This document shows, piece after piece, positions 1 through 64,000 of a stretch of 64,000 nucleotides of DNA. The DNA is taken from positions 237,705-301,704 of the forward strand of contig VRVR01000015.1 of the NCBI GenBank assembly GCA_009859145.1, read 5' to 3'. Numbering within the stretch: position 1 is the stretch's first letter; the number at the start of each line of letters is the position of its first letter. Both the position numbers and the translations under genes were made by a program. The notes under the pieces are model-generated. The model did no database searches. It was not told where the DNA came from and was given only the letters and a program-made list of their open reading frames with translations. This DNA is from Andalucia godoyi And28. Taxonomy: Eukaryota > Protista > Jakobida.

Positions 1-722
1 GCGTCAATATAGTTCTCTCCATAAATGGCACCCACATTTGTGGACGATAACGCTTCGTCACGCGGGAACCCCGCTCTATTTCCATTTCTATCATGTCGAT
101 CGGCTGCACCGGAAGACAGCGACAAGTTATTCAAATTTCTAAGTTCATCTGAACTATTTCTTGGAGTGGCCGTGTGTGCGGCATTGCAGAACGTAGCGAT
201 GCCGTTTTGCAGGATATCCACTGCCCGATCCAGTTTCTGATCGCAAACAGCATCCACAAAGTCACAAACATCGATGTGGAACATAACGCGAGCTCTTGTG
301 ATTTCTCTCTTGGCAGCATTCACCTTGTACTTTTGGGGACTCTTCTTGTGTTTGTTATTGCTGCTCTCAGAAGAAAAATGATGCTGCGATTGCGATTGCG
401 AATGATGCATACACAAGCTCTCGAACAGCGAGCGGACAGCCTGCCAATTGCCCCCACAGACAGCTTTTCGAAGATCCAAGGCCGCCTTTGATTCCACGAC
501 GACTCCAGACTCCCGCTGCAGCAGGTCCGCAACATTATCGAACCCAGCATCCAACAGCGCTCTTTGCAACAGTCTGATCTTGGCAGTCCTGTGTTGATCC
601 TCCCCGGCGATCTTTTCTTCATGTGGACCTCGGTCATCGAGGGTCGGTGATGATGATGGCGATGATGATGCCGGTGATGATGCTGCTGCTGATGATGCTG
701 AAGTCGGCAAGGACGGATGCAT
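1..722 (-). CDS. 5' part of a LisH-CTLH protein, WDR26/GID7-like (runs off the left edge; not in the ORF track)
   Basis: Manual translation from the ATG at 722 stays open to base 1: MHPSLPTS...KIRLLQRALLDAGFDNVADLLQRESGVVVESKAALDLRKAVCGGNWQAVRSL...DFVDAVCDQKLDRAVDILQNGI. The segment RLL..L...GF..VADLLQRESG..E......LR.AV..GNW resembles the LisH-CTLH N-terminus of WDR26. WD40 repeats would lie outside the window. Confidence 0.65.
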   Translation of the reverse strand, partial: MHPSLPTSASSAAASSPASSSPSSSPTLDDRGPHEEKIAGEDQHRTAKIRLLQRALLDAGFDNVADLLQRESGVVVESKAALDLRKAVCGGNWQAVRSLFESLCMHHSQSQSQHHFSSESSNNKHKKSPQKYKVNAAKREITRARVMFHIDVCDFVDAVCDQKLDRAVDILQNGIATFCNAAHTATPRNSSDELRNLNNLSLSSGAADRHDRNGNRAGFPRDEALSSTNVGAIYGENYID

Positions 723-1406
723 GGCTTTCCGCCGTTTCGAGGGCGGAGGCTGCACGCTCGACTGCAAATGAGATTGATTCGACACGGACGATGAACCAAC
801 GAAAACGAGAAGCAAAGGTAACTCAACACGAACAGGACCCTTTACTTCTCGCTTTGTCTTTTTTCTTCTTTTCTTTGGACTCTTTTCCAAATTCCAAAAG
901 AATGATTATAATTATTGAAGTTCAATTTAGAAAAGAGAAGGGGGGGAAAAAGGCAAAAGAAGAAAGCAGAAGCTGCGGATGTGCGTGTGCGTGTGTGTGT
1001 GCGTTGGGAAGGGCAGACCGCGCTGGGAGATTGGAAGAAAGAGGAGAAAGAGAGAATGTCAGGAGAAGAAAGACTGGTTCATATGAGAGTAGTAGACACA
1101 ACACGGCTCGGGCGGGTCGGGATTTCGACTTTTTGAGGATGACAGTCGCCGATCGGGCGATGACTGACGTCGAAAGAGGGGAAAGAAAGGGGTGGCCGGT
1201 TCGGACCTTTTGGGAATTGGGGGAATTTGGAAAGGATCCGGGAGAAAATACCCGACTTGAAGAATCAAAGGTGGATTTCGCCCTCCAAAATTCGGAAGGA
1301 TTGCATCAACTGAATTGCATCAACCTCCTCCGATCCAGACCCCCAAAACAAACAAACCAGAAGACGTCCGAAACGAGGGTTATCGAGCAGACTAGCTGAG
1401 TCGCTC

Positions 1407-1415
1407 CTAGGGTTA
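1407..1415. promoter_or_regulatory. Telo-box-like motif CTAGGGTTA about 200 nt upstream of RPS20
   Basis: The motif is directly visible, and its reverse complement recurs at 21144-21152. Function is inferred only by analogy with telo-box/Tbf1 sites. Confidence 0.3.
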
Positions 1416-1621
1416 CGGACTCGTGCTGCGTGTGCAAAAAGCCTTTAAAGTTCTTTTAGAATTATTCTTGTGCGGCTCTCTTCCTTTTCAGATTTTCTCT
1501 CTCTTTCTCTCTCTCTTTCTTTCTTCTTAGAGGTTTTGTTCCATAGCCCGTGTTCTCTTCCCTCGTTCAGACGACACCGGATCCTTTAATCCTTTCTCCC
1601 CTTTCCTCTCTGTCCTGAAGA

Positions 1622-1975
1622 ATGGCGTACGCACCCAAGAAGACTGATGCCCCTGTGGAGACTCTTCACAAGATCCGCATCACCCTTACTTCGCGCAATG
1701 TGAAGTCGCTCGAGAATGTTTCCGAGTCGCTCCTCCGTGCCGCCAAGACCAAGAACGTGACTGTTCGTGGACCCGTCCGCATGCCCACCAAGGTTTTGCG
1801 CATCACCACCCGCAAGACTCCTTGCGGTGAGGGTTCCAAGACTTGGGACCGCTTCGAGATGAACATCCACAAGCGTGTTATTGACCTCCACTCCTCCACC
1901 GAGATTGTCAAGGACATCACCTCGGTTCGTTTGGACCCGGGCGTCGACATTGAAGTCACTCTGATCCAGGCTTAA
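1622..1975 (+). CDS. RPS20: 40S ribosomal protein S20 (uS10)
   Basis: Contains [16 protein letters not shown]...[42 protein letters not shown], the canonical eukaryotic uS10 sequence. It is preceded by a long CT-rich leader. Confidence 0.98.
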
Positions 1976-2105
1976 TTAAAGTACTATCCTACAGGGGCAT
2001 ACTCCACTCTGTTATTGATCCCAGTTGAAAGAAACAAAAAAAAAAGGTTGATGATGACGATTACGATGGTGGTGAAGGACCAGTAACTGGTGGGTTGGTT
2101 TATGC

Positions 2106-2615
2106 CTACTGGTAGAACTGCAGGTAATTCGGCACCTTTTTGTACAAGAAGGCCATGATAACGTGGTATCCAATGACGATGCACGCGATTCCAGCGACGA
2201 CCAAGAAAGAAAACACAGACTTGCTGCGATCGGGTGCTGCCGCGATATCAATGAGCACAAATCCGAGTGCGCCGATGCAAATGAAAAAGGACGCAGACAG
2301 TCCTTCGACCACATATTGTGAGTTGATGCGCCCGGCCATGACCGTTGCGACTTTCATCTGGCCTGTGTGCGGATCCCTTTCTTGGCCCATAAACGGCGGC
2401 TCGACGATCTTGTCGTACACAAGACCAGCAAGAATCCCATAATAGGACAGAAACACACCGAGAAAGATCACTGCGGGAGGAATCGACAAGAGGGAATTGT
2501 ATCGCAGCCGAAGAGACGGCGTCCGACCACCGAGAAACTTCCACAGTTGGCGGTGTACGAGACGAAGCGGGTCATAGGTCGACGGTAGAGTAGTGCTCAT
2601 GACATGTGCATCCAA
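2106..2615 (-). CDS. OSTC: Oligosaccharyltransferase complex subunit OSTC/DC2
   Basis: Contains SYYGILAGLVYDKIVEPPFMGQERDPHTG...VMAGRINSQYVVEGLSAS plus three hydrophobic helices and a C-terminal KKVPNYL. The start could be the second Met at 2600. Confidence 0.9.
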   Translation of the reverse strand: MDAHVMSTTLPSTYDPLRLVHRQLWKFLGGRTPSLRLRYNSLLSIPPAVIFLGVFLSYYGILAGLVYDKIVEPPFMGQERDPHTGQMKVATVMAGRINSQYVVEGLSASFFICIGALGFVLIDIAAAPDRSKSVFSFLVVAGIACIVIGYHVIMAFLYKKVPNYLQFYQ

Positions 2616-3566
2616 TCACAGCCTCCGTGAGTCAACAGTGATAATGATAATTATATGAATAGCAACCACGATGATAAATGACATGAATGGTTATTAAAGA
2701 TGACACCGGAGGACAGAGGGTGGGAAAAGGCTTTTTGAAAATCCAGTGGCATGCTTTTTTCTTTAGGAGAGGGTTGAATTGCCAGTATCAAGTGATGTTT
2801 GGTACTCGGACAATTGTGCATTTTTTTCCTGTCTTGTTCTTCGAAATGTTTTTTTACAGTGGGTAATCCCTAACAGGCTTCCTTTATTGTTGTTGGGGAT
2901 TTGCTGGGAAGGAGGGAAAATGTCGTGAACCGGATTGGGAAGGCTGGGATGCTGTGGCTTGCATGTGCATGCTGGGAAAAGGGGGGCTCGACAACGAGAC
3001 GTCCCCGTGCCCAGCAGCACAGAAGGGTGATTTTTCCCCAGTTTCCGACGCTCCTGTGTGGGTAAGCCGCCCCCCGCCTCTTCCTCTTCCCCAGTGGACA
3101 CGCTTCGGGAAATATCCCAGCAGGATGAAAGAGGATGGGCGGGGATTTGCTTGCCCCATTTGTGGGATGAGGACCTACTGCGTACTGCGACGTCCATCAA
3201 ATAGATCCGCATTGGGTAATCTTTTCGCCGCCTGCATGGACACTTCTCTCAGCACCGAGATTGCAGCGGAATCTCGATGGCTGCCAAACTCTTGGGCGAA
3301 CCCCTTGAGCCCGAACCCCTTGCGAGATAAAACGCCCGAATTCCCCCCGGCTGGGAGAGTGGGGCCTACCGGAACCCATAATGAACGCAAGCAAACCTGC
3401 TTTCCTGTCTTCTTTTCTTTCTTCCCTGCTTCTATGTTTTCCCAGCCTTTTCAGTTTCTCTATCTTTCTTGCCAAGGTGCTCAAAAGAGTAATTGCACGC
3501 ATACTCTGAAAGGACAAAGGATTCGCAGTTCTCTCACCCTTCTTTTCCTTCTTCTTATTCTCCAGA

Positions 3567-5357
3567 ATGGCAGGGCTTGATTCTCGTTTCGACTTCACGC
3601 CGTTTCCGAATACGTCTGCAGCACTGACTTCGATTGACACTCCTCGCGTATCGGTTGTTCGATGCACTCATGCAGGTCGGTCGTTTCGAGGATTTCCAAG
3701 CGCACTTGGCCGGTCGCATGAAACCATTCTCTCCGTTGCCATCGACACCCCATTCTCAGACGCGCTTGCCCACTCTCTCAAGGTGTCTCCACCACCATCA
3801 GACATCTCATCGTCGTCGGTTTCTGCGAGTATGGAGAGTGAGAGGACGGGTCGAGGGAAACGATCGCTGCGACTGGATGCATTTCGAGTTCCTATTCACA
3901 GTTGCTCAAGTTCAGAGAACGGAAATCCGGAATCGTCGTCTCCTGCGAGCTTACAGGAAAAAACAGCAGAAGAACGACTCCACTGCTCACACCAGCAGGT
4001 GCTGATCAATGTCAAGCCGCTCAGCACTGTCCAGCAGGCTGCCAGAAGCAATCTCGGGGCTTCTTTGAAAGCCAGCGCAGGCATCACGGCAGCAACAGTC
4101 ACAACGACTACTGCTGCGGCTGGTAAGGGCTTCACATCGCTGCTGCAGTCCTCATCACTGCCAGCGCTGTCATCGTCATCGCCAGTGCCGTCGCCAGCAT
4201 CACCAACACAGTCCGTGATTACAGATTACGAAAGTGTAGAGGAAGAAGTGCTGAAAAATGACGGCGCTGCTGTGAAAAATTCGGATCCTCTCGTAAGGAT
4301 TGAGCTTGCACAGAAACACATGCTCAAGGTCTCGCGACTGATCCCGTCTGCGCACGATTCTCGCAGCGGGACTTTGCTCGTGATTCGAATTCCGTCGTTT
4401 CGACATGCATGCAGAGTGTGTTCGTCATACAAGCATGGGGGAGCCAGACCTCAGAAGGCTGAATATGAGTTCTTCTTGCGGATGTCAGTTGTGCTGGACG
4501 GGAAAATGCATGTCTACGACTCACCCAAGTTCCTCGTCGTGAAGGACCCGCGCTTTGCGGAAAACGAGTGCGATGCGATCGACACCACAGATCCATCCGT
4601 GAGCCCATTGTCCCTCAACTCCTCTGCTAACAAGGGCATCGTCATCATCAACAACGACAATTATAGCAACAACGGCTACCGCATCGGCAGTGGCAGTGGC
4701 AGTGGCAGTGGCAGTGGCAGTGGCAGTGGCAGTGGCAGTGGCAGTAACTCTGCATTTTCAGGACTGGGCCGGTCTTCCAGGACTCTGCAGTTTCACATGC
4801 AGTCAGATTTCGGGGCATCTGCACATGTCCACGGTTCTGGAACCCACTTCGTGGGAAGTAGGCCTGCAAAGATGATGAAGCACGCTCCATGCCTTCTCTC
4901 GTTTCCCGGATGCTCTCCATTTCAGCATCCAGCATTCAACTCAAAGTACGCTCCAGGTGGGATGAGGCTTCCTCCCCATTTCGATCCATTCTGCGTGACT
5001 CCAGAAGGGACGCATCCAGTGTATGGATACAGCCATTTTGGCTGCCATGCCCCGTCTTTCCAGCCGATTTCTCCTCATTTCGAGTCTCGAGCTCCGTCTT
5101 CAGCGCTCCATCCCTCTTTGCATTCGGTGGGGATTCATCATCCGACGAATTTCCATGCTCGGTTGCAACCGCCGGCTTTCTGGCAGTCGCAGGGAGTGCA
5201 GTCGCCGTGTTCGTCGAAGAACCCCAGCGATGCGCTGTCATCGTTGCCTTCGTTTTCTGCAGTATTTCAAAAGCTTCCACCCGCGGCAGCAGCTGGTGCA
5301 TATGCGTCTGTGTGGAGGCATGTCCATCGCAAATCCGACACTCCGTCGCCGAGTTAG
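3567..5357 (+). CDS. Hypothetical 596-aa protein with a central globular domain flanked by Ser/Pro/His low-complexity regions (possible transcription factor)
   Basis: Long ORF with an ATG start. An ordered-looking block (LVRIELAQKHMLKV...FRHACRVC...EYEFFLRMSVVLDGKMHVYDSPKFLVVKDPR) sits between disordered regions. No family recognised. Confidence 0.7.
   Translation: MAGLDSRFDFTPFPNTSAALTSIDTPRVSVVRCTHAGRSFRGFPSALGRSHETILSVAIDTPFSDALAHSLKVSPPPSDISSSSVSASMESERTGRGKRSLRLDAFRVPIHSCSSSENGNPESSSPASLQEKTAEERLHCSHQQVLINVKPLSTVQQAARSNLGASLKASAGITAATVTTTTAAAGKGFTSLLQSSSLPALSSSSPVPSPASPTQSVITDYESVEEEVLKNDGAAVKNSDPLVRIELAQKHMLKVSRLIPSAHDSRSGTLLVIRIPSFRHACRVCSSYKHGGARPQKAEYEFFLRMSVVLDGKMHVYDSPKFLVVKDPRFAENECDAIDTTDPSVSPLSLNSSANKGIVIINNDNYSNNGYRIGSGSGSGSGSGSGSGSGSGSNSAFSGLGRSSRTLQFHMQSDFGASAHVHGSGTHFVGSRPAKMMKHAPCLLSFPGCSPFQHPAFNSKYAPGGMRLPPHFDPFCVTPEGTHPVYGYSHFGCHAPSFQPISPHFESRAPSSALHPSLHSVGIHHPTNFHARLQPPAFWQSQGVQSPCSSKNPSDALSSLPSFSAVFQKLPPAAAAGAYASVWRHVHRKSDTPSPS
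4686..4745 (+). repeat. (GGCAGT)10 coding microsatellite giving (GS)10
   Basis: Ten perfect hexamer units read directly from the sequence. Confidence 0.95.
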
Positions 5358-5749
5358 CACTCTTTTCCTTTCCTATGCGTCGTAGTATTTCATTACTATT
5401 ATTTCTGGGGAGCTTTCTTTTCTCTGTCTCTTGAAACAAATCTGTACAGGCCACTCACCGGCCATCGCACAGTCAGAGATGAATCATGACTCGGATTCTT
5501 CGTTGGATAAGGGCTGGCTTTCTCCGCGTGATGTTTTTTCTATTTTATTTGCAAGGTTCGACATAAATCCCCAACCCCCAAATACAAACACAAATCTTTT
5601 TTCTTTTTCGAATGGAGAGCAAAAACAACAACAACAACAACAACAACAAACACAACGACAACGACAAAGCATCGAAAACTGCAAGAAGCGCTGGAAAACG
5701 ACGCAACCCCCCCGAAAGGATTCTCTTCCTGTCCTCACACCTAAATGGA

Positions 5750-7060
5750 TCACAGGTCCAAGATGATTCTGCGGGGATCTTCGATCTGTTCCTTGATAGA
5801 CTTGAGGAAGGTGACTGCCTCGCGTCCGTCAATAAGTCTGTGGTCATACGTTAAAGCGAGGTACATCATGGGTCTGACCTCTACTTTTCCATCAACGGCT
5901 ACAGGGCGAGGCTTGGTTGCATGCATGCCAAGGATTGCAGACTGTGGCGGGTTGACGATTGGTGTTCCAAAGAGCGATCCGAAGACGCCTCCATTTGAGA
6001 TTGTGAAGGTTCCGCCCTGCATGTCGTCCATGGACAGCTGACCCGTGCGGGCCTTTTCCGACAGCTTTCCAAGCTCCTTTTCAACATCGGCAAAGCCCAT
6101 ATCCTGGCAGTTGCGCAGCACAGGAACCACAAGTCCCGTGGGCGTTGCGACCGCAACCGACACGTCGACGTAGGACCGGTACACAATGTCGGTTCCGTCA
6201 ATGACTGCGTTGATGAGTGGCTGGTTCTTCAGTGCATTTGCAGACGCCTTGACAAACGGACTCATGAATCCAAGCTTTGTTCCGTGCTTCTTCTCAAATG
6301 ATTCACCATACACCTTGCGCATCTCGATCAAAGCAGACATGTCCACCTCATTGAACGTCGTCAGCAGCGCATACGTGTTCTGCGCATCCTTCAATCGCTC
6401 TGCAATACGCTTGCGCATGCGGCTCATCGGAGTACGCGTTTCGAGCTCACCCGCACCAACCATGATCTGCGGACCGGCACTCTTCTTCTCCTCTGTCACT
6501 GCAGTCTTTTTCGCTTCGCTCTTCTTTTCCGCAGCACTCTCGCTGGCCTTTGTAGTCGCAGCAGCAGCAGGAGTGGCAGCAGGGGCAGCAGCAGCAGCAG
6601 CAGCAGGGGCAGCGGGAGTGAGAGTGGAGCCAGCAGCACCGACCTTGACCTTTGCAATGATTGCGCCGACCTTGACCGCATCGCCCTTGTTTGCAAGTTG
6701 GGACTGAAGCGCACCGCCGACATGTGATCTGACTTCCACCGTGATCTTGTCTGTCTCGAGCTGCACAAGCACGTCATCCACCTTGACTGCATCACCCGGG
6801 TTCTTCAGCCAGCCCATCACCGTACCTTCCGTAATCGAGTCGCCCATCTTTGGCACCACAATATCCTCAATCGCAGGTGACGACGAGAAGAACCGGCGTG
6901 CACATCTCGGAGCCGCCACAAACAGCGACGGCGAAGACACCGACATCGGCGACATCGCCATTGACATTGACATCGACGACGATGAGGAATAGCGAAGTGC
7001 GCAGAGTGCCCGAGGGACAGCGCGGCAAGGACCTGAACGAAATGCTGCAACAGACATCAT
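5750..7060 (-). CDS. DLST: Mitochondrial 2-oxoglutarate dehydrogenase E2 (dihydrolipoyl succinyltransferase)
   Basis: Arg/Ser-rich targeting peptide, lipoyl domain ([11 protein letters not shown]...ETDKIT), Ala-rich linker, and catalytic domain ([30 protein letters not shown]; [17 protein letters not shown]). The true start is taken as the ATG at 7060, since the upstream ORF extension is a (GAA)-rich leader. Confidence 0.97.
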
Positions 7061-7571
7061 CTTTTCTTCTTTTTCTTTTCTTCTTCTTCTTCTTCTTTTT
7101 CTTTTTCTTTTCTTCTTCTTCTTCTTCTTTTTCTTTTCTTCTTTGATCAGAGACCTCAACGAAGAAGAAGAAAAAAAAGAATCCACACAACCAGAACCCA
7201 GAAAATCAACAACAAATGAAAAGCAAAAGGCAGGAGAAAGACGCCTCGCGAAAAAGTCCTCAAAGTTGCAGTTTTCTCTCCCTTTGGCTGCAGCATCACT
7301 TGATGAAAGAAAAAGTGTTGGGAGGAGTCTCTTTTGTTGGGTTTCCCGCCGCCGTCTGTTTCCCAGTTCCATTTTCGAAGCGCATGGTTTTCCAATTGGT
7401 TTCTTCTTCTGTTTTCTTTCATTTTTCTATTCAAATGCTTGTCTTTTTCCCCCCTCTTCTCCCCCTGCATTGCGTAAAAGTCACATCCAGGTCAAGGTTG
7501 TCTCGGTAGGTTCTACAGCCGCGGGGATTTTCACACGCTGACGAGGTTTCGTTTGATCATCGTTGTCTGTC

Positions 7572-10544
7572 ATGTCGTCTTCTGTGAGACCTCCGAAGTA
7601 TCCTGCTGCTCGTGGTAGTGGCCACGGCGATGGGCCGCAGTACGGAAAAGGACAAGGGCAAGGACAAAGGGCGGCGGCGGCGGCGGCGGCGGAGGAGGAG
7701 GAGGAGGAGGAGGAGTATGAAGAGTATGAAGAGGAAGTCGACGACGACGACGATGCCGAGTATGAAGAGTATGAAGAGGAAGAGGAGGGGGACGAGTATG
7801 AGTATGAGGAAGGGGAGGAATATGAGGATGGCGATGGCGATGGTGATGAGGAAGGGTACGACGACGAGGAGGAGGAGGATGTAGACGAGACTGCGGCAGA
7901 TGAGATTCGCAGACAAAGTGCGATGAGTGGGATAGGGGATGGAGGAGTTCAGCTGAGCGATACGGCATGGGGAGAGATCCGCGCGGCATTCAAGCTGTTT
8001 GATGTGGACAAGGACGGACAGATCAGCCGCAGCGAGCTCGTTTCTTGTCTTCGTGCATTTGGTGCATCAGTCGATTCGACATCAATGGGAGCAGACAGCG
8101 TGTTTTCCGCCGCAGATGCCAATGGGGACGGGTTCATCTCGTTTGAGGAGTTTGTCCGGCTTCTTGCGCCTCGCATCGCGTTTCACGAACGCCAAGTCCG
8201 CCGCGTCCTCGACCGCGCATTCACTGTCGCGGACGCGGACTCGAATGGCCTTCTTTCCCGCTCCGAACTCGCCACCTTGCTTGCGCGTCTCTGCGGCCGC
8301 TCCAGTGCTGCTTCATTCCCACCCAAGGAAATCGCAGCACTCGCGGACACCATTGAACACCTTGCCGAAACCCATCGCAACTCTGCCGCTGCATCCACCT
8401 CTTCCGGGACCGCGACCTCCGCCTCTGCAGCCACTTCAACTCGCGACGGATTTATTGAGCGCGACGAGTTTGTGCATGCAATGTTGCAGCTGCTGCAGGA
8501 AGAAGTCCGCGCCACCCTCTTCGACACACCCGCTGCATCAACGAGCGGGTCGGCGAATTCGGGACTGAGTGCGCTGCGAGCGGCTGCTAGGGCACTGCGA
8601 CCCTCTCCGCTGGACTACATCGAGGCATTCGGAATGGTCCCCGAGTCATTTCGTCCGTCGCTGTTTGCATCCGTTCTTGCGGCCCCAGAAGGGCTGCATC
8701 GCACTTCGGCGTCCATTGTGCCGCGAGTAGAGTCTGCGTCGGGCCTCTTCTACTCGGACTTTGTTCCCTCTTCGTCGGCCACTGCCAGTGGAGGAGGGTC
8801 GTCGAATTCCGGCGGCAGCAGCAAAAGTGCCGTTGCGGCTGGAGTGCCACAAAGTGCATTGACCCTACGGATCACGCTGGGCGGAGCACGAGGAGTTCCG
8901 CTTCCGGTGAGGAGAGCACGGTCAGTTCTGGCGAGACGCGTGCGAGTAGCAGTGTACGACACGCTTTCGGGCCGCATTATCGGCAACATCCACTCAGTGC
9001 CTGCGTCATGGCGACACGACACGGAGGACGAGTGGCGATTCGATATCGCGTCGTCGGTCCATTCGCTGCCTTCTTCGTCTTTGCTCCCAAGTGCCACTGC
9101 AAGTCTCTCGAACACGTCCACCACAAATGACTCGATGAGAAAGGCAAGGATCGAAAAGAGACCAATTGCAGTGGATAGCGGCAACAGCGGCGGTGGCGTT
9201 GTGCAGTACCGACTTGTTCGACACGGTGAGAATGGCCCATCGTTTCTTGTCCGAACAACGTTTTCGCATCCTTTTGCACTGTTGTTTGAACTGTCTGTGG
9301 TCTTTATGCGCAAACGAGTCAATCTGTCCAGCACGGGAACCGCATCCACGATGACGATGAACACAACAGCGACATCGACAACGAATAACAACAACAACAA
9401 CAATAATAATAATAATGCTGCGAATGTAGGCAGCGAAGGAAGAGGAACGTCCGTGTCTTCTCTCTTATCTGAACAGCATGCTGCAGAGGATATTGCGGAA
9501 ATGTCGTGTGGATATGCAGTGCTTGAGCTCCCGGCCGCGAATGCTGTGTCCGGGCTTCCTCGGGACCCCGTGTCCTCGCATCGGACAGTGCGTTTGCCTC
9601 TGTATGGCGGTGCACCAGGCGATTTTGCGCCGATCCGGCCGAGCGAGGTGTTGGCCAGGCGGCAAGGATGGCGACGCATGAAGCAGATGGTCGCAGGACC
9701 GCCGGTGCCCTCGCTGCTTGTGACCGTCGACCACTTGCCTCCTCGCACGGTTTGTTCTCGAGTGTTTCCCTCGTCTTGTGGTTCCGTGTCGCCTATTGCA
9801 TCACAGCTCAGCATCGACCATTTGCCCACCAATACAATCTTGCCGCTTGCAGCTGTCCCATTTGTCGCAGACTACCGATACATGCTTCACAACGCGATCT
9901 TTCCACAGTCGTTTGCGTCATCTTCGTCAGCACCGGCATCTGCATCCGTGTTGCCGAAGGACAGAGATGGCAGAGTAGGGAGTCTCTTTGGGGCGGTGCC
10001 GTGGGTATCTGACCCGTTTTTTGCGGCATTTCCACGGCTACTCGATGAGCCAATGTGCTTGGATGGCCTAGCTGCCGCCTGGGAGCGGCGGAGAGCAGTA
10101 TGGACGAAGAAACAGAAGCGTGATGCGACGTTTTGTCTGGCACAGTTCCGGCAGATTGTGATGCAGTGTGCGCTGGTAGCACTTGCAGCGACCGACATGC
10201 CGCAAGCTTCCGACAGGTTCCACGATCGATCGATGAAGAGATTTGAAATCATAGAGCGCGCGCTTGACACGAGCGGGCCAACCAGCATTGCACGAAATGA
10301 CGAGGATCTTACATATGCCCCGTTCAACGTCCGCGATCTCGTGTCCAGTTTCGATCTGCCCATCGCCATTTCCAGCTCGGCAGCCGCGACGCCTGCCGCC
10401 CCAAGCACGACTCCCGTTCCAACCACCAGTGCAAATGCAGGCGCAGGTGTGAATGCGAATGCAAATGTGAATGTGAATGCAAGTGGGATCGGAACAGTGA
10501 GTGGCAGCACAACGAACGTACGAACATCTGCCAAGAAGGCGTAG
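7572..10544 (+). CDS. EF-hand plus nephrocystin-1 (NPHP1)-like C-terminal domain protein, ciliary transition zone candidate
   Basis: Acidic N-terminal tract and EF-hand loops DVDKDGQISRSE, DANGDGFISFEE and DADSNGLLSRSE. These are followed by RRVRVAVYD...IIGNIHSVPASW...EWRF, LLFELSV, EMSCGYAVLEL, LPLYGGAP, SDPFFAAFPRLLDEP..LDGLAAAW and YAPFNV, collinear with the NPHP1 C-terminal domain. First ATG is at 7572. Confidence 0.8.
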   Translation: MSSSVRPPKYPAARGSGHGDGPQYGKGQGQGQRAAAAAAAEEEEEEEEYEEYEEEVDDDDDAEYEEYEEEEEGDEYEYEEGEEYEDGDGDGDEEGYDDEEEEDVDETAADEIRRQSAMSGIGDGGVQLSDTAWGEIRAAFKLFDVDKDGQISRSELVSCLRAFGASVDSTSMGADSVFSAADANGDGFISFEEFVRLLAPRIAFHERQVRRVLDRAFTVADADSNGLLSRSELATLLARLCGRSSAASFPPKEIAALADTIEHLAETHRNSAAASTSSGTATSASAATSTRDGFIERDEFVHAMLQLLQEEVRATLFDTPAASTSGSANSGLSALRAAARALRPSPLDYIEAFGMVPESFRPSLFASVLAAPEGLHRTSASIVPRVESASGLFYSDFVPSSSATASGGGSSNSGGSSKSAVAAGVPQSALTLRITLGGARGVPLPVRRARSVLARRVRVAVYDTLSGRIIGNIHSVPASWRHDTEDEWRFDIASSVHSLPSSSLLPSATASLSNTSTTNDSMRKARIEKRPIAVDSGNSGGGVVQYRLVRHGENGPSFLVRTTFSHPFALLFELSVVFMRKRVNLSSTGTASTMTMNTTATSTTNNNNNNNNNNNAANVGSEGRGTSVSSLLSEQHAAEDIAEMSCGYAVLELPAANAVSGLPRDPVSSHRTVRLPLYGGAPGDFAPIRPSEVLARRQGWRRMKQMVAGPPVPSLLVTVDHLPPRTVCSRVFPSSCGSVSPIASQLSIDHLPTNTILPLAAVPFVADYRYMLHNAIFPQSFASSSSAPASASVLPKDRDGRVGSLFGAVPWVSDPFFAAFPRLLDEPMCLDGLAAAWERRRAVWTKKQKRDATFCLAQFRQIVMQCALVALAATDMPQASDRFHDRSMKRFEIIERALDTSGPTSIARNDEDLTYAPFNVRDLVSSFDLPIAISSSAAATPAAPSTTPVPTTSANAGAGVNANANVNVNASGIGTVSGSTTNVRTSAKKA

Positions 10545-11274
10545 TCACACTGCTTTTCAGCATCTGTAAGGGCGCTTCCATAAAATTCAATTCAGAAATT
10601 CCAGCAGTTCCTCAGACCGTTCTTCTTTTCCCTCTTTCCGTTTCTCTCGTTTCACCTTGGACTTCGTTGTGTCAAATAAAATATTGAATAAAACACTGCT
10701 GCGTTCGTATTTTGATATTTCACCGTTTTTATTTGGCACCACATCCTCCTCACACTTCGCCACACGTTATCGGTTTGTCTGTTCCGTCGGTTTCATACTT
10801 GCGCATTTTCGGAACCCGATGGTGTAGGCGGTGAAAGCTGCACTCCGAGAGCGGCTGCGCCATCCCGATCTGCACGATGCCCGACCGCGGTTCTTGTGTC
10901 GGAATCCACGCGGTATTCCCAATGCAAGCGAGCTGGAGTCCTCGCGTGAGGCACTCATGAACGATTGAAAACGTCTGGTTCTGCCGGACATTTCACACCT
11001 CGTGTGCCCTAAGCCTTTCCCTTTCCTTCCTCCAACTGAGCCCTTCTGCACCTCGAGACCTTCTCTTATTTCGATTGTTTCATTTCTATATTTTTCCTTT
11101 TCCTTTTCCTTTCATTGTATCAGAGTTTATTAATTTAAAAATTTACAACTTCGTTTTCCCCATTTTTTCCTTCTTCTTCACGATTTCTCCGTTGTTTGCG
11201 CTGTAATTTCGATAAAGGGCTTTTTTAAAAAAAATACTATTAGATAATCAGGAAAAGAACAAAAAAACCCAGCG

Positions 11275-11771
11275 ATGTTGTCGTCGACTCGATTCCTGTG
11301 TCGCTGTTTGTCAGCCGGTGGATTGACACAGGAACTTCGCATCGTCACCAAGAATGAGCTGCAAAACAAACTGTCGGCGTTGAAAGAGAAGCCGTTTGTG
11401 CTCGTCGATGTTCGGAATCCAGACGAATGCGCAGCAACCGGCGTCATTGGACATGCCATCAACATTCCTCGTATGTGTGCTCCGGAATATGCAATTCCCT
11501 CTGCCCTGCGGGTACAGATTTACACATGTATTTTGACAGCAACCACAGCTCACACTAACATCTACCATTCTTAGTTCCTGTTGTCGAATCGCTGCCAAAC
11601 AGCCCGTTGAAAGACGCGTTGGCTGCATTTGGAGGCGACAAGGAAGTTATCGTATACTGCCGATCAGGCCGCCGATCGGACGCCGCTGCGAAGATCTTTC
11701 AGCAAATGGGATTCAAGGACGTGGCAAGCTACAAGGGAAGTGCCCTCGAGTGGTTTGACAAGCAACAGTAG
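11275..11771 (+). CDS. Single-domain rhodanese/sulfurtransferase, probably mitochondrial (exons 11275-11470 and 11575-11771, 130 aa)
   Basis: Splicing out 11471-11574 gives ...LVDVRNPDECAATGVIGHAINIPLPVV...VIVYCRSGRRSDAAAKIFQQMGFKDVASYKGSALEW, with the rhodanese CRSGRR active-site loop. The N-terminus MLSSTRFLCRCLS looks like a presequence. Confidence 0.9.
11471..11574 (+). other. Spliceosomal intron (104 nt)
   Basis: GTATGT donor, CTAAC branch-like motif at 11555-11559, TTAG acceptor. Removal restores the rhodanese reading frame. Confidence 0.9.
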
Positions 11772-11893
11772 CAGTAGCAGCAGCAGCAAGATGTAAGAAT
11801 GACGAATCACCGGCGACGTGAGCTGTGGTCCGTGAACACTGTGTGTTTGTAAAGAGTACGTTGAAATATTGTGAACCACGCCGTGGTATGTCT

Positions 11894-14017
11894 TTACAAG
11901 GCGCCATCGGTGTCTCGAGAAAGAGATTCCAGGATGGAGGACATGGGCCCTGTTCCTCCGGTCTCTTGTTCCGACTGAAGAGCAGCGAACAGATTTTCAA
12001 GCACTTCTTCGCGTGTCTTGTCGTCAAAGATCAGATTTCCATTTTCCACAAAAACCCCGGCTGGGACAGCTCGCATCTCCACGTCTTGATCGTCATCGTC
12101 ATCGTCATCGTCTTCCTCATGCATTTCAGGGACGCCATCGACATCTTCTTGGAAACCCATCATCGCGAGAAACTCTGAAGCAGACACTGGTTTTGACCGG
12201 GCATTCCGCGGTCGATTTGCAGTGGATGTTGCATTATGCGAGACGTCGCCACTTGCAAGAGACTCTGCTTTCGCCGCGCCGATTTCGGCTTCTTGAGCAT
12301 CCAGAAACTTGAGATATTCCACCACGTTGTCATCGCCGTATGTTTCCGAGTCCCGGAGGATCTGCTCGGTCCGGGCTCGGCGTTCCTTCAGTCCGAGAAG
12401 GTCTTCGAAGCCACTCGATATCTTGTCCAAGTTCGTCCACTCAAGTCCGCCCAAAGCCGAGTCCTCTTCGCCCGTCTCTTTCTCAGGAATCATTTCGTCC
12501 CCATTCGCTTCGCCAACAGGGGTGCCAGAGTCGGATTCATCTGTTTCAGAATCAGCGCTCCGATCGCCATGGCCGTCTTGTCCCATGTACCAGTCCTTGG
12601 AAAAAAACGCGGTCATCCTATTAAACAGCCGTTCTCGATCCTCCTCGGACGGAGCCGCAGTGGACGCCTCCATCTTTTTCTTCCAAAGCGCGAAGCCAGC
12701 ATCTCGTTCTTTCTGCTGCGGACCTTCTTGCAGCCAATCCGTCGACGAATCTTGCCGTCCGTATTGGAGGTCCTCGTCTGAGGCGAACTGCTCCGTCACA
12801 CGTTTTCGAACATCGGGATTGCGCAGCTGTGCAATGACCGAGTCCAGAGGGCCGTTGCTCGATACGGAAACCGCAAGTTTGTACGCATACTCGGCGCCAA
12901 TCAGCAGTTTTAGACCACGCTCACAAGCCAAATAACGCGGATCGAACGGGCTCACAAACGACGCAAGGAGACGTTTGGGGAACGGTACCGTTTCCGATTC
13001 GAAGAGTGCAAACAAATACCTCGTAAATCGAACTAGGACATATACATACGATTCATCATCATCAGCATTCTTACCATCGTTGCCATCGTCGTCGTCGTCA
13101 CGGTTCGGATCCCCATGAGCACTGCTCGCATCAACAACATCCAAAAACCTGGACACGGATACGCGTTCCCGAGAACTCGAACCACACATCGCCAAGACAC
13201 AGTGCGAGATGAATTGAGGATCTCTCCGCAGCACAGCCGCCAGCGACACTGGGATTCTGCAAACACAGCGATGAAACTGATTGATCAGCCCGGCGTCAAT
13301 GCGGTCCTGAATCACCTTCATCATTTCTTCCGAGGCCGCAACGGCGTCGATTGCCTTTTGATTTTCCAAGTTGGAGATCGCCAGTCTCGCAGAGTCTGCG
13401 TCAAGAGGACCCGACAGCACTGGAATGCAGCTGAGCTCCAACGGAGTTCTCGGTTGACGGAGCAGCAAAATCCTTCCATCATAAATTAGCACTCGGAAAG
13501 GGGCCATTTCGGGGTCCCACTCGTCCTGGCCGTCAACGAAGTCAGCAAGTTCTGCAAGGAGAAACTCATCATCGCAGTCATCGTGCACCCTGGTGAACAG
13601 AATCTCGTCTCGGAACATGGCAGATAGCGCCATTGCAATCGAAGCAGCCATGAATTCGTCGTCGTAACAAGGACCGAAGCGAAGAGATGCCCGAAACTCT
13701 CGATCAATCACGAGCGGCTGCCCAAAAAACCACACATAGTCCTTTTGAAGCTGAGAAAACAGAGCATCTTGCATTCGTCTTCTCAGGGATTCCCTTGCGT
13801 CATTGCTGGCTGCGACAGCAATCTCGGCTCTAAGAAAGAACTGAATGTGAACGACATTCGAATCATACTCGAGTCGATCAAACGACCATTTAGGTTTGGG
13901 CACATACGAAGAAAAGCCTCCTTCGCCTTCGCCACCATCTCTGCGTTCTGGTTGCGATTCTCGCGGCCGTCCCGAAGAAGCAGCATGCACAAAGTCCCTC
14001 ACGGTCGTAAACGGCAT
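11894..14017 (-). CDS. ECD: Ecdysoneless/SGT1-like (ECD) protein
   Basis: Contains YVWFFGQP..., LRFGPCYDDEFMAASI..ALS, VHDDCDDEFLLAELA, FRVLIYDGRI, VRFTRYLFA, ERGLKLLIGAE and DSSTDWL, followed by an acidic C-terminus. This is the motif order of the ECD/hSGT1 family. Confidence 0.85.
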   Translation of the reverse strand: MPFTTVRDFVHAASSGRPRESQPERRDGGEGEGGFSSYVPKPKWSFDRLEYDSNVVHIQFFLRAEIAVAASNDARESLRRRMQDALFSQLQKDYVWFFGQPLVIDREFRASLRFGPCYDDEFMAASIAMALSAMFRDEILFTRVHDDCDDEFLLAELADFVDGQDEWDPEMAPFRVLIYDGRILLLRQPRTPLELSCIPVLSGPLDADSARLAISNLENQKAIDAVAASEEMMKVIQDRIDAGLINQFHRCVCRIPVSLAAVLRRDPQFISHCVLAMCGSSSRERVSVSRFLDVVDASSAHGDPNRDDDDDGNDGKNADDDESYVYVLVRFTRYLFALFESETVPFPKRLLASFVSPFDPRYLACERGLKLLIGAEYAYKLAVSVSSNGPLDSVIAQLRNPDVRKRVTEQFASDEDLQYGRQDSSTDWLQEGPQQKERDAGFALWKKKMEASTAAPSEEDRERLFNRMTAFFSKDWYMGQDGHGDRSADSETDESDSGTPVGEANGDEMIPEKETGEEDSALGGLEWTNLDKISSGFEDLLGLKERRARTEQILRDSETYGDDNVVEYLKFLDAQEAEIGAAKAESLASGDVSHNATSTANRPRNARSKPVSASEFLAMMGFQEDVDGVPEMHEEDDDDDDDDQDVEMRAVPAGVFVENGNLIFDDKTREEVLENLFAALQSEQETGGTGPMSSILESLSRDTDGAL

Positions 14018-14914
14018 GTTTCACTAGAAAAAGAACAATCTCGATGACGATTTGGGTGCAAGAGCCTTGAGATAGGAATACACAAATACGGCCAGCGTTG
14101 GAGAATACGGAAAGGCCACCAGAAGTGCCGCAGCGTCCCTTCTCTGCAGCGACTTGTCCGAGTAGTCCGAGAGTCCAGGAAAAGATGATGCTGTGATGCT
14201 TGGAGCCAGCTCGTCAATCTGCACGCTCACCGCACTGCGATCAAGAAGACTGAGAACAGATGTTGAACGCACAAGACTCGGCGAGTTCATACAAACAATC
14301 ACACACTCACACGAATGCACACTCACAGAATCATGAGAATAGGCAGTAGCAGTGACAACATCAGCAGCAGCAGCAGCAGTAGTACTGTTTGAGCGCGACA
14401 ATACAGGGACAAACAGGAGTCGCGAGCTGGAATAACATCAAGTGATGCTGAATGCTGAAAGTCCTCCCACAAAAGTCCTTTTTTTATATTCATTTCATTC
14501 AGCTTTCTCTTTCAAGTTCCCCCCTTTTTGGGATTGGAATTGAGATTATTATGATTTCTTATGATTCTCATGATTTTTATGATGATTGTTATTATTCTCT
14601 CTGTTTTGTAATATTCCGGTTTTCCCCAATCAATCTTTTCCCTTTTTTCTCTGAGTTGGCGGGTGCGTGAGTATAGATTTGGTTCGCCAGCCAGTACCGT
14701 GGCAATTTGCTAGCTATCCTTAGATTGCATTGTATTATATTATTTGTCTGTCTGTCTGTCTGGCTGTCTGTCTGGCTGTTTGCTTGTTTGTTTGGTTGTT
14801 TGCTTCCTTGTTTGGTTGTTTGGTTGGTTGTCCGATTGAAAGCGTCTGTTGAAAGTGGGTGGGTGTTGCGGGCGTCAAAAAGAGTCAGATTCGCCCTCTG
14901 ACGAAGGTTCGCGC

Positions 14915-16564
14915 ATGGACGACGGCTCCGTTTCGCACGAGTCTTCGCATCTGGTTCCTCCCTTCACAAACTCGACGTCGGCATCCAAGACGATTCCGCT
15001 ACAATCAAAGAACTCGCAGCTGGTCGTGGCACCTGAAGCGAAGATGACGTCTTCCCTTGTGAAATCCGTCGATGTGGAGGGTCACAAGACGATCAATGCG
15101 TACCGCGTCATAGGGACAATCGGATCAGGCCAGTACGGAAAGGTTAAGCTCCTGGAAAGCACAGAGACGAAATCAAAGTTTGCAGTGAAGATTCTGAACA
15201 AGTCAATCTTGAAGCGGATCCATAAAGGTCCTGGAAAGAATGCGTATATGGGAGTTCTGAAAGAGATTGCAATTTGGAAGAAACTGCATCACCCAAACGT
15301 CGTGCAGCTGTTTGAAGTGATAGACGATCCGCATAGAGATAAGTTGTATTTGATTACAGAGTACGTGGAAAAGGGATGCATTGCGACGTGCAAGAGAAAT
15401 TCGGTCCTTGAGAATGGGCCGCTGCCGGAAGACCAGGTGCGAAAGTACATGTGGGGAATCCTCGAGGGCCTTTCGTATTTGCATGCACATCGAGTCATTC
15501 ATCGTGATCTGAAGCCAGAGAACATACTGGTTACCGCAACGGACGAAGTGAAACTGGCAGATTTTGGTGTGTCCGATATGTTCGAAGGTGACGATGATGA
15601 AACGAGAGCGACGGACGGCACACCGGCATTCATGCCTCCAGAAGCATTTGAAATGGCCAAGTTTTCGGGACGCAAGGCAGATATTTGGTCTTTGGGCGTA
15701 ACCCTGTATTTGTTGTTGGTGGGATATATGCCATTTGCGGGTCGTTCATACATGGACATTTGCAATGCTATTCTGCATGCCGAACCACAGTATCCGGCGA
15801 GGCTAAGCCCGGATGCTGTGGATCTTCTCAAGAGATTGCTGAAGAAGGACGCAACCTCCAGAATTTCGCTGGATCATGTCAGACAACATCGGTGGGTTGC
15901 ACCAGCGGGTTCAATTTGCCCCATCTCTCCTGCTGGATACAAGACTCAGCATGTCGTTGTCACCAAGGAGGACATCGAAGGTGCGGTATCGCAAGGAAAG
16001 AAGACTCGGTCAGTGGATCGACTGGGGCAAATCATTCGTATCCAGAATCCGTGGGCAAAGTATATCAAATCTCGGAGGGCGCGCGCCGAGTCGACTGCAG
16101 ATACCACTGCACGTCGATCCAGTTTGCAAGATTCGACTCCGAGCACGTCGCTTGCAAACACTCCAATTTCTGGACTTGGAACCAACAGCTCCTGCAGCAA
16201 CAGTGAAGTGGGGGAATTCGCACATGGAATCGGCAGCTACAAAGAGCTGAGTATGTCTCTGCCTCCTCATGCACTGGGTGCGGCAATCTCGACTTCTGAA
16301 ATGGCGGTTGTTCCGTCTGCCGAAACAATGTCTTCTACAAGAAGATCCTCTACTTCGTCGTCTGCATCCTCTGTGGAAAACACCAGCCTTCCCGTCACTT
16401 CTCTCCGACCGACGACGCTCTCCGACTCCAATGGCAGTAGATATGCTAAATTTGAGGAGACGGAACCGAACATTGCGAATGATGAATCCGAACGAAGTGA
16501 AGAGGACATTCGAGTTGATGGCATCACTGATCATCACGATGCAGTGTCCAACAGTGTGAGATAG
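14915..16564 (+). CDS. Ser/Thr protein kinase, CaMKK/SAK1/GRIK-like
   Basis: GSGQYGKV, AVKILNK, KEIAIWKKLHHPNVVQLFEVIDDP..DKLYLITEY, HRDLKPEN, DFG, GTPAFMPPE, DIWSLGVTLY; Ser/Thr-rich tail. First ATG is at 14915. Confidence 0.92.
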   Translation: MDDGSVSHESSHLVPPFTNSTSASKTIPLQSKNSQLVVAPEAKMTSSLVKSVDVEGHKTINAYRVIGTIGSGQYGKVKLLESTETKSKFAVKILNKSILKRIHKGPGKNAYMGVLKEIAIWKKLHHPNVVQLFEVIDDPHRDKLYLITEYVEKGCIATCKRNSVLENGPLPEDQVRKYMWGILEGLSYLHAHRVIHRDLKPENILVTATDEVKLADFGVSDMFEGDDDETRATDGTPAFMPPEAFEMAKFSGRKADIWSLGVTLYLLLVGYMPFAGRSYMDICNAILHAEPQYPARLSPDAVDLLKRLLKKDATSRISLDHVRQHRWVAPAGSICPISPAGYKTQHVVVTKEDIEGAVSQGKKTRSVDRLGQIIRIQNPWAKYIKSRRARAESTADTTARRSSLQDSTPSTSLANTPISGLGTNSSCSNSEVGEFAHGIGSYKELSMSLPPHALGAAISTSEMAVVPSAETMSSTRRSSTSSSASSVENTSLPVTSLRPTTLSDSNGSRYAKFEETEPNIANDESERSEEDIRVDGITDHHDAVSNSVR

Positions 16565-16765
16565 TGTGGGTGTGTCGTGGATGCTGTCTGTTTTCGTGTG
16601 CACATGTTTTTCTTCGAGGAAGCTGCAGAGTTCCGCCCGGTATTCTGCAGGGGAAGAATCGTAGTGCACTCGTTGGCTTTCCATCCTTGGTGTCTGTAGT
16701 CATGGTCTACATTCATGTTCCGTATCTACCCTTGGACGGTTTCCACATACCGCCGCCCCTCATTA

Positions 16766-16799
16766 CAGAGACAGAGACAGAGACAGAGACAGAGACAGA
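16766..16799 (+). repeat. (CAGAGA)n intergenic microsatellite
   Basis: Read directly between the converging kinase and NmrA-like genes. Confidence 0.85.
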
Positions 16800-16905
16800 A
16801 AGAGAAAACGACGTTCGCTACGAAAAGAAATGGTTTACGTCTTCTTGGTGCAATAACTGCAGAGGATGAATGCGGACTTTCCAGCAGAGAATGTCCAAGG
16901 TCCCC

Positions 16906-17790
16906 TTACAAACCCGCAGCAGTCTTTGCGTTGTTCAGAGTCGTCAGCGTGTCTGTGCCTTTCTTGCCGGTAATCTTTGAAAAGTCTCCTGGCGCCTTGG
17001 CCTCTGTCGCCCCATCCTGCAGGAAACGATAGAGCTCGGCGATTCCAACTGCCTGCCACCGAGGAACTCCTTGGCCGACCATTGCATCCGCTGCAGCTTG
17101 GTCCGAAACCTCCTGGAAGGTGACCTTGGTACCGACAACCGTGGAAAAGATTTCAGCGAGCTTGTTTCCCGTAATGCTCTCAGGGCCTGTCAGAACATAT
17201 GTCTTTCCCGCGTGCGTGGAAGCATCTCCCGCAATCGCTGCAAACGCAGAACCAATGTCAGCGATCGCCACCGGCGCAAACGTGGCATCGGCGCGGAAAG
17301 GGCGGTAGTACACCGGGTGATCCTTCAATCCCTTGAGGCCCCAGACATCATTGTCTTGGAAAATCGTGCAGCGAACCAACGTGTAAGGAATGCCAGAGGC
17401 CTTCAGTTCGTCTTCGAACTCTGCAAACTGACGGCTGAACAAGATTTTTGCGTCCTTCTTTGCGTCCGGCACTGACAGTCCAACGATGAACTTTGCTCCT
17501 TGTTGCTTTGCGATGCGAACTGCTTTGGCTGCAACCTGCCCACGGTCTTCCGTGGACGGAGGTACGATGACGAACACGTCGACACCATGAATAGCCGCAT
17601 GGGTAGAGGCATCTTCAATGTCGAACTTCACGGTTTCCACACCTTTTGCTGCTTTGAGCTTACCAGCCTTGTCCGGGTTGCGGAAACCTGCTTTGATGAC
17701 GGCGGCGCCTGCGTGTTGCTGCAGGAGTGCATTGACAATAGCAGATCCAGTGTTTCCAGTTGCGCCTTGCACAAAGATAGTCTTGGTCAT
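16906..17790 (-). CDS. NmrA-like / atypical SDR NAD(P)-binding oxidoreductase (294 aa)
   Basis: MTKTIFVQGATGNTGSAIV Rossmann motif, ELKASGIPYTLVR, PVAIADIG..A, GKTYVLTGPESIT, and the typical TFQEVS/TGKK C-terminal lobe. Start at the ATG at 17790. Confidence 0.9.
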   Translation of the reverse strand: MTKTIFVQGATGNTGSAIVNALLQQHAGAAVIKAGFRNPDKAGKLKAAKGVETVKFDIEDASTHAAIHGVDVFVIVPPSTEDRGQVAAKAVRIAKQQGAKFIVGLSVPDAKKDAKILFSRQFAEFEDELKASGIPYTLVRCTIFQDNDVWGLKGLKDHPVYYRPFRADATFAPVAIADIGSAFAAIAGDASTHAGKTYVLTGPESITGNKLAEIFSTVVGTKVTFQEVSDQAAADAMVGQGVPRWQAVGIAELYRFLQDGATEAKAPGDFSKITGKKGTDTLTTLNNAKTAAGL

Positions 17791-18480
17791 TTCTTGTTTT
17801 GCTTGGGTGGTGTTGTGCCAGTGGAAAAACGTCGGTTGTTGCAGTTTTGCTGCAGTTGTTCCTTTTCTTCTTCTTGTTATTATTATTATAATTATGGGGT
17901 TTTTTAAAAAAAAGTAATACAAAACAGACAGAAGAATATCAACGGAAAGCACGACAACGTCCTTTATATGCTTTTCTCAGAAAACAACATATCGCCGATA
18001 TGACGCCGCGCCTTCAGTGATGATTCGGCGTCAAAAAATATCTATACACATATATCTATGCAAAGCACGATTATTTCTCCCTTACCCCGTTTCTCCTGCG
18101 CTCGAAGCCCCGCTTTTTGGCGGGGCTGATCTGCGCGGAGGAAAGTAGTTGGATTTGGTGGAAAAAGAATCGGCGTCATTTTTGCGGTCGATCCGAGCAG
18201 AGTGCCCAACGGGAACCCAAACAACCGAGTGACAGCTGTCTCTTTGACTCCGCTTGCGTAGGAGGAGCTCGGTGTTGGTAGCAGATTCTAGAGCGGATGT
18301 TCAAAACCAATTGAACAAAGAGAAAGGAAGTAACCTCCGATTAACTTTCTCCGCGTGATAAATTTTATGTGTGTTTCTCTTCTAATTTCTCATAATCTGC
18401 GCTGTTGCAGATACCAGTCATGTGCATTCGAGGGTTGCGCATACGGGAACCGCGTTATCTCGGGCCAGTGGTGAATTGCA

Positions 18481-18630
18481 AAGGGAATATCGCGGCTGGG
18501 TGATGATGCTATCGGAAGGTGCAGGCGGAGGTTGCGGCGTCTCCACTCGAAAGCAAAACGCTTTCCGTTCCTGTGATGGTTCTCACAATAAATGGAACGC
18601 AGGGCATGGCGACAACGTTGTTCCCCTCTC
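18481..18630 (+). pseudogene. Frameshifted remnant of a CDGSH iron-sulfur (mitoNEET/CISD1-2-like) gene
   Basis: One frame reads CDGSHNKWNAGHGDNVVPL (compare CISD2-type CDGSHNKHNELTGDNVGPL). The preceding SKT and FPF lie in the other two frames, each offset by one extra C. No intact CxC upstream. Confidence 0.6.
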
Positions 18631-18822
18631 GGCATCTCATGCCCGAAACTGCGACGAACTGAATTGGTAAAAAAATCGATTATCATCACTATAGACTCTT
18701 TATTGATTTTTTTCTTTCTTTCTCTTCTTCTTCTTCCTTTTTTGAAGCAAGTTTAAAGCATAAAAAAGCGGAAAGCGGGGGAGGGGAAACCAGTCGAATC
18801 AGAAACCATCCGATGCAGCAAG

Positions 18823-20658
18823 CTACTCGTGAAGAGCGCGGAACGAGTTCTCCATTTCGTTGTAAAGGTTGTTCATCTCCTTCATGACACCCTCTTCACC
18901 CTGCTTCGGATCCACGAACTTCATGTTCTTGAGGCCATTGATCACAGACGGCATGCTTTGCTTGATATGGTTGAACGTAAGATGTGACTCACCACTCTCC
19001 TCAATCGCCTTCTTCGACAGATCATAGAAGTGGCACATGTTGCGCATCATCGCTGCCGTCTTGTAGAACGGACAGTACCGGTCATACGCAGTGTATGAAT
19101 TTTGCTGCAAAAAGTCTTCGCGGATGAGCTTGGCAACATCAAGGGTCAGCTTGTCTGATTCTGCCAGCGAATCCTTTCCAACCAGCTGCACGATTTCCAT
19201 CAGGTCGTCTTCATTCTGGAGAATTTCCTTTGCGGTCGTGCGGTGTTGAATGAACTCGGGGTTCACACGGTCATAGTACGGCTCGAGTGCCTTGAGGTAC
19301 TTTGAGTACGAAGTAAGCCAATTCACAGACGGGAAGTGCTTTCGCTGCGCAAGTGCTTTGGACAATCCCCAGAACACTTGGACAATTCCAAGAGTGGCAG
19401 ACGTGACAGGATCCGAAAAGTCACCGCCGGGAGGCGAGACAGCTCCAACAATCGTGATCGATCCCGTACGAGACGGCGATCCAATGCACTGCACACGACC
19501 CGCACGCTCATAGAAGGATGCCAGTCGAGCACCGAGGTACGCAGGATATCCAGCATCCGCAGGCATTTCGGCAAGACGACCGGAAATCTCACGCAGCGCC
19601 TCAGCCCAGCGCGAGGTGGAGTCGGCCATCATGGATACGTTAAGGCCCATATCTCTGAAATATTCTGAAAGCGTAATTCCAGTGTAGATAGACGCCTCCC
19701 GAGCGGCCACAGGCATATTTGAAGTGTTTGCAACCAGCGACGTGCGCTTCATGATCGACTCGACCTTTCCATCGACTTCTGCAGTCAGCTTGGGGAAATC
19801 CATCAGAACCTCAGCCATTTCGTTTCCACGTTCTCCGCACCCGACATAGATGATCACATCAGAGTTCGAATACTTTGACAACGCCTGGGAAATAACCGTC
19901 TTGCCGCAGCCAAAGGCACCGGGAACGGCGCATGTACCTCCCTGCACCGAGGGGAACATTGCATCCAAGACACGCTGTCCCGTCAGCAGGGGGTGTGATC
20001 CGGCGAGCTTTTCGATGACAGGTCGGGGCGATCGCACCGGCCAGAAATGTGCCATTCCGTACTTCTTCTTTGAATCCCCGAACTGCACCTCCAGCACAGT
20101 GTCGCCGAGCGTATAATCACCATCCGGGGCAAGATACGTGATTGTGCCCATCTGGCCTGGCGGAAGCATGATGCGGTGGTCCACAAGGGAATTTTCCACG
20201 ACATGTCCGAAAATGTCTCCTGCAGTAATGTGGTCTCCGACACGCCAGTTCTTGGTGAACGGCTGGAAATGCCACGACTTCTTGTGATCGAGTGCATTCA
20301 CGTTGATTCCACGCGGAATGAAGATGTCTCCAGACATGGCATGGATGGCCTCGAGCGGGCGCTGGATACCGTCAAAGATGTTTCCCATGATACCTGGCCC
20401 AAGCTCAACGGACAGTGGCTTTCCAGTGCGCAACACTGGATCTCCAACAGTGAGTCCAGAAGTCTCTTCGTAAACCTGGATCGTTGCCGTGTCGTTTTCA
20501 AGACGAATGATTTCTCCCACAAGCTGGAACGAACCAACACGAACCAATTCGTACATGGCAGCACCAGTCATGTTCTCGGCAGTCACGACAGGGCCCGACA
20601 CTGAGCGGATTCGCCCCTGCATCGACTCTTTCTCAAACACATCGTCACGAGGAGCCAT
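18823..20658 (-). CDS. ATP6V1A: V-type H+-ATPase catalytic subunit A (611 aa)
   Basis: [25 protein letters not shown]-loop [55 protein letters not shown]. Start at the ATG at 20658. Confidence 0.99.
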
Positions 20659-20879
20659 CTTCTTCTTCTTCTTCTTCTTCTCTTCTTCTCTTCTTCTCTT
20701 TCCTTTTTTGCTTCTCCCTCTACAAACTCCCTTCAACACCTCTTTCTTCACAAAGAAAAAAAAGGAAAAGGAAAAGGAAAGGAAAGCAAGAAAGCGAAAA
20801 GTTAAAAGACGGCGAAAGAAATTGAGCGGAAATAAAAGAGAAAAAGAAAGGAAAGAAACAGCCAACAACCAAAAACGTG

Positions 20880-20882
<3 letters not shown>

Positions 20883-20950
<68 letters not shown>
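20883..20950 (+). repeat. (GA)34 microsatellite in the divergent VHA-A/SPT4 intergenic region
   Basis: Perfect dinucleotide run read directly from the sequence. Confidence 0.95.
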
Positions 20951-20957
<7 letters not shown>

Positions 20958-21143
20958 AGACGAGAAGTGGAGGAAGGAAAGCATGATTTGGTGCAACAAA
21001 ATGCCCTTCCCACTACACTTGGGGCAATGGGCGGACCTCAATGAATGAAAAACAGGGAATCTGGAAAAAAAATTGTACCCGAAGCCCTAGTGCTTCTGTC
21101 CCCCCTTCCTTTTATTATTACTATTATTATTATTTTGGGACTG

Positions 21144-21152
21144 TAACCCTAG
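21144..21152. promoter_or_regulatory. Telo-box-like motif TAACCCTAG about 200 nt upstream of SPT4
   Basis: Exact reverse complement of the motif at 1407-1415. Function is inferred. Confidence 0.3.
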
Positions 21153-21356
21153 CGTGGGTTTTTGTGTCGCCACAATACAAACTACAGCATCACTTGATTC
21201 TTTTCACACGCCTCGCTTGAGTTCCTTTCCAAAAAAGATAAATGAGAAAAAGAAGGCTCAAGTCGCTCGGTGCTCTCTCGGTGCGCCTCTGTTTTCTCGG
21301 TGTTCGCAACCGGTTGAGTGAAACGATAGACAGCAGCAGACACGAGAGACAGACTG

Positions 21357-21746
21357 ATGAGTGAATCGGACGGGTCGATAGAGAATGATGAGGTGCAGTT
21401 TGATGCTGACGACATTGTGGTTCCAAGCGAGCTGAAGGGCTTGCGGGCATGCAAGGGATGTGGGCTTGTGAAGACATTGCAGCAGTTTTCGCTCAAAGGA
21501 TGCGAGAATTGCCCGTTCATGGGCCGTGGACAGCGTGCGCAGGAGTACACAACATCAAAGTTCCAGGGGTTTGTCGCCATCTTGTCGCCACAGGACTCCT
21601 GGATCGCCCAGTGCACCGGTCACAATCTGCAAGCCCCCGGCACTTATGCACTGGCTGTAGATGGGTTTCTGAACGACGTCTTCCTTGACAAATTCCAAGA
21701 AAAGGGCATCAAGCCGTTCTCGGCGCTTAGGCAGACAATCGGATAG
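21357..21746 (+). CDS. SPT4: Transcription elongation factor SPT4
   Basis: VVPSELKGLRACKGCGLVKTLQQF..KGCENC zinc ribbon, TTSKFQGFVAILSPQDSWIA and PGTYALAVDG. Confidence 0.93.
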   Translation: MSESDGSIENDEVQFDADDIVVPSELKGLRACKGCGLVKTLQQFSLKGCENCPFMGRGQRAQEYTTSKFQGFVAILSPQDSWIAQCTGHNLQAPGTYALAVDGFLNDVFLDKFQEKGIKPFSALRQTIG

Positions 21747-22365
21747 TAGTCAGCATCATTTTGCTGGTGCATGTCACGAAAGTGTTGCAAAATCGTACCC
21801 TATTGTAAGCACTTGATGGTCCCTGATAGATCGAACCCAACCCTTCAAAATCCATTGAAACTATGCTCTTTTCATATTATTATTATTATGACGTTCTGTA
21901 AACGACCCGCTGTTCGCCACTCCTTTTTTTTCCCTCTCGTTTCCCTCAAACTCCAAAGAGCATAGCAAACCTACCTGCCAGTGCGGCTGTGCCTACTCCC
22001 ATTTCTTCGTTTTGATTTTCTTTTCCTCCCAGCCAAATTATCATTGTTATTATATACATATTATTTAGGTTTTTAAATTAATTTTTACTACTTGCTTGTT
22101 GTTTATTTGTTGTCTTTAAACATTTTAAAAAAGAAGGCGTCTTTTTTTTTTCCGGGAGCAGCTGCTTGCATTCTCCAACTTGTGTTGTTGTTTCTTGCTT
22201 TTTTAGTGTTTCGCGAGAGCACATTTATTTTTCCTTTTCCTTTTCCTTCTCCTTCTCCTCGTCTTCTTCTTCTTTTGTTGCTGTTGTTTAAGTCAAGGTT
22301 TGGTTGGGTAAGTGAGTATTTTATTGTTGGAACCAACGCCTTTTTCTTTTTTCCGTTTTTCTATC

Positions 22366-22396
<31 letters not shown>

Positions 22397-22521
22397 TTGT
22401 GGATTTTCAGACAGCTTTTAGGCGCAGGTTGTACATCGTCATTCCTTTTCTCGCAGAAAAGGTTCGACCATATCATACGTAATTGTTTGAAGAATTGTTG
22501 AGATAATTTGAATTTGGTGGA

Positions 22522-25500
22522 ATGTCGTCGTCGAATGTTTTGAAAGAGGATACCGGCGCAGCTTCAGTAGTCACAAATCCATTGGACACTGGATCACGGC
22601 GTCCGGCAGCGGCGCCATCCTTGTTTTCTGCCCGTTTCTCAGCAGCGTCGAAAGCTTCGGATACCTTCCTGCCGGGAAGCGGCGCGATGTCTTCAGTTCA
22701 AGGTTCAGCACTGTCTGTGAGACCGTCTCTAAGATCTCCTGACGCACTGCTGCCGCCACTGAAACCGCCGGTACAGCCTCCTGCTGTTGAGCTGAAGTCT
22801 CCTGTGCCTTCAATGCCTCCTTTGCCGCCACCATTAAGCGTAGCGGATCGTGTTGCGGGGCGGTCGAGTGTGGCACCGCTGCCATCAGGGTACAGAAGAG
22901 GTGGACTTGCGATGGGAGGGGGAGATGGTGCGCTGGATTCATTGCCGGATTCAGGGACTCCCGGTGCATACGCGCAGAACAATGCATCCACGAACGGAGG
23001 TGGAGCGGACAATGCAGATGGAGGGGCCTTCTCGAATGTGGCGCCGATGGGCGGCTCGGGACCTATGAGGAGAAAGCGACCGACGATAGACGAAGTTGCA
23101 AGACAATTGTTTGATCAGAGGATGAAGAAGAAGATCACGCTACATCGTCGTGCAATGTGGGTGTCCATTCTGCTGCTGTTTTTGCTTACCGGGTTCCTGT
23201 TTTACGTCACATGGCGATTCCTGTTGATTATGTTAAGTGGCAGTGCCTACGACTCGGATTTCAAGGTCGACGGCGCCGTCACTGCTAAATCTCTTACGGT
23301 TTCCAATTCTGTTTATGCACCTCTGATAAGCTCGCAGAGCCTTACCGTTTCGCAACCAAAAGGGACGGCGGCGCAAATCCGTCTTGAGGAAGGACCAAAT
23401 TCTGTAGTCCTGTCGACGAGCGGGGATGCCGGTCAGCGGTTCTTGCTGTCGAATGGAACGTCCAGCTTGCTTGTTCTTGATTTTGTTGCATCGTCTGCGC
23501 CGTTTTCAGTCGTCATGTCTCCTGATTCTTCCATTCCCAGCTTTTCCATTTCTTCCTCCAGCCACAAAAGTGGTGGCGGCGCGTCTCATGCTCGAGAATT
23601 TTGGAGAGGCGTCCAGCATCAATCGTCGTCTTCATCGACCGGCGCCTCCATGACCGGGTATTCTGTTCAGACGTCCGCGGCGGCGTCTGTGTCTCCATTG
23701 CCCTCTGGTGGATTTACTTTCCTTGGTCGCTATTTGACCCTTGGACAGTCCATGTATTTTGACTCCGTGAGTCGAGAGTTTGCTGCTGATCGGTTAAGGA
23801 TGCTTGTCGGGAGCTTCTTGTTGGGTAGTTCCGAGACGAATATCTCGACGAGGTCGTTCTCTTTGGATGTCAAGAACGCCTCCGTGTTATCCTCCTCATC
23901 ATTTGACTTCAGGTTGTCAGAAGGATATTCTTCCTCGTCGTTTTTTGGCGTATCCCTTGTGTCTGGTGCTCCCGCGATTTTTGTGAACCAATCGGGGAGC
24001 GTGGGCATTGGTACTCGTGTGCCTGGCTCCACGCTGGATGTGGCGGGAGACCTGACGGTCCGAGGAAAGTTGTTTGTCACCAACACAGTGTCAGATTCCG
24101 GCAACTTCCAATATGTGGTTGCATCATCTGGTATGGTCACCAACGCAATTACTGGAAGTGCAAACAGCGATATTGTCGTGAAGAGCGCTCCGGGAATGGG
24201 GTTACAGGTTGTTCTTGCAGGACCTCCAGCAGCATCCAGCATTTTTTCCGTGAACGACACTCTGATAGTCAATTCATATCAGAAGTCTGTGTCCGTGAAC
24301 AATCAGTTGACTGTCTCTTCATTGTTCTCCGTTTCAACCTTGTTCTCCGTTTCGCAGCCGAGCAATCTCGTCCTTGTTTCTGGGCAGTTTGAAACAGTCG
24401 GATCTGCGCGCTTCAGAACTCGCTCCACGTTTGATGCGGGGTTTGATGCGTCTGGGTTGGCGACGATTTCGGCTCTCGAAACATCGTCGATCCGGAGTAC
24501 TGCTTCCAATGCGCCTTTTGTAATATCTGCAGACTCGGGAGCGGTCGTCATCAACGTTTCACAAAGTTTGGATGTCGGAGCCGGGATCCTCTACGTGAGC
24601 GTACCAAACAAGCAGGTACGCATCGGCAATGATTCAAACTCCAACCTGCTCATCATGGGAACCATGACAATTGGTGGAAACTTGAGCGTGTCCGGATTCA
24701 CCTTCATGTCGAACGTCACTTCAACGACCATTACCCAGTCACCGATCGTGGAAACAAATCTGATCAGACCGCTGAATTTGTCAACCGGGGTTATCCAGAT
24801 TGAATCATCAGCGGGGACGGATGTCCTCGTAAATTTGCTGCCTGGTTCGTCTGGTGCTTCAGGCAAGTTCATTGTAGGAAACGACGCACTGATTGTGCAG
24901 AGTTCCCCAGCTTCGGTCGTCGCTCGAGATCTGACAGTCGTCGGATCTCTCCTTGTGAATGGTTCCACAAACTTCGATCAGCTTTCCATTATTTCTGCGG
25001 TGTTTGTGGGGAGCACTGGATCGTATTTCAAGAGTGCAGATTTCTTGGTGATGAATGCTTCCGGGAGTTCCCGGCTGCTTCCAGGTTCTGTGTTGACGGA
25101 CATACTCACCCCATCGAGCCCCTCTGATCTTCGATTTATCAGTGCCACCAACAGGAACATCACAGTTGATATTCAAGGAACAGGTAGATTTGTCATCGCT
25201 TCTGGATTATTTATGGTATCTCCGTCTTCTCGCTTGTTGTCGTTCGGACAGTGTGGCTCATCCACAACATGTGCAGATTCTGCGGACTTCGATGCAGTCG
25301 TTGTTTTTCGACGCTTGTTGGATGTGCGTTCGACTTTGCTGATGAATAACTCGAGCATCGTTTTCTCTACATCCGGTTCCGTTTTGAACAATTCCGGCAT
25401 TTATTATGTTTTTGGGTCTTCCACGTTTTCTGTCGACGGGAATGGGCTGTTGTTGAAAAATGCCGGTGCGTCGTCATCTCTCCTTCCTACGTCGCTCAGC

Positions 25501-28500
25501 ATGGTCTCCACAACATCGTCGTCTTCATTCAATGCGTCTGCATTGTCTACACCGTTGGTTGTGTCAAATGCTGTCCTTACGGATCGTATTACTACGTCCT
25601 CCAGTCTGTTGACCATTCAACCGAGGGCGACGCTGCTGGTCGCGCTTAACGACTCCTCATCGGCTGCTCGATTCGTTGTTGGGGATACAATGGGGCTGGT
25701 CGTCTTTCAGAATCGTTCTGTTGTTATTGGAGGATCTGCTCCAAGCTGGCTACCAGAGGCGAGCGCTCTTCGAGTTACGGGCACAAGTGTCTTTGATGGA
25801 TCCGTTGTTGCCCAGGGGATTTCGTTGCGAAACAGTTCCCAGTTTGCATTGAACCTTACCTCTTCACGAATTTCTTTCGGCTCGTCATCCACAACCTGGT
25901 CATCTTTCTCCCCAGAGTACTTGCGTTTGGACTCTGTCTCTCAGAACTCTGTCCATACGGCGACGTCATCGACGTTTTCAGATGCACTCAGCGGCGTGGT
26001 GTCGTCTCTTGAATCGGCTGGCGTATCTTTCACTTCCTCAACGGACAGGTCCTTGTTGAATGCTTCGCGCCTTGCATTTTCGGGAACCTCCCCAGATACA
26101 GTATCGCTGAATCGAAATGGAATCGTTGTCTATTCCGCCGTCGGCGTGGTAACGGTGTCTCCGACAGTGGTTTCCGTTGCGGAAGGTGTTATGTCATCAG
26201 CAATTTCTGCTGGAAATGTGACGACACCCGTTGTGCTGTCTCCCGTCATTCAGTCGACCAATGGCTCGCTATCCATTGTTTCTGCTCAGGGATCTGATGT
26301 GATTGTCAATCCAGGAATCGCTGCTGCGTCTTCGGGTCGGTTTGTCATTGGAAATGCATCCGTTTTGTCTGTCAACCCCGGGTCGCGCTCCCTGTCCTTT
26401 GGTTTGGCGGGTTCCAGCGCATGCCTGAACTGTTTGACTGTTGGTGTCTCATCTTCGTTTTTGTCATCTGTGAATTTTTCCTCTGACGTGTACGTTTCAC
26501 AGAATGCTTCAGTTTTTGTTGGTCTCGATGGGCCTGTCGTTACAACTATTTCGTCCGGTCAGATCAGTCTCCGTAACGGCTCTATTTCTACTGTTGTTTC
26601 TCACGGTTATGTGGAGTCCGCTGCTGTGCGCGCTACATATTCGTGGACTTCAGACACTGTGTTTGCTCCGCTCTTCCGGTCATTCAACGGGTCCAATATC
26701 GTTTTGCAACCCGATGCGTCTTCAAATCTGACAGTTTCTTTGTTTGACAACAGTTCGTCGACATTTTGTGTTGCCCAATCAGGGATTTGTCGATTCAGAG
26801 TATTCGGCAGTGGCGGCGCAGTAGTGGTTGGTTCGCGCCAGCCCTCGTCCTTCAGTTTGTCGTCTGGCCGCTTTCTCGTTGATGGTACATCTGTATTTGG
26901 TGGGGATGTATATATTGAGCAGGGACTGGTGTTTTCCAGCAATTCCAGCAAGTTGTTGTTTTCAGATGCGGTGCGCACGGTATCCTTGTCTTCGGCTGGA
27001 TTCGGCGCCACTTCTAGTCTGACTTCTAGCAGTTTGTCCGAGACGAACTTGTTAATCTGGACAAATTCTTCGAGCGTGATGTTGTCTTCATCTTCGCTGT
27101 CTATGTCGGACAACAACTCCAGATCCTCAGCGCTGTCGTCGAGCGGGCTGAACGTCTCATCCTCTTCTTCTTCGTATACGTCTTTGGACGGAAATGGTAT
27201 CGTGCTGTTTGGAAGTGGCAGTCAGTCCAACGTTACAGCTCTTTACGTTGCCACAGACCGTCTGTTTTCGAATTCGATCATGTCTCGCTCGACTTCCGAT
27301 TTGAGCATCACATCTTCTCCAGGACGCAGTGTTCTCGTAGGATTTGGGGGGGTGTTGAACGTCTCCGCTTCTGCGGCAAAAGTTCGCATAGGCTCTGGTG
27401 TGTCCAACCAAATCATCATGGGCTCAGACGTCTTGGAAATTGGAGGCGGGTCTGTTTTTGATGGCGTCGTCCGAGGCCAGCAGTTCCTTGCAGCATCTCG
27501 ACTGTCCAATTATTCGTCAAATCTTGAAGACTACCGGTTGACGCTGTTGGACATGGTTTTGAACATTTCGACAATCATTTCTTCGCGTAGTCTAGTAATA
27601 GCTGGATCGGGGTCCGACTCCCTGGCAGCCACGTCTAGCATGCTGGTTCTAACAAATCAGCTGCATCGTGCTCAACTGAATGCATCTTTGCTATCGTTTG
27701 CAGATACCTTGCAATCCGTGCAGGTTTCCGTCGAGCGGGTGAGTGCGACGTCTTCCAGCAGTTCAGCTATCTTCACCTTCGATGGTTTCAGTGTGCATAA
27801 CATTGTAACGAATCGAACTATGGTTGCCAACTCTCTTGGCGTGCAGACTGCTGATGTCTCAAGTGGACGTGTTTCGTTGTTGTCGTCTGGCTCTCTTCAG
27901 ATGTCCTCAAACAGCAGCGCGTCTTCGATTTTAAATGATTCAGCTGTTGTCTTTTCGGGAAGCAATTATTCCGCGGTGTATGGCAAGGAGACGGTGCTAT
28001 CTTCACCGGGAACGAACGCACGCATCTCTTCAAGCGCTGTTGCGATTTCTTCCGCCACGTATGCATCGTCGCTCTCTGCTGAAGGCTTGTCCACGGCCTT
28101 CATTTTCTCGCCAGGTTCGCGTCCGTTATCTCTTGTTCCGATGACTGGAATGGACGTGAATGTCAATTTATCCAGCTCCCTCTTTACTGTGTATTCTGGA
28201 ACACGCAATTTGTTTTCTGTAGACGGCAATTTGCATACTATTTTTGTCAACGGCCCCATTTCCGATTCCTCATTGCAAAATGTATCGTCTGTAGTTTCGC
28301 TTACCACAGTTGGAGACGTTTTGCTTGAGGGCAGTATGTTTGCAACCGGAAACGTTTCGTTGCGAAGTTCATCGAGTAGAGTGTCAATTGGTGCTGTTTC
28401 GGGGCCGCTGGTTGAAGTCTCAAGCGAATTCCTGTCATTTTCCTTCGCTTCCGATCGCCTGCTTGCTTCCCGTTTTGGACTGATGGTTAGTGCGACTTCT

Positions 28501-31500
28501 GGGAATTCGACCATTTCGGGTGCCGGTATTTCAACACCTTCCGTCAGTTCTCCTTTGCTTACATCGAATGCTGCACAGGGTCTAACATTGCAGAGCTCTT
28601 CTTCTATTTCTGTATCTTTCAACCGGTCGTCGGCTTTCCAGATTAATTCAGCACTTTCGCTGTCGTATGACGCCTTGTCTCGTGGCATACTCAGCATTGG
28701 GACGAGCGACACCGTCCGCGTTGTTATTGGAAATTCCACTGCTTTCCTCTCCGGGCCAAGCTTCGCGCTTTCTGTGGGAGGAAATGTTTCTGTCATGAAT
28801 GGTCTGTTTGTCGGAAATTCTTCTTTGCTCGAATCTGGCTCTCTAACAATGTCTGCTAACAGTTCCCGAGCACAGTTGACAGAGTCTGCACTCGGATTAT
28901 ATTCCACATCGGATAGTTCGTATTCTCAACTGCTTGCAAATCGTTTGGTCGTTTCGTCTACTTCATCGTCAACTACTGTTTCAGCGGACGGCCTTCTCGT
29001 GAACAAAATCTCCCCACAATCGAATCGCGTGCTGTCTGTAGATCTACTTTCGTCTCTCGGCATTGAGTTTTTATTCAATGCTTCATCGATGTACTCGACA
29101 TTCCAATTGAATGATGCATTCACAGTTGCGCTGTTTTCTCGCACGATTGCGTTTGGAAGCGTGAATGCATCCGTAACTTCCAAATTCTTTGGCAACGTCG
29201 TCATTTCTGGTTCCATCAGCATTTCCGACTCGATCTATTTGAATTCGACTTTCGTAGTCGGATCTCAAAGCGCAAATACGACGATACAGCTCGACCAAAT
29301 TCGTTTGCTGACACCCAGATCTCATCTTTCTCTCACCTCCGAAGGCATTTCACTCGGAAATGTTAGTTCCAATCTCGAAACGCTCATTACTGCCTCCCAC
29401 ATCTCTACTGCCTCGGTCATGGGATCTTCCTTTGCAAATCTTTCGATTCAAGCACAACCGCAAACGGATATCGTACTCTCGTCTCCATCTGGGCGGGTTG
29501 TGATTGGGTCGAGCGAGTTTGTTGTCGTGGATTTCCGTGATAACACGACGTCGCGTATGCGTGTTGGATCTGCGGATGCTCTGGCCGGGCTGGTCAACGT
29601 CAGCGCAGGTAATGAAGTGTTTTCGGTGGGCGGCGGAGTTGTTGTGGCTGGAGACCTCCGATCCGGTGGGTCTGTGCAGTTGCGAGGGCGAGACACCGTA
29701 TTCTTTGATGTGACGAACACGGACGCAAGCGGACATTCCAGCCTGTTTTCTGCACGTCTTTACAACGGATCTTTGCTGTTGCGCGAGATTGGCAACGGAA
29801 CTGTTGCAGATGAGACGATGTTGGTTACAGCACGAGAAATTCGAAAGGGTTCGATGGTGTTGAGCCCATCTGGATTGGTGAACGTGCGATTGGCGGCACC
29901 GTCGGAATCTGACCTTGTTGTCAGTTCTGCAGCAGGTCGTAGTGTGTTTGTCGTTTTGGCAGCGAAGGCCAATGCAAATGCGAACGTATCTGCAACGGAC
30001 TCGGGAGTGTTTGATGTCGGATCGGGAATATTGGTCGTCAATGGAACAATGCAACGAGTGCTTGTGCGCGGGGAGGTCCCATCGACGCTCCGCAACGATG
30101 GTGACGTTTTGCGTGTGAATGGCTCTGTTGCAGTCGACGGATCGTTGCGTATGAGCGGAAGTGTTGTGTTGTTGGGCGACCAAGGCCAGTCTGTCGTGCA
30201 AGTCGGCTCGTTTGGAAGCGGCAATGGAACACGAATCGATTCTTCCGGACTGCAGATTGTGCAGCGCATTACTGCGAATTTGTCGTCGTGGTCGTGGTAT
30301 TTAGCCGCAGATGCACGCAGTGTCACTGTTGGTGATGATGCCAGCGGCCGCCGCACTCGCCTTGACTCACAGAGCGTTGAAACTGGGACGTTGTTTGCGT
30401 CTGCTGGACAGTCGCTTGTTCTGAAGTCCAGTGCTGATCACGATGTTGTGGTGTCACTTGTTCGCAATGCATCTGAGTCGCGGTTTGTTATTGAAGGTTC
30501 TTCTGGCGTGCTCCTGACGGCAAATGGTTCTTCCGGTGTTGTGCGTATTGGAGGAGACTTGACGGACAGTGGCATTTTGCTTGGCGGTTACAATGCTCGT
30601 TTTGGCGTTGTGGGCAATGTAGGAGTTGAAGGCAGCATCCGCGTACGTGATGATGTTGTCATTGCATCCGCTGGCGGCGCAGTTCGCGTTGGTGCGAATG
30701 GAACCGCAGGACCGTCTACTTCAATGGTGGCAGGAGGACTAACAGTGTCTGTTGATGGGGTGGTTCGAGCGAACGTGTCTGCTGCAGGAATCAGCATGTT
30801 GGGAAGCGACGGAAGTACCTCGGCTGTGTCGTCGTCAACAGTGCAAGTTTCCACGGTTCGTGCGGATACTGTAATTGCACGAAATGGAACGTCTGGGTTG
30901 GTGATTGCAGGAGGATCCGCGGGAGATGTGACGATCGACGTTGTGCAGAATCATAGCGTTGCAGTTGGTGCGGGTGCGTTACGCGTGTGGCGCGATGTTT
31001 CGTTTGCGAATATCAAGATGTCGGAAGATGACATGGTCCGCTTCACTGTGGGAAATGTTTCTGGTACATCGCTGTATTCTGCGACTCGTCACATGGTTGG
31101 TATTTCAGGATCTGTGCTGATCGGCGGCGACCTGCAGATTGGCGCTGCCTTTTCTGTCAATGCCTCGAGCGGTATTGTGTCGATTCTCTCGGATACTAGT
31201 GTTGTGTCTTTGAGTTCGAGCATTCTTGCTATGACCTCGTCTTTATCCAACCAATCTATTGCCGTATCCGCGTCCGGTTTGGTGCTGGTGAGCCCGCAGA
31301 GTATTGCTCGTCTAGACAGTTCTGCGCTGCAGATTTCATTAGTGCGCGGGGTTGACAATTCGTCACTGACTCTTTCTACTCGGAACGGCGGCAATGTAGT
31401 TGTTGAATTGGGTGCTTTGACCATGGACAACAATCAAGGATCTCTGCTTGTCGGAGATTCGTTGCTCACTGTTTCGTCAACACGTTCGTTTGTTGTGGGA

Positions 31501-34500
31501 TCAATGCAGAAGCCTGTATCGTCCTTCTTCTATGGATCCACGTTGTTTGATGGCAGCGTGACTTTTGCCTCTGCTGTTCAACTTGGTAATGCTTCGTCAC
31601 TTGTATTTGGCAGCGGTAGCGACTATTCCAGACTTGATGTTTCACGTGCGTTGTTTGTGTCGGGTAATCACACCAGTTTGCTTACGAACGCCGCATTGTC
31701 GTTTGGAGAAGGCAATAGCACGGGCACCATTGTGTCAAATGGACTCATTTTGACGGGTGTTCTCTCTTCATTTGTGAACAGTTCATTGGATCTTCGTTCT
31801 GTGAACGGCACCATTTCTGTGTCACTAGGTGCTAGTGGCGTGTTTGCGGTGTCCGGAAACTCGTTTTCAGTGAATGCTGTATCCAAGTTGATATCATTGT
31901 CTGGAGGCGCAAGCGGATTGCATGCATTCTCGTCTGCTGCGGATCGATTGTCCGTCAATGGAAACATTCTGTTACAAGGGGAATTTATTTCTTCGGGATC
32001 TGCACGGTTGGTTGGTGCGTCACAGGTGCTGTCTGTTGAAGATGCGTCTATGAACAGTTCGGTCGTTGTTTCAGCGACGGGGTTGAGAATGTCGAGCAAC
32101 TATAGTGGTGGTGTGTACGCTTTGTCGGTTTTGCAAGCAGATTCGTTGACCATCGACACGACTATTGTTTCTCGGACTGGTGTTGTTACAAGCAAATTAT
32201 CCTCGCCGTCCGGGACCGATCTTCTTGTGCAGATTCCGGATAGTCATGTCATGAAGGTCGCATTTGGTAATGGAACAGTGGCCGGTATTTCTGGAAGTTT
32301 TATTGTGGGTGCTGATCGCCTTGTTGTCAATGAAACTGAAGGGTTGGTTCGTGTTGGTCAGAGCAGCATGAATGCAGGTACGTACAGCGTATTGCGGGCA
32401 CATGCATTTAGAGTCTCGGGTAATTCCAGTTTCATGGATGATTCGGAAGTTCTCGGCTCGTTGACACTGCCATCTAGTGGTTCAGTGTTGCGCGTAGGCT
32501 CCAACTCTTCTGTGACGACTGACATCAAGATGTCGGGTATCGCTGTATCGGGAGTCGATGCGTCTGGTACGATTGTTCGCAGCTTCATGGGTGCAAATGG
32601 GTACTCCGTTGTTGGTGCATCGGGTTCTTCCTCAGTTCTATCTTCGTCTGGCTTAGTTTCGAGTCGTGTCGGACCTCTTTCGGGGTCTGATTTTGAGATC
32701 GGCATGATTCAAAACGCAACCATGAAGATTCTTCTTGGCAACAGTTCTGTTGGTGGTGGCGACTTCTCTATCTTGAGTGGGAACAACTCCTTGTTATCAG
32801 TCAGTGGGTATCAAAATCGCATTGTCATTGGACATCCATTGGGGTCCGATGCGAACCAGGCGTCTGTGTTGTCTGTTGCTGGAGTGTCTGTGTTTGATGG
32901 TGACGTACTGTTGTCACACAATATGCAATTAACGGCGTCCGCTGGAGCTATTACCGTTGGTAATGTGACTTCGGGAGTGTTCTCAGTTGTTCGACCTACG
33001 TTTGTTCGTTTGACTTTTGGACCAACAGTCGGGCAGTTGGAATCTGGAATGTTGAGTTTTATGTCTGATGGTCAGTCGTCGTCATTAAATGCATCTCTTG
33101 CAAGTGTGGACACAGCAGCGGTCATGATGATTCGAAACAGGAACACTAGCGGTTTGTCGATATTGGCAGATTCGAATACAGACGTGTCTGTGGTTTTGGG
33201 TACCAACAGCACGTTCAGCGTGGCATCGAATGTGTTGCGAGCATTCCAGCATTCTGGAGTGCGGTCGGTTGTGCATGTCGGTCGTCTGATGCAAGGCGCT
33301 ACATTGTGTGTATCGAACCGCTCCGTCTGCGATTCACCGATCGCGGGCGAGGAGTTTGCGATTTCGGTGGATGGTGGTTTATATGCATCCCGGACATTGC
33401 GAATTGGTGCCACGGTGGATGTCGATGGTACCTTGGGTTCTTTGTCTTCTACGATTGGGTACAATAAGACAGTCATGAGCGCAGCTGGTTTGGTCGTTGC
33501 CGATCTGAATCGATCGCGTTCCGTTGTCATGGACAGTGCGTCGGTCATAGTGCGTGGGCCAAGTGACGCGTCGTTGCTGACATCGACGTATTTGCGAACC
33601 TCGACAGTCATCGCTGCAATTGGTCGAAACTTGACCGTTGTTCCGTCGGATTTGGCAGATGTTGTGGTTGACCTTTCTTCTGGTACGTCACGGTTTATCG
33701 TGGGTTCCGAGATGATTGTGTCGCCTTCGATGTCACTGGTTGAGATAGGATCAAGTGGGAGAATTGCCGGTGCAGTTAATCTTGCAGTTTCTGGAAATGC
33801 CACGATTCGCGGTGGTCTTCAGATTTCGTCGCGTGTAGAGATTGCTGAGGAGTTGCGCATTACGGACGCTTACTCAAGCGGAGTCTTGTCAGCGACTGCT
33901 CATCGTTTGCTGGCTCAGAATAGTTCTGGAAGCGCTTCCTTGTCCGCTGATGGTATTCTGGTTACTGCTGGAGGTAACGGATCGTTATCGACGAGTGTTA
34001 TGGCGGGCGTTGTGTCAACTGCCACCATTCTTGGCGTTACTGGTAGCGATCTTACCGTGTCTTCTGTGACGAACACATCACTTTGGCTTCTTAGTCCATC
34101 TGGACGGGTTGTGATTGGGTCGAGCGAGTTTGTTGTCGTGGATTTCCGTGATAACACGACGTCGCGTATGCGTGTTGGATCTGCGGATGCTCTGGCCGGG
34201 CTGGTCAACGTCAGCGCAGGTAATGAAGTGTTTTCGGTGGGCGGCGGAGTTGTTGTGGCTGGAGACCTCCGATCCGGTGGGTCTGTGCAGTTGCGAGGGC
34301 GAGACACCGTATTCTTTGATGTGACGAACACGGACGCAAGCGGACATTCCAGCCTGTTTTCTGCACGTCTTTACAACGGATCTTTGCTGTTGCGCGAGAT
34401 TGGCAACGGAACTGTTGCAGATGAGACGATGTTGGTTACAGCACGAGAAATTCGAAAGGGTTCGATGGTGTTGAGCCCATCTGGATTGGTGAACGTGCGA

Positions 34501-37500
34501 TTGGCGGCACCGTCGGAATCTGACCTTGTTGTCAGTTCTGCAGCAGGTCGTAGTGTGTTTGTCGTTTTGGCAGCGAAGGCCAATGCAAATGCGAACGTAT
34601 CTGCAACGGACTCGGGAGTGTTTGATGTCGGATCGGGAATATTGGTCGTCAATGGAACAATGCAACGAGTGCTTGTGCGCGGGGAGGTCCCATCGACGCT
34701 CCGCAACGATGGTGACGTTTTGCGTGTGAATGGCTCTGTTGCAGTCGACGGATCGTTGCGTATGAGCGGAAGTGTTGTGTTGTTGGGCGACCAAGGCCAG
34801 TCTGTCGTGCAAGTCGGCTCGTTTGGAAGCGGCAATGGAACACGAATCGATTCTTCCGGACTGCAGATTGTGCAGCGCATTACTGCGAATTTGTCGTCGT
34901 GGTCGTGGTATTTAGCCGCAGATGCACGCAGTGTCACTGTTGGTGATGATGCCAGCGGCCGCCGCACTCGCCTTGACTCACAGAGCGTTGAAACTGGGAC
35001 GTTGTTTGCGTCTGCTGGACAGTCGCTTGTTCTGAAGTCCAGTGCTGATCACGATGTTGTGGTGTCACTTGTTCGCAATGCATCTGAGTCGCGGTTTGTT
35101 ATTGAAGGTTCTTCTGGCGTGCTCCTGACGGCAAATGGTTCTTCCGGTGTTGTGCGTATTGGAGGAGACTTGACGGACAGTGGCATTTTGCTTGGCGGTT
35201 ACAATGCTCGTTTTGGCGTTGTGGGCAATGTAGGAGTTGAAGGCAGCATCCGCGTACGTGATGATGTTGTCATTGCATCCGCTGGCGGCGCAGTTCGCGT
35301 TGGTGCGAATGGAACCGCAGGACCGTCTACTTCAATGGTGGCAGGAGGACTAACAGTGTCTGTTGATGGGGTGGTTCGAGCGAACGTGTCTGCTGCAGGA
35401 ATCAGCATGTTGGGAAGCGACGGAAGTACCTCGGCTGTGTCGTCGTCAACAGTGCAAGTTTCCACGGTTCGTGCGGATACTGTAATTGCACGAAATGGAA
35501 CGTCTGGGTTGGTGATTGCAGGAGGATCCGCGGGAGATGTGACGATCGACGTTGTGCAGAATCATAGCGTTGCAGTTGGTGCGGGTGCGTTACGCGTGTG
35601 GCGCGATGTTTCGTTTGCGAATATCAAGATGTCGGAAGATGACATGGTCCGCTTCACTGTGGGAAATGTTTCTGGTACATCGCTGTATTCTGCGACTCGT
35701 CACATGGTTGGTATTTCAGGATCTGTGCTGATCGGCGGCGACCTGCAGATTGGCGCTGCCTTTTCTGTCAATGCCTCGAGCGGTATCGTGGCTGTTGTCT
35801 CTGCTGGGGACAGTTTGGTGCTGACTTCCTCTGGATTGTCTGTCGCTTCTGTGCCGACTGCTGCTTTACTTGATGTGTCATCGTCGGCTCTGCGGTTTAC
35901 GAATGGAAATGCTTCCACTGTCGTTTCCAGTTATGCTGTGTCCACTGCTCGGCTTACGGCTCCAGTTAATGGTTCTCTATCTATTTCCAGTGGTTCGGAT
36001 GTGTCTGTGAATTTTGGCTCCTCTTCCGGATTTACCGTATTGTCTGCGAATCAGCTCTACGTGAATGCTTCTGTGGTTTCTGTTGCTCGAACTGTGTTTG
36101 ATGTAGACTCTGCCAACGTTTCCTTTGGCGGTTTTGTTTATGCACCGACGGGTCTGCAATTTGGAAAAGGGCTATATTCCTCAGAGCCGTCATCGGAATT
36201 TGTCATGTCGTCGGCCGGCAGATCGGTTTCTGTCACCTATGGTGGCATTTCGTTAAGTTCCAGTGGATTGATGTCCACTCTTATGTTGAACAGCAGTGCG
36301 CTGATGTTTTCTTTGAATAATTCGTTTGTTAGACTGTCTGCAACGTCAATTTCTACTCCAGCTGTTTTTTCAGCCGATGGTATTCTCTCTATTTCTGGTC
36401 TTGCAGTTTTTAATGAGTCTTCGAAGTCAGTACGGATCGGCACAGCATCTGGTTTGTTGGTGGATGATGCTAACTCATTTTCGAGTTTGGGAGGGCTTGT
36501 CAACGTCAATGCCACTCGAGGTTCAGTGTCAATCGGCAAGGTTGAGCCGGATCCAACAAAGATGTTGTACGTGAAGGGCGATACTCTTATCGAGGGTTCA
36601 TTGTTTATGACGGGATTGCTGGATTTCTCTTTGCCTGGTGCAGGCATGTCATTTGGTGGTAATGGCACTCGCTACAGTTCGTTGGATGATTCCAAATTGC
36701 GTCTTGTTGATGGTGGTTATGAATCCGTTATGACTGCGGATTCCCTGACTTTCCGCAATGGGTCATTTGCGGTGTCATACTTGTCCCATGGCACAATGAG
36801 TGTGCCTCGGATTATCTCGTTGGAGTCCGTAACATCTGGTACGAGCTTTACTTTGAATCTGAACTCAACTCAATCGGCTGTAATTTCACTTCCTGTTCGT
36901 GATTCTTTGATATTCCGGGGTTCTTCCAACTCCTCTGTTTTCGAACTCCGCGGTCCAACCTTGTCAGATGCGCGTTCACAAGTTCAGTTTGGGTCGTCTC
37001 CATCTGATGTATCGGTGTTCGTTGGATTCAATCAGTCGTCTTCTGAAGTGAACGCGTCGACTTTGTCGCTGGCTGTCGGGGGTAGTTCTCTCTTCTATTC
37101 AAATATGTCGATCTTTGGAGACGTCTTCATCAATGGATCCAAGACATTAAGAATATCTTCTTCCGGAAATATGGTGTCGCTGGATCGCTCCCGGCTGACG
37201 ATGGTGAGCCCAGGATCCTCATCCGTTCTGTCTGGATCTTCATTGTCTGTGACAAATTCCTTCCAAACATCAATAGTTTCTCCTGGGTCAATTGAAACAC
37301 CCTCTATGAGTTCTCCATTATGGTATTCTGCTTCATCTATGTCATTGTCTGCAGCAACAAACATCACCGTTGTGATTGGTGCTCAGACATACGCTGTTCT
37401 TGGAGTTGATAATGTGTTTGATTTCCGGAAAGATGTACGTTTGGGCACACAGTTGTTGAATTTTGCGGGAACATCGACAAATATTGATATTTCGCACACC

Positions 37501-40500
37501 AGCATGTCGCTGACTTCTGGGTCGAAAACGTCTCGGTTGCGAGCAGCTGACCTGACTGTAGATTTGATTGGAGCGTCCAGATTGGTCAGTCGATCGCTAG
37601 ACACGACAATTGCGTCCGTTGTTCTCGGAGATCGTTTCGTAGCCATTGGATCTTCCGCTGTCGCGTCATCATACGCCGACGATCAAATAGTCTTGCTGGC
37701 TCCATCGATCAACCTGCGTCATCCGTCTAGCGGTTCTACAAATGTTACGGTTGGCGGTGCATTGACTGTTCTTGGACCTGCAGTATTTACAGCGGGATTC
37801 AATTTGCAAGGTGGATTGTTGGTTGGGGACATGTCTCTTCAGCCGTCATTCATTTCAATAACAAACTCCTCTCTTTCTTCGAGGCTGGATGCGAACAAGA
37901 TCTATTTCAGTGACAATGTGCGCACTTCCAGATTGGATGTTAGCGGACTGGACACTCCTTCAGTCGTCTCAACGTATCTTGGATCCTCTACGTCGTTGCA
38001 AATCGCGGCGCAGTCAAGCATCCGACTTGATGTGACCTCCGGAAATATCTCGCTTCTTGAAAACACTGTCATCTCCAATTCTACTCTCAGGTTTGGGTCG
38101 ACTTCCGCTTCGTTCATTTTGGACATTCGTGCATCCACTTCGTTCCGTGGCTCTGTATCGACAGTATTGCCGGTTTCTAGCTCGTTCTCTGTGAGTTCTG
38201 ATGTCGAATCCATCTTTACAGTTGAATCGTCCGGCAATGCTTCTCGTGTGGTATTTTCAAACGGTAGCCGTCCTCTGTCTGTTTTTGTGGGGTCTGCAGG
38301 CCAGTTCATTCCACAAGGTTTCCGCAGCGGAACGTCGTTTGCTGTTGATGGGTACACGCAATTGTCGGGTGCATTGGTGTCTGTCCTCACTGACGTCGAA
38401 ATTGGTGCATCCAACATGATTCGCATTGGACAGGGACTTAATGTTTCGCAGAATCTGTTGTCTCTTTCACATTCAGGTTCGTCTGTTTTACTGTCCAGCA
38501 AATCGGCTGTGTTTGCATCATCTGCTGGATCAACTGTTGTGAACTCGAGCCATGTGGTGGCGACGAATGTGATCGCAGAGTCGGTTTCACTTTCCTCCAG
38601 AATCGCAATTTTGAACAATAGTGAAAGCATTGATGTTTCCGCTCGTGAAGTGTCTGTGTCCACTGTGAACAGTTCTTCTACGTTGACAGCGTCTCAATTG
38701 GTGTTTGTTTCAAATGGAGGATCTGTGTCTTCGCTTTCGTCCTCGGCACTTCTTGTTGGGTCTGCAAACATCACTTTGCTTCGTGCACAGCAGATTTTGG
38801 GGTATGATGCGGGCTTGGAACTTCGTCCTGCTGCAGGTTCCGCATTGAGACTGTTTGTTGACGATTCTGTGACAGCTGTTATTGGTAATCTGGTTTCTGA
38901 TCTTTTGCGTGTCTCACAGAATGGATCCCAGTCCCTCTTTAGTTTTTCCAGCGGATCATTGTTGCGGCTCGGTGATATCAGCAGTTCTCTGAAATCACAC
39001 AGGTTTGCTAACGGTTCATCAATGCAGGTTAGCGGTTCAGTACTTATCGGATCGTCCTTATTCATTTCGGGCGATGTCGAATTGAATTCTACGTCATCCT
39101 TGCAGCTTGGCGACCTCAGCCTGCGCTCTGGACTGCTAAGCGCATCGAGCAACGGCAGATCAAGCGTGGTGAGCTCTTCTATGGTGAATGTGTCTTCGGG
39201 AATGAGTTTTTCGGCGATTATGGATGATTCGGTTTGGACACCTCGTGTTCGAGCGTCCACCAAGCTAGTGTTGTTAGCTCCCGAGGTGGTTGTGACAGAT
39301 GGTGTGACCGACTTCATTTCTGCCACTTCGTCCAGAGTCCAAATTTTGCAGTATGTCCGTGTGCAGCACACGTCAGGACTGACGGTTGCTTCAGACTTGA
39401 TCGGTACCTACAAGGTCGATGTAACTCCGTATCAATTGTCTCTCACGATGCCGGGCAAAGTGACAACGTTGACTCCGACGTCTGTGACAACAACGAGCTT
39501 TATCGGATCCGGTGTGCAGTCGCTCGTCGGCGGCGCCGTTGTTGATATGAATTCGAATTCCATGGTATTGCGAACATCTACACTTTCTATTTCGCCTGCT
39601 ACGGATGAAATCGTTGTTCACGCGCCAGGCGGTTTGCGCATTGGGGTTTCATCGTCTTTCCAGACAAATACCACTATTTTCGGAAACTTGGAAGTCAAGT
39701 CTTCGCTGTCCATTGGCCAAGACTTGACACTTGGTCAAAATGCCAGACTCGCTGTTGGATCTGTGAAGCTGGATACGGATACGATTTCAAGTGTTGTTGG
39801 TTCGAAGAACTTTTCACTTTCTGCAACTGGCATTCGGTTTGTAGATGCTGGTAATTCATCTGTTCTGTCATCGATGTCGTTGACAACCGGATCTGTTATC
39901 AGTTCCGTTCTTTCATCTCATGATAATTTGAACATACGATCGGATGCTGCCGTCATTCTGCAGAACGGTTTGATGCGTGTGGCTGCGTCAGCGGTGGGGT
40001 TGTCGTTGAGCGCGGTTCCTAGATCGTCAAGCACTTCGATATTGAATGTTGAAGGGAACTCGACATTCTACGGTTCCGTATCGATTGATGTTGCTGTTGG
40101 TGAGTCGATGTCTCTTTCGTCAAACGGATCCGTTTTCGTCTCCATGTCTGCATCGCGAACGTTCATTGGCAATGCCCTGGTCCTCGGGTCAGCCTCTTCG
40201 TCGACAGCTGCGACAATTTTGTCAGTTGGCGGAGTATCGGAGTTCTTTGATGATGTGGTGTTCTCCAAGAGCGTGAACTTCTCGAGCTTGTCGTCCCGGA
40301 TTGTCATTGGTAACCAGTCACTTGGATCGGAGTTGTCTGCCAGTGGATTGCAAATCCTCGGAAATGGCTCTCTTGTAGTGTCCAGCAGGGAGATTGCGAT
40401 CACGGATGGTTTGCAACGAACGACGGTTTCGGCCTCTGGATTGGTGAGTACTGGCAGCATCGATGCTGTGTCGGCATTGCTCCGCAGCTTGATTGTGTCG

Positions 40501-43500
40501 GTTGAAAACTCGTCGGTCCGTGTGCAGCCGAGTGGCTTGATCGTCTCCGATTCGATGTCATCTCTCGAGGTTTCTGCTTCTGCTCTACGTTTGCAATCAC
40601 AAACGTCTGAGTCTAGTATTACGTCTTCAAGTATCACTTCATTGTTGCTGAATTCGACATCCGTTGTTACCTCGTCGATTGTCGGAAAGAACTCGTCTGA
40701 CTTGGTACTGAGTCCGTCACAGGGTAAGCGCCTTGTGCTGTCTTTGGATGTTTCTTCCAGTCAGCAAATGGTGATTGGCACGGTAGCGCATCCAATTATT
40801 GACATTGTGTCGCAGAATGCGTCTTCTGATCCTTTAGTAAGACTTGGTGGAACAACGTACGTGAGCTTGGGGCGATCGCAATCCATTGGCAATCTCTCGA
40901 GTGTTGCTGGAATGGCTTTTGTTGTTGATGGGTTGTCAATGTTTGCGCAGAATGTGTCGCTTTCTGCGACATTACGCGCTAGTCCAGGCTCTGCCCTTGT
41001 TGCCGACGCTTTGTCTGGATCCAGTATAAGAGTTGGAGATGGAGCTGTTTTCTTGAGCTCAACAACCAACAAGTTCGCTTCGTTGGACTCTTCGCTTTTG
41101 AATATGAGCTCGCCTACAAGCTGGTCAGCAATGAGCGCATCGTCTATCACGACGCAGTCTGTGATTGTCCCGTCAATCTCATCTTCTGCATCTTCACTGA
41201 GTATTGAATCTACGAACGTGTTGATTCGATCGGGATTCACGACGGTTATGTCATTCACGACTTCTACCGTTGACGTGTTTGCGAACATCGCTATGGGATC
41301 CAAGAAGATTAGCTTCCTCAGTACTGATACTTCCAAGAGTATTTCTGTGGAAGCCGATACAGGCATTTCGGTTACAAGTGGTATTTCCACCTCCGCTATT
41401 ACTGGATTTGCAGTTACCACAGCGACCTTGAAGACGTCGAGTGTGCAGAGTGTTCTTGCATCGTCTGTTGCTCTGTCATTTAGTGCTGATTCTATCTTGC
41501 TGTCGACTGTTGGCGGTACTGTCCCGTCTACAACAGCGTCTTCGCTGTTTGTGACCACTCCAGGCGGAGTGTACATTGGTACGAGTTCCTCAAAATCGAA
41601 TATGACAATTGAGGGTTCGCTGCGTGTGACGGGTTCCCTGGATCTTGCGGGTAGCTTGAGCTTGTCTCAGTTGGCGAGTTTCGCAATTGGTCAGGTTCGT
41701 ATGGCTTCGACGTCTGTTAGTGTAGTAGATGGCAATTCGTCGTCTGTTGTGAATTCGACCCACGTGGTTGTCGGTACTATTGGCAGTGCGACGACTGTGA
41801 GTTCGCAGTCGTTGTCGACTCGCGATGTGTATGTCGAGCGATTGCTGCCGCTGAGGGCTTCGACAAATCTGACTGTCGCGGTCTCTGGAAGCGAGTGGTT
41901 CTCTGTTGGTCAGCAACTTATGGTTCCTGCTTCGGGAGCCGTTCTTATCGGTGCTTCTCCGCTTTCCCCGTCTGAGGGTGAATCTTTGAGCGTTGTCGGC
42001 GCACTAGTCTCTCGTCGGCTATCCGTTCTGGATTCGACAAGTGTTTCTGTCAACTTTGGTCTTTTGTCGGATCCTGTGTTCTCTGTTTCTTCGAATGCCA
42101 GTGGTGACGTGGACTTTGTCCGGGTTGGAAAGGGTTCTCGTTTGTCAGTTCTTTCTCTTGGTTCTACTTCGTCTTTGGAAACTTTGTATTCTTCCTCACA
42201 GTTTGGTATCTATTCATCTCGTGGTGTTGTTGTCGGGAATGATTCTGTTGTCCTTGGTGATTTAGTGTTAGGCGGTTCGAACAGTGCAATCAAGTTTGCG
42301 TCTGGGGTTTCGTCCTTTGTTTTGTCTGGTTCGGTTTTGTCGTTGTCGGATTCTGGTGCAAACAGCGTCATTCTATTGGATTCTTCTGGCTTGAAATTTG
42401 TCTCAAACAACAATGTTTCGTTTTTCAACTCATCTGGTTTGTCTTCCCCGTCAATCTCGACAAATCGACTCGTGTCTCGTTCTGAATCCTTGTCGATTTC
42501 TGCGTCCCAGCTATCTCTTGCCTCCACCAGTCGTATGAGCTTCAATTCCGTTGTCTCAATTGCGGGATCCACGGTGGAGGTTTCCTCTGGATCGATGTTA
42601 TACATTGGTAATTCGAGCAACTTCGCTGCATCTGGTGAATCCTTCGTTGTGGACGGTCGTTCCAGATTTTCTGGTAATGTTTCGTTTGTGTCGAGCACTG
42701 TGTCACTCCTGAGTGACTCTTCATTCGTGCTGTCGTCTGGATCGTTGGCGACCTCCGTGTTAGCCGGGTCCGTTTATGTTTCCGGTCCCTTGGGAAGTAC
42801 TTCTGTTTCTGGTGCTAGCTGTGCTCTTGTTTCGGCTGATGGACTGTCGCAGACCACGTTGTCTCCATCACTTTTGACATCGTCCGAGGTACGTGCTTCG
42901 CGGGTCTTCGTATCGGAGTCACTGTCGTCGGTTGCGTCCGATCTTCAACTGCGGCCTGCGAATTCGTCGTTCGGAGTGATGGTTGATGTGGCATCTCCTG
43001 GGCAGTTCTTCGCTGTTGGAAATTCTTCTGCCGTTGGATTCTCCGTTTCTACCGTGTTGAATGGGCATGTCGTGCAAATGGGAAGCACAGGAAGTCGAAT
43101 CCAGTTCCGAGTCGGAAATGTCTCTGCAGCTGTTTTCAGCCCTGTTTCTACCACGTCTGCTTCATTTGTCTCGGAAGGTTCTTCAGTTCTGGGTGGAAGT
43201 GTTTCTATTTTGGGTTCTGCTTATATTCGTGGCGCAGGTCGAAGCCTGTTTGTTGGGGATACTGATGAATCGGGCATCCATGTTTCCGTTGCGGGGTCAT
43301 CGATCCAACTGCTGGATGGCAGCGTGCCTGCCGTTTCGGCGCAGTTGCTGCGTGATCGGCTAGCCTTTACGAATGGCAATGGGTTTACTTCTCAGCTGGA
43401 TGCCCGGCAACTTAATGTTTCTACCATTGTGAGTTCTTGGTTGTCTGGATCGCCGACGGCTTCGCTGAACATCTCTACTGGTTCCGCACAGAATATGTTC

Positions 43501-46356
43501 TTAACTTCGGACTCTGGCTTCCTTTCTATGGTCGTTGGCAGCATTCCGCGGTTTGGGGTTTCCTCTTCGCGAGTTCATGTGCAGCACTCGTTGCTTGTTG
43601 ACGGCAGAGGTACGTTCACATCTGGCATTTCTGTGCCGGCTGAAGCTGGCATTTCTGTTTCGGACAGTTCGACATACTCTCTGGGAATTTTCCCGTCAAA
43701 CGTAACCATCCGCGACTCCACAGCGCCCAGTAAGCGTTTGGAACTGTCGGTGGCGTCTGGCCTGTCGATTCAAGATTCTGCATCTTCGAGCATTGCAAGA
43801 GTCACCGCAGATTCAGTTCTCGTCAATCGTGTGTTTACGAATAACATTACTGCGAATAGCACGAACATGTTCGTTATGGATGTTTCTGCATCGTCTGGTA
43901 TGACTCTGTCATTAGGCAGCAGTTCGCGCTTCTCTGTATCGTCCGGTGCCTTTGTCCCGCTTGCAGTTGACGCTTCAGTTGTCACTGTAAACACAACTCG
44001 CGGGCTGTATGTGGGATCTGCTTCGGCATCGGTGCCAGGGCTTTCTGGCGCAGAGCGATTGATAGTGTCAGGGGATGTGGTTGTCACTGGAACATTTGAT
44101 GCTCGTGGAGGACTGAAACTTGTCGGTCTGAATAACTCTCTCTCTGTGGGGGATACGACAATTGTGCAAGAAAGGATTGTTGTCGAAACGTCTGGACAAG
44201 GTCGATCAACCATTACTGCGGGTAAGATGTCCTTGGTGAATGACACGTTCTCCTCGGTGCTGACTGCGGGGGCTGGCCAAGTTCTCCGTCTCGGATCCTC
44301 TTCCAATCCTGTTCTGACCGTTACTGCTGGCTTGAATTCTCGAGATGTTGTTGCTGTGTCGGCTGCAGGATCCCTCGTCGTTGGCGGACCTGTCGACGGT
44401 ACTGATTTGTACAATGCTTCCGTGCATGTTTTGGCCGTTGACGGACCTTCGTGGTTTGGTCTCGGAGGTCTCACGATTGCCGGGGACATCTCAATGCTGA
44501 ACGTGTCAAACAAGTTGCGGTTCGGAACGGGATCGGAAACTCTGACTGTGGACCGCAGTGGTATTTCTGTGGTGGCTGGTTCGTTGTCCTCTGTTCATTC
44601 TTCTTCAAGTCTTTCTTTTTCTTCGACTTCCACGAGTTCTCACGTGGATTCCGTTGAGGTAATCTTCTCTTCTTCTACGTCGCAGTCTTCTTTGTCTGCA
44701 TCCAATGTTTCGAGTCCTTTGTTGCTGGCGGATTTGGTTTCTTCTCGTTCTTCTATTCTTTCGATTAATGCTTCCAATGCGGTTCAAATCGGTGCTTCAA
44801 GCTCTGGAAGTGTGTCGTTGTTCGGAGACAATCTGTTCGTGCAGTCACATCAGGTTTCCATGAATCCGAGCAATGGAGTTTTGATTGGTTCATCGTCATC
44901 AGGTCGATCATCTGAAGTACTGGTTGTGGATGGTAATGCACTGTTCAAATCAAATGTCAGCTTCTTGGCAGGGATCGTGTCAGGAAACAGCAGCGGATTT
45001 GGTAGTTTGTCTCAATCTGGACTGCGAGTCGTGGATGGCGGTTCTTCGGCGACTCTGTCTGCGTCCACTCTGAGTGTTTCGACTGTTGTTTCCTCCAAGC
45101 TCGACCTCTCGTCCTTGGCGTCAGACATGCAGTTCCTGGTGAACACGTCTCAGTCGGTTGTGTTCCTTTCCGATTTTGTTCGTATCTTTAATGGCCCATC
45201 CCGTCGAACGTTTTTGCTTGGTGGTACCCCTACGTTGTTTTCGAGCACTGCTCACACGTTTGGAGTAGTGGGTGATTCCGTGTTCCAAGGTTCGATTACT
45301 GTTGCAGATTCCACTGGGTCCTTCTTCTTGTCTGGTGGACTGATGAGGTCTGGCAGTTACAACTTGTCTCGTACGGATATTCTCAATGCTTCAATCTCCT
45401 CTGTCACGCCCACCGGATCAACGACGATTTCTGGCCCGTCTCTCATGGTGTCGGATGTGTTCCCTGGATCGAGCGTCAACATTTCCTCGTCTGCTATTCG
45501 CGTTGGACGGTCTGATTCTGCGAACACTGCATCGTTAACGTCTGACGGGTTGAGTGTTTCTAATGGGTCGTTTACGTCCGTTGTGACACGCGATCGCATT
45601 GAAACTTCTACGCTCCTCGGTCCGTCTGCGTTGACCATCACCACATCGGGATCGAGCAATATTGACATTTCCTCTGGCAATCGGGTTACCGTTGCTTCTG
45701 GATCGTCGAAGCTTACCGTTGCGAGTGCCTCGGGTGTGCAAGTCGAGGGAGCGTTTGTGTCCAAGATTTCCAGTGGCCAATCGGTGTCATTCGAAGTTGT
45801 TTCGTCCACCAAGAAGTTGACGTTCAATGGTGATGTCCTCAAGCTCGAGAAGAATCCTTCTACGTATTCAGAGCTGGAAGCAGGATTGTTGACAACGACG
45901 GCTGTGAGTGTTTCCAATATCTATCCATTATCAGGCAGCGCTCCGGTTTTGGTTACCGCTTCAGCGAGTTCGACATTGGACCCGAATCTGGGCATTCTGT
46001 ACCCAGTCTTTGCTTCCGTTGGAGTGTTCGCATTCCAAGGCAACGGCCGTGTCGCTGGAAATGTCACCGTTTCTGCCGTTGGATCTACAAAGTCTCTGTT
46101 GCTGTCCGACAGCCTTATTACGATTTCTAATACTGCGTCGTCAACCTCGGCTACCCTGTCCAGTTCAGTGTTTAACTTCAATTCTGTCTTCGTCCTCAGT
46201 CCCACGATGGTCACCATCGGAAAGGATGCGACCAGCACGTATTTGTCGATCAATGGGTTGGTGAATGAAACAGTTGGTTGCTTTGCTGACGTGCCGAATG
46301 CGAAATGCCTGTATGTGAACATCAATGGAGTGCAACGGACGTTGCTGTATGTGTAA
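22522..46356 (+). CDS. Giant 7,944-aa intronless single-pass (type II) membrane protein with a Ser/Val/Gly-rich beta-repeat ectodomain; function unknown
   Basis: Stop-free for 23.8 kb. Pro/Ser-rich N-terminus, a basic stretch (RMKKKITLHRR), then one hydrophobic helix at about aa 212-238 (nt ~23155-23235). The rest is quasi-repeated short amphipathic strands with very many N-x-S/T sequons and few Cys. Confidence 0.9.
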   Translation: MSSSNVLKEDTGAASVVTNPLDTGSRRPAAAPSLFSARFSAASKASDTFLPGSGAMSSVQGSALSVRPSLRSPDALLPPLKPPVQPPAVELKSPVPSMPPLPPPLSVADRVAGRSSVAPLPSGYRRGGLAMGGGDGALDSLPDSGTPGAYAQNNASTNGGGADNADGGAFSNVAPMGGSGPMRRKRPTIDEVARQLFDQRMKKKITLHRRAMWVSILLLFLLTGFLFYVTWRFLLIMLSGSAYDSDFKVDGAVTAKSLTVSNSVYAPLISSQSLTVSQPKGTAAQIRLEEGPNSVVLSTSGDAGQRFLLSNGTSSLLVLDFVASSAPFSVVMSPDSSIPSFSISSSSHKSGGGASHAREFWRGVQHQSSSSSTGASMTGYSVQTSAAASVSPLPSGGFTFLGRYLTLGQSMYFDSVSREFAADRLRMLVGSFLLGSSETNISTRSFSLDVKNASVLSSSSFDFRLSEGYSSSSFFGVSLVSGAPAIFVNQSGSVGIGTRVPGSTLDVAGDLTVRGKLFVTNTVSDSGNFQYVVASSGMVTNAITGSANSDIVVKSAPGMGLQVVLAGPPAASSIFSVNDTLIVNSYQKSVSVNNQLTVSSLFSVSTLFSVSQPSNLVLVSGQFETVGSARFRTRSTFDAGFDASGLATISALETSSIRSTASNAPFVISADSGAVVINVSQSLDVGAGILYVSVPNKQVRIGNDSNSNLLIMGTMTIGGNLSVSGFTFMSNVTSTTITQSPIVETNLIRPLNLSTGVIQIESSAGTDVLVNLLPGSSGASGKFIVGNDALIVQSSPASVVARDLTVVGSLLVNGSTNFDQLSIISAVFVGSTGSYFKSADFLVMNASGSSRLLPGSVLTDILTPSSPSDLRFISATNRNITVDIQGTGRFVIASGLFMVSPSSRLLSFGQCGSSTTCADSADFDAVVVFRRLLDVRSTLLMNNSSIVFSTSGSVLNNSGIYYVFGSSTFSVDGNGLLLKNAGASSSLLPTSLSMVSTTSSSSFNASALSTPLVVSNAVLTDRITTSSSLLTIQPRATLLVALNDSSSAARFVVGDTMGLVVFQNRSVVIGGSAPSWLPEASALRVTGTSVFDGSVVAQGISLRNSSQFALNLTSSRISFGSSSTTWSSFSPEYLRLDSVSQNSVHTATSSTFSDALSGVVSSLESAGVSFTSSTDRSLLNASRLAFSGTSPDTVSLNRNGIVVYSAVGVVTVSPTVVSVAEGVMSSAISAGNVTTPVVLSPVIQSTNGSLSIVSAQGSDVIVNPGIAAASSGRFVIGNASVLSVNPGSRSLSFGLAGSSACLNCLTVGVSSSFLSSVNFSSDVYVSQNASVFVGLDGPVVTTISSGQISLRNGSISTVVSHGYVESAAVRATYSWTSDTVFAPLFRSFNGSNIVLQPDASSNLTVSLFDNSSSTFCVAQSGICRFRVFGSGGAVVVGSRQPSSFSLSSGRFLVDGTSVFGGDVYIEQGLVFSSNSSKLLFSDAVRTVSLSSAGFGATSSLTSSSLSETNLLIWTNSSSVMLSSSSLSMSDNNSRSSALSSSGLNVSSSSSSYTSLDGNGIVLFGSGSQSNVTALYVATDRLFSNSIMSRSTSDLSITSSPGRSVLVGFGGVLNVSASAAKVRIGSGVSNQIIMGSDVLEIGGGSVFDGVVRGQQFLAASRLSNYSSNLEDYRLTLLDMVLNISTIISSRSLVIAGSGSDSLAATSSMLVLTNQLHRAQLNASLLSFADTLQSVQVSVERVSATSSSSSAIFTFDGFSVHNIVTNRTMVANSLGVQTADVSSGRVSLLSSGSLQMSSNSSASSILNDSAVVFSGSNYSAVYGKETVLSSPGTNARISSSAVAISSATYASSLSAEGLSTAFIFSPGSRPLSLVPMTGMDVNVNLSSSLFTVYSGTRNLFSVDGNLHTIFVNGPISDSSLQNVSSVVSLTTVGDVLLEGSMFATGNVSLRSSSSRVSIGAVSGPLVEVSSEFLSFSFASDRLLASRFGLMVSATSGNSTISGAGISTPSVSSPLLTSNAAQGLTLQSSSSISVSFNRSSAFQINSALSLSYDALSRGILSIGTSDTVRVVIGNSTAFLSGPSFALSVGGNVSVMNGLFVGNSSLLESGSLTMSANSSRAQLTESALGLYSTSDSSYSQLLANRLVVSSTSSSTTVSADGLLVNKISPQSNRVLSVDLLSSLGIEFLFNASSMYSTFQLNDAFTVALFSRTIAFGSVNASVTSKFFGNVVISGSISISDSIYLNSTFVVGSQSANTTIQLDQIRLLTPRSHLSLTSEGISLGNVSSNLETLITASHISTASVMGSSFANLSIQAQPQTDIVLSSPSGRVVIGSSEFVVVDFRDNTTSRMRVGSADALAGLVNVSAGNEVFSVGGGVVVAGDLRSGGSVQLRGRDTVFFDVTNTDASGHSSLFSARLYNGSLLLREIGNGTVADETMLVTAREIRKGSMVLSPSGLVNVRLAAPSESDLVVSSAAGRSVFVVLAAKANANANVSATDSGVFDVGSGILVVNGTMQRVLVRGEVPSTLRNDGDVLRVNGSVAVDGSLRMSGSVVLLGDQGQSVVQVGSFGSGNGTRIDSSGLQIVQRITANLSSWSWYLAADARSVTVGDDASGRRTRLDSQSVETGTLFASAGQSLVLKSSADHDVVVSLVRNASESRFVIEGSSGVLLTANGSSGVVRIGGDLTDSGILLGGYNARFGVVGNVGVEGSIRVRDDVVIASAGGAVRVGANGTAGPSTSMVAGGLTVSVDGVVRANVSAAGISMLGSDGSTSAVSSSTVQVSTVRADTVIARNGTSGLVIAGGSAGDVTIDVVQNHSVAVGAGALRVWRDVSFANIKMSEDDMVRFTVGNVSGTSLYSATRHMVGISGSVLIGGDLQIGAAFSVNASSGIVSILSDTSVVSLSSSILAMTSSLSNQSIAVSASGLVLVSPQSIARLDSSALQISLVRGVDNSSLTLSTRNGGNVVVELGALTMDNNQGSLLVGDSLLTVSSTRSFVVGSMQKPVSSFFYGSTLFDGSVTFASAVQLGNASSLVFGSGSDYSRLDVSRALFVSGNHTSLLTNAALSFGEGNSTGTIVSNGLILTGVLSSFVNSSLDLRSVNGTISVSLGASGVFAVSGNSFSVNAVSKLISLSGGASGLHAFSSAADRLSVNGNILLQGEFISSGSARLVGASQVLSVEDASMNSSVVVSATGLRMSSNYSGGVYALSVLQADSLTIDTTIVSRTGVVTSKLSSPSGTDLLVQIPDSHVMKVAFGNGTVAGISGSFIVGADRLVVNETEGLVRVGQSSMNAGTYSVLRAHAFRVSGNSSFMDDSEVLGSLTLPSSGSVLRVGSNSSVTTDIKMSGIAVSGVDASGTIVRSFMGANGYSVVGASGSSSVLSSSGLVSSRVGPLSGSDFEIGMIQNATMKILLGNSSVGGGDFSILSGNNSLLSVSGYQNRIVIGHPLGSDANQASVLSVAGVSVFDGDVLLSHNMQLTASAGAITVGNVTSGVFSVVRPTFVRLTFGPTVGQLESGMLSFMSDGQSSSLNASLASVDTAAVMMIRNRNTSGLSILADSNTDVSVVLGTNSTFSVASNVLRAFQHSGVRSVVHVGRLMQGATLCVSNRSVCDSPIAGEEFAISVDGGLYASRTLRIGATVDVDGTLGSLSSTIGYNKTVMSAAGLVVADLNRSRSVVMDSASVIVRGPSDASLLTSTYLRTSTVIAAIGRNLTVVPSDLADVVVDLSSGTSRFIVGSEMIVSPSMSLVEIGSSGRIAGAVNLAVSGNATIRGGLQISSRVEIAEELRITDAYSSGVLSATAHRLLAQNSSGSASLSADGILVTAGGNGSLSTSVMAGVVSTATILGVTGSDLTVSSVTNTSLWLLSPSGRVVIGSSEFVVVDFRDNTTSRMRVGSADALAGLVNVSAGNEVFSVGGGVVVAGDLRSGGSVQLRGRDTVFFDVTNTDASGHSSLFSARLYNGSLLLREIGNGTVADETMLVTAREIRKGSMVLSPSGLVNVRLAAPSESDLVVSSAAGRSVFVVLAAKANANANVSATDSGVFDVGSGILVVNGTMQRVLVRGEVPSTLRNDGDVLRVNGSVAVDGSLRMSGSVVLLGDQGQSVVQVGSFGSGNGTRIDSSGLQIVQRITANLSSWSWYLAADARSVTVGDDASGRRTRLDSQSVETGTLFASAGQSLVLKSSADHDVVVSLVRNASESRFVIEGSSGVLLTANGSSGVVRIGGDLTDSGILLGGYNARFGVVGNVGVEGSIRVRDDVVIASAGGAVRVGANGTAGPSTSMVAGGLTVSVDGVVRANVSAAGISMLGSDGSTSAVSSSTVQVSTVRADTVIARNGTSGLVIAGGSAGDVTIDVVQNHSVAVGAGALRVWRDVSFANIKMSEDDMVRFTVGNVSGTSLYSATRHMVGISGSVLIGGDLQIGAAFSVNASSGIVAVVSAGDSLVLTSSGLSVASVPTAALLDVSSSALRFTNGNASTVVSSYAVSTARLTAPVNGSLSISSGSDVSVNFGSSSGFTVLSANQLYVNASVVSVARTVFDVDSANVSFGGFVYAPTGLQFGKGLYSSEPSSEFVMSSAGRSVSVTYGGISLSSSGLMSTLMLNSSALMFSLNNSFVRLSATSISTPAVFSADGILSISGLAVFNESSKSVRIGTASGLLVDDANSFSSLGGLVNVNATRGSVSIGKVEPDPTKMLYVKGDTLIEGSLFMTGLLDFSLPGAGMSFGGNGTRYSSLDDSKLRLVDGGYESVMTADSLTFRNGSFAVSYLSHGTMSVPRIISLESVTSGTSFTLNLNSTQSAVISLPVRDSLIFRGSSNSSVFELRGPTLSDARSQVQFGSSPSDVSVFVGFNQSSSEVNASTLSLAVGGSSLFYSNMSIFGDVFINGSKTLRISSSGNMVSLDRSRLTMVSPGSSSVLSGSSLSVTNSFQTSIVSPGSIETPSMSSPLWYSASSMSLSAATNITVVIGAQTYAVLGVDNVFDFRKDVRLGTQLLNFAGTSTNIDISHTSMSLTSGSKTSRLRAADLTVDLIGASRLVSRSLDTTIASVVLGDRFVAIGSSAVASSYADDQIVLLAPSINLRHPSSGSTNVTVGGALTVLGPAVFTAGFNLQGGLLVGDMSLQPSFISITNSSLSSRLDANKIYFSDNVRTSRLDVSGLDTPSVVSTYLGSSTSLQIAAQSSIRLDVTSGNISLLENTVISNSTLRFGSTSASFILDIRASTSFRGSVSTVLPVSSSFSVSSDVESIFTVESSGNASRVVFSNGSRPLSVFVGSAGQFIPQGFRSGTSFAVDGYTQLSGALVSVLTDVEIGASNMIRIGQGLNVSQNLLSLSHSGSSVLLSSKSAVFASSAGSTVVNSSHVVATNVIAESVSLSSRIAILNNSESIDVSAREVSVSTVNSSSTLTASQLVFVSNGGSVSSLSSSALLVGSANITLLRAQQILGYDAGLELRPAAGSALRLFVDDSVTAVIGNLVSDLLRVSQNGSQSLFSFSSGSLLRLGDISSSLKSHRFANGSSMQVSGSVLIGSSLFISGDVELNSTSSLQLGDLSLRSGLLSASSNGRSSVVSSSMVNVSSGMSFSAIMDDSVWTPRVRASTKLVLLAPEVVVTDGVTDFISATSSRVQILQYVRVQHTSGLTVASDLIGTYKVDVTPYQLSLTMPGKVTTLTPTSVTTTSFIGSGVQSLVGGAVVDMNSNSMVLRTSTLSISPATDEIVVHAPGGLRIGVSSSFQTNTTIFGNLEVKSSLSIGQDLTLGQNARLAVGSVKLDTDTISSVVGSKNFSLSATGIRFVDAGNSSVLSSMSLTTGSVISSVLSSHDNLNIRSDAAVILQNGLMRVAASAVGLSLSAVPRSSSTSILNVEGNSTFYGSVSIDVAVGESMSLSSNGSVFVSMSASRTFIGNALVLGSASSSTAATILSVGGVSEFFDDVVFSKSVNFSSLSSRIVIGNQSLGSELSASGLQILGNGSLVVSSREIAITDGLQRTTVSASGLVSTGSIDAVSALLRSLIVSVENSSVRVQPSGLIVSDSMSSLEVSASALRLQSQTSESSITSSSITSLLLNSTSVVTSSIVGKNSSDLVLSPSQGKRLVLSLDVSSSQQMVIGTVAHPIIDIVSQNASSDPLVRLGGTTYVSLGRSQSIGNLSSVAGMAFVVDGLSMFAQNVSLSATLRASPGSALVADALSGSSIRVGDGAVFLSSTTNKFASLDSSLLNMSSPTSWSAMSASSITTQSVIVPSISSSASSLSIESTNVLIRSGFTTVMSFTTSTVDVFANIAMGSKKISFLSTDTSKSISVEADTGISVTSGISTSAITGFAVTTATLKTSSVQSVLASSVALSFSADSILLSTVGGTVPSTTASSLFVTTPGGVYIGTSSSKSNMTIEGSLRVTGSLDLAGSLSLSQLASFAIGQVRMASTSVSVVDGNSSSVVNSTHVVVGTIGSATTVSSQSLSTRDVYVERLLPLRASTNLTVAVSGSEWFSVGQQLMVPASGAVLIGASPLSPSEGESLSVVGALVSRRLSVLDSTSVSVNFGLLSDPVFSVSSNASGDVDFVRVGKGSRLSVLSLGSTSSLETLYSSSQFGIYSSRGVVVGNDSVVLGDLVLGGSNSAIKFASGVSSFVLSGSVLSLSDSGANSVILLDSSGLKFVSNNNVSFFNSSGLSSPSISTNRLVSRSESLSISASQLSLASTSRMSFNSVVSIAGSTVEVSSGSMLYIGNSSNFAASGESFVVDGRSRFSGNVSFVSSTVSLLSDSSFVLSSGSLATSVLAGSVYVSGPLGSTSVSGASCALVSADGLSQTTLSPSLLTSSEVRASRVFVSESLSSVASDLQLRPANSSFGVMVDVASPGQFFAVGNSSAVGFSVSTVLNGHVVQMGSTGSRIQFRVGNVSAAVFSPVSTTSASFVSEGSSVLGGSVSILGSAYIRGAGRSLFVGDTDESGIHVSVAGSSIQLLDGSVPAVSAQLLRDRLAFTNGNGFTSQLDARQLNVSTIVSSWLSGSPTASLNISTGSAQNMFLTSDSGFLSMVVGSIPRFGVSSSRVHVQHSLLVDGRGTFTSGISVPAEAGISVSDSSTYSLGIFPSNVTIRDSTAPSKRLELSVASGLSIQDSASSSIARVTADSVLVNRVFTNNITANSTNMFVMDVSASSGMTLSLGSSSRFSVSSGAFVPLAVDASVVTVNTTRGLYVGSASASVPGLSGAERLIVSGDVVVTGTFDARGGLKLVGLNNSLSVGDTTIVQERIVVETSGQGRSTITAGKMSLVNDTFSSVLTAGAGQVLRLGSSSNPVLTVTAGLNSRDVVAVSAAGSLVVGGPVDGTDLYNASVHVLAVDGPSWFGLGGLTIAGDISMLNVSNKLRFGTGSETLTVDRSGISVVAGSLSSVHSSSSLSFSSTSTSSHVDSVEVIFSSSTSQSSLSASNVSSPLLLADLVSSRSSILSINASNAVQIGASSSGSVSLFGDNLFVQSHQVSMNPSNGVLIGSSSSGRSSEVLVVDGNALFKSNVSFLAGIVSGNSSGFGSLSQSGLRVVDGGSSATLSASTLSVSTVVSSKLDLSSLASDMQFLVNTSQSVVFLSDFVRIFNGPSRRTFLLGGTPTLFSSTAHTFGVVGDSVFQGSITVADSTGSFFLSGGLMRSGSYNLSRTDILNASISSVTPTGSTTISGPSLMVSDVFPGSSVNISSSAIRVGRSDSANTASLTSDGLSVSNGSFTSVVTRDRIETSTLLGPSALTITTSGSSNIDISSGNRVTVASGSSKLTVASASGVQVEGAFVSKISSGQSVSFEVVSSTKKLTFNGDVLKLEKNPSTYSELEAGLLTTTAVSVSNIYPLSGSAPVLVTASASSTLDPNLGILYPVFASVGVFAFQGNGRVAGNVTVSAVGSTKSLLLSDSLITISNTASSTSATLSSSVFNFNSVFVLSPTMVTIGKDATSTYLSINGLVNETVGCFADVPNAKCLYVNINGVQRTLLYV
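29494..31175 (+). repeat. Internal direct repeat, copy 1 (1,682 bp, ~560 codons)
   Basis: Matches 34105-35786 at offset 4,611 nt (in frame). Both boundaries were checked by eye, and the shadow ORFs in the track are identical between the copies. Confidence 0.92.
34105..35786 (+). repeat. Internal direct repeat, copy 2
   Basis: See copy 1. The first mismatches are synonymous positions just outside the ends (GGG/GGA; ATT/ATC). Confidence 0.92.
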
Positions 46357-46412
46357 ATGCATTTTTCTTGTATTGTCATTTGTGCTCCTGTGCTCCTTCT
46401 TTATCATCGACA

Positions 46413-48533
46413 TTATTGACCATCACCTCTGCTTGGATAGACAGAACCAAAGAGTTCCACGTCCAAAATACTGATGATTCGCATCACCGCAGGAAACTGG
46501 ATTCGGAACGACTGAAATACTGGAGACGGTGCAGGGGAGGAAACGGACAACGCTGGAAGAGAGCATTTCAGCAATACAATGCAAGGAACAGATTCAAAAA
46601 CGTCCTCGTCAGCGTATTCGTGAATCCGCTCAAGGTCTGCCGAGCGCATCGGTGTTCGGAGGGCTGCTGCGTTCTTCTTACAGAAAGGAGAGCCCGGATT
46701 CACGGAACCACGGCCGTTCACGTCGATGCTGCGCACATCCGTCACTACTTCCAGCGGTACCGAGGACGGTTCGGAAAATTTGCTGGAAGCGCAGCCGAAG
46801 CATCTGACGCTCGACGACTTTAATCTGCGAGCATGACCGCTGGGAAGGATCAGAGCAACGGACTGAACAGAGACGCAAACAGAAGAAAACGTAAGGTCCA
46901 GCGTGATGGCAGATGCCAGGATCGCCGCAGAGGCTCGTAGGACAACGCAAGAGTCCCATCGGCCGTCAGACAGCATTGCAATATGCCCGTCACAGACCAG
47001 TGTCGCAGGAGTGTGGAAACCCACAATTCCAGTAATGTTCGGGTTCCTCCACAGGCCGTCCTCTCGCTTTTGCAAAGACGCGCCAGTACTGTTTCCGCCG
47101 TAAGAATACTTAAAAGCGGAGGGACTTCGCAAAGACAGCTGCGTAGCCAGGTCACTCCGGGTGTTGTGGAGTGCACATACAGACAGCGAAGGATCCGTGT
47201 AATTTCCAAGTTCATGTAGGATTCCAGAAAGCGGTTCGCAAAGTTCGCTTTCTTCGAGTATTTTGGAAAACAGCAACTGGGAATCAAAGCTGCTAGATAG
47301 AGATGCGGTTTCAACGGCATCCGCACTGCGTTTGGCTTGCTTCAGGAGCTTGCGAGATGCTGCGGAAACGGAGATCTCTGGATGGTGTTCCACGGGACCC
47401 TGGAAGCTCCCCGACATGGAAAGCACTGCCGGAGACAAGAAATCCGAAACAGAAGCATCATCATCATCATCAACAACAACAACACTGTCATCACTGTCAT
47501 CACTGTCATCTTGCCGTTGTCCTTCTTCTTGTTCCTGTTCCTGTTCCTGTTCCTGTTCCTGTTCCTGTTCCTGTTCCTGTTCCTGTTCCTGTTCCTGTTC
47601 CTGTTCCTGTTCCTGTTCCTGTTCCTGTTCCTGTTCCTGTTCCTGTTCCTGTTCCTGTTCCTGTTCCTGTTCTTGTCCATTTTGTTGTTGTTTGTGAGCA
47701 TGGTTTCGAGTGGATGCGGAGCCTGCTTCGAGCTTACGAGCACGTCGCTTAAATGCGCCGTACACAACGTCTGGATCCATCCAGGGGGCTCGTTCGGCTT
47801 CTGCAATCACCTTGTACGGCAACTCCTCCCAAAGAATGAGTCTCAGAAGCTTTTTTTTGTGCATCCTGTCAATCGACTCGAATCGCATGTCCAGATATGA
47901 CTTAATTACTGCAAAAACATGCAGTGTGTCTGCGCCGAGTTTCAACGCAGAAGTGCCGATCGCACACAGGACAAGTGGGTGTAACTTTGACCACAGCGAA
48001 ACGGGAGAGCACCACAGTGCTCTGAACTGCCTCGCAACACACTTGCTCAACGCCTCAGTCAGGACAGGCAGGTCGTACGCTTGGGCCTCCGAAATCAAGT
48101 GCAGCACCACAGACAAGTCGCTGAATTCAAAAGAAACCTGCGGCTTGCCGTCGCTGTTGGACAGCTCGGAGAGAAGAAATGGGCCCAGGGCGCTGTAGAA
48201 CACTTCGAGGATTTCAGGCATCTGAAGTGACTCTGCCACGTAGATCCCGGCTACGAACTCGAGTTCATGGAGTGACAGTTTACCGGAATAGCACCATTCG
48301 AGAATTCGTTTTGCGACGGACTCGCATTCCGATCGAAGCATGCTTAGCGAGACAGACGACCGATCATGAGACGCAGAGAACATTTCGTGGAAGACCACTG
48401 ATTTCGCACTCAGCACAATTCGGTGTGCATATAGCTCCGAGCTTGGTAGGAGCACTGTCAGGTCGGACAGGAACGAAGATCCGAAAAACGGAGAATACGA
48501 AGACTCCTTCACAGCAGATTCATAATGAAACAT
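46413..48533 (-). CDS. BTB/POZ(-BACK-like) domain protein with an EQ repeat
   Basis: [30 protein letters not shown]...[10 protein letters not shown]...AESLQMPEI is a BTB domain. It is followed by a helical BACK-like region, the (EQ)n tract and a beta-rich C-terminus. Confidence 0.85.
47530..47667 (-). repeat. (GGAACA)23 perfect coding microsatellite giving a poly-(EQ) tract
   Basis: 23 perfect TGTTCC units on the + strand. Confidence 0.95.
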
Positions 48534-48848
48534 TTCTCTGTAAGCTCAAGCACACACACTCAGTTACACAGAGGTTCGCACTGCCTATCCCGAGAGGATG
48601 TAGCATGTATGAAAGTGCTGAACTCTTTCCATCCTCCGAGTCGGAAACGCCCAACGCCTCCATTTGTAACCGACCGGGATCGGGAGTTTATCTTAATTGC
48701 GCAAAGTTCCGTTTGAAAAAACGGCCGTGGTTCGAAATGGGCATTTTTGATATTCGTGAAATGAGCGCCAATTCCCGCCCGTTCTTCTCTGCGTCTCGCC
48801 AGTCCGCCACCCCCGACAGGGCGGCATCATCGCTTCTGTTGTAGACCG

Positions 48849-50501
48849 ATGCCACACGCTCTGGATTGGGACGATAATTCCCGAATTTCCGATGATTGCC
48901 GTGCGCAGTGGGTTAAGGTCCATCTGATGAGTGGAGGAGGAGATAACGAACGAACGAGGTCCGCAAGAATGACGTGTTTGTTCAATGCAAAGCATCAGCG
49001 TTCCGATCCTTGCCTGGAAGATTCTCCGCATTTCAAAATTATACGCACAAAGGACCGTGGATCGTTTTCAGTTGCACGAAGCGATCTTGTGAGAAATCAG
49101 CTTATTGTGCAATGCTCGGCAGCGTCCTGTGTGGTGGATACGCCGTTTTCCATGAAATGCTGCCATGGGTGCTTTCGGACGTTTGCGCATCACGAGTGGG
49201 TCCAACCAGCGTGTGTGGATTGCACATGGTTTCACCTTTGCGAACACTGCAGTCTTGGGAGTGGTAGCTGCTACTCGGGGTCGATGATGATGGCGATGGC
49301 GAATGATCATTTGAAGATTCATCGCGGATGTGGTGAATGCCTCTTGGATTCCAAGTGGTTCTCAGAAAGTGCACTGGCGAAACAGTGCACTTTGATTCGA
49401 TACGCACTACGAACAATTTACTTTTTGAACACTGAGACGGCTCATCCAGTACGTCTTCATCTCCCGTCCACGGACGACGGAACGGTGTTTGGCAGCCCGA
49501 CGCGAAAAGAGTGGGACAGGGTCTGTGATCACCTTGGAAAGGAGCGAATCGACAAGAAGCACCCTGAAACACATGCATTGTACACCAATATTGCGGATGA
49601 GGTGCTGGCCATCCTCCGACAATCCCAGAAGCACTCACCAACGCCGTCATGGATAGTGATGAGCAGCAGACAGATACACTCCACGGTCGTTCGATCGTTG
49701 TGGAAGTTGCATCTGAATGAGCACGGGTCTGTGGATCGAACCGAGATGGCAGTTATCGGAAGAGGGTTATTTCCTGCTGGAGTGCTCTTCAATCACTCAT
49801 GCAGACCGAATTGCTGGTTCACCATCAACAGTGCAAAAGGAGGAATTTTGGAATACAGAACTCTGACGGATGTTGCAGCAAATGAGGAACTTACGATTGC
49901 ATATGCCTTCATGGGACTGCCAGTTTCCATTCGAAGGCCCTACTTGTTCGAAAAGTACAATTTTGCGTGCTGTTGCGACCGCTGTGTTTTCGCAACTACA
50001 AATCCGTATTTGTCGATCGCGACAAGTGGGACGGAAGAGGAGACGGAGCGCGTTCGTCGGTTCATTTCCGATCGAACATACTTGATCGATTTGAGGCGTG
50101 CACGAGAACAGGATGAGGTGCTGCGCTTGCACAAGACCCTGTTTGAGATGATGGATCGAGCGCTTGTGGCAGGATGTCGAGGGCTCTCGTGGACCACAGA
50201 TTCAAAATGTCGAATCCGAGAAGAGGACCTTTACTTGTTTCTGAATGAAACGCTGTCTTTTTGCTTTCTGTTGCGGAAGATGGAATGCTCCGAAGAGGCA
50301 TCTTCGTTGCTTGTTTTGTACAGTTCCGCGTTATATTCGTATCTTTCGAGCCAGGATTGCAGTGATTGGGTGTGCCGGGACACGTTTCGGATGGTCGCGC
50401 AGAACTGGTTGTCGACGGCGTCCAGCTCAAAACATGTCGGTGCAACTGAGCTGTATCAAGTCATTGGAACTGATGGATGGGGCATAGCGGGGACATCATG
50501 A
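48849..50501 (+). CDS. SMYD-like SET-domain methyltransferase with a Cys/His (MYND-like) insert
   Basis: KDRGSFSVA (SET-N), Cys/His cluster CHGC..CVDC..CEHC..H..H..C, GLFPAGVLFNHSCRPNC, EELTIAY and post-SET FACCCDRC. Confidence 0.9.
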   Translation: MPHALDWDDNSRISDDCRAQWVKVHLMSGGGDNERTRSARMTCLFNAKHQRSDPCLEDSPHFKIIRTKDRGSFSVARSDLVRNQLIVQCSAASCVVDTPFSMKCCHGCFRTFAHHEWVQPACVDCTWFHLCEHCSLGSGSCYSGSMMMAMANDHLKIHRGCGECLLDSKWFSESALAKQCTLIRYALRTIYFLNTETAHPVRLHLPSTDDGTVFGSPTRKEWDRVCDHLGKERIDKKHPETHALYTNIADEVLAILRQSQKHSPTPSWIVMSSRQIHSTVVRSLWKLHLNEHGSVDRTEMAVIGRGLFPAGVLFNHSCRPNCWFTINSAKGGILEYRTLTDVAANEELTIAYAFMGLPVSIRRPYLFEKYNFACCCDRCVFATTNPYLSIATSGTEEETERVRRFISDRTYLIDLRRAREQDEVLRLHKTLFEMMDRALVAGCRGLSWTTDSKCRIREEDLYLFLNETLSFCFLLRKMECSEEASSLLVLYSSALYSYLSSQDCSDWVCRDTFRMVAQNWLSTASSSKHVGATELYQVIGTDGWGIAGTS

Positions 50502-50543
50502 TCGTCAAAGTAGAGCACGCAGAATATAATGCCATGCTGTGAA

Positions 50544-51800
50544 TTACGATGCACGCTCATGCATGTGAACTGCCAAGTGTGTATCATGCGCACACCACAT
50601 CGCGTGCGGACCCACAGCAAGAGCACTTACGGGAATATTGCCAATGCCCGGTCGGAAGAAGGGTGGAATGCGCTGCGATGCATGCCCGAGAATGTTGAGA
50701 TCCCAGGTCCACACAGCTCCGTCCTGCGATCCCGAGTACACGACTCCCGGTCCCGTTGTCCTTGCTGGCTGGCTGGCAGTAGGCTTGTTTCGGTGCTGTT
50801 GGTCCTCTGCCACACTCGAGTACTTGGACTGCGCGAAGTCGACCTCGTCCATCGCAAGCGGAATTTTCAGATCGCCACTTGCTGAATGGCCCTGAAGTTC
50901 TCTCAATATCGCGCCGTCCGTCCGATCCACAACTCTGATGACGGAGCCCTTGTTGCTGATGCACACTGCTCTTCCAAGCATGACAAAGGACGCGTCCACG
51001 ACAGGATGTTTGGTTTCCATAATGACACACTTTCCGAAAGGATCCATTTGTCGGATGTCATGCGCGGCGATCGCACCATCCAAGGAAACACTGGTGAATC
51101 CACAGAGGGTGCTCGCAACGCGCGAGCTCGAGTCCGTTGCACGCTCTGATCTGTGCTGTCCAAACTGAAAATCCGACACAGACGACCCGGCGTTGTCCTC
51201 CAGGGCATCGAAAGAAGCAAAGACCACTGCGTCAGTTCGAGTAATTGTCTGAACACACGGCGACCGAGAGCGCACGTCCCACAGTTTCACGGTCGCATCA
51301 AATCCACCGGAGACAAGCAAGTCGGGATGGGCATTGGAGAAACGGACACTGAGTATTTTGCGATTATGAGACGACAGCCGTCGAAGCAATGACGGTCCTG
51401 AGGGCCCAACCGTCCAAAGCAGGACGTCGGGATCCCCTCCGCACGACGCAACCATCATTCCCTGGTTTCCGCGTCTGCATGCATGTCCATATACAAATAA
51501 GCAGGGAAAATAAAACGCAGCAGCAACAACAACAAAATGTCAATATCGAAAAATGAAAGATGATTCCTATGTAGCTTCCACAGTCATAGCAGGTGTTCGG
51601 GGGAAAAAGATGATGGCATACGCTGATTTTGAAACGGAGGAACCCAGTACGCCGTGCGAGTGGCCTCGAAACACACATACTGTTTTATTCAGAGTCTGGA
51701 GCGACAGAGTTCGATCAAGCGATGTCAGCAGCAGGGTATCAGAACTCAGATACGATATGCTTGTTATAGTGTCCGTGTGACACGAGTGTATTTCTTGCAT
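50544..51800 (-). CDS. WDR83: WD40-repeat protein WDR83/MORG1-like (exons 51800-51622 and 51474-50544, 369 aa)
   Basis: Spliced reading: ...TSLDRTLSL...FRGHSHGVLG...SA|RGNQGMMVASCGGDPDVLLW...SGGFDATVKLWDVRSRSPCVQT...SVSLDG..AHDIRQ...IRVVDRTDGAILRELQGH...SGSQDGAVWTWDL. This is collinear with MORG1. Confidence 0.8.
51475..51621 (-). other. Spliceosomal intron (147 nt)
   Basis: GTATGC donor and GCAG acceptor. Removal joins two WD40-coding ORFs in frame (179+931 nt). Confidence 0.85.
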
Positions 51801-51947
51801 CCACTCTGCATACGATTCTTACCGGAATGCACGGTATGGATGTTGGATCCGTATGCGGAAAAAAGCGCGTGCGATGCTCGAAGATGACGAACAGGATGAA
51901 ATCCATGCGTATGATTGGTTGTTCATTGTGTGAGCGATAAGGCTCTC

Positions 51948-52065
51948 AGGTACGGCCATACTAGAGTGAAAATACCGCATCCCGTCCGATTTGCGAAGTC
52001 AAGTGCTCTCAGGCTGGAGTAGTACTGAGGTGGGTGACCACTCGGGAATTCCCAGTGCTGTACTT
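51948..52065 (+). rRNA. 5S rRNA: Cytosolic 5S rRNA, single dispersed copy
   Basis: Sequence AGGTACGGCCATAC...GAA...CCG.ATCCCGTCCGAT.TGCGAAGTCAAG...GTAGTACT...GGGTGACCAC..GGGAA.TCC..GTGCTGTACTT carries the eukaryotic 5S signature segments. The 5' AGGUACGGC pairs with the 3' GCUGUACUU (helix I). About 118 nt. Confidence 0.95.
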
Positions 52066-52078
52066 TTTGCGACTTTTT
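52064..52078 (+). terminator. RNA polymerase III terminator T-runs
   Basis: TTTTT immediately after the 5S 3' end, with a second TTTTT 5 nt further on. Confidence 0.75.
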
Positions 52079-52366
52079 GCTTCTTTGCGGGGGGCTTTTC
52101 TTTATACTCTGGCTTTTGGTCTTTGGTGCGTTCTATGCACTCACCATTCAGGATCTGTGATTCATGCATTGCGTGATGAAAACACGTCGGTGATTGTAAA
52201 TATGAAACAAGTCACCGAACCTTTTGCAAGTTATATCATCATTATCATTATTTATTCGTCTTTTTTCACGACGAGATGGAGACGGAGGAGGGTGAGTGCG
52301 CATGTGTGTCTGTCTGTAGCCATTCATTGAATCACTCTCTGCGGTTCCTCGTTATGGCTTCTGGAT

Positions 52367-52852
52367 TCAGGCGTGGGACGGAGCGGATGGACTTTGTGCT
52401 GAAGACGATGGCTGGTGTTGGTGATGATTAGAGCCTTGATGACGCGACCCGGCAGACGACGAATGTGATGATGATGGTGACGACGACGATGAATATGACG
52501 ATGAGGAGGAGGAAGAGGAAGGAGGATATGCGGTGGGAATGTCTCGAGCAGCGGCTGCGGTTGCAAAGCCATCGGCCTTTACAATCAAGTGACGTACGAT
52601 ATCCTCGTCGATGCGAAGTCGTCGATCCAGTTCTTTCGGCAGCGCAGGCGGTGCATCAAACTCGACTCGCAGATACTTTCCGGCCTGGTACGTCTGCTGA
52701 TGAGCCTTGATCGGGTAGGACAGCTTGCGGATCCCAAGATTCTCAAACTTGCGCAAAAGCCCACCAGATGACAAAATCACATCGGAATAGCGACGCAAAA
52801 GTGACGCATAGTCTGTCCGGCGAGCTACCAACACAAGCTCATAAGACACCAT
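52367..52852 (-). CDS. MRPS6: Mitochondrial ribosomal protein bS6m with a Ser/His-rich C-terminal tail (161 aa)
   Basis: MVSYELVLVAR...GGLLRKFENLGIRKLSYPIK.H.....G.Y....FDAPP....ELDRRLRIDEDIVRHLIVK is the bS6 signature. Start at the ATG at 52852. Confidence 0.9.
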   Translation of the reverse strand: MVSYELVLVARRTDYASLLRRYSDVILSSGGLLRKFENLGIRKLSYPIKAHQQTYQAGKYLRVEFDAPPALPKELDRRLRIDEDIVRHLIVKADGFATAAAARDIPTAYPPSSSSSSSSYSSSSSPSSSHSSSAGSRHQGSNHHQHQPSSSAQSPSAPSHA

Positions 52853-53230
52853 TTCCCCGCTTCCCACCTGTACTAATTCAGAGTCTAGCAACAACAAAAA
52901 AGAAAGAACACACAGAATAACAACACATAGAATATAATGACAAAACATGCAAAACGGGAGAGAGCAATGGGAAAAAAGAATAGTAGGAAGGAGAAGGAAA
53001 AAAAGGCGAGTGGTTGCAGCTAGGCTCAATTGATTCTTTATCGTTTTCCCTTTCCTTGTTCCTGTGATGTCAACCCGACCCACCGTGTTTTCGTACTGCG
53101 AATAGCGTGGAGCTGCATTGCGTCGCTTTTAGAGAGTTTGAAAAATGCACTGTACTTTTTGGTTTTTATTTTTTGGTTTTTGTGGAGGGGAGGGGGAACG
53201 AGGGATTAGGGTGTTTATAGGAATGTTGAA

Positions 53231-55810
53231 ATGTACGGGATGATGACGATGCTTGTTTCATTTGCTGCGATATCAGCAATGACTCCTGCTTTCGTATCAT
53301 CATCATCGGTTCCGGCAACCCTCATTTGCATTTTGCTTGCGTATTCCACGTATGTTCAGTCCCTGCGGTCTTCCCGGCTCCACGCTTGCATGGATACTGG
53401 TGATGGCAGGAGTGGTATCAGTAGTAGCGGTGGTGGTAATAAGATGGGCGTCAGGAATGCGGCGTATGCGAATGGTCGCAATCGATATGTATTTCATAGC
53501 GGCTGCAGCGACAACAACGACGACGGGGACGATGGAGAGATTGTTTTCGCAAATGATGGTAGATCGTCTGTGCATGCTGGATTGGCACCGGTTTCGTCCT
53601 CCGTGCCTCCTCCTGAAGCACCAGAGGCTCTGGATTCCTCCTTGGTTGCTGACGCAGAGAAGATCACAGAAATCGTGGAGGAGAAGACGCGCATTCTGAT
53701 GTTTCGACTCGTCCTAATTGTCACGTTTTGTGTTGTTGGGCTTCCGCTACGTGACTTTGTCCACTCTTTTCTGCTGCTCCTTTGCGTGTTTTTGCCGTGC
53801 GAGGTTGCCCAGTCGCCGTACGGTTTTCAGCGAGAAGGGGCTGCCACAGGGGTTGCATCGTCGGTGTTGTCCAGTACGCTGATTATGAATGTCGCGCCAA
53901 TCGTCGCGTATCCGATCACTCTGCGGTTTCTTGTTTCGTCTCCCCACTCTCCGCTGCGGCTCGCAGGCATCTCGTTGACTTATGCGCAAGTCGCGACGTT
54001 CCTGTCAGTTCTGTACCTCATTGCTTCGGGTCCGTCCGTCTCCGATGGGAAACGGCTCGTGTTGCAGCGAATGGGCGTCTGGAGATCAATGATCAAATCT
54101 GGCATGGAAAGAATCATCGAGCAACCGACACCGCGATCATCATCAAAATCGGCTTCACGAGTCGGGAGTACGCCGTCTGCGATTCCACCACATGCGACTC
54201 TGTCGGCATTTTCATCACCGATTCTCTCTGGACCGTTTGGCGGAGGCTTCGGCACAGCCACAGCAACAGCCACAGGAACAGGCTCGGCTTCGGCGTCCCC
54301 GATCTCGGGAAGGGTGATCTCAGAATCCGCGAGTGGTGCGAGTCCGTCGTGGGATACTTTCGTGTCCCCGTCGTTTTCTTCGTCTCCCGGATTGCAGATT
54401 ACAGTGCCCATGTCTGGAGCCAGGCGAAGGGTATCTGATTCACATGCTGTCAGCCCTTCGATTGCTGGGATGTTATCCGCCACGGCCCCTCCTTCTCCTT
54501 CCGGTTCTGCCGCGATAAGTGTGAGCTCCAGTGTATCACCGTCTACATTTGCAAAAACACCGTCTCCGCTGATCCAATCTTACTGGTTCTTGCTTGAACG
54601 TGTAGCATCGCTTCATCCCGAGTCGAGGTTCATCCAAACGCTGCTTTTCCTCTTTACTCCGATTTTGTTCTCTCTATTTTCGGCTTCAGCGTCCTTTTCC
54701 TCGGTCTTGCTGATTGCGTGTATTCTTATCGGCGTGTGCTTCGCGGTCGAATCACTTCTGCGTTTTCACGCGCGTTTCCTTGCGTCTACTCCAATGTTGT
54801 TCGTTGCGATTGTCGTGTTTGGAGCCCTCTCTGTGGAATTTGGGGTAATTCCATTCTTCTATGGCGCGTTTGCAGTTTCGACGCATCTTGCTGTGCGCAA
54901 GTCGTTTCGATTCTTTCTTCTCGTTATTGCCACATTTTCATCCTGTCGATTGTTTCCCCAGCCATCTATTATTGCATTTTCTGTTGCTTCCGCAGTGTTT
55001 TTCGCGGATGCTCTCGATCTTGTTTCAGTGTTTTCTTCGGTCTCGTCTCCCCTCTACCCTTTCTCTCTTGCGAAGACGGGTGGGCAAGGTGGTGGTGTGC
55101 AGTCCGGTCTGGAGAAGTACCGATCCATGATGCGTCAGAGAATGGCTGTCCCGATGATCGTTTCTGTGTTGCTGCTGTCCCGACTAAGCCTTGTTGTATG
55201 GATTGTAGTGCTGTGCGCTGCAATGTGTTTCATGAACGTGTACGCGCGCCCTGTTTCAATTGCGGGGGCTTTCTTTTGTCTGTATATTTCAATGTCGGAA
55301 TCGGATCGAATCGTTGATCTTCTTGCAGCAGCGGCGTTTCTATATTTTACAAAACCACCCAAACAGTGGTTTCCAAAGCTAGATTTGAATTTATGGGCGT
55401 TCCCTGTTCGATTATCGCGCAGGTGGACTCCGTGTATCCTAATGTATTCTATACTGTTGTTTCTCAACTTCATTCCGGAATCAAGAAAGCCGTCGTTCAA
55501 CTCAATGGACGCCCATTTGATGAAGAATCGCCCTTTTCGTTCTTCGTTGTCCCTCTTGAGCTCCTTATCGCTCGCTTCGCGTCTGCCCCCGTCAACCTGG
55601 ACTGCAGTTTCCTTTGCGATTTTTGCCTTCTTTTTGGCTCTGTTTCTTCTTTTTGTTGCTCGAATTTATGGACACTTTCTGCGGAATCAACACTTCCATC
55701 TGTTGAAATGGTATCGGATCTCTGCATCGCTCCTGCTTTCCTTGGTTGGGCTGTTGGCCGGAATTCCGTTCCTCGGCTTCTGGATGGCGTTTCTTGTATG
55801 GCTTCTCTAA
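53231..55810 (+). CDS. Hypothetical polytopic membrane protein (859 aa)
   Basis: Many hydrophobic segments in clusters, separated by a long Ser/Pro/Gly-rich loop. No family recognised. Confidence 0.75.
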   Translation: MYGMMTMLVSFAAISAMTPAFVSSSSVPATLICILLAYSTYVQSLRSSRLHACMDTGDGRSGISSSGGGNKMGVRNAAYANGRNRYVFHSGCSDNNDDGDDGEIVFANDGRSSVHAGLAPVSSSVPPPEAPEALDSSLVADAEKITEIVEEKTRILMFRLVLIVTFCVVGLPLRDFVHSFLLLLCVFLPCEVAQSPYGFQREGAATGVASSVLSSTLIMNVAPIVAYPITLRFLVSSPHSPLRLAGISLTYAQVATFLSVLYLIASGPSVSDGKRLVLQRMGVWRSMIKSGMERIIEQPTPRSSSKSASRVGSTPSAIPPHATLSAFSSPILSGPFGGGFGTATATATGTGSASASPISGRVISESASGASPSWDTFVSPSFSSSPGLQITVPMSGARRRVSDSHAVSPSIAGMLSATAPPSPSGSAAISVSSSVSPSTFAKTPSPLIQSYWFLLERVASLHPESRFIQTLLFLFTPILFSLFSASASFSSVLLIACILIGVCFAVESLLRFHARFLASTPMLFVAIVVFGALSVEFGVIPFFYGAFAVSTHLAVRKSFRFFLLVIATFSSCRLFPQPSIIAFSVASAVFFADALDLVSVFSSVSSPLYPFSLAKTGGQGGGVQSGLEKYRSMMRQRMAVPMIVSVLLLSRLSLVVWIVVLCAAMCFMNVYARPVSIAGAFFCLYISMSESDRIVDLLAAAAFLYFTKPPKQWFPKLDLNLWAFPVRLSRRWTPCILMYSILLFLNFIPESRKPSFNSMDAHLMKNRPFRSSLSLLSSLSLASRLPPSTWTAVSFAIFAFFLALFLLFVARIYGHFLRNQHFHLLKWYRISASLLLSLVGLLAGIPFLGFWMAFLVWLL

Positions 55811-55870
55811 CCGCAGACAGAAAAACCTTGTAAATCCTGCACACACCAGCTCGTAGAATCCCTTTTTCAT

Positions 55871-55913
<43 letters not shown>

Positions 55914-56538
55914 TCCTCCTCTCCTCCTCATCTGAATCTCGCTCGAGTGTATGCACGATGCAGAGACACGACTTTGCCCGACAGCAGGAACTGTGAAAAA
56001 AAAAAAGCAAGCCCATTGTCGTTTCATGGTACACTCGCCAAAACATGAATCATTACTGATCATCGGTTAAGCTGTCACCGAAGACAGATCCAATTTGGGG
56101 AGAACACCAACTCTTCAATGCAGATTGCTCTGCATCAAAGGATCATCACTCCTTCTTGCTGCTCTCCGCCTCTGATGAGAGGGAATCAACGGGTTTCTTG
56201 GTTCTCGGCATCTTCAGGCATGGCCGGTGTGAGCTTGCTGGGAAGCTCCCTCTTTGGAGCCATGTGATGCTTCGGCTCTAATGAAAGGTGCTCCTTGAGG
56301 AATCGATTATTAAAACCAGAATAACAGAAAGAAGAAAAAGAAAAAAGAAATACTAGACTTGACTACGGTAGGAAAATCGTGTTGTTTGACGTTCAGCGTT
56401 GCTACGCAAAGCTGTCAGCCGTTTCAGCAGTCCATTTGTTTGCCTGTTTGTGTTTGTTTGTTGGTGTTTCGTTTTTTCAAAAAAGAGAAGCAGAAAAGGA
56501 CTGCTTTTGGTTTAGTGAATTAAGTTTTTGATTTTTGG

Positions 56539-58929
56539 ATGGAGAATCTGGCGATTCCCGTTTCACACACAGACATTCTTGCAACAGGAACGTCGCCTTC
56601 TCACCGGTCGTTTCCATGCTGCACAACGGTGTTTTCTGCGAGCGCGATTGCTTCTAATTCGTATAACAACAACCTTGTATATGTGTTTGGAGGGACGACG
56701 ACTTCTCCGGATGGATATGCTCTGTATGTGCTGGATGTGGGCCAGTCTCCATCATGGTCTCGAGTCGATGCAAAGGGCCAACCGCCACCAAAGAAGAGAG
56801 GTGTTTCGATGGTGTTTTGTCCTGTTTTTTCTTCCTCCTTGCAAACTACGTCAGCAGGTGGTGGCGGTGCGAATTCGTCGTTTGTATCGAGCGGGAAGGG
56901 ATTTCTAGTTCTTTTTGGAGGAGAGTCTGCGGCTGGGCAATCGGCGGATGTGCATATATTCGATTGTGGGCTGAAGCGATGGTCCCGGCTGCCGGCCTCC
57001 AACGACGAGAGTCCTTCGTCAAGGTCGTTTCACGCTGCTTCGTTGGTTTCGGAAGGCGAGAGACTATGCATGTTTGTCCACGGTGGAATTGGCGCTCAGA
57101 AGAAGGTTTTAGGAGATACTTGGTTGCTGTACCTGGACACCTTTCAGTGGTTCAAAGTGGAACAGCAGCAACAGCAGCAGCAGCAGCAGCAGCAACAGCA
57201 TGCATTCCGGGGGGAACCGAAGCTTCCTGCAGTACGTTGGGGGCATTCTGCATCCTTGCTGTCGCCTTCCGCTGTGGTCATTTTTGGCGGGCAGGTCTCG
57301 ACAATGGATGATTTGACGGCGTCGCTGGATGCTCCACAAGATGAGCTGTGTGACGATGTATGGGTGTATGAAAATCGTGTTTGGACACCTATCGAGCATT
57401 GGAAAATCCCATCCGCAAGCTCTTCGTCTGGATCAAGAGGAAAATTCAACCCAAGAGAGAATGAAAGCGATATGTTTCCTGTGGCTCGCCGTGGGCATTC
57501 TCTTACGCGGATTTCGGCGGGCGTTTTTGCACTCGCCGGTGGATTCGATGGGGCGCGGGCGTTAAACGACCTGTGGTTCTTGTCCATCGACAGGCCTGCA
57601 ACGTCGTCGACGGCCGATCGAGGAGCTTCTGGTGGTTCCATTTCAAAAGACGCTAAATGGGTCGGGGTTTGGCACGCGACACGACCATTGCGAAAGGTAT
57701 TCTCGGCGAGAGAGAATCACGTCTGTGGCTGCATTGCCACTTCGAAAGACGGAGCAACTTCAACGCATCTGTACTTGACTCTTGGTCAAAATAGAGAAAA
57801 GTTTGAGGACTCTACGTGGCGAGTAGACGTTTCCGAACAAGCCAAAAAGCTGGCATCTTCATCCGTTTTTCAAGCTTCTTATGAGATTCCGGCTTTCAAT
57901 AGAGCGGGCACTGAGAGGGTGCCTGCTCGCAACGAGCGGACACGTCCCGATGTGAATAGTCCACAGTCTTCTCGAAGGCAGCCTGCCGACTCTCCTTCTC
58001 CTCCTTCACCATCTCCTTCTCCTCCTTCACCATCACCATCTCCATCCGCCACTGTTTCCGTTTCGGCTGCTGCGTCTCCAGCATCAAGTAGACCAAACAA
58101 TGGCGCATCAATGTCCAACGAACGTCCGGCTGCTCAAAGTCCCGCGGCCTTGCGTGGCAAAGGAAATCCGCAGATGACCATGCTTGTGAAAATGATCGAT
58201 TCATTGGACGCGTCGTTCCGATCACTGCGATCGTCCATTGTTCGTGAAGTACAGGCTCTTGACAGACGCCTGAGTGTTCTGGAGCGGATTGTCAGACCGT
58301 ATAGCCCAAGTCATGAGTCTGCGATTTCTAGCGCGCCGGCGTCTCCTGCCTCTTACCATTCGGATCGCTCGGCTCCCGGTACTCCCGAGTCTGCATCGGC
58401 GCATGCGGTCGCTGTGCGAGAAATGAATACTTTGGAAAGTGAGTTTGAACATGTTTCTTCTGTGGTGCGGCAAGTTGCGTTGAGTGTCGCATCCTTGCCG
58501 CATTCGAATGCACCATTGCTGTGGATTCTTGTTCGAACTGTGGACAGTTTCGGTGCAGTCGGCGCGTCATCGTCAACCATTTGTGATGCGATCGGCGATT
58601 TCCACCGTTACATTCACGCAACGCTCTCTTCTCTTCCTGCCCAGTCCACAAGCTCCTTACCTCTTCTTGTGTCTGTGATGAACGATCTTCCTGCGACGAC
58701 GGATCGTATCCGAGAGCTTCTATCTCGGTGGTCTTCCAAGAGCGGCGACCGCTTGTTTGTTCGTCGTCGGTTCTTGTCTTCTGGAGAGGATGATGACGGT
58801 TTGTCTACAACGAGTGACGATAGCTACTTGTCGAACACTCCCTCTGCAATGTCCAATTCCAGTTCGTTTTCTGGCGCTGTTCGGTACGTGTTGTCTTCTC
58901 GGTTCTTGCAGCTTCTTCGGAAAGACTAG
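56539..58929 (+). CDS. Kelch-repeat beta-propeller protein with a helical/coiled-coil C-terminus
   Basis: Repeated Kelch blades: VYVFGG, LVLFGGE...DVHIFD...W, SRSFHAAS..MFVHGG...DTWL, VRWGHSAS..VVIFGG, ARRGHSL..ALAGG...LNDLW, ARENH. Followed by an SP-rich linker. Confidence 0.88.
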   Translation: MENLAIPVSHTDILATGTSPSHRSFPCCTTVFSASAIASNSYNNNLVYVFGGTTTSPDGYALYVLDVGQSPSWSRVDAKGQPPPKKRGVSMVFCPVFSSSLQTTSAGGGGANSSFVSSGKGFLVLFGGESAAGQSADVHIFDCGLKRWSRLPASNDESPSSRSFHAASLVSEGERLCMFVHGGIGAQKKVLGDTWLLYLDTFQWFKVEQQQQQQQQQQQQHAFRGEPKLPAVRWGHSASLLSPSAVVIFGGQVSTMDDLTASLDAPQDELCDDVWVYENRVWTPIEHWKIPSASSSSGSRGKFNPRENESDMFPVARRGHSLTRISAGVFALAGGFDGARALNDLWFLSIDRPATSSTADRGASGGSISKDAKWVGVWHATRPLRKVFSARENHVCGCIATSKDGATSTHLYLTLGQNREKFEDSTWRVDVSEQAKKLASSSVFQASYEIPAFNRAGTERVPARNERTRPDVNSPQSSRRQPADSPSPPSPSPSPPSPSPSPSATVSVSAAASPASSRPNNGASMSNERPAAQSPAALRGKGNPQMTMLVKMIDSLDASFRSLRSSIVREVQALDRRLSVLERIVRPYSPSHESAISSAPASPASYHSDRSAPGTPESASAHAVAVREMNTLESEFEHVSSVVRQVALSVASLPHSNAPLLWILVRTVDSFGAVGASSSTICDAIGDFHRYIHATLSSLPAQSTSSLPLLVSVMNDLPATTDRIRELLSRWSSKSGDRLFVRRRFLSSGEDDDGLSTTSDDSYLSNTPSAMSNSSSFSGAVRYVLSSRFLQLLRKD

Positions 58930-59255
58930 CAAGCGGGCAAGCAAAAACCAGAGGCGGGAGGGGTGGGAGCCCAAACAATTATGAGCAGCGTCTTCCTGTT
59001 ATGTACAGTATTTTATTTTTCGCACAGCCTTTTTTAATTCTCGTTTGTGCTGTATGCGCAGTACTTGTTGCTCATTTCTTCGTGGCGGAGGGGTTTTTAA
59101 AAACAAAATAATAATTTCTTCTTACTGCATGCTTGCGAACACAACCTTAAATATTTATTTAAATTAAAAAAAAAATAGTAAAAACTGACGGAACGTGCTT
59201 TCAACTTGCGTGGCTTCGGCATCCGTTCAGTGATCCTCGAAACAAGCAGAGCTGC

Positions 59256-60029
59256 CTAAATGCTCCTGATGATGCCTCCCTCAACTTTCAAGGCCGATCC
59301 ATTTACCGCTGCATTTTCCACCAAAAAGACAGCTGCGGAAGCAATTTCTTCTGGCTCGATGAACCTCTGGACCAACGAAGTCCGCTCCTCAACGGTGAAG
59401 TACTCTTCGGTGACCTCTTGGACAGTCCTTGAAGTCTGACGAGCAATTCCTTCAAGATACTCCTGCACGCCCTCGGTCCAAGTCGGCCCCGGAAGCAGCG
59501 AGTTGACGGTTACTTTGGTTCCCTTTGTAGTCTCTGCAAGACCACGGGCCAAGCTCACCTGCGCAGCTTTCGTCACGGAATAGTGGATCATGCGTTCTTT
59601 GGGACGGAGCGCGACTTCCGAGGACACAAAGATTATTCTTCCGAAATTCCGAGCCAACATTTTGGGCAGACAGGCACGCGACAACCGAACACCTGACATC
59701 ACGTTTGTGTTGAAAAAGTGAAGCCAGTCCTCATCAGTAATGTCAGCAAAGTCCTTCGTTTCAAAGATCCCCATGTTGTTGATCAGCACATCGACATCAC
59801 CATGCTTGTCAACCTGGGACAGCACCGAGGCAACGCCTTCCGCAGTCGAAATGTCACCGACAACTGCATACGTCTGTTCGAGATGACCCAGTTTCCTCCG
59901 AGCAGCATCCACTCGATCCGCAGACCGACCATGAATCCCAACTCGGTGACCCTTTTCAATCAATGCCTTTGCAATCGAGTACCCAATTCCAGCCGTGGAT
60001 CCCGTCACCACTGCATGCAAGTTCGACAT
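59256..60029 (-). CDS. Classical short-chain dehydrogenase/reductase (SDR), bacterial-like
   Basis: TGSTAGIG cofactor motif, NNMGIF, NVMSGVRLSR, SS, YSVTK catalytic YxxxK, VTVNSLLPGPTWTEG and NGSALKVEGGIIRSI. Confidence 0.95.
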   Translation of the reverse strand: MSNLHAVVTGSTAGIGYSIAKALIEKGHRVGIHGRSADRVDAARRKLGHLEQTYAVVGDISTAEGVASVLSQVDKHGDVDVLINNMGIFETKDFADITDEDWLHFFNTNVMSGVRLSRACLPKMLARNFGRIIFVSSEVALRPKERMIHYSVTKAAQVSLARGLAETTKGTKVTVNSLLPGPTWTEGVQEYLEGIARQTSRTVQEVTEEYFTVEERTSLVQRFIEPEEIASAAVFLVENAAVNGSALKVEGGIIRSI

Positions 60030-60361
60030 GTGTTTTTCCCGGTTTTCTGTGTTCTTCTTCTTGTTGGTTGGTTCCTTTTTCTTTTTTTTTTGTTTGTTGA
60101 GCGAATCCTTTTTTGCAATTGCAAAACACTATATGAACATTGCAACAAAAAAATAATTAAATAAATTATAAAAAACTAAAGGTAGGAGGCGGAGAAACAG
60201 GTTCGACAATCTCGCTGCTTTTGCAGTCACTTTTCCACCAATGCGCAAAAAAGTAGAACAGGCAAAACGACGCCAGGAAGACCAAAAATATGTTTTTATT
60301 TAATTAATAAACACTTTGTTTTTCCGTTCTCGAGCCGGGGGAGAGAGGAGTGGGGAGGCTC

Positions 60362-61633
60362 TTACGCGACAGCAGCGATACGGATGGACTCGATGACCTG
60401 CATTGCAATGGTCGAATGCTTATACACCTCGCCGTGAAACTCTCTGGTGGCATCCTTTCCAACATACGCATACACAACCTGCTCGCCGCCGGGGTGCATT
60501 TCTGCCCATTCGTGCACGTCGACGACGAAGCCATCGACAATCATCAGTTTCTCGCCCTGCTGCACTCGCGCGTCCATTTCCGATCGAGTCATTATAGGCA
60601 TCTTTCCAGGTGCGACCTTGTGGGCGCGCTTCTTGAGGGCATCGATCTTCTTCTCGACGTCTCTGACTTCTTCGTTGTTTGCCATCCTGTTCTTCATCGT
60701 CATTTCCAATCGCGCACGGTCCAGGACAGTGGCATCAAAACGCTTCAAATTGCTCGCAAGTCCCAAACGAGCAAGCCCGCGAATCAGCCACTTGGTAGGA
60801 TCATATGCCCACCACAGGATTCCGTTTCGAAAATCGTTCGGGAACGAATGGTGGAAATTGTGGTAGCCCTCTCCAAGGGACAAGAACGCAGTGATGATGG
60901 AGTCATACGCCGTGTGAGCATCCGAGTACGGCTTGTCGCCAAAGTAGTGCGCAAGCGAGTTCACAAAGAACGTCGCATGGTGTACAAACACGGCTCTTCC
61001 GATTCCAGCATAGAAGAAGCCACCCCAGGCGTCGTCCCACAATCCACAAACGAGCGCCGGGAACCCAAACGCAAAGAAGAGCGACAAGGGAAGATAGTAC
61101 CGATGCTGCCAGTCGATGATTGCGTTCGACGACAAGTCTGCAACATTAACGCGTCCAATTTCGTTGGGATCCTGCTTTACCAAAAGCCATCCAACATGTG
61201 CATAAAAGAATCCGCGAGTCGCATTGTACGGGTCCTTGTTCGTGTCGACGTATCTGTGATGAGCACGGTGGTTTCTGCACCACCACTTTGCAGAGCCTTC
61301 AAGAGCCGCAGCACCGAAAATTGCCAGCAGCGTCTCTACGACTGGGTGTGCGTCCCATGCACGATGCGACCACAATCGATGGTAACCTGCCGTGATTCCC
61401 ATGCCTGAGCAAAAGTACCAAAACACTGCAAAGCCAAGTGTCGCAATGTGCACTGGAACAAAAAACAGTGCAGACAAAACCGCAAGAGGCGTTAGCGTCA
61501 ACAGCAGCAAGTGGAACCAGTTCACCTGCGCCAATAGCGACTTTGAACTCGACATCGAAGTTCGGGTCCACGCTGTACGGATCTCCGCTTTCAGCCCATC
61601 GGTGCCTTCAAGAATCGAGCGAACATCGGCCAT
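60362..61633 (-). CDS. OLE1: Delta-9 acyl-CoA desaturase with a C-terminal cytochrome b5 fusion (OLE1-type, 423 aa)
   Basis: His boxes HRLWSH, HRAHH and HNFHH, plus FVNSLAH and YDPTKWLI. C-terminal b5 domain VDGFVVDV..W...HPGG...GKDAT..F....H. Start at the ATG at 61633. Confidence 0.95.
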   Translation of the reverse strand: MADVRSILEGTDGLKAEIRTAWTRTSMSSSKSLLAQVNWFHLLLLTLTPLAVLSALFFVPVHIATLGFAVFWYFCSGMGITAGYHRLWSHRAWDAHPVVETLLAIFGAAALEGSAKWWCRNHRAHHRYVDTNKDPYNATRGFFYAHVGWLLVKQDPNEIGRVNVADLSSNAIIDWQHRYYLPLSLFFAFGFPALVCGLWDDAWGGFFYAGIGRAVFVHHATFFVNSLAHYFGDKPYSDAHTAYDSIITAFLSLGEGYHNFHHSFPNDFRNGILWWAYDPTKWLIRGLARLGLASNLKRFDATVLDRARLEMTMKNRMANNEEVRDVEKKIDALKKRAHKVAPGKMPIMTRSEMDARVQQGEKLMIVDGFVVDVHEWAEMHPGGEQVVYAYVGKDATREFHGEVYKHSTIAMQVIESIRIAAVA

Positions 61634-61944
61634 CTTGGAGATTACAGAACAGCGAACTGGAAGGACACTCACAGAGAGAAATAAGAGGGAAAGAGGGAGG
61701 GAGGGAGAGAGAGAGAGAGATTGAAAAACAAAATATAAGTATATGTAATCAAATAACAATTAGGATATAGAAGAAAAAAGAAAACAGACATATAAAAATT
61801 AAAAATGTTGGAGTGGCTTTTATATTATTATTATAAAATTGATGTTGAAAAAGCGCGATCATTTCGGAGTTTTTCAAGCGGCCAATTCACAATTCGGGAC
61901 TCTTCCGAAGTGTCATGTCAGCTGTCACGCCCGCACTTCGCGCA

Positions 61945-64000
61945 CTACTGGAATCCGGTTTCGTCGTTCCCGTCAATCCTCCGCTTCCGGCCTCTGGAAA
62001 CACCTGCTGCGGCGATGCTTACGACAGAGGACGCATTGCTTAGACGCCGGGGTGCAAAACGTTTTGAAAAGGCTATGCAGTGTGTTATGGGATGCGAGCA
62101 GAGCAGTGCTTTTGCAACCCAAAAGTACCCCCCCACTCCTTCCCTGCATTCTGGCCACGCGTGCAAGTTCGAATGTTTTCCACTATTTCCAGTCTGCTGG
62201 GTGCACCCGGCTATCATCTCACTGGCAAATGCCGCCCCACCAAACAGGGAGGAGAGGAAAGGAATGGAGGGGACAGAGGAAGAGAGTTTTTCAGTTACGA
62301 CAGACACGAGCGGGTGGCCGGATGGGGGGACGATTGCGGCGCTTCTGACTTCAGTCCCGTAGCAGTGCTGGAAAGATCTTGTTTTCATTCGAGGACAAGG
62401 GCAACGGTGAGGAGGAGCGCTCGATGGCGGGTGCCGGGGGATTTTCAAGTGGATTTGGAGGCACCGGGATTCAGATGCTGCTGTTTTGTGCAGCTTCAGC
62501 GCGGACGGTGTCCTTTCGAGGTCACTTTTTGCTAGTAGACTCGGTGCAGCGTGCCGCGTACAGGCTGCTTCCGGGTCCACTGGAAACGCGGCACGCGCCG
62601 GGTTGGTGCCTGACGTGCCTTGAGATCCAACGATAGACGGAGGCAGCAGCGGGTTGGCACGCTGCCTTAAACCGAAGCTGCCGTGCGGACTGTTTTTCAC
62701 TTCGTTCAGTGCCATGCTCACAACTTTCTTGTTCTTGTTCTTCTGGACAATGTGGCGGTAGACAGCAAAAACACACAGACCCAGGACGATGAGCGTAAGG
62801 ACAACAAAGACCACCGTGACCACTGGAGAACCCGAACTCGGCCCATCCTCAGAGGAAGTCGCCCCTCGTGCACCGCCTCGTCGAGTTGAAAAGCTGGAGA
62901 AGTGGCGAGTTCGGCACTTGAGAGTTCGGTTGTTCTGCGACACCAGCTGCACTCCAGATTCATCCCATTTTTGTGCGGGCCGTGTTCCAGTAGACGCATT
63001 TCCAGTCATAGGAATGCAAGTCGCTGTCGGCGACAGTGTCGTTTGACAGCACAATCTCAAACACCACTCCGTCTCCGCCAAGGTCCGAAACCGGCGCTTC
63101 CGAGCCGTCGGTGGCCGATCTCACCGAGAACGTCAGCGTTCCACTCGATACTGGACCGTCGTTGCCGCTCTCTCCAGCTGCCGTTGGAAAGATCGAATGT
63201 GGTATCCGGGTGGAGTGGAGAAACACATGCTCGCTGCTGTTTCTGGCTCCAGGACGACTATACAGAAACTGAGACAACGACGAGTTTTTCGATATGGAGA
63301 ATCCATTTTGCGAAACTGATGGACAAACTGTTCTCGGACATCATCTGTGCCTCCGAGGTAAACGCAGAACCCTGCAGCACCCGACTTGGGGTTCCTGGTT
63401 GTAGCGTTGCCACCTTGGCAAACATCAAAGACTCTGTTGCTTGCAGTACTGCAGTTGCGGTGTCTGGCGATGACGAGCTAGTTGTGCTTGAAACCATGGA
63501 GCTGACTACAAATGCTACGTCCGACCACGCCTGTTCTTCAATTCGAAACATCGGATCGGAGGAGATGTCTGTCGAGTAGAATGACTGTGCATGTGTTCTT
63601 TGCTGCTTTGCCATTTGGCAAATACCGTGTTCAGTGCTTGCGAGGATTTCCTGATGTCACTCTCCGGTACGGCATATCTTCTGTGGACGCGCTGTTCGAG
63701 ACGGTGCGCTGTTGATGCGGGATTCCAAAAGGGCATTTTTGCGAGGAACATGCGATAGAAACGTGAATGCAAATTACACAAGACTGAGAAGCAAGTGTCA
63801 AAAAACATGTATATATATATATATAAAACAATGAAAAGAAAGAAAAGGCGCACTGGCCCAAAAAAGCTGCTGTAGATCATTGGATGCACCGTTACTGAAA
63901 CTTCGACTTTCGAAAGAGGTGGAACATCAATTGCCCCTACAAGCACCCAATGCATTCCTCATTTTTCCCCGTCTCACGCTTTTACAGTCCAACAGGACAC
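61945..64000 (-). pseudogene. 3' part of a GPS(GAIN)-motif single-pass membrane protein gene (PKD1/REJ-like architecture), frame-disrupted as assembled
   Basis: Joining frames gives ...YDWKCVYWNTART-KWDESGVQLVSQNNRTLKCRTRHFSSFS (GPS motif), then the transmembrane segment VVTVVFVVLTLIVLGLCVFAVY and a basic stop-transfer RHIVQKNKNKK. This needs +1 shifts at ~63306-63309 and ~62968-62972. The upstream part is also discontinuous, with a probable intron ~63782-63852, and probably continues past the window edge. Confidence 0.55.

Follow-up and report, generated by a model that had tools for sequence, protein, structure and literature searches.

An open reading frame of 23.8 kb in the genome of the jakobid Andalucia godoyi raises the question of whether it encodes a real protein and, if so, what such a protein would build. 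The analysed window comprises 64,000 nucleotides of contig VRVR01000015.1, and all parts of the gene described here lie on its forward (+) strand. The frame starts with an ATG at position 22522, 15 nt downstream of the nearest in-frame stop, and extends without internal stops to position 46356 (22522..46356, 7,944 codons plus stop). It is the sole long ORF in that region and matches the single intronless, stop-free frame named in the first-pass annotation. The public gene model corresponds to aa 1-4617 of the 7,944-aa protein, so the current annotation cuts the gene short. By our own arithmetic, the chance of 7,944 consecutive stop-free codons is about (61/64)^7944 = e^-381 in local DNA of about 50% GC. 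The only tandem repeat detected by TRF in the DNA, (TAT)10, is located upstream of the ORF and DNA repetition therefore does not explain the open frame. Codon usage agrees with that of the flanking genes and is thus host-like. These three observations argue against a non-functional origin, in which the ORF would represent an accidental or decaying frame in biased DNA, an assembly artefact or a disordered mucin-like Ser-rich stalk. Overall, the sequence evidence supports a real, native eukaryotic single-exon gene in an intron-poor genome. A protist origin is plausible given the eukaryotic flanks, whose proteins are found as exact matches only in EukProt, in singleton clusters. For V-ATPase A the nearest PDB entries are mammalian and indicate no more than a eukaryotic source. 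A 5S rRNA is located at 51948-52066.

The encoded protein carries the signals of a type II membrane protein with a very large extracellular part. Residues 1-210 (22522..23151) form a low-complexity, Pro-rich head containing 26 prolines (e.g. PPLKPPVQPP...PSMPPLPPPL, about aa 74-106) with a basic juxtamembrane end. The basic cluster at aa 183-210 (RRKR...KKK...HRR) directly precedes a lone transmembrane helix identified by hydropathy scan at aa 211-238 (AMWVSILLLFLLTGFLFYVTWRFLLIML; 23152..23235), which is the sole strong hydrophobic segment of the entire protein. Positive charge on the N-terminal side of the helix fits an N-in, type II topology, and the cytoplasmic-type head of about 210 residues followed by basic residues and one membrane helix proposed earlier is therefore borne out. 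N-x-S/T sequons, previously described as abundant, number 202 in the ectodomain of about 7,700 aa compared with 102 ± 9 in shuffled sequences, with one further sequon in the head. They are positioned between the conserved hydrophobic columns of the repeat module described below. In addition, 10 of the 11 cysteines are located in close pairs. Both the sequons and the paired cysteines thus show patterns indicative of selection within the secretory pathway, which also speaks against a non-functional frame. Combined with the topology signals, they support an ectodomain that is extracellular and N-glycosylated.

The composition of the protein is Ser-rich and of low entropy. Serine (20.9%), valine (12.1%), leucine (9.9%), glycine (9.8%), alanine (7.5%) and threonine (6.8%) predominate, as had been claimed for S, V, G, L and T, while lysine (1.1%), glutamate (1.7%), cysteine (0.1%) and proline (2.3%) are rare. 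Such a composition could be expected of a non-functional or mucin-like stalk, but the low Pro content and the share of V+L+I+F (about 30%) are unlike mucins and the hydrophobic columns of the module are conserved. In a charge-hydropathy (Uversky) test all 153 windows of 100 aa are located on the folded side and none on the disordered side. Both AlphaFold2 (AF2) models discussed below contain beta structure only and zero helices, in keeping with the near-absence of long charged helices noted before. Window test and models together support a beta-rich, folded and non-disordered ectodomain. The hydropathy autocorrelation of the ectodomain takes negative values at lags 1, 3 and 4, is neutral at lag 2 and peaks weakly only at lags 8, 10, 16 and 18. 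No fixed long-range coil period of 18 or 22-25 residues was seen, which counts against a beta-helix. Phi-x-phi pairs are not enriched overall. Corners of the type phi-x-phi-G, however, show a twofold enrichment and strands are spaced by a median of 10 aa, both in favour of a beta-helix or fibre. The alternation of hydrophobic and small residues ascribed to the ectodomain consequently applies to very short strands only and does not describe the sequence as a whole.

The ectodomain is organized as an array of tandem degenerate beta-strand modules. Seeding with the top-scoring pair of an internal BLAST comparison (aa 5552-5792) gave just 3 copies, while an iterated HMM seeded on the motif G..S.F.G.V detected 45 copies between aa 531 and 7797 (24112..45912), spaced about 135-167 aa apart. 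Taking uncovered gaps into account, the array contains about 50 modules in all. The profile found 0 matches in 41 shuffled or reversed controls. Each module spans about 127 profile columns (ca. 150 aa) and the modules represent discrete 150-aa units joined by variable linkers. Copies have diverged to about 20% identity and still keep their hydrophobic and Gly columns. The consensus contains the motifs V.T..I.S...L.L.S.....V.V, F.VG...L.V, V.VG and L.V.G...F.G.V, and thereby holds the motifs of the cyclic degenerate module originally proposed. The best-scoring module (aa 2445-2584, 29854..30273, 79 bits) represents the first row of the module alignment and the start of the AF2 query. Between paralogous module flanks dN/dS is about 0.4-0.5 with dS being saturated, which together with the retained columns speaks for a real coding gene. 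The membrane-proximal ectodomain (aa 241-530, 23242..24111) has the same composition, lies outside the profile matches and probably contains about two further degenerate modules. The distal C-terminal region (aa 7798-7944, 45913..46353) is without a module, ends with the Cys pair C7920/C7929 and represents a possible tip or nucleation domain. A Pfam scan of the C-terminal 259 aa returned no match.

The ORF also contains a near-identical intragenic duplicate that is absent from the first-pass annotation. Copy 1 (29484..31175) is 1,692 nt long, encodes aa 2322-2885 and covers about 3.7 modules. Copy 2 (34095..35786) is located at an offset of 4,611 nt and differs at a single position, with sharp boundaries. 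The duplicate could be an assembly artefact, in which case the true protein length would differ.

The giant protein does not belong to any described family that we could detect. An exhaustive phmmer (HMMER) search with aa 2301-3500 against 1.84 billion cluster representatives returned the protein's own shorter public model as the sole match, so that neither a full-length match to a characterised family nor a paralogue was found in this set. Pfam, NCBIfam and PHROGs searches with the halves, pieces and all 37 modules examined did not reveal a recurring family, individual pieces searched against PDB sequences gave no match and a scan of JGI metagenomes returned no relative. Word-index searches using the C-terminal 1,200 aa and the module alignment were also without a match but carry little weight, as the index failed to recover the giant protein itself and was evidently swamped by Ser-rich words. 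A literature search by protein length found no report. The earlier statement that no described family has this architecture is borne out by these searches, and as judged from its sequence the 150-aa module is a new, previously undescribed repeat family. Zero homologues, along with the near-exact 1.7-kb internal duplicate and the pLDDT of 36 of a single-sequence AF2 prediction, would also be compatible with a non-functional frame. Set against the conservation of module columns at about 20% identity, the empty shuffled controls and the properties of frame, composition and sequons given above, we regard such an origin as highly improbable.

Structure prediction indicates an extended beta chain. 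The single-sequence AF2 model of aa 2301-3100 (pLDDT 36.5) contained no helices and was unusable. A monomer model of two modules from aa 2445 based on a multiple sequence alignment (MSA) was of mediocre quality, with a pTM of 0.36 and a pLDDT of 60.6 that rises to 70-85 in the second module. It represents an extended beta chain with few intrachain strand pairings. Neither module forms a compact sandwich or closed solenoid, and long extended stretches are predicted at pLDDT 70-85. Foldseek neighbours of this model (pLDDT 60.6) in the PDB include Mu and T4 gp34 tail fibres, HylP-type hyaluronidases, endosialidase, VgrG/gpV spikes and sarcoglycans, all of them non-significant (E ≥ 0.17, TM about 0.15). 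In BFVD, YadA-like and S74-chaperone tail fibres were found with a best E-value of 1.9e-3, and TM values range from 0.1 to 0.26 across both lists. Almost all neighbours are chains of intertwined trimeric fibres, none of them significant. Extended low-confidence chains tend to draw fibre chains in such searches anyway.

The top non-significant Foldseek neighbours are triple beta-helix fibres of phages and secretion systems (T4 gp34/gp12/gp5, Mu tail fibre, HylP, endosialidase K1F, VgrG/gpV), which are long and rigid and built from short strands with Gly corners. These fibres are soluble parts of virions or secretion systems whereas the giant protein is membrane-anchored, and they are 10-30 times shorter. 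An S74 intramolecular chaperone is common at the C-terminus of phage fibres, and Pfam analysis of the last 259 aa of the giant protein found none. No Pfam or PHROG match links the two groups. A single sub-threshold Pfam match to Phage_T4_gp36 was observed at aa 151-700 (E 0.0087, 16.5 bits compared with a cut-off of 26), and no tail-fibre family profile (Phage_T4_gp36, Peptidase_S74, PHROG tail fibres) recurs among the 37 modules. A functional analogy exists with the bacterial trimeric autotransporter adhesins YadA and BadA as well as the giant repeat adhesins SiiE, LapA and MpIBP, which assemble tens of beta modules in tandem into adhesive cell-surface fibres of 0.1-0.6 µm; the top BFVD match is annotated 'LbR_YadA-like'. 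In contrast to the giant protein with its N-terminal transmembrane helix, these adhesins are prokaryotic and anchored via a C-terminal beta-barrel or secretion systems. They also possess recognisable Pfam repeats and no N-glycosylation, while the giant protein is without Pfam repeats. Pfam and NCBIfam searches for the YadA C-terminal anchor and the head and stalk repeats of trimeric autotransporters gave no match.

The same gene and topology could instead specify a monomeric ectodomain, either a single-chain three-sided beta-solenoid of about 0.1 µm or a row of about 50 small beta domains that fold independently, as in giant bacterial Ig-repeat adhesins. The discrete 150-aa modules with variable linkers and the unequal AF2 confidence of the two modelled modules are in line with this arrangement. 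In addition, the module profile also matches monomeric beta-helices in the PDB, namely the left-handed beta-helix (LbH) of UGPase (E 0.09) and an antifreeze solenoid, these matches being marginal. However, no match to the single-chain solenoid profiles Beta_helix or Hexapep was found in Pfam and a constant coil period of 18 or 22-25 residues is lacking. About two conserved inward-facing residues per strand are short for Ig-like sandwiches, the MSA-based model left extended stretches at pLDDT 70-85 in place of a compact sandwich or closed solenoid, and the Foldseek neighbours, though non-significant, are overwhelmingly intertwined trimers. We consider a monomeric ectodomain possible but the less favoured arrangement.

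Among the closest known systems are the beta-, gamma- and delta- (and zeta-) sarcoglycans of the dystrophin-glycoprotein complex (Pfam PF04790; PDB 8yt8, 9c3c). The ectodomains of these type II proteins fold together to form a trimeric beta-helix (PMC12404760, PMC12871233). The giant protein shares their single-pass type II topology with a basic cluster ahead of the transmembrane helix (aa 183-210 and 211-238) and shows the sequon excess (202 compared with 102) of an N-glycosylated ectodomain. Short strands are arranged in a rigid trimeric beta-helix in the N-glycosylated sarcoglycan ectodomain, and the giant protein combines short predicted strands with its sequons. The sarcoglycan C-terminus consists of disulfide-bonded loops, while the giant protein ends with the pair C7920/C7929. 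Differences are substantial: sarcoglycans comprise about 290 aa without module repetition compared with 7,944 aa and about 50 modules, their trimers are assembled from different paralogues whereas the giant protein has no paralogue among the 1.84 billion representatives, and the family is known from animals while the giant gene originates from a protist.

This raises the possibility that the giant protein is a very distant, hugely expanded sarcoglycan homologue, a type II trimeric beta-helix with its strand motifs amplified into modules. Besides the identical topology and the C-terminal Cys pair, this would account for the PDB matches of the module profile, which are marginal (E 0.05-7) and consist of sarcoglycans and other beta-helices. 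Of the eight best-ranked entries among 177,635 PDB sequences, three are gamma-sarcoglycan (E 0.05 and 0.15) or beta-sarcoglycan, each scoring above 500 shuffles of itself, and sarcoglycan chains are found at the non-significant Foldseek ranks 14, 19 and 41. Local motifs can also be paired, with sarcoglycan SVETPLVRA...LRLES resembling V.T..I......L.L.S of the module and LRVTG..ALFEHSV resembling L.V.G...F.GSV. These motifs are however non-collinear, with about 45 extra residues in between, and convergence can yield similar short-strand patterns. Pfam Sarcoglycan_1 (PF04790) is unmatched, with cut-offs of E ≤ 1 for the full-length protein and E ≤ 10 for pieces, and the four-Cys C-terminal cluster that is invariant in the sarcoglycan alignment (C283, C285, C301, C308) is missing, with the giant protein possessing the one pair 7920/7929. 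Homology was checked in three ways, including hhalign of the module alignment against the sarcoglycan alignment (probability 0.75%, E 0.075, 24 columns) and a sarcoglycan HMM on the giant protein (4.4 bits compared with a shuffle maximum of 3.6, i.e. noise level), and was not established. We therefore judge a sarcoglycan ancestry unlikely.

Overall, we favour a glycosylated surface fibre of beta-helical fold with a type II anchor, built from about 50 new modules and preferably homotrimeric. We assign it a probability of roughly 55%, its oligomeric state, its length, a link to the cytoskeleton and its function being inferred. The Pro-rich head of 210 aa would stay cytoplasmic and may dock to cytoskeletal or adaptor proteins. 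Each module would contribute about 11 strands, all of them very short and often closed by Gly, with two hydrophobic residues apiece pointing inward, and N-glycan sites would be located in the turns between strands. Stacking of these strands into a continuous beta-helical fibre represents the most likely fold. A homotrimeric rod is consistent with our analysis, and by analogy with phage tail fibres or the tower of sarcoglycans beta/gamma/delta we prefer a triple beta-helix of three identical chains, though one about 40 times longer. Since no paralogue was found among the 1.84 billion representatives, a trimer, if formed, would be homomeric. The beta-helix of T4 gp5 extends about 110 Å for about 187 residues. 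Using the rise per strand of T4 gp5, the fibre would most likely be about 0.1-0.3 µm long, with the distal C-terminal tip about 0.3 µm from the membrane in a trimer and about 0.1 µm in a monomeric solenoid. It would probably play a structural part at the cell surface, in adhesion, tethering, spacing or coat formation. Among the roles suggested earlier, prey capture, a hair and a glycocalyx would be speculative candidates, and a content protein of extrusomes fits poorly given the permanent N-terminal membrane anchor.

The putative giant fibre could correspond to a visible but molecularly unassigned surface structure of this protist, such as hairs, glycocalyx filaments or attachment fibres. More tentatively, a homotrimer of about 0.3 µm with three transmembrane helices and Pro-rich heads might define a new class of eukaryotic surface fibre, arising by independent invention of the sarcoglycan or phage-fibre architecture or as an extremely remote non-animal relative of sarcoglycans. 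The module constitutes a new repeat family and a candidate for domain databases. If our reading is correct, no longer beta-helical fibre rooted in a membrane has been described in a eukaryote, and the protein would be a candidate component of protist surface filaments, few of which have been assigned to proteins. It would further indicate that the type II trimeric beta-helix, so far represented by animal-muscle sarcoglycans of about 290 aa, can be scaled to organelle size via module amplification, and would pose the question of common origin or convergence with sarcoglycans and phage fibres.

The giant gene is a single open frame that the current annotation shortens. As proposed in the first-pass annotation, an ORF of 7,944 codons occupies 22522-46356 on the plus strand, starting with ATG and preceded by an in-frame stop 15 nt upstream. 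At a GC content of about 50% for the window, this many codons without a stop are not open by chance, the probability being (61/64)^7944 or about e^-381 by our arithmetic. Codon usage equals that of the neighboring genes, indicating that the gene is native to its genome. The protein is rich in Ser (20.9%), Val (12.1%), Leu (9.9%), Gly (9.8%), Ala (7.5%) and Thr (6.8%) in a generally Ser/Ala-rich local proteome; Lys, Glu, Cys and Trp are very rare. Tandem Repeats Finder detected no tandem repeats within the ORF, and its sole report for the region is a perfect (TAT)10 microsatellite at 22366-22396, about 125 nt upstream of the ATG. The only public protein model, EukProt entry P0005, covers the first 4,617 aa (22522-36372) and ends without a stop codon, so that the annotated gene is 3,327 aa too short.

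Around the giant gene, ORFs on alternating strands encode ordinary eukaryotic proteins, most of them within one complete exon. Upstream lie a 2-oxoacid dehydrogenase E2 (5750-7372, -), an EF-hand protein (7563-10544, +), SGT1/ecdysoneless (11894-14017, -), a Ser/Thr kinase (14849-16564, +), an NmrA-like protein (16906-17952, -) and V-ATPase A (18823-20868, -). Downstream follow a BTB-domain gene (46413-48533, -), SET (48849-50501, +), WD40 (50544-51458, -), mitochondrial-type ribosomal S6 (52367-53083, -), Kelch (56539-58929, +), a short-chain dehydrogenase (59256-60029, -) and a fatty-acid desaturase with a C-terminal cytochrome b5 domain (60362-61759, -), whose Ole1-like fusion order is a possible taxonomic clue. 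The stop codons of the giant and the convergent BTB gene are 56 nt apart (46354-46415), so their 3' UTRs overlap or are extremely short. An ORF at 2106-2615 (-) aligns to the oligosaccharyltransferase subunit OST3/OST6 over the C-terminal portion of the profile alone (positions 181-292 of 294); it is probably a single exon of a gene with introns, in which case the genome would be intron-poor and not intron-free. A 5S rRNA gene (51948-52066, +; Rfam RF00001, 100.8 bits) stands alone among protein-coding genes, unlinked to other rRNA genes. Two orphan ORFs have no Pfam match, one of 859 aa with many hydrophobic segments (53231-55810, +; EukProt P0003) and one of 596 aa that is Ser-rich with a (GS)n run (3567-5357, +). 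Four flank proteins occur only as EukProt singletons in a 15-billion-protein collection, which points to a protist-grade eukaryote from a sparsely sampled lineage.

The N-terminal region gives a predicted N-in, type II topology. A low-complexity, Pro-rich head (aa 1-210, 26 Pro) ends in a strongly basic cluster (aa 183-210) followed by the sole strong hydrophobic segment near the N-terminus (aa 211-238), the arrangement noted in the first-pass annotation and oriented here by the positive-inside rule. N-x-S/T sequons, already noted as abundant, number 202 in the ectodomain compared with 102 ± 9 in shuffles and one in the head, and are positioned between the hydrophobic columns of the module. 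All features that the first-pass annotation described as seen are thus found at its coordinates. Of the 11 cysteines, ten are paired at close spacing, from i/i+3 to i/i+9 (aa 911/917, 1301/1304, 1416/1423, 3596/3603 and 7920/7929; window ~25252-46308), which suggests small disulfide-closed loops of an extracellular protein. The C7920/C7929 pair lies within the C-terminal 147 aa, a region without module.

The ectodomain is an array of degenerate modules. Self-BLAST revealed weak internal similarities and one large duplicate. Starting from the recurring G..S.F.G.V motif, an iterated profile converged at 127 columns. It identified 45 copies at aa 531-7797, spaced ~135-167 aa apart, against none in 41 controls (the giant protein shuffled globally 20 times, shuffled locally 20 times and reversed once), and matched no other ORF of the window. 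Stretches without a profile match (including aa 241-530, 1679-1848, 5135-5398 and 6201-6423) are sized as module multiples, which puts the true module number at about 50. The consensus, SVLSS..V.T........S.L...S.....V.V.....S..F.VGS..L.V......V.VG..(loop)..L.V.G...F.GS....G........S...VG...S....SL..SGL, exactly recovers the motifs sketched earlier and reads as ~11 very short strands. Every strand has two conserved hydrophobics of inward type, and Gly often comes next. The pattern phi-x-phi-G is twofold enriched (146 vs 77 ± 8 expected), and strand seeds recur at a median of every 10 aa, ~630 in total. The charge-hydropathy boundary places all 153 sliding windows among folded proteins, which speaks against a mucin-like disordered stalk.

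Two segments of the array, nt 29484-31175 and 34095-35786 (1,692 nt, offset 4,611 nt), differ at one base (29493). The duplicate has sharp edges, outside which the copies share 21-32% amino acid identity, like any two modules; in the flanking regions dS is saturated and dN/dS is ~0.4-0.5. The pair would stem from a recent event, gene conversion or segmental duplication of ~3.7 modules, or else from an artefact of assembly. Both copies are present in P0005. The length of 7,944 aa is a candidate value that hinges on the duplicate being real. That the giant protein as a whole is an artefact, or a disordered stalk, we consider very improbable.

The module represents a new repeat family as judged by sequence searches. 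An exhaustive phmmer search of 1.84 billion cluster representatives with aa 2301-3500 returned one match, P0005, the giant protein's own model, leaving no orthologue or paralogue within reach of HMMER. No family was found in Pfam, NCBIfam or PHROGs for halves, pieces and 37 separate modules, in line with the earlier failure to recognize a described family, and neither PDB sequences (searched with single pieces) nor JGI metagenomes contained a relative. Word-indexed searches also returned none and are uninformative, having missed the giant protein itself.

Structure prediction is consistent with a trimeric fibre. AF2 was useless from single sequence (pLDDT 36.5); given a 26-row module-pair alignment (A3), it modeled two modules (aa 2445-2747) at a mean pLDDT of 60.6, rising to 70-85 in much of the second, and a pTM of 0.36. 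The model lacks helices, and strand pairings within the chain are strikingly scarce, output that reads as a rendering of one chain from an intertwined fibre. A Foldseek search of the PDB returned nothing significant (best E 0.17, TM ~0.15); this non-significant list consists nearly entirely of chains of trimeric beta-helical fibres, namely Mu tail fibre, T4 gp34, HylP-type hyaluronidases, K1F endosialidase, VgrG, gpV and R2-pyocin spikes, and sarcoglycans at ranks 14, 19 and 41. The best BFVD matches are phage proteins annotated as YadA-like, S74-chaperone tail fibre or endosialidase (E 1.9e-3 to 0.02, probability ≤0.77). The trimeric beta-helical rod of the first-pass annotation thus gains fitting neighbors and no proof. 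A tentative alternative is a monomer, either a solenoid or small beta domains strung like beads, against which the scarcity of intrachain pairings and the trimeric neighbors speak.

Searching 177,635 PDB sequences with the profile from the module alignment (A1) yielded a marginal yet coherent set: gamma-sarcoglycan (E 0.05 and 0.15), the left-handed beta-helix domain of plant UGPases (E 0.09-0.2), an antifreeze beta-solenoid (E 5.4) and beta-sarcoglycan (E 7.2). Sarcoglycans, represented in the PDB by six distinct beta/gamma/delta sequences, are three of the top eight (hypergeometric ~1e-12 by our calculation, optimistic as orthologues are not independent), and each beats 500 of its own shuffles. 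Two vertebrate gamma-sarcoglycans (P0123, P0124) carry a precomputed match to PF10106 (DUF2345), which we take to be the VgrG beta-helix region, and one giant-protein module matches it at E 0.4, a hint of a common triple-beta-helix sequence pattern rather than homology. Like the giant protein, sarcoglycans are type II; the TM helices assemble as a three-helix bundle, and the ectodomains, which are N-glycosylated, fold together as a rigid trimeric beta-helix whose cap consists of disulfide-bonded C-terminal loops (PMC12404760; PMC12871233). A human gamma-sarcoglycan sequence, confirmed at 580 bits against 9c3c_g, served as query and was complemented by further family members and by delta and beta sequences from PDB alignments. 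In hhalign, A1 reached a probability of 0.75% over 24 columns with a 12-sequence sarcoglycan alignment, a sarcoglycan HMM scored the giant protein at noise level and Pfam Sarcoglycan_1 never matched it. Homology is not established, and a truly remote sarcoglycan homologue is an improbable reading.

In the proposed fibre, co-translational insertion would place the protein in type II orientation, and its ectodomain, with N-glycans in turns, would fold into a continuous beta-helix. T4 gp5 spans ~110 Å for ~187 residues. Calibrated on this, with 0.48 nm per layer and ~630 strand seeds or ~11 strands × ~50 modules, the ectodomain would be ~0.25-0.3 µm long as a triple beta-helix. A single-chain three-sided solenoid would measure ~0.1 µm. 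With no paralogue, any trimer would be homomeric. The distal C-terminus, lacking the module and bearing a Cys pair, is a candidate tip or folding nucleus, and the Pro-rich head may dock SH3-, WW-, EVH1- or profilin-type partners. The most economical reading is a structural role at the surface, in adhesion or as a tether, spacer or coat; a permanent membrane anchor makes soluble extrusome content a poor fit. Oligomeric state, expression and function are predicted; the finding itself is real and has more structure than the first-pass annotation could show. The kind of object is already known, be it a giant surface fibre of tandem beta modules or a type II trimeric beta-helix, and it is the repeat family itself that is new.
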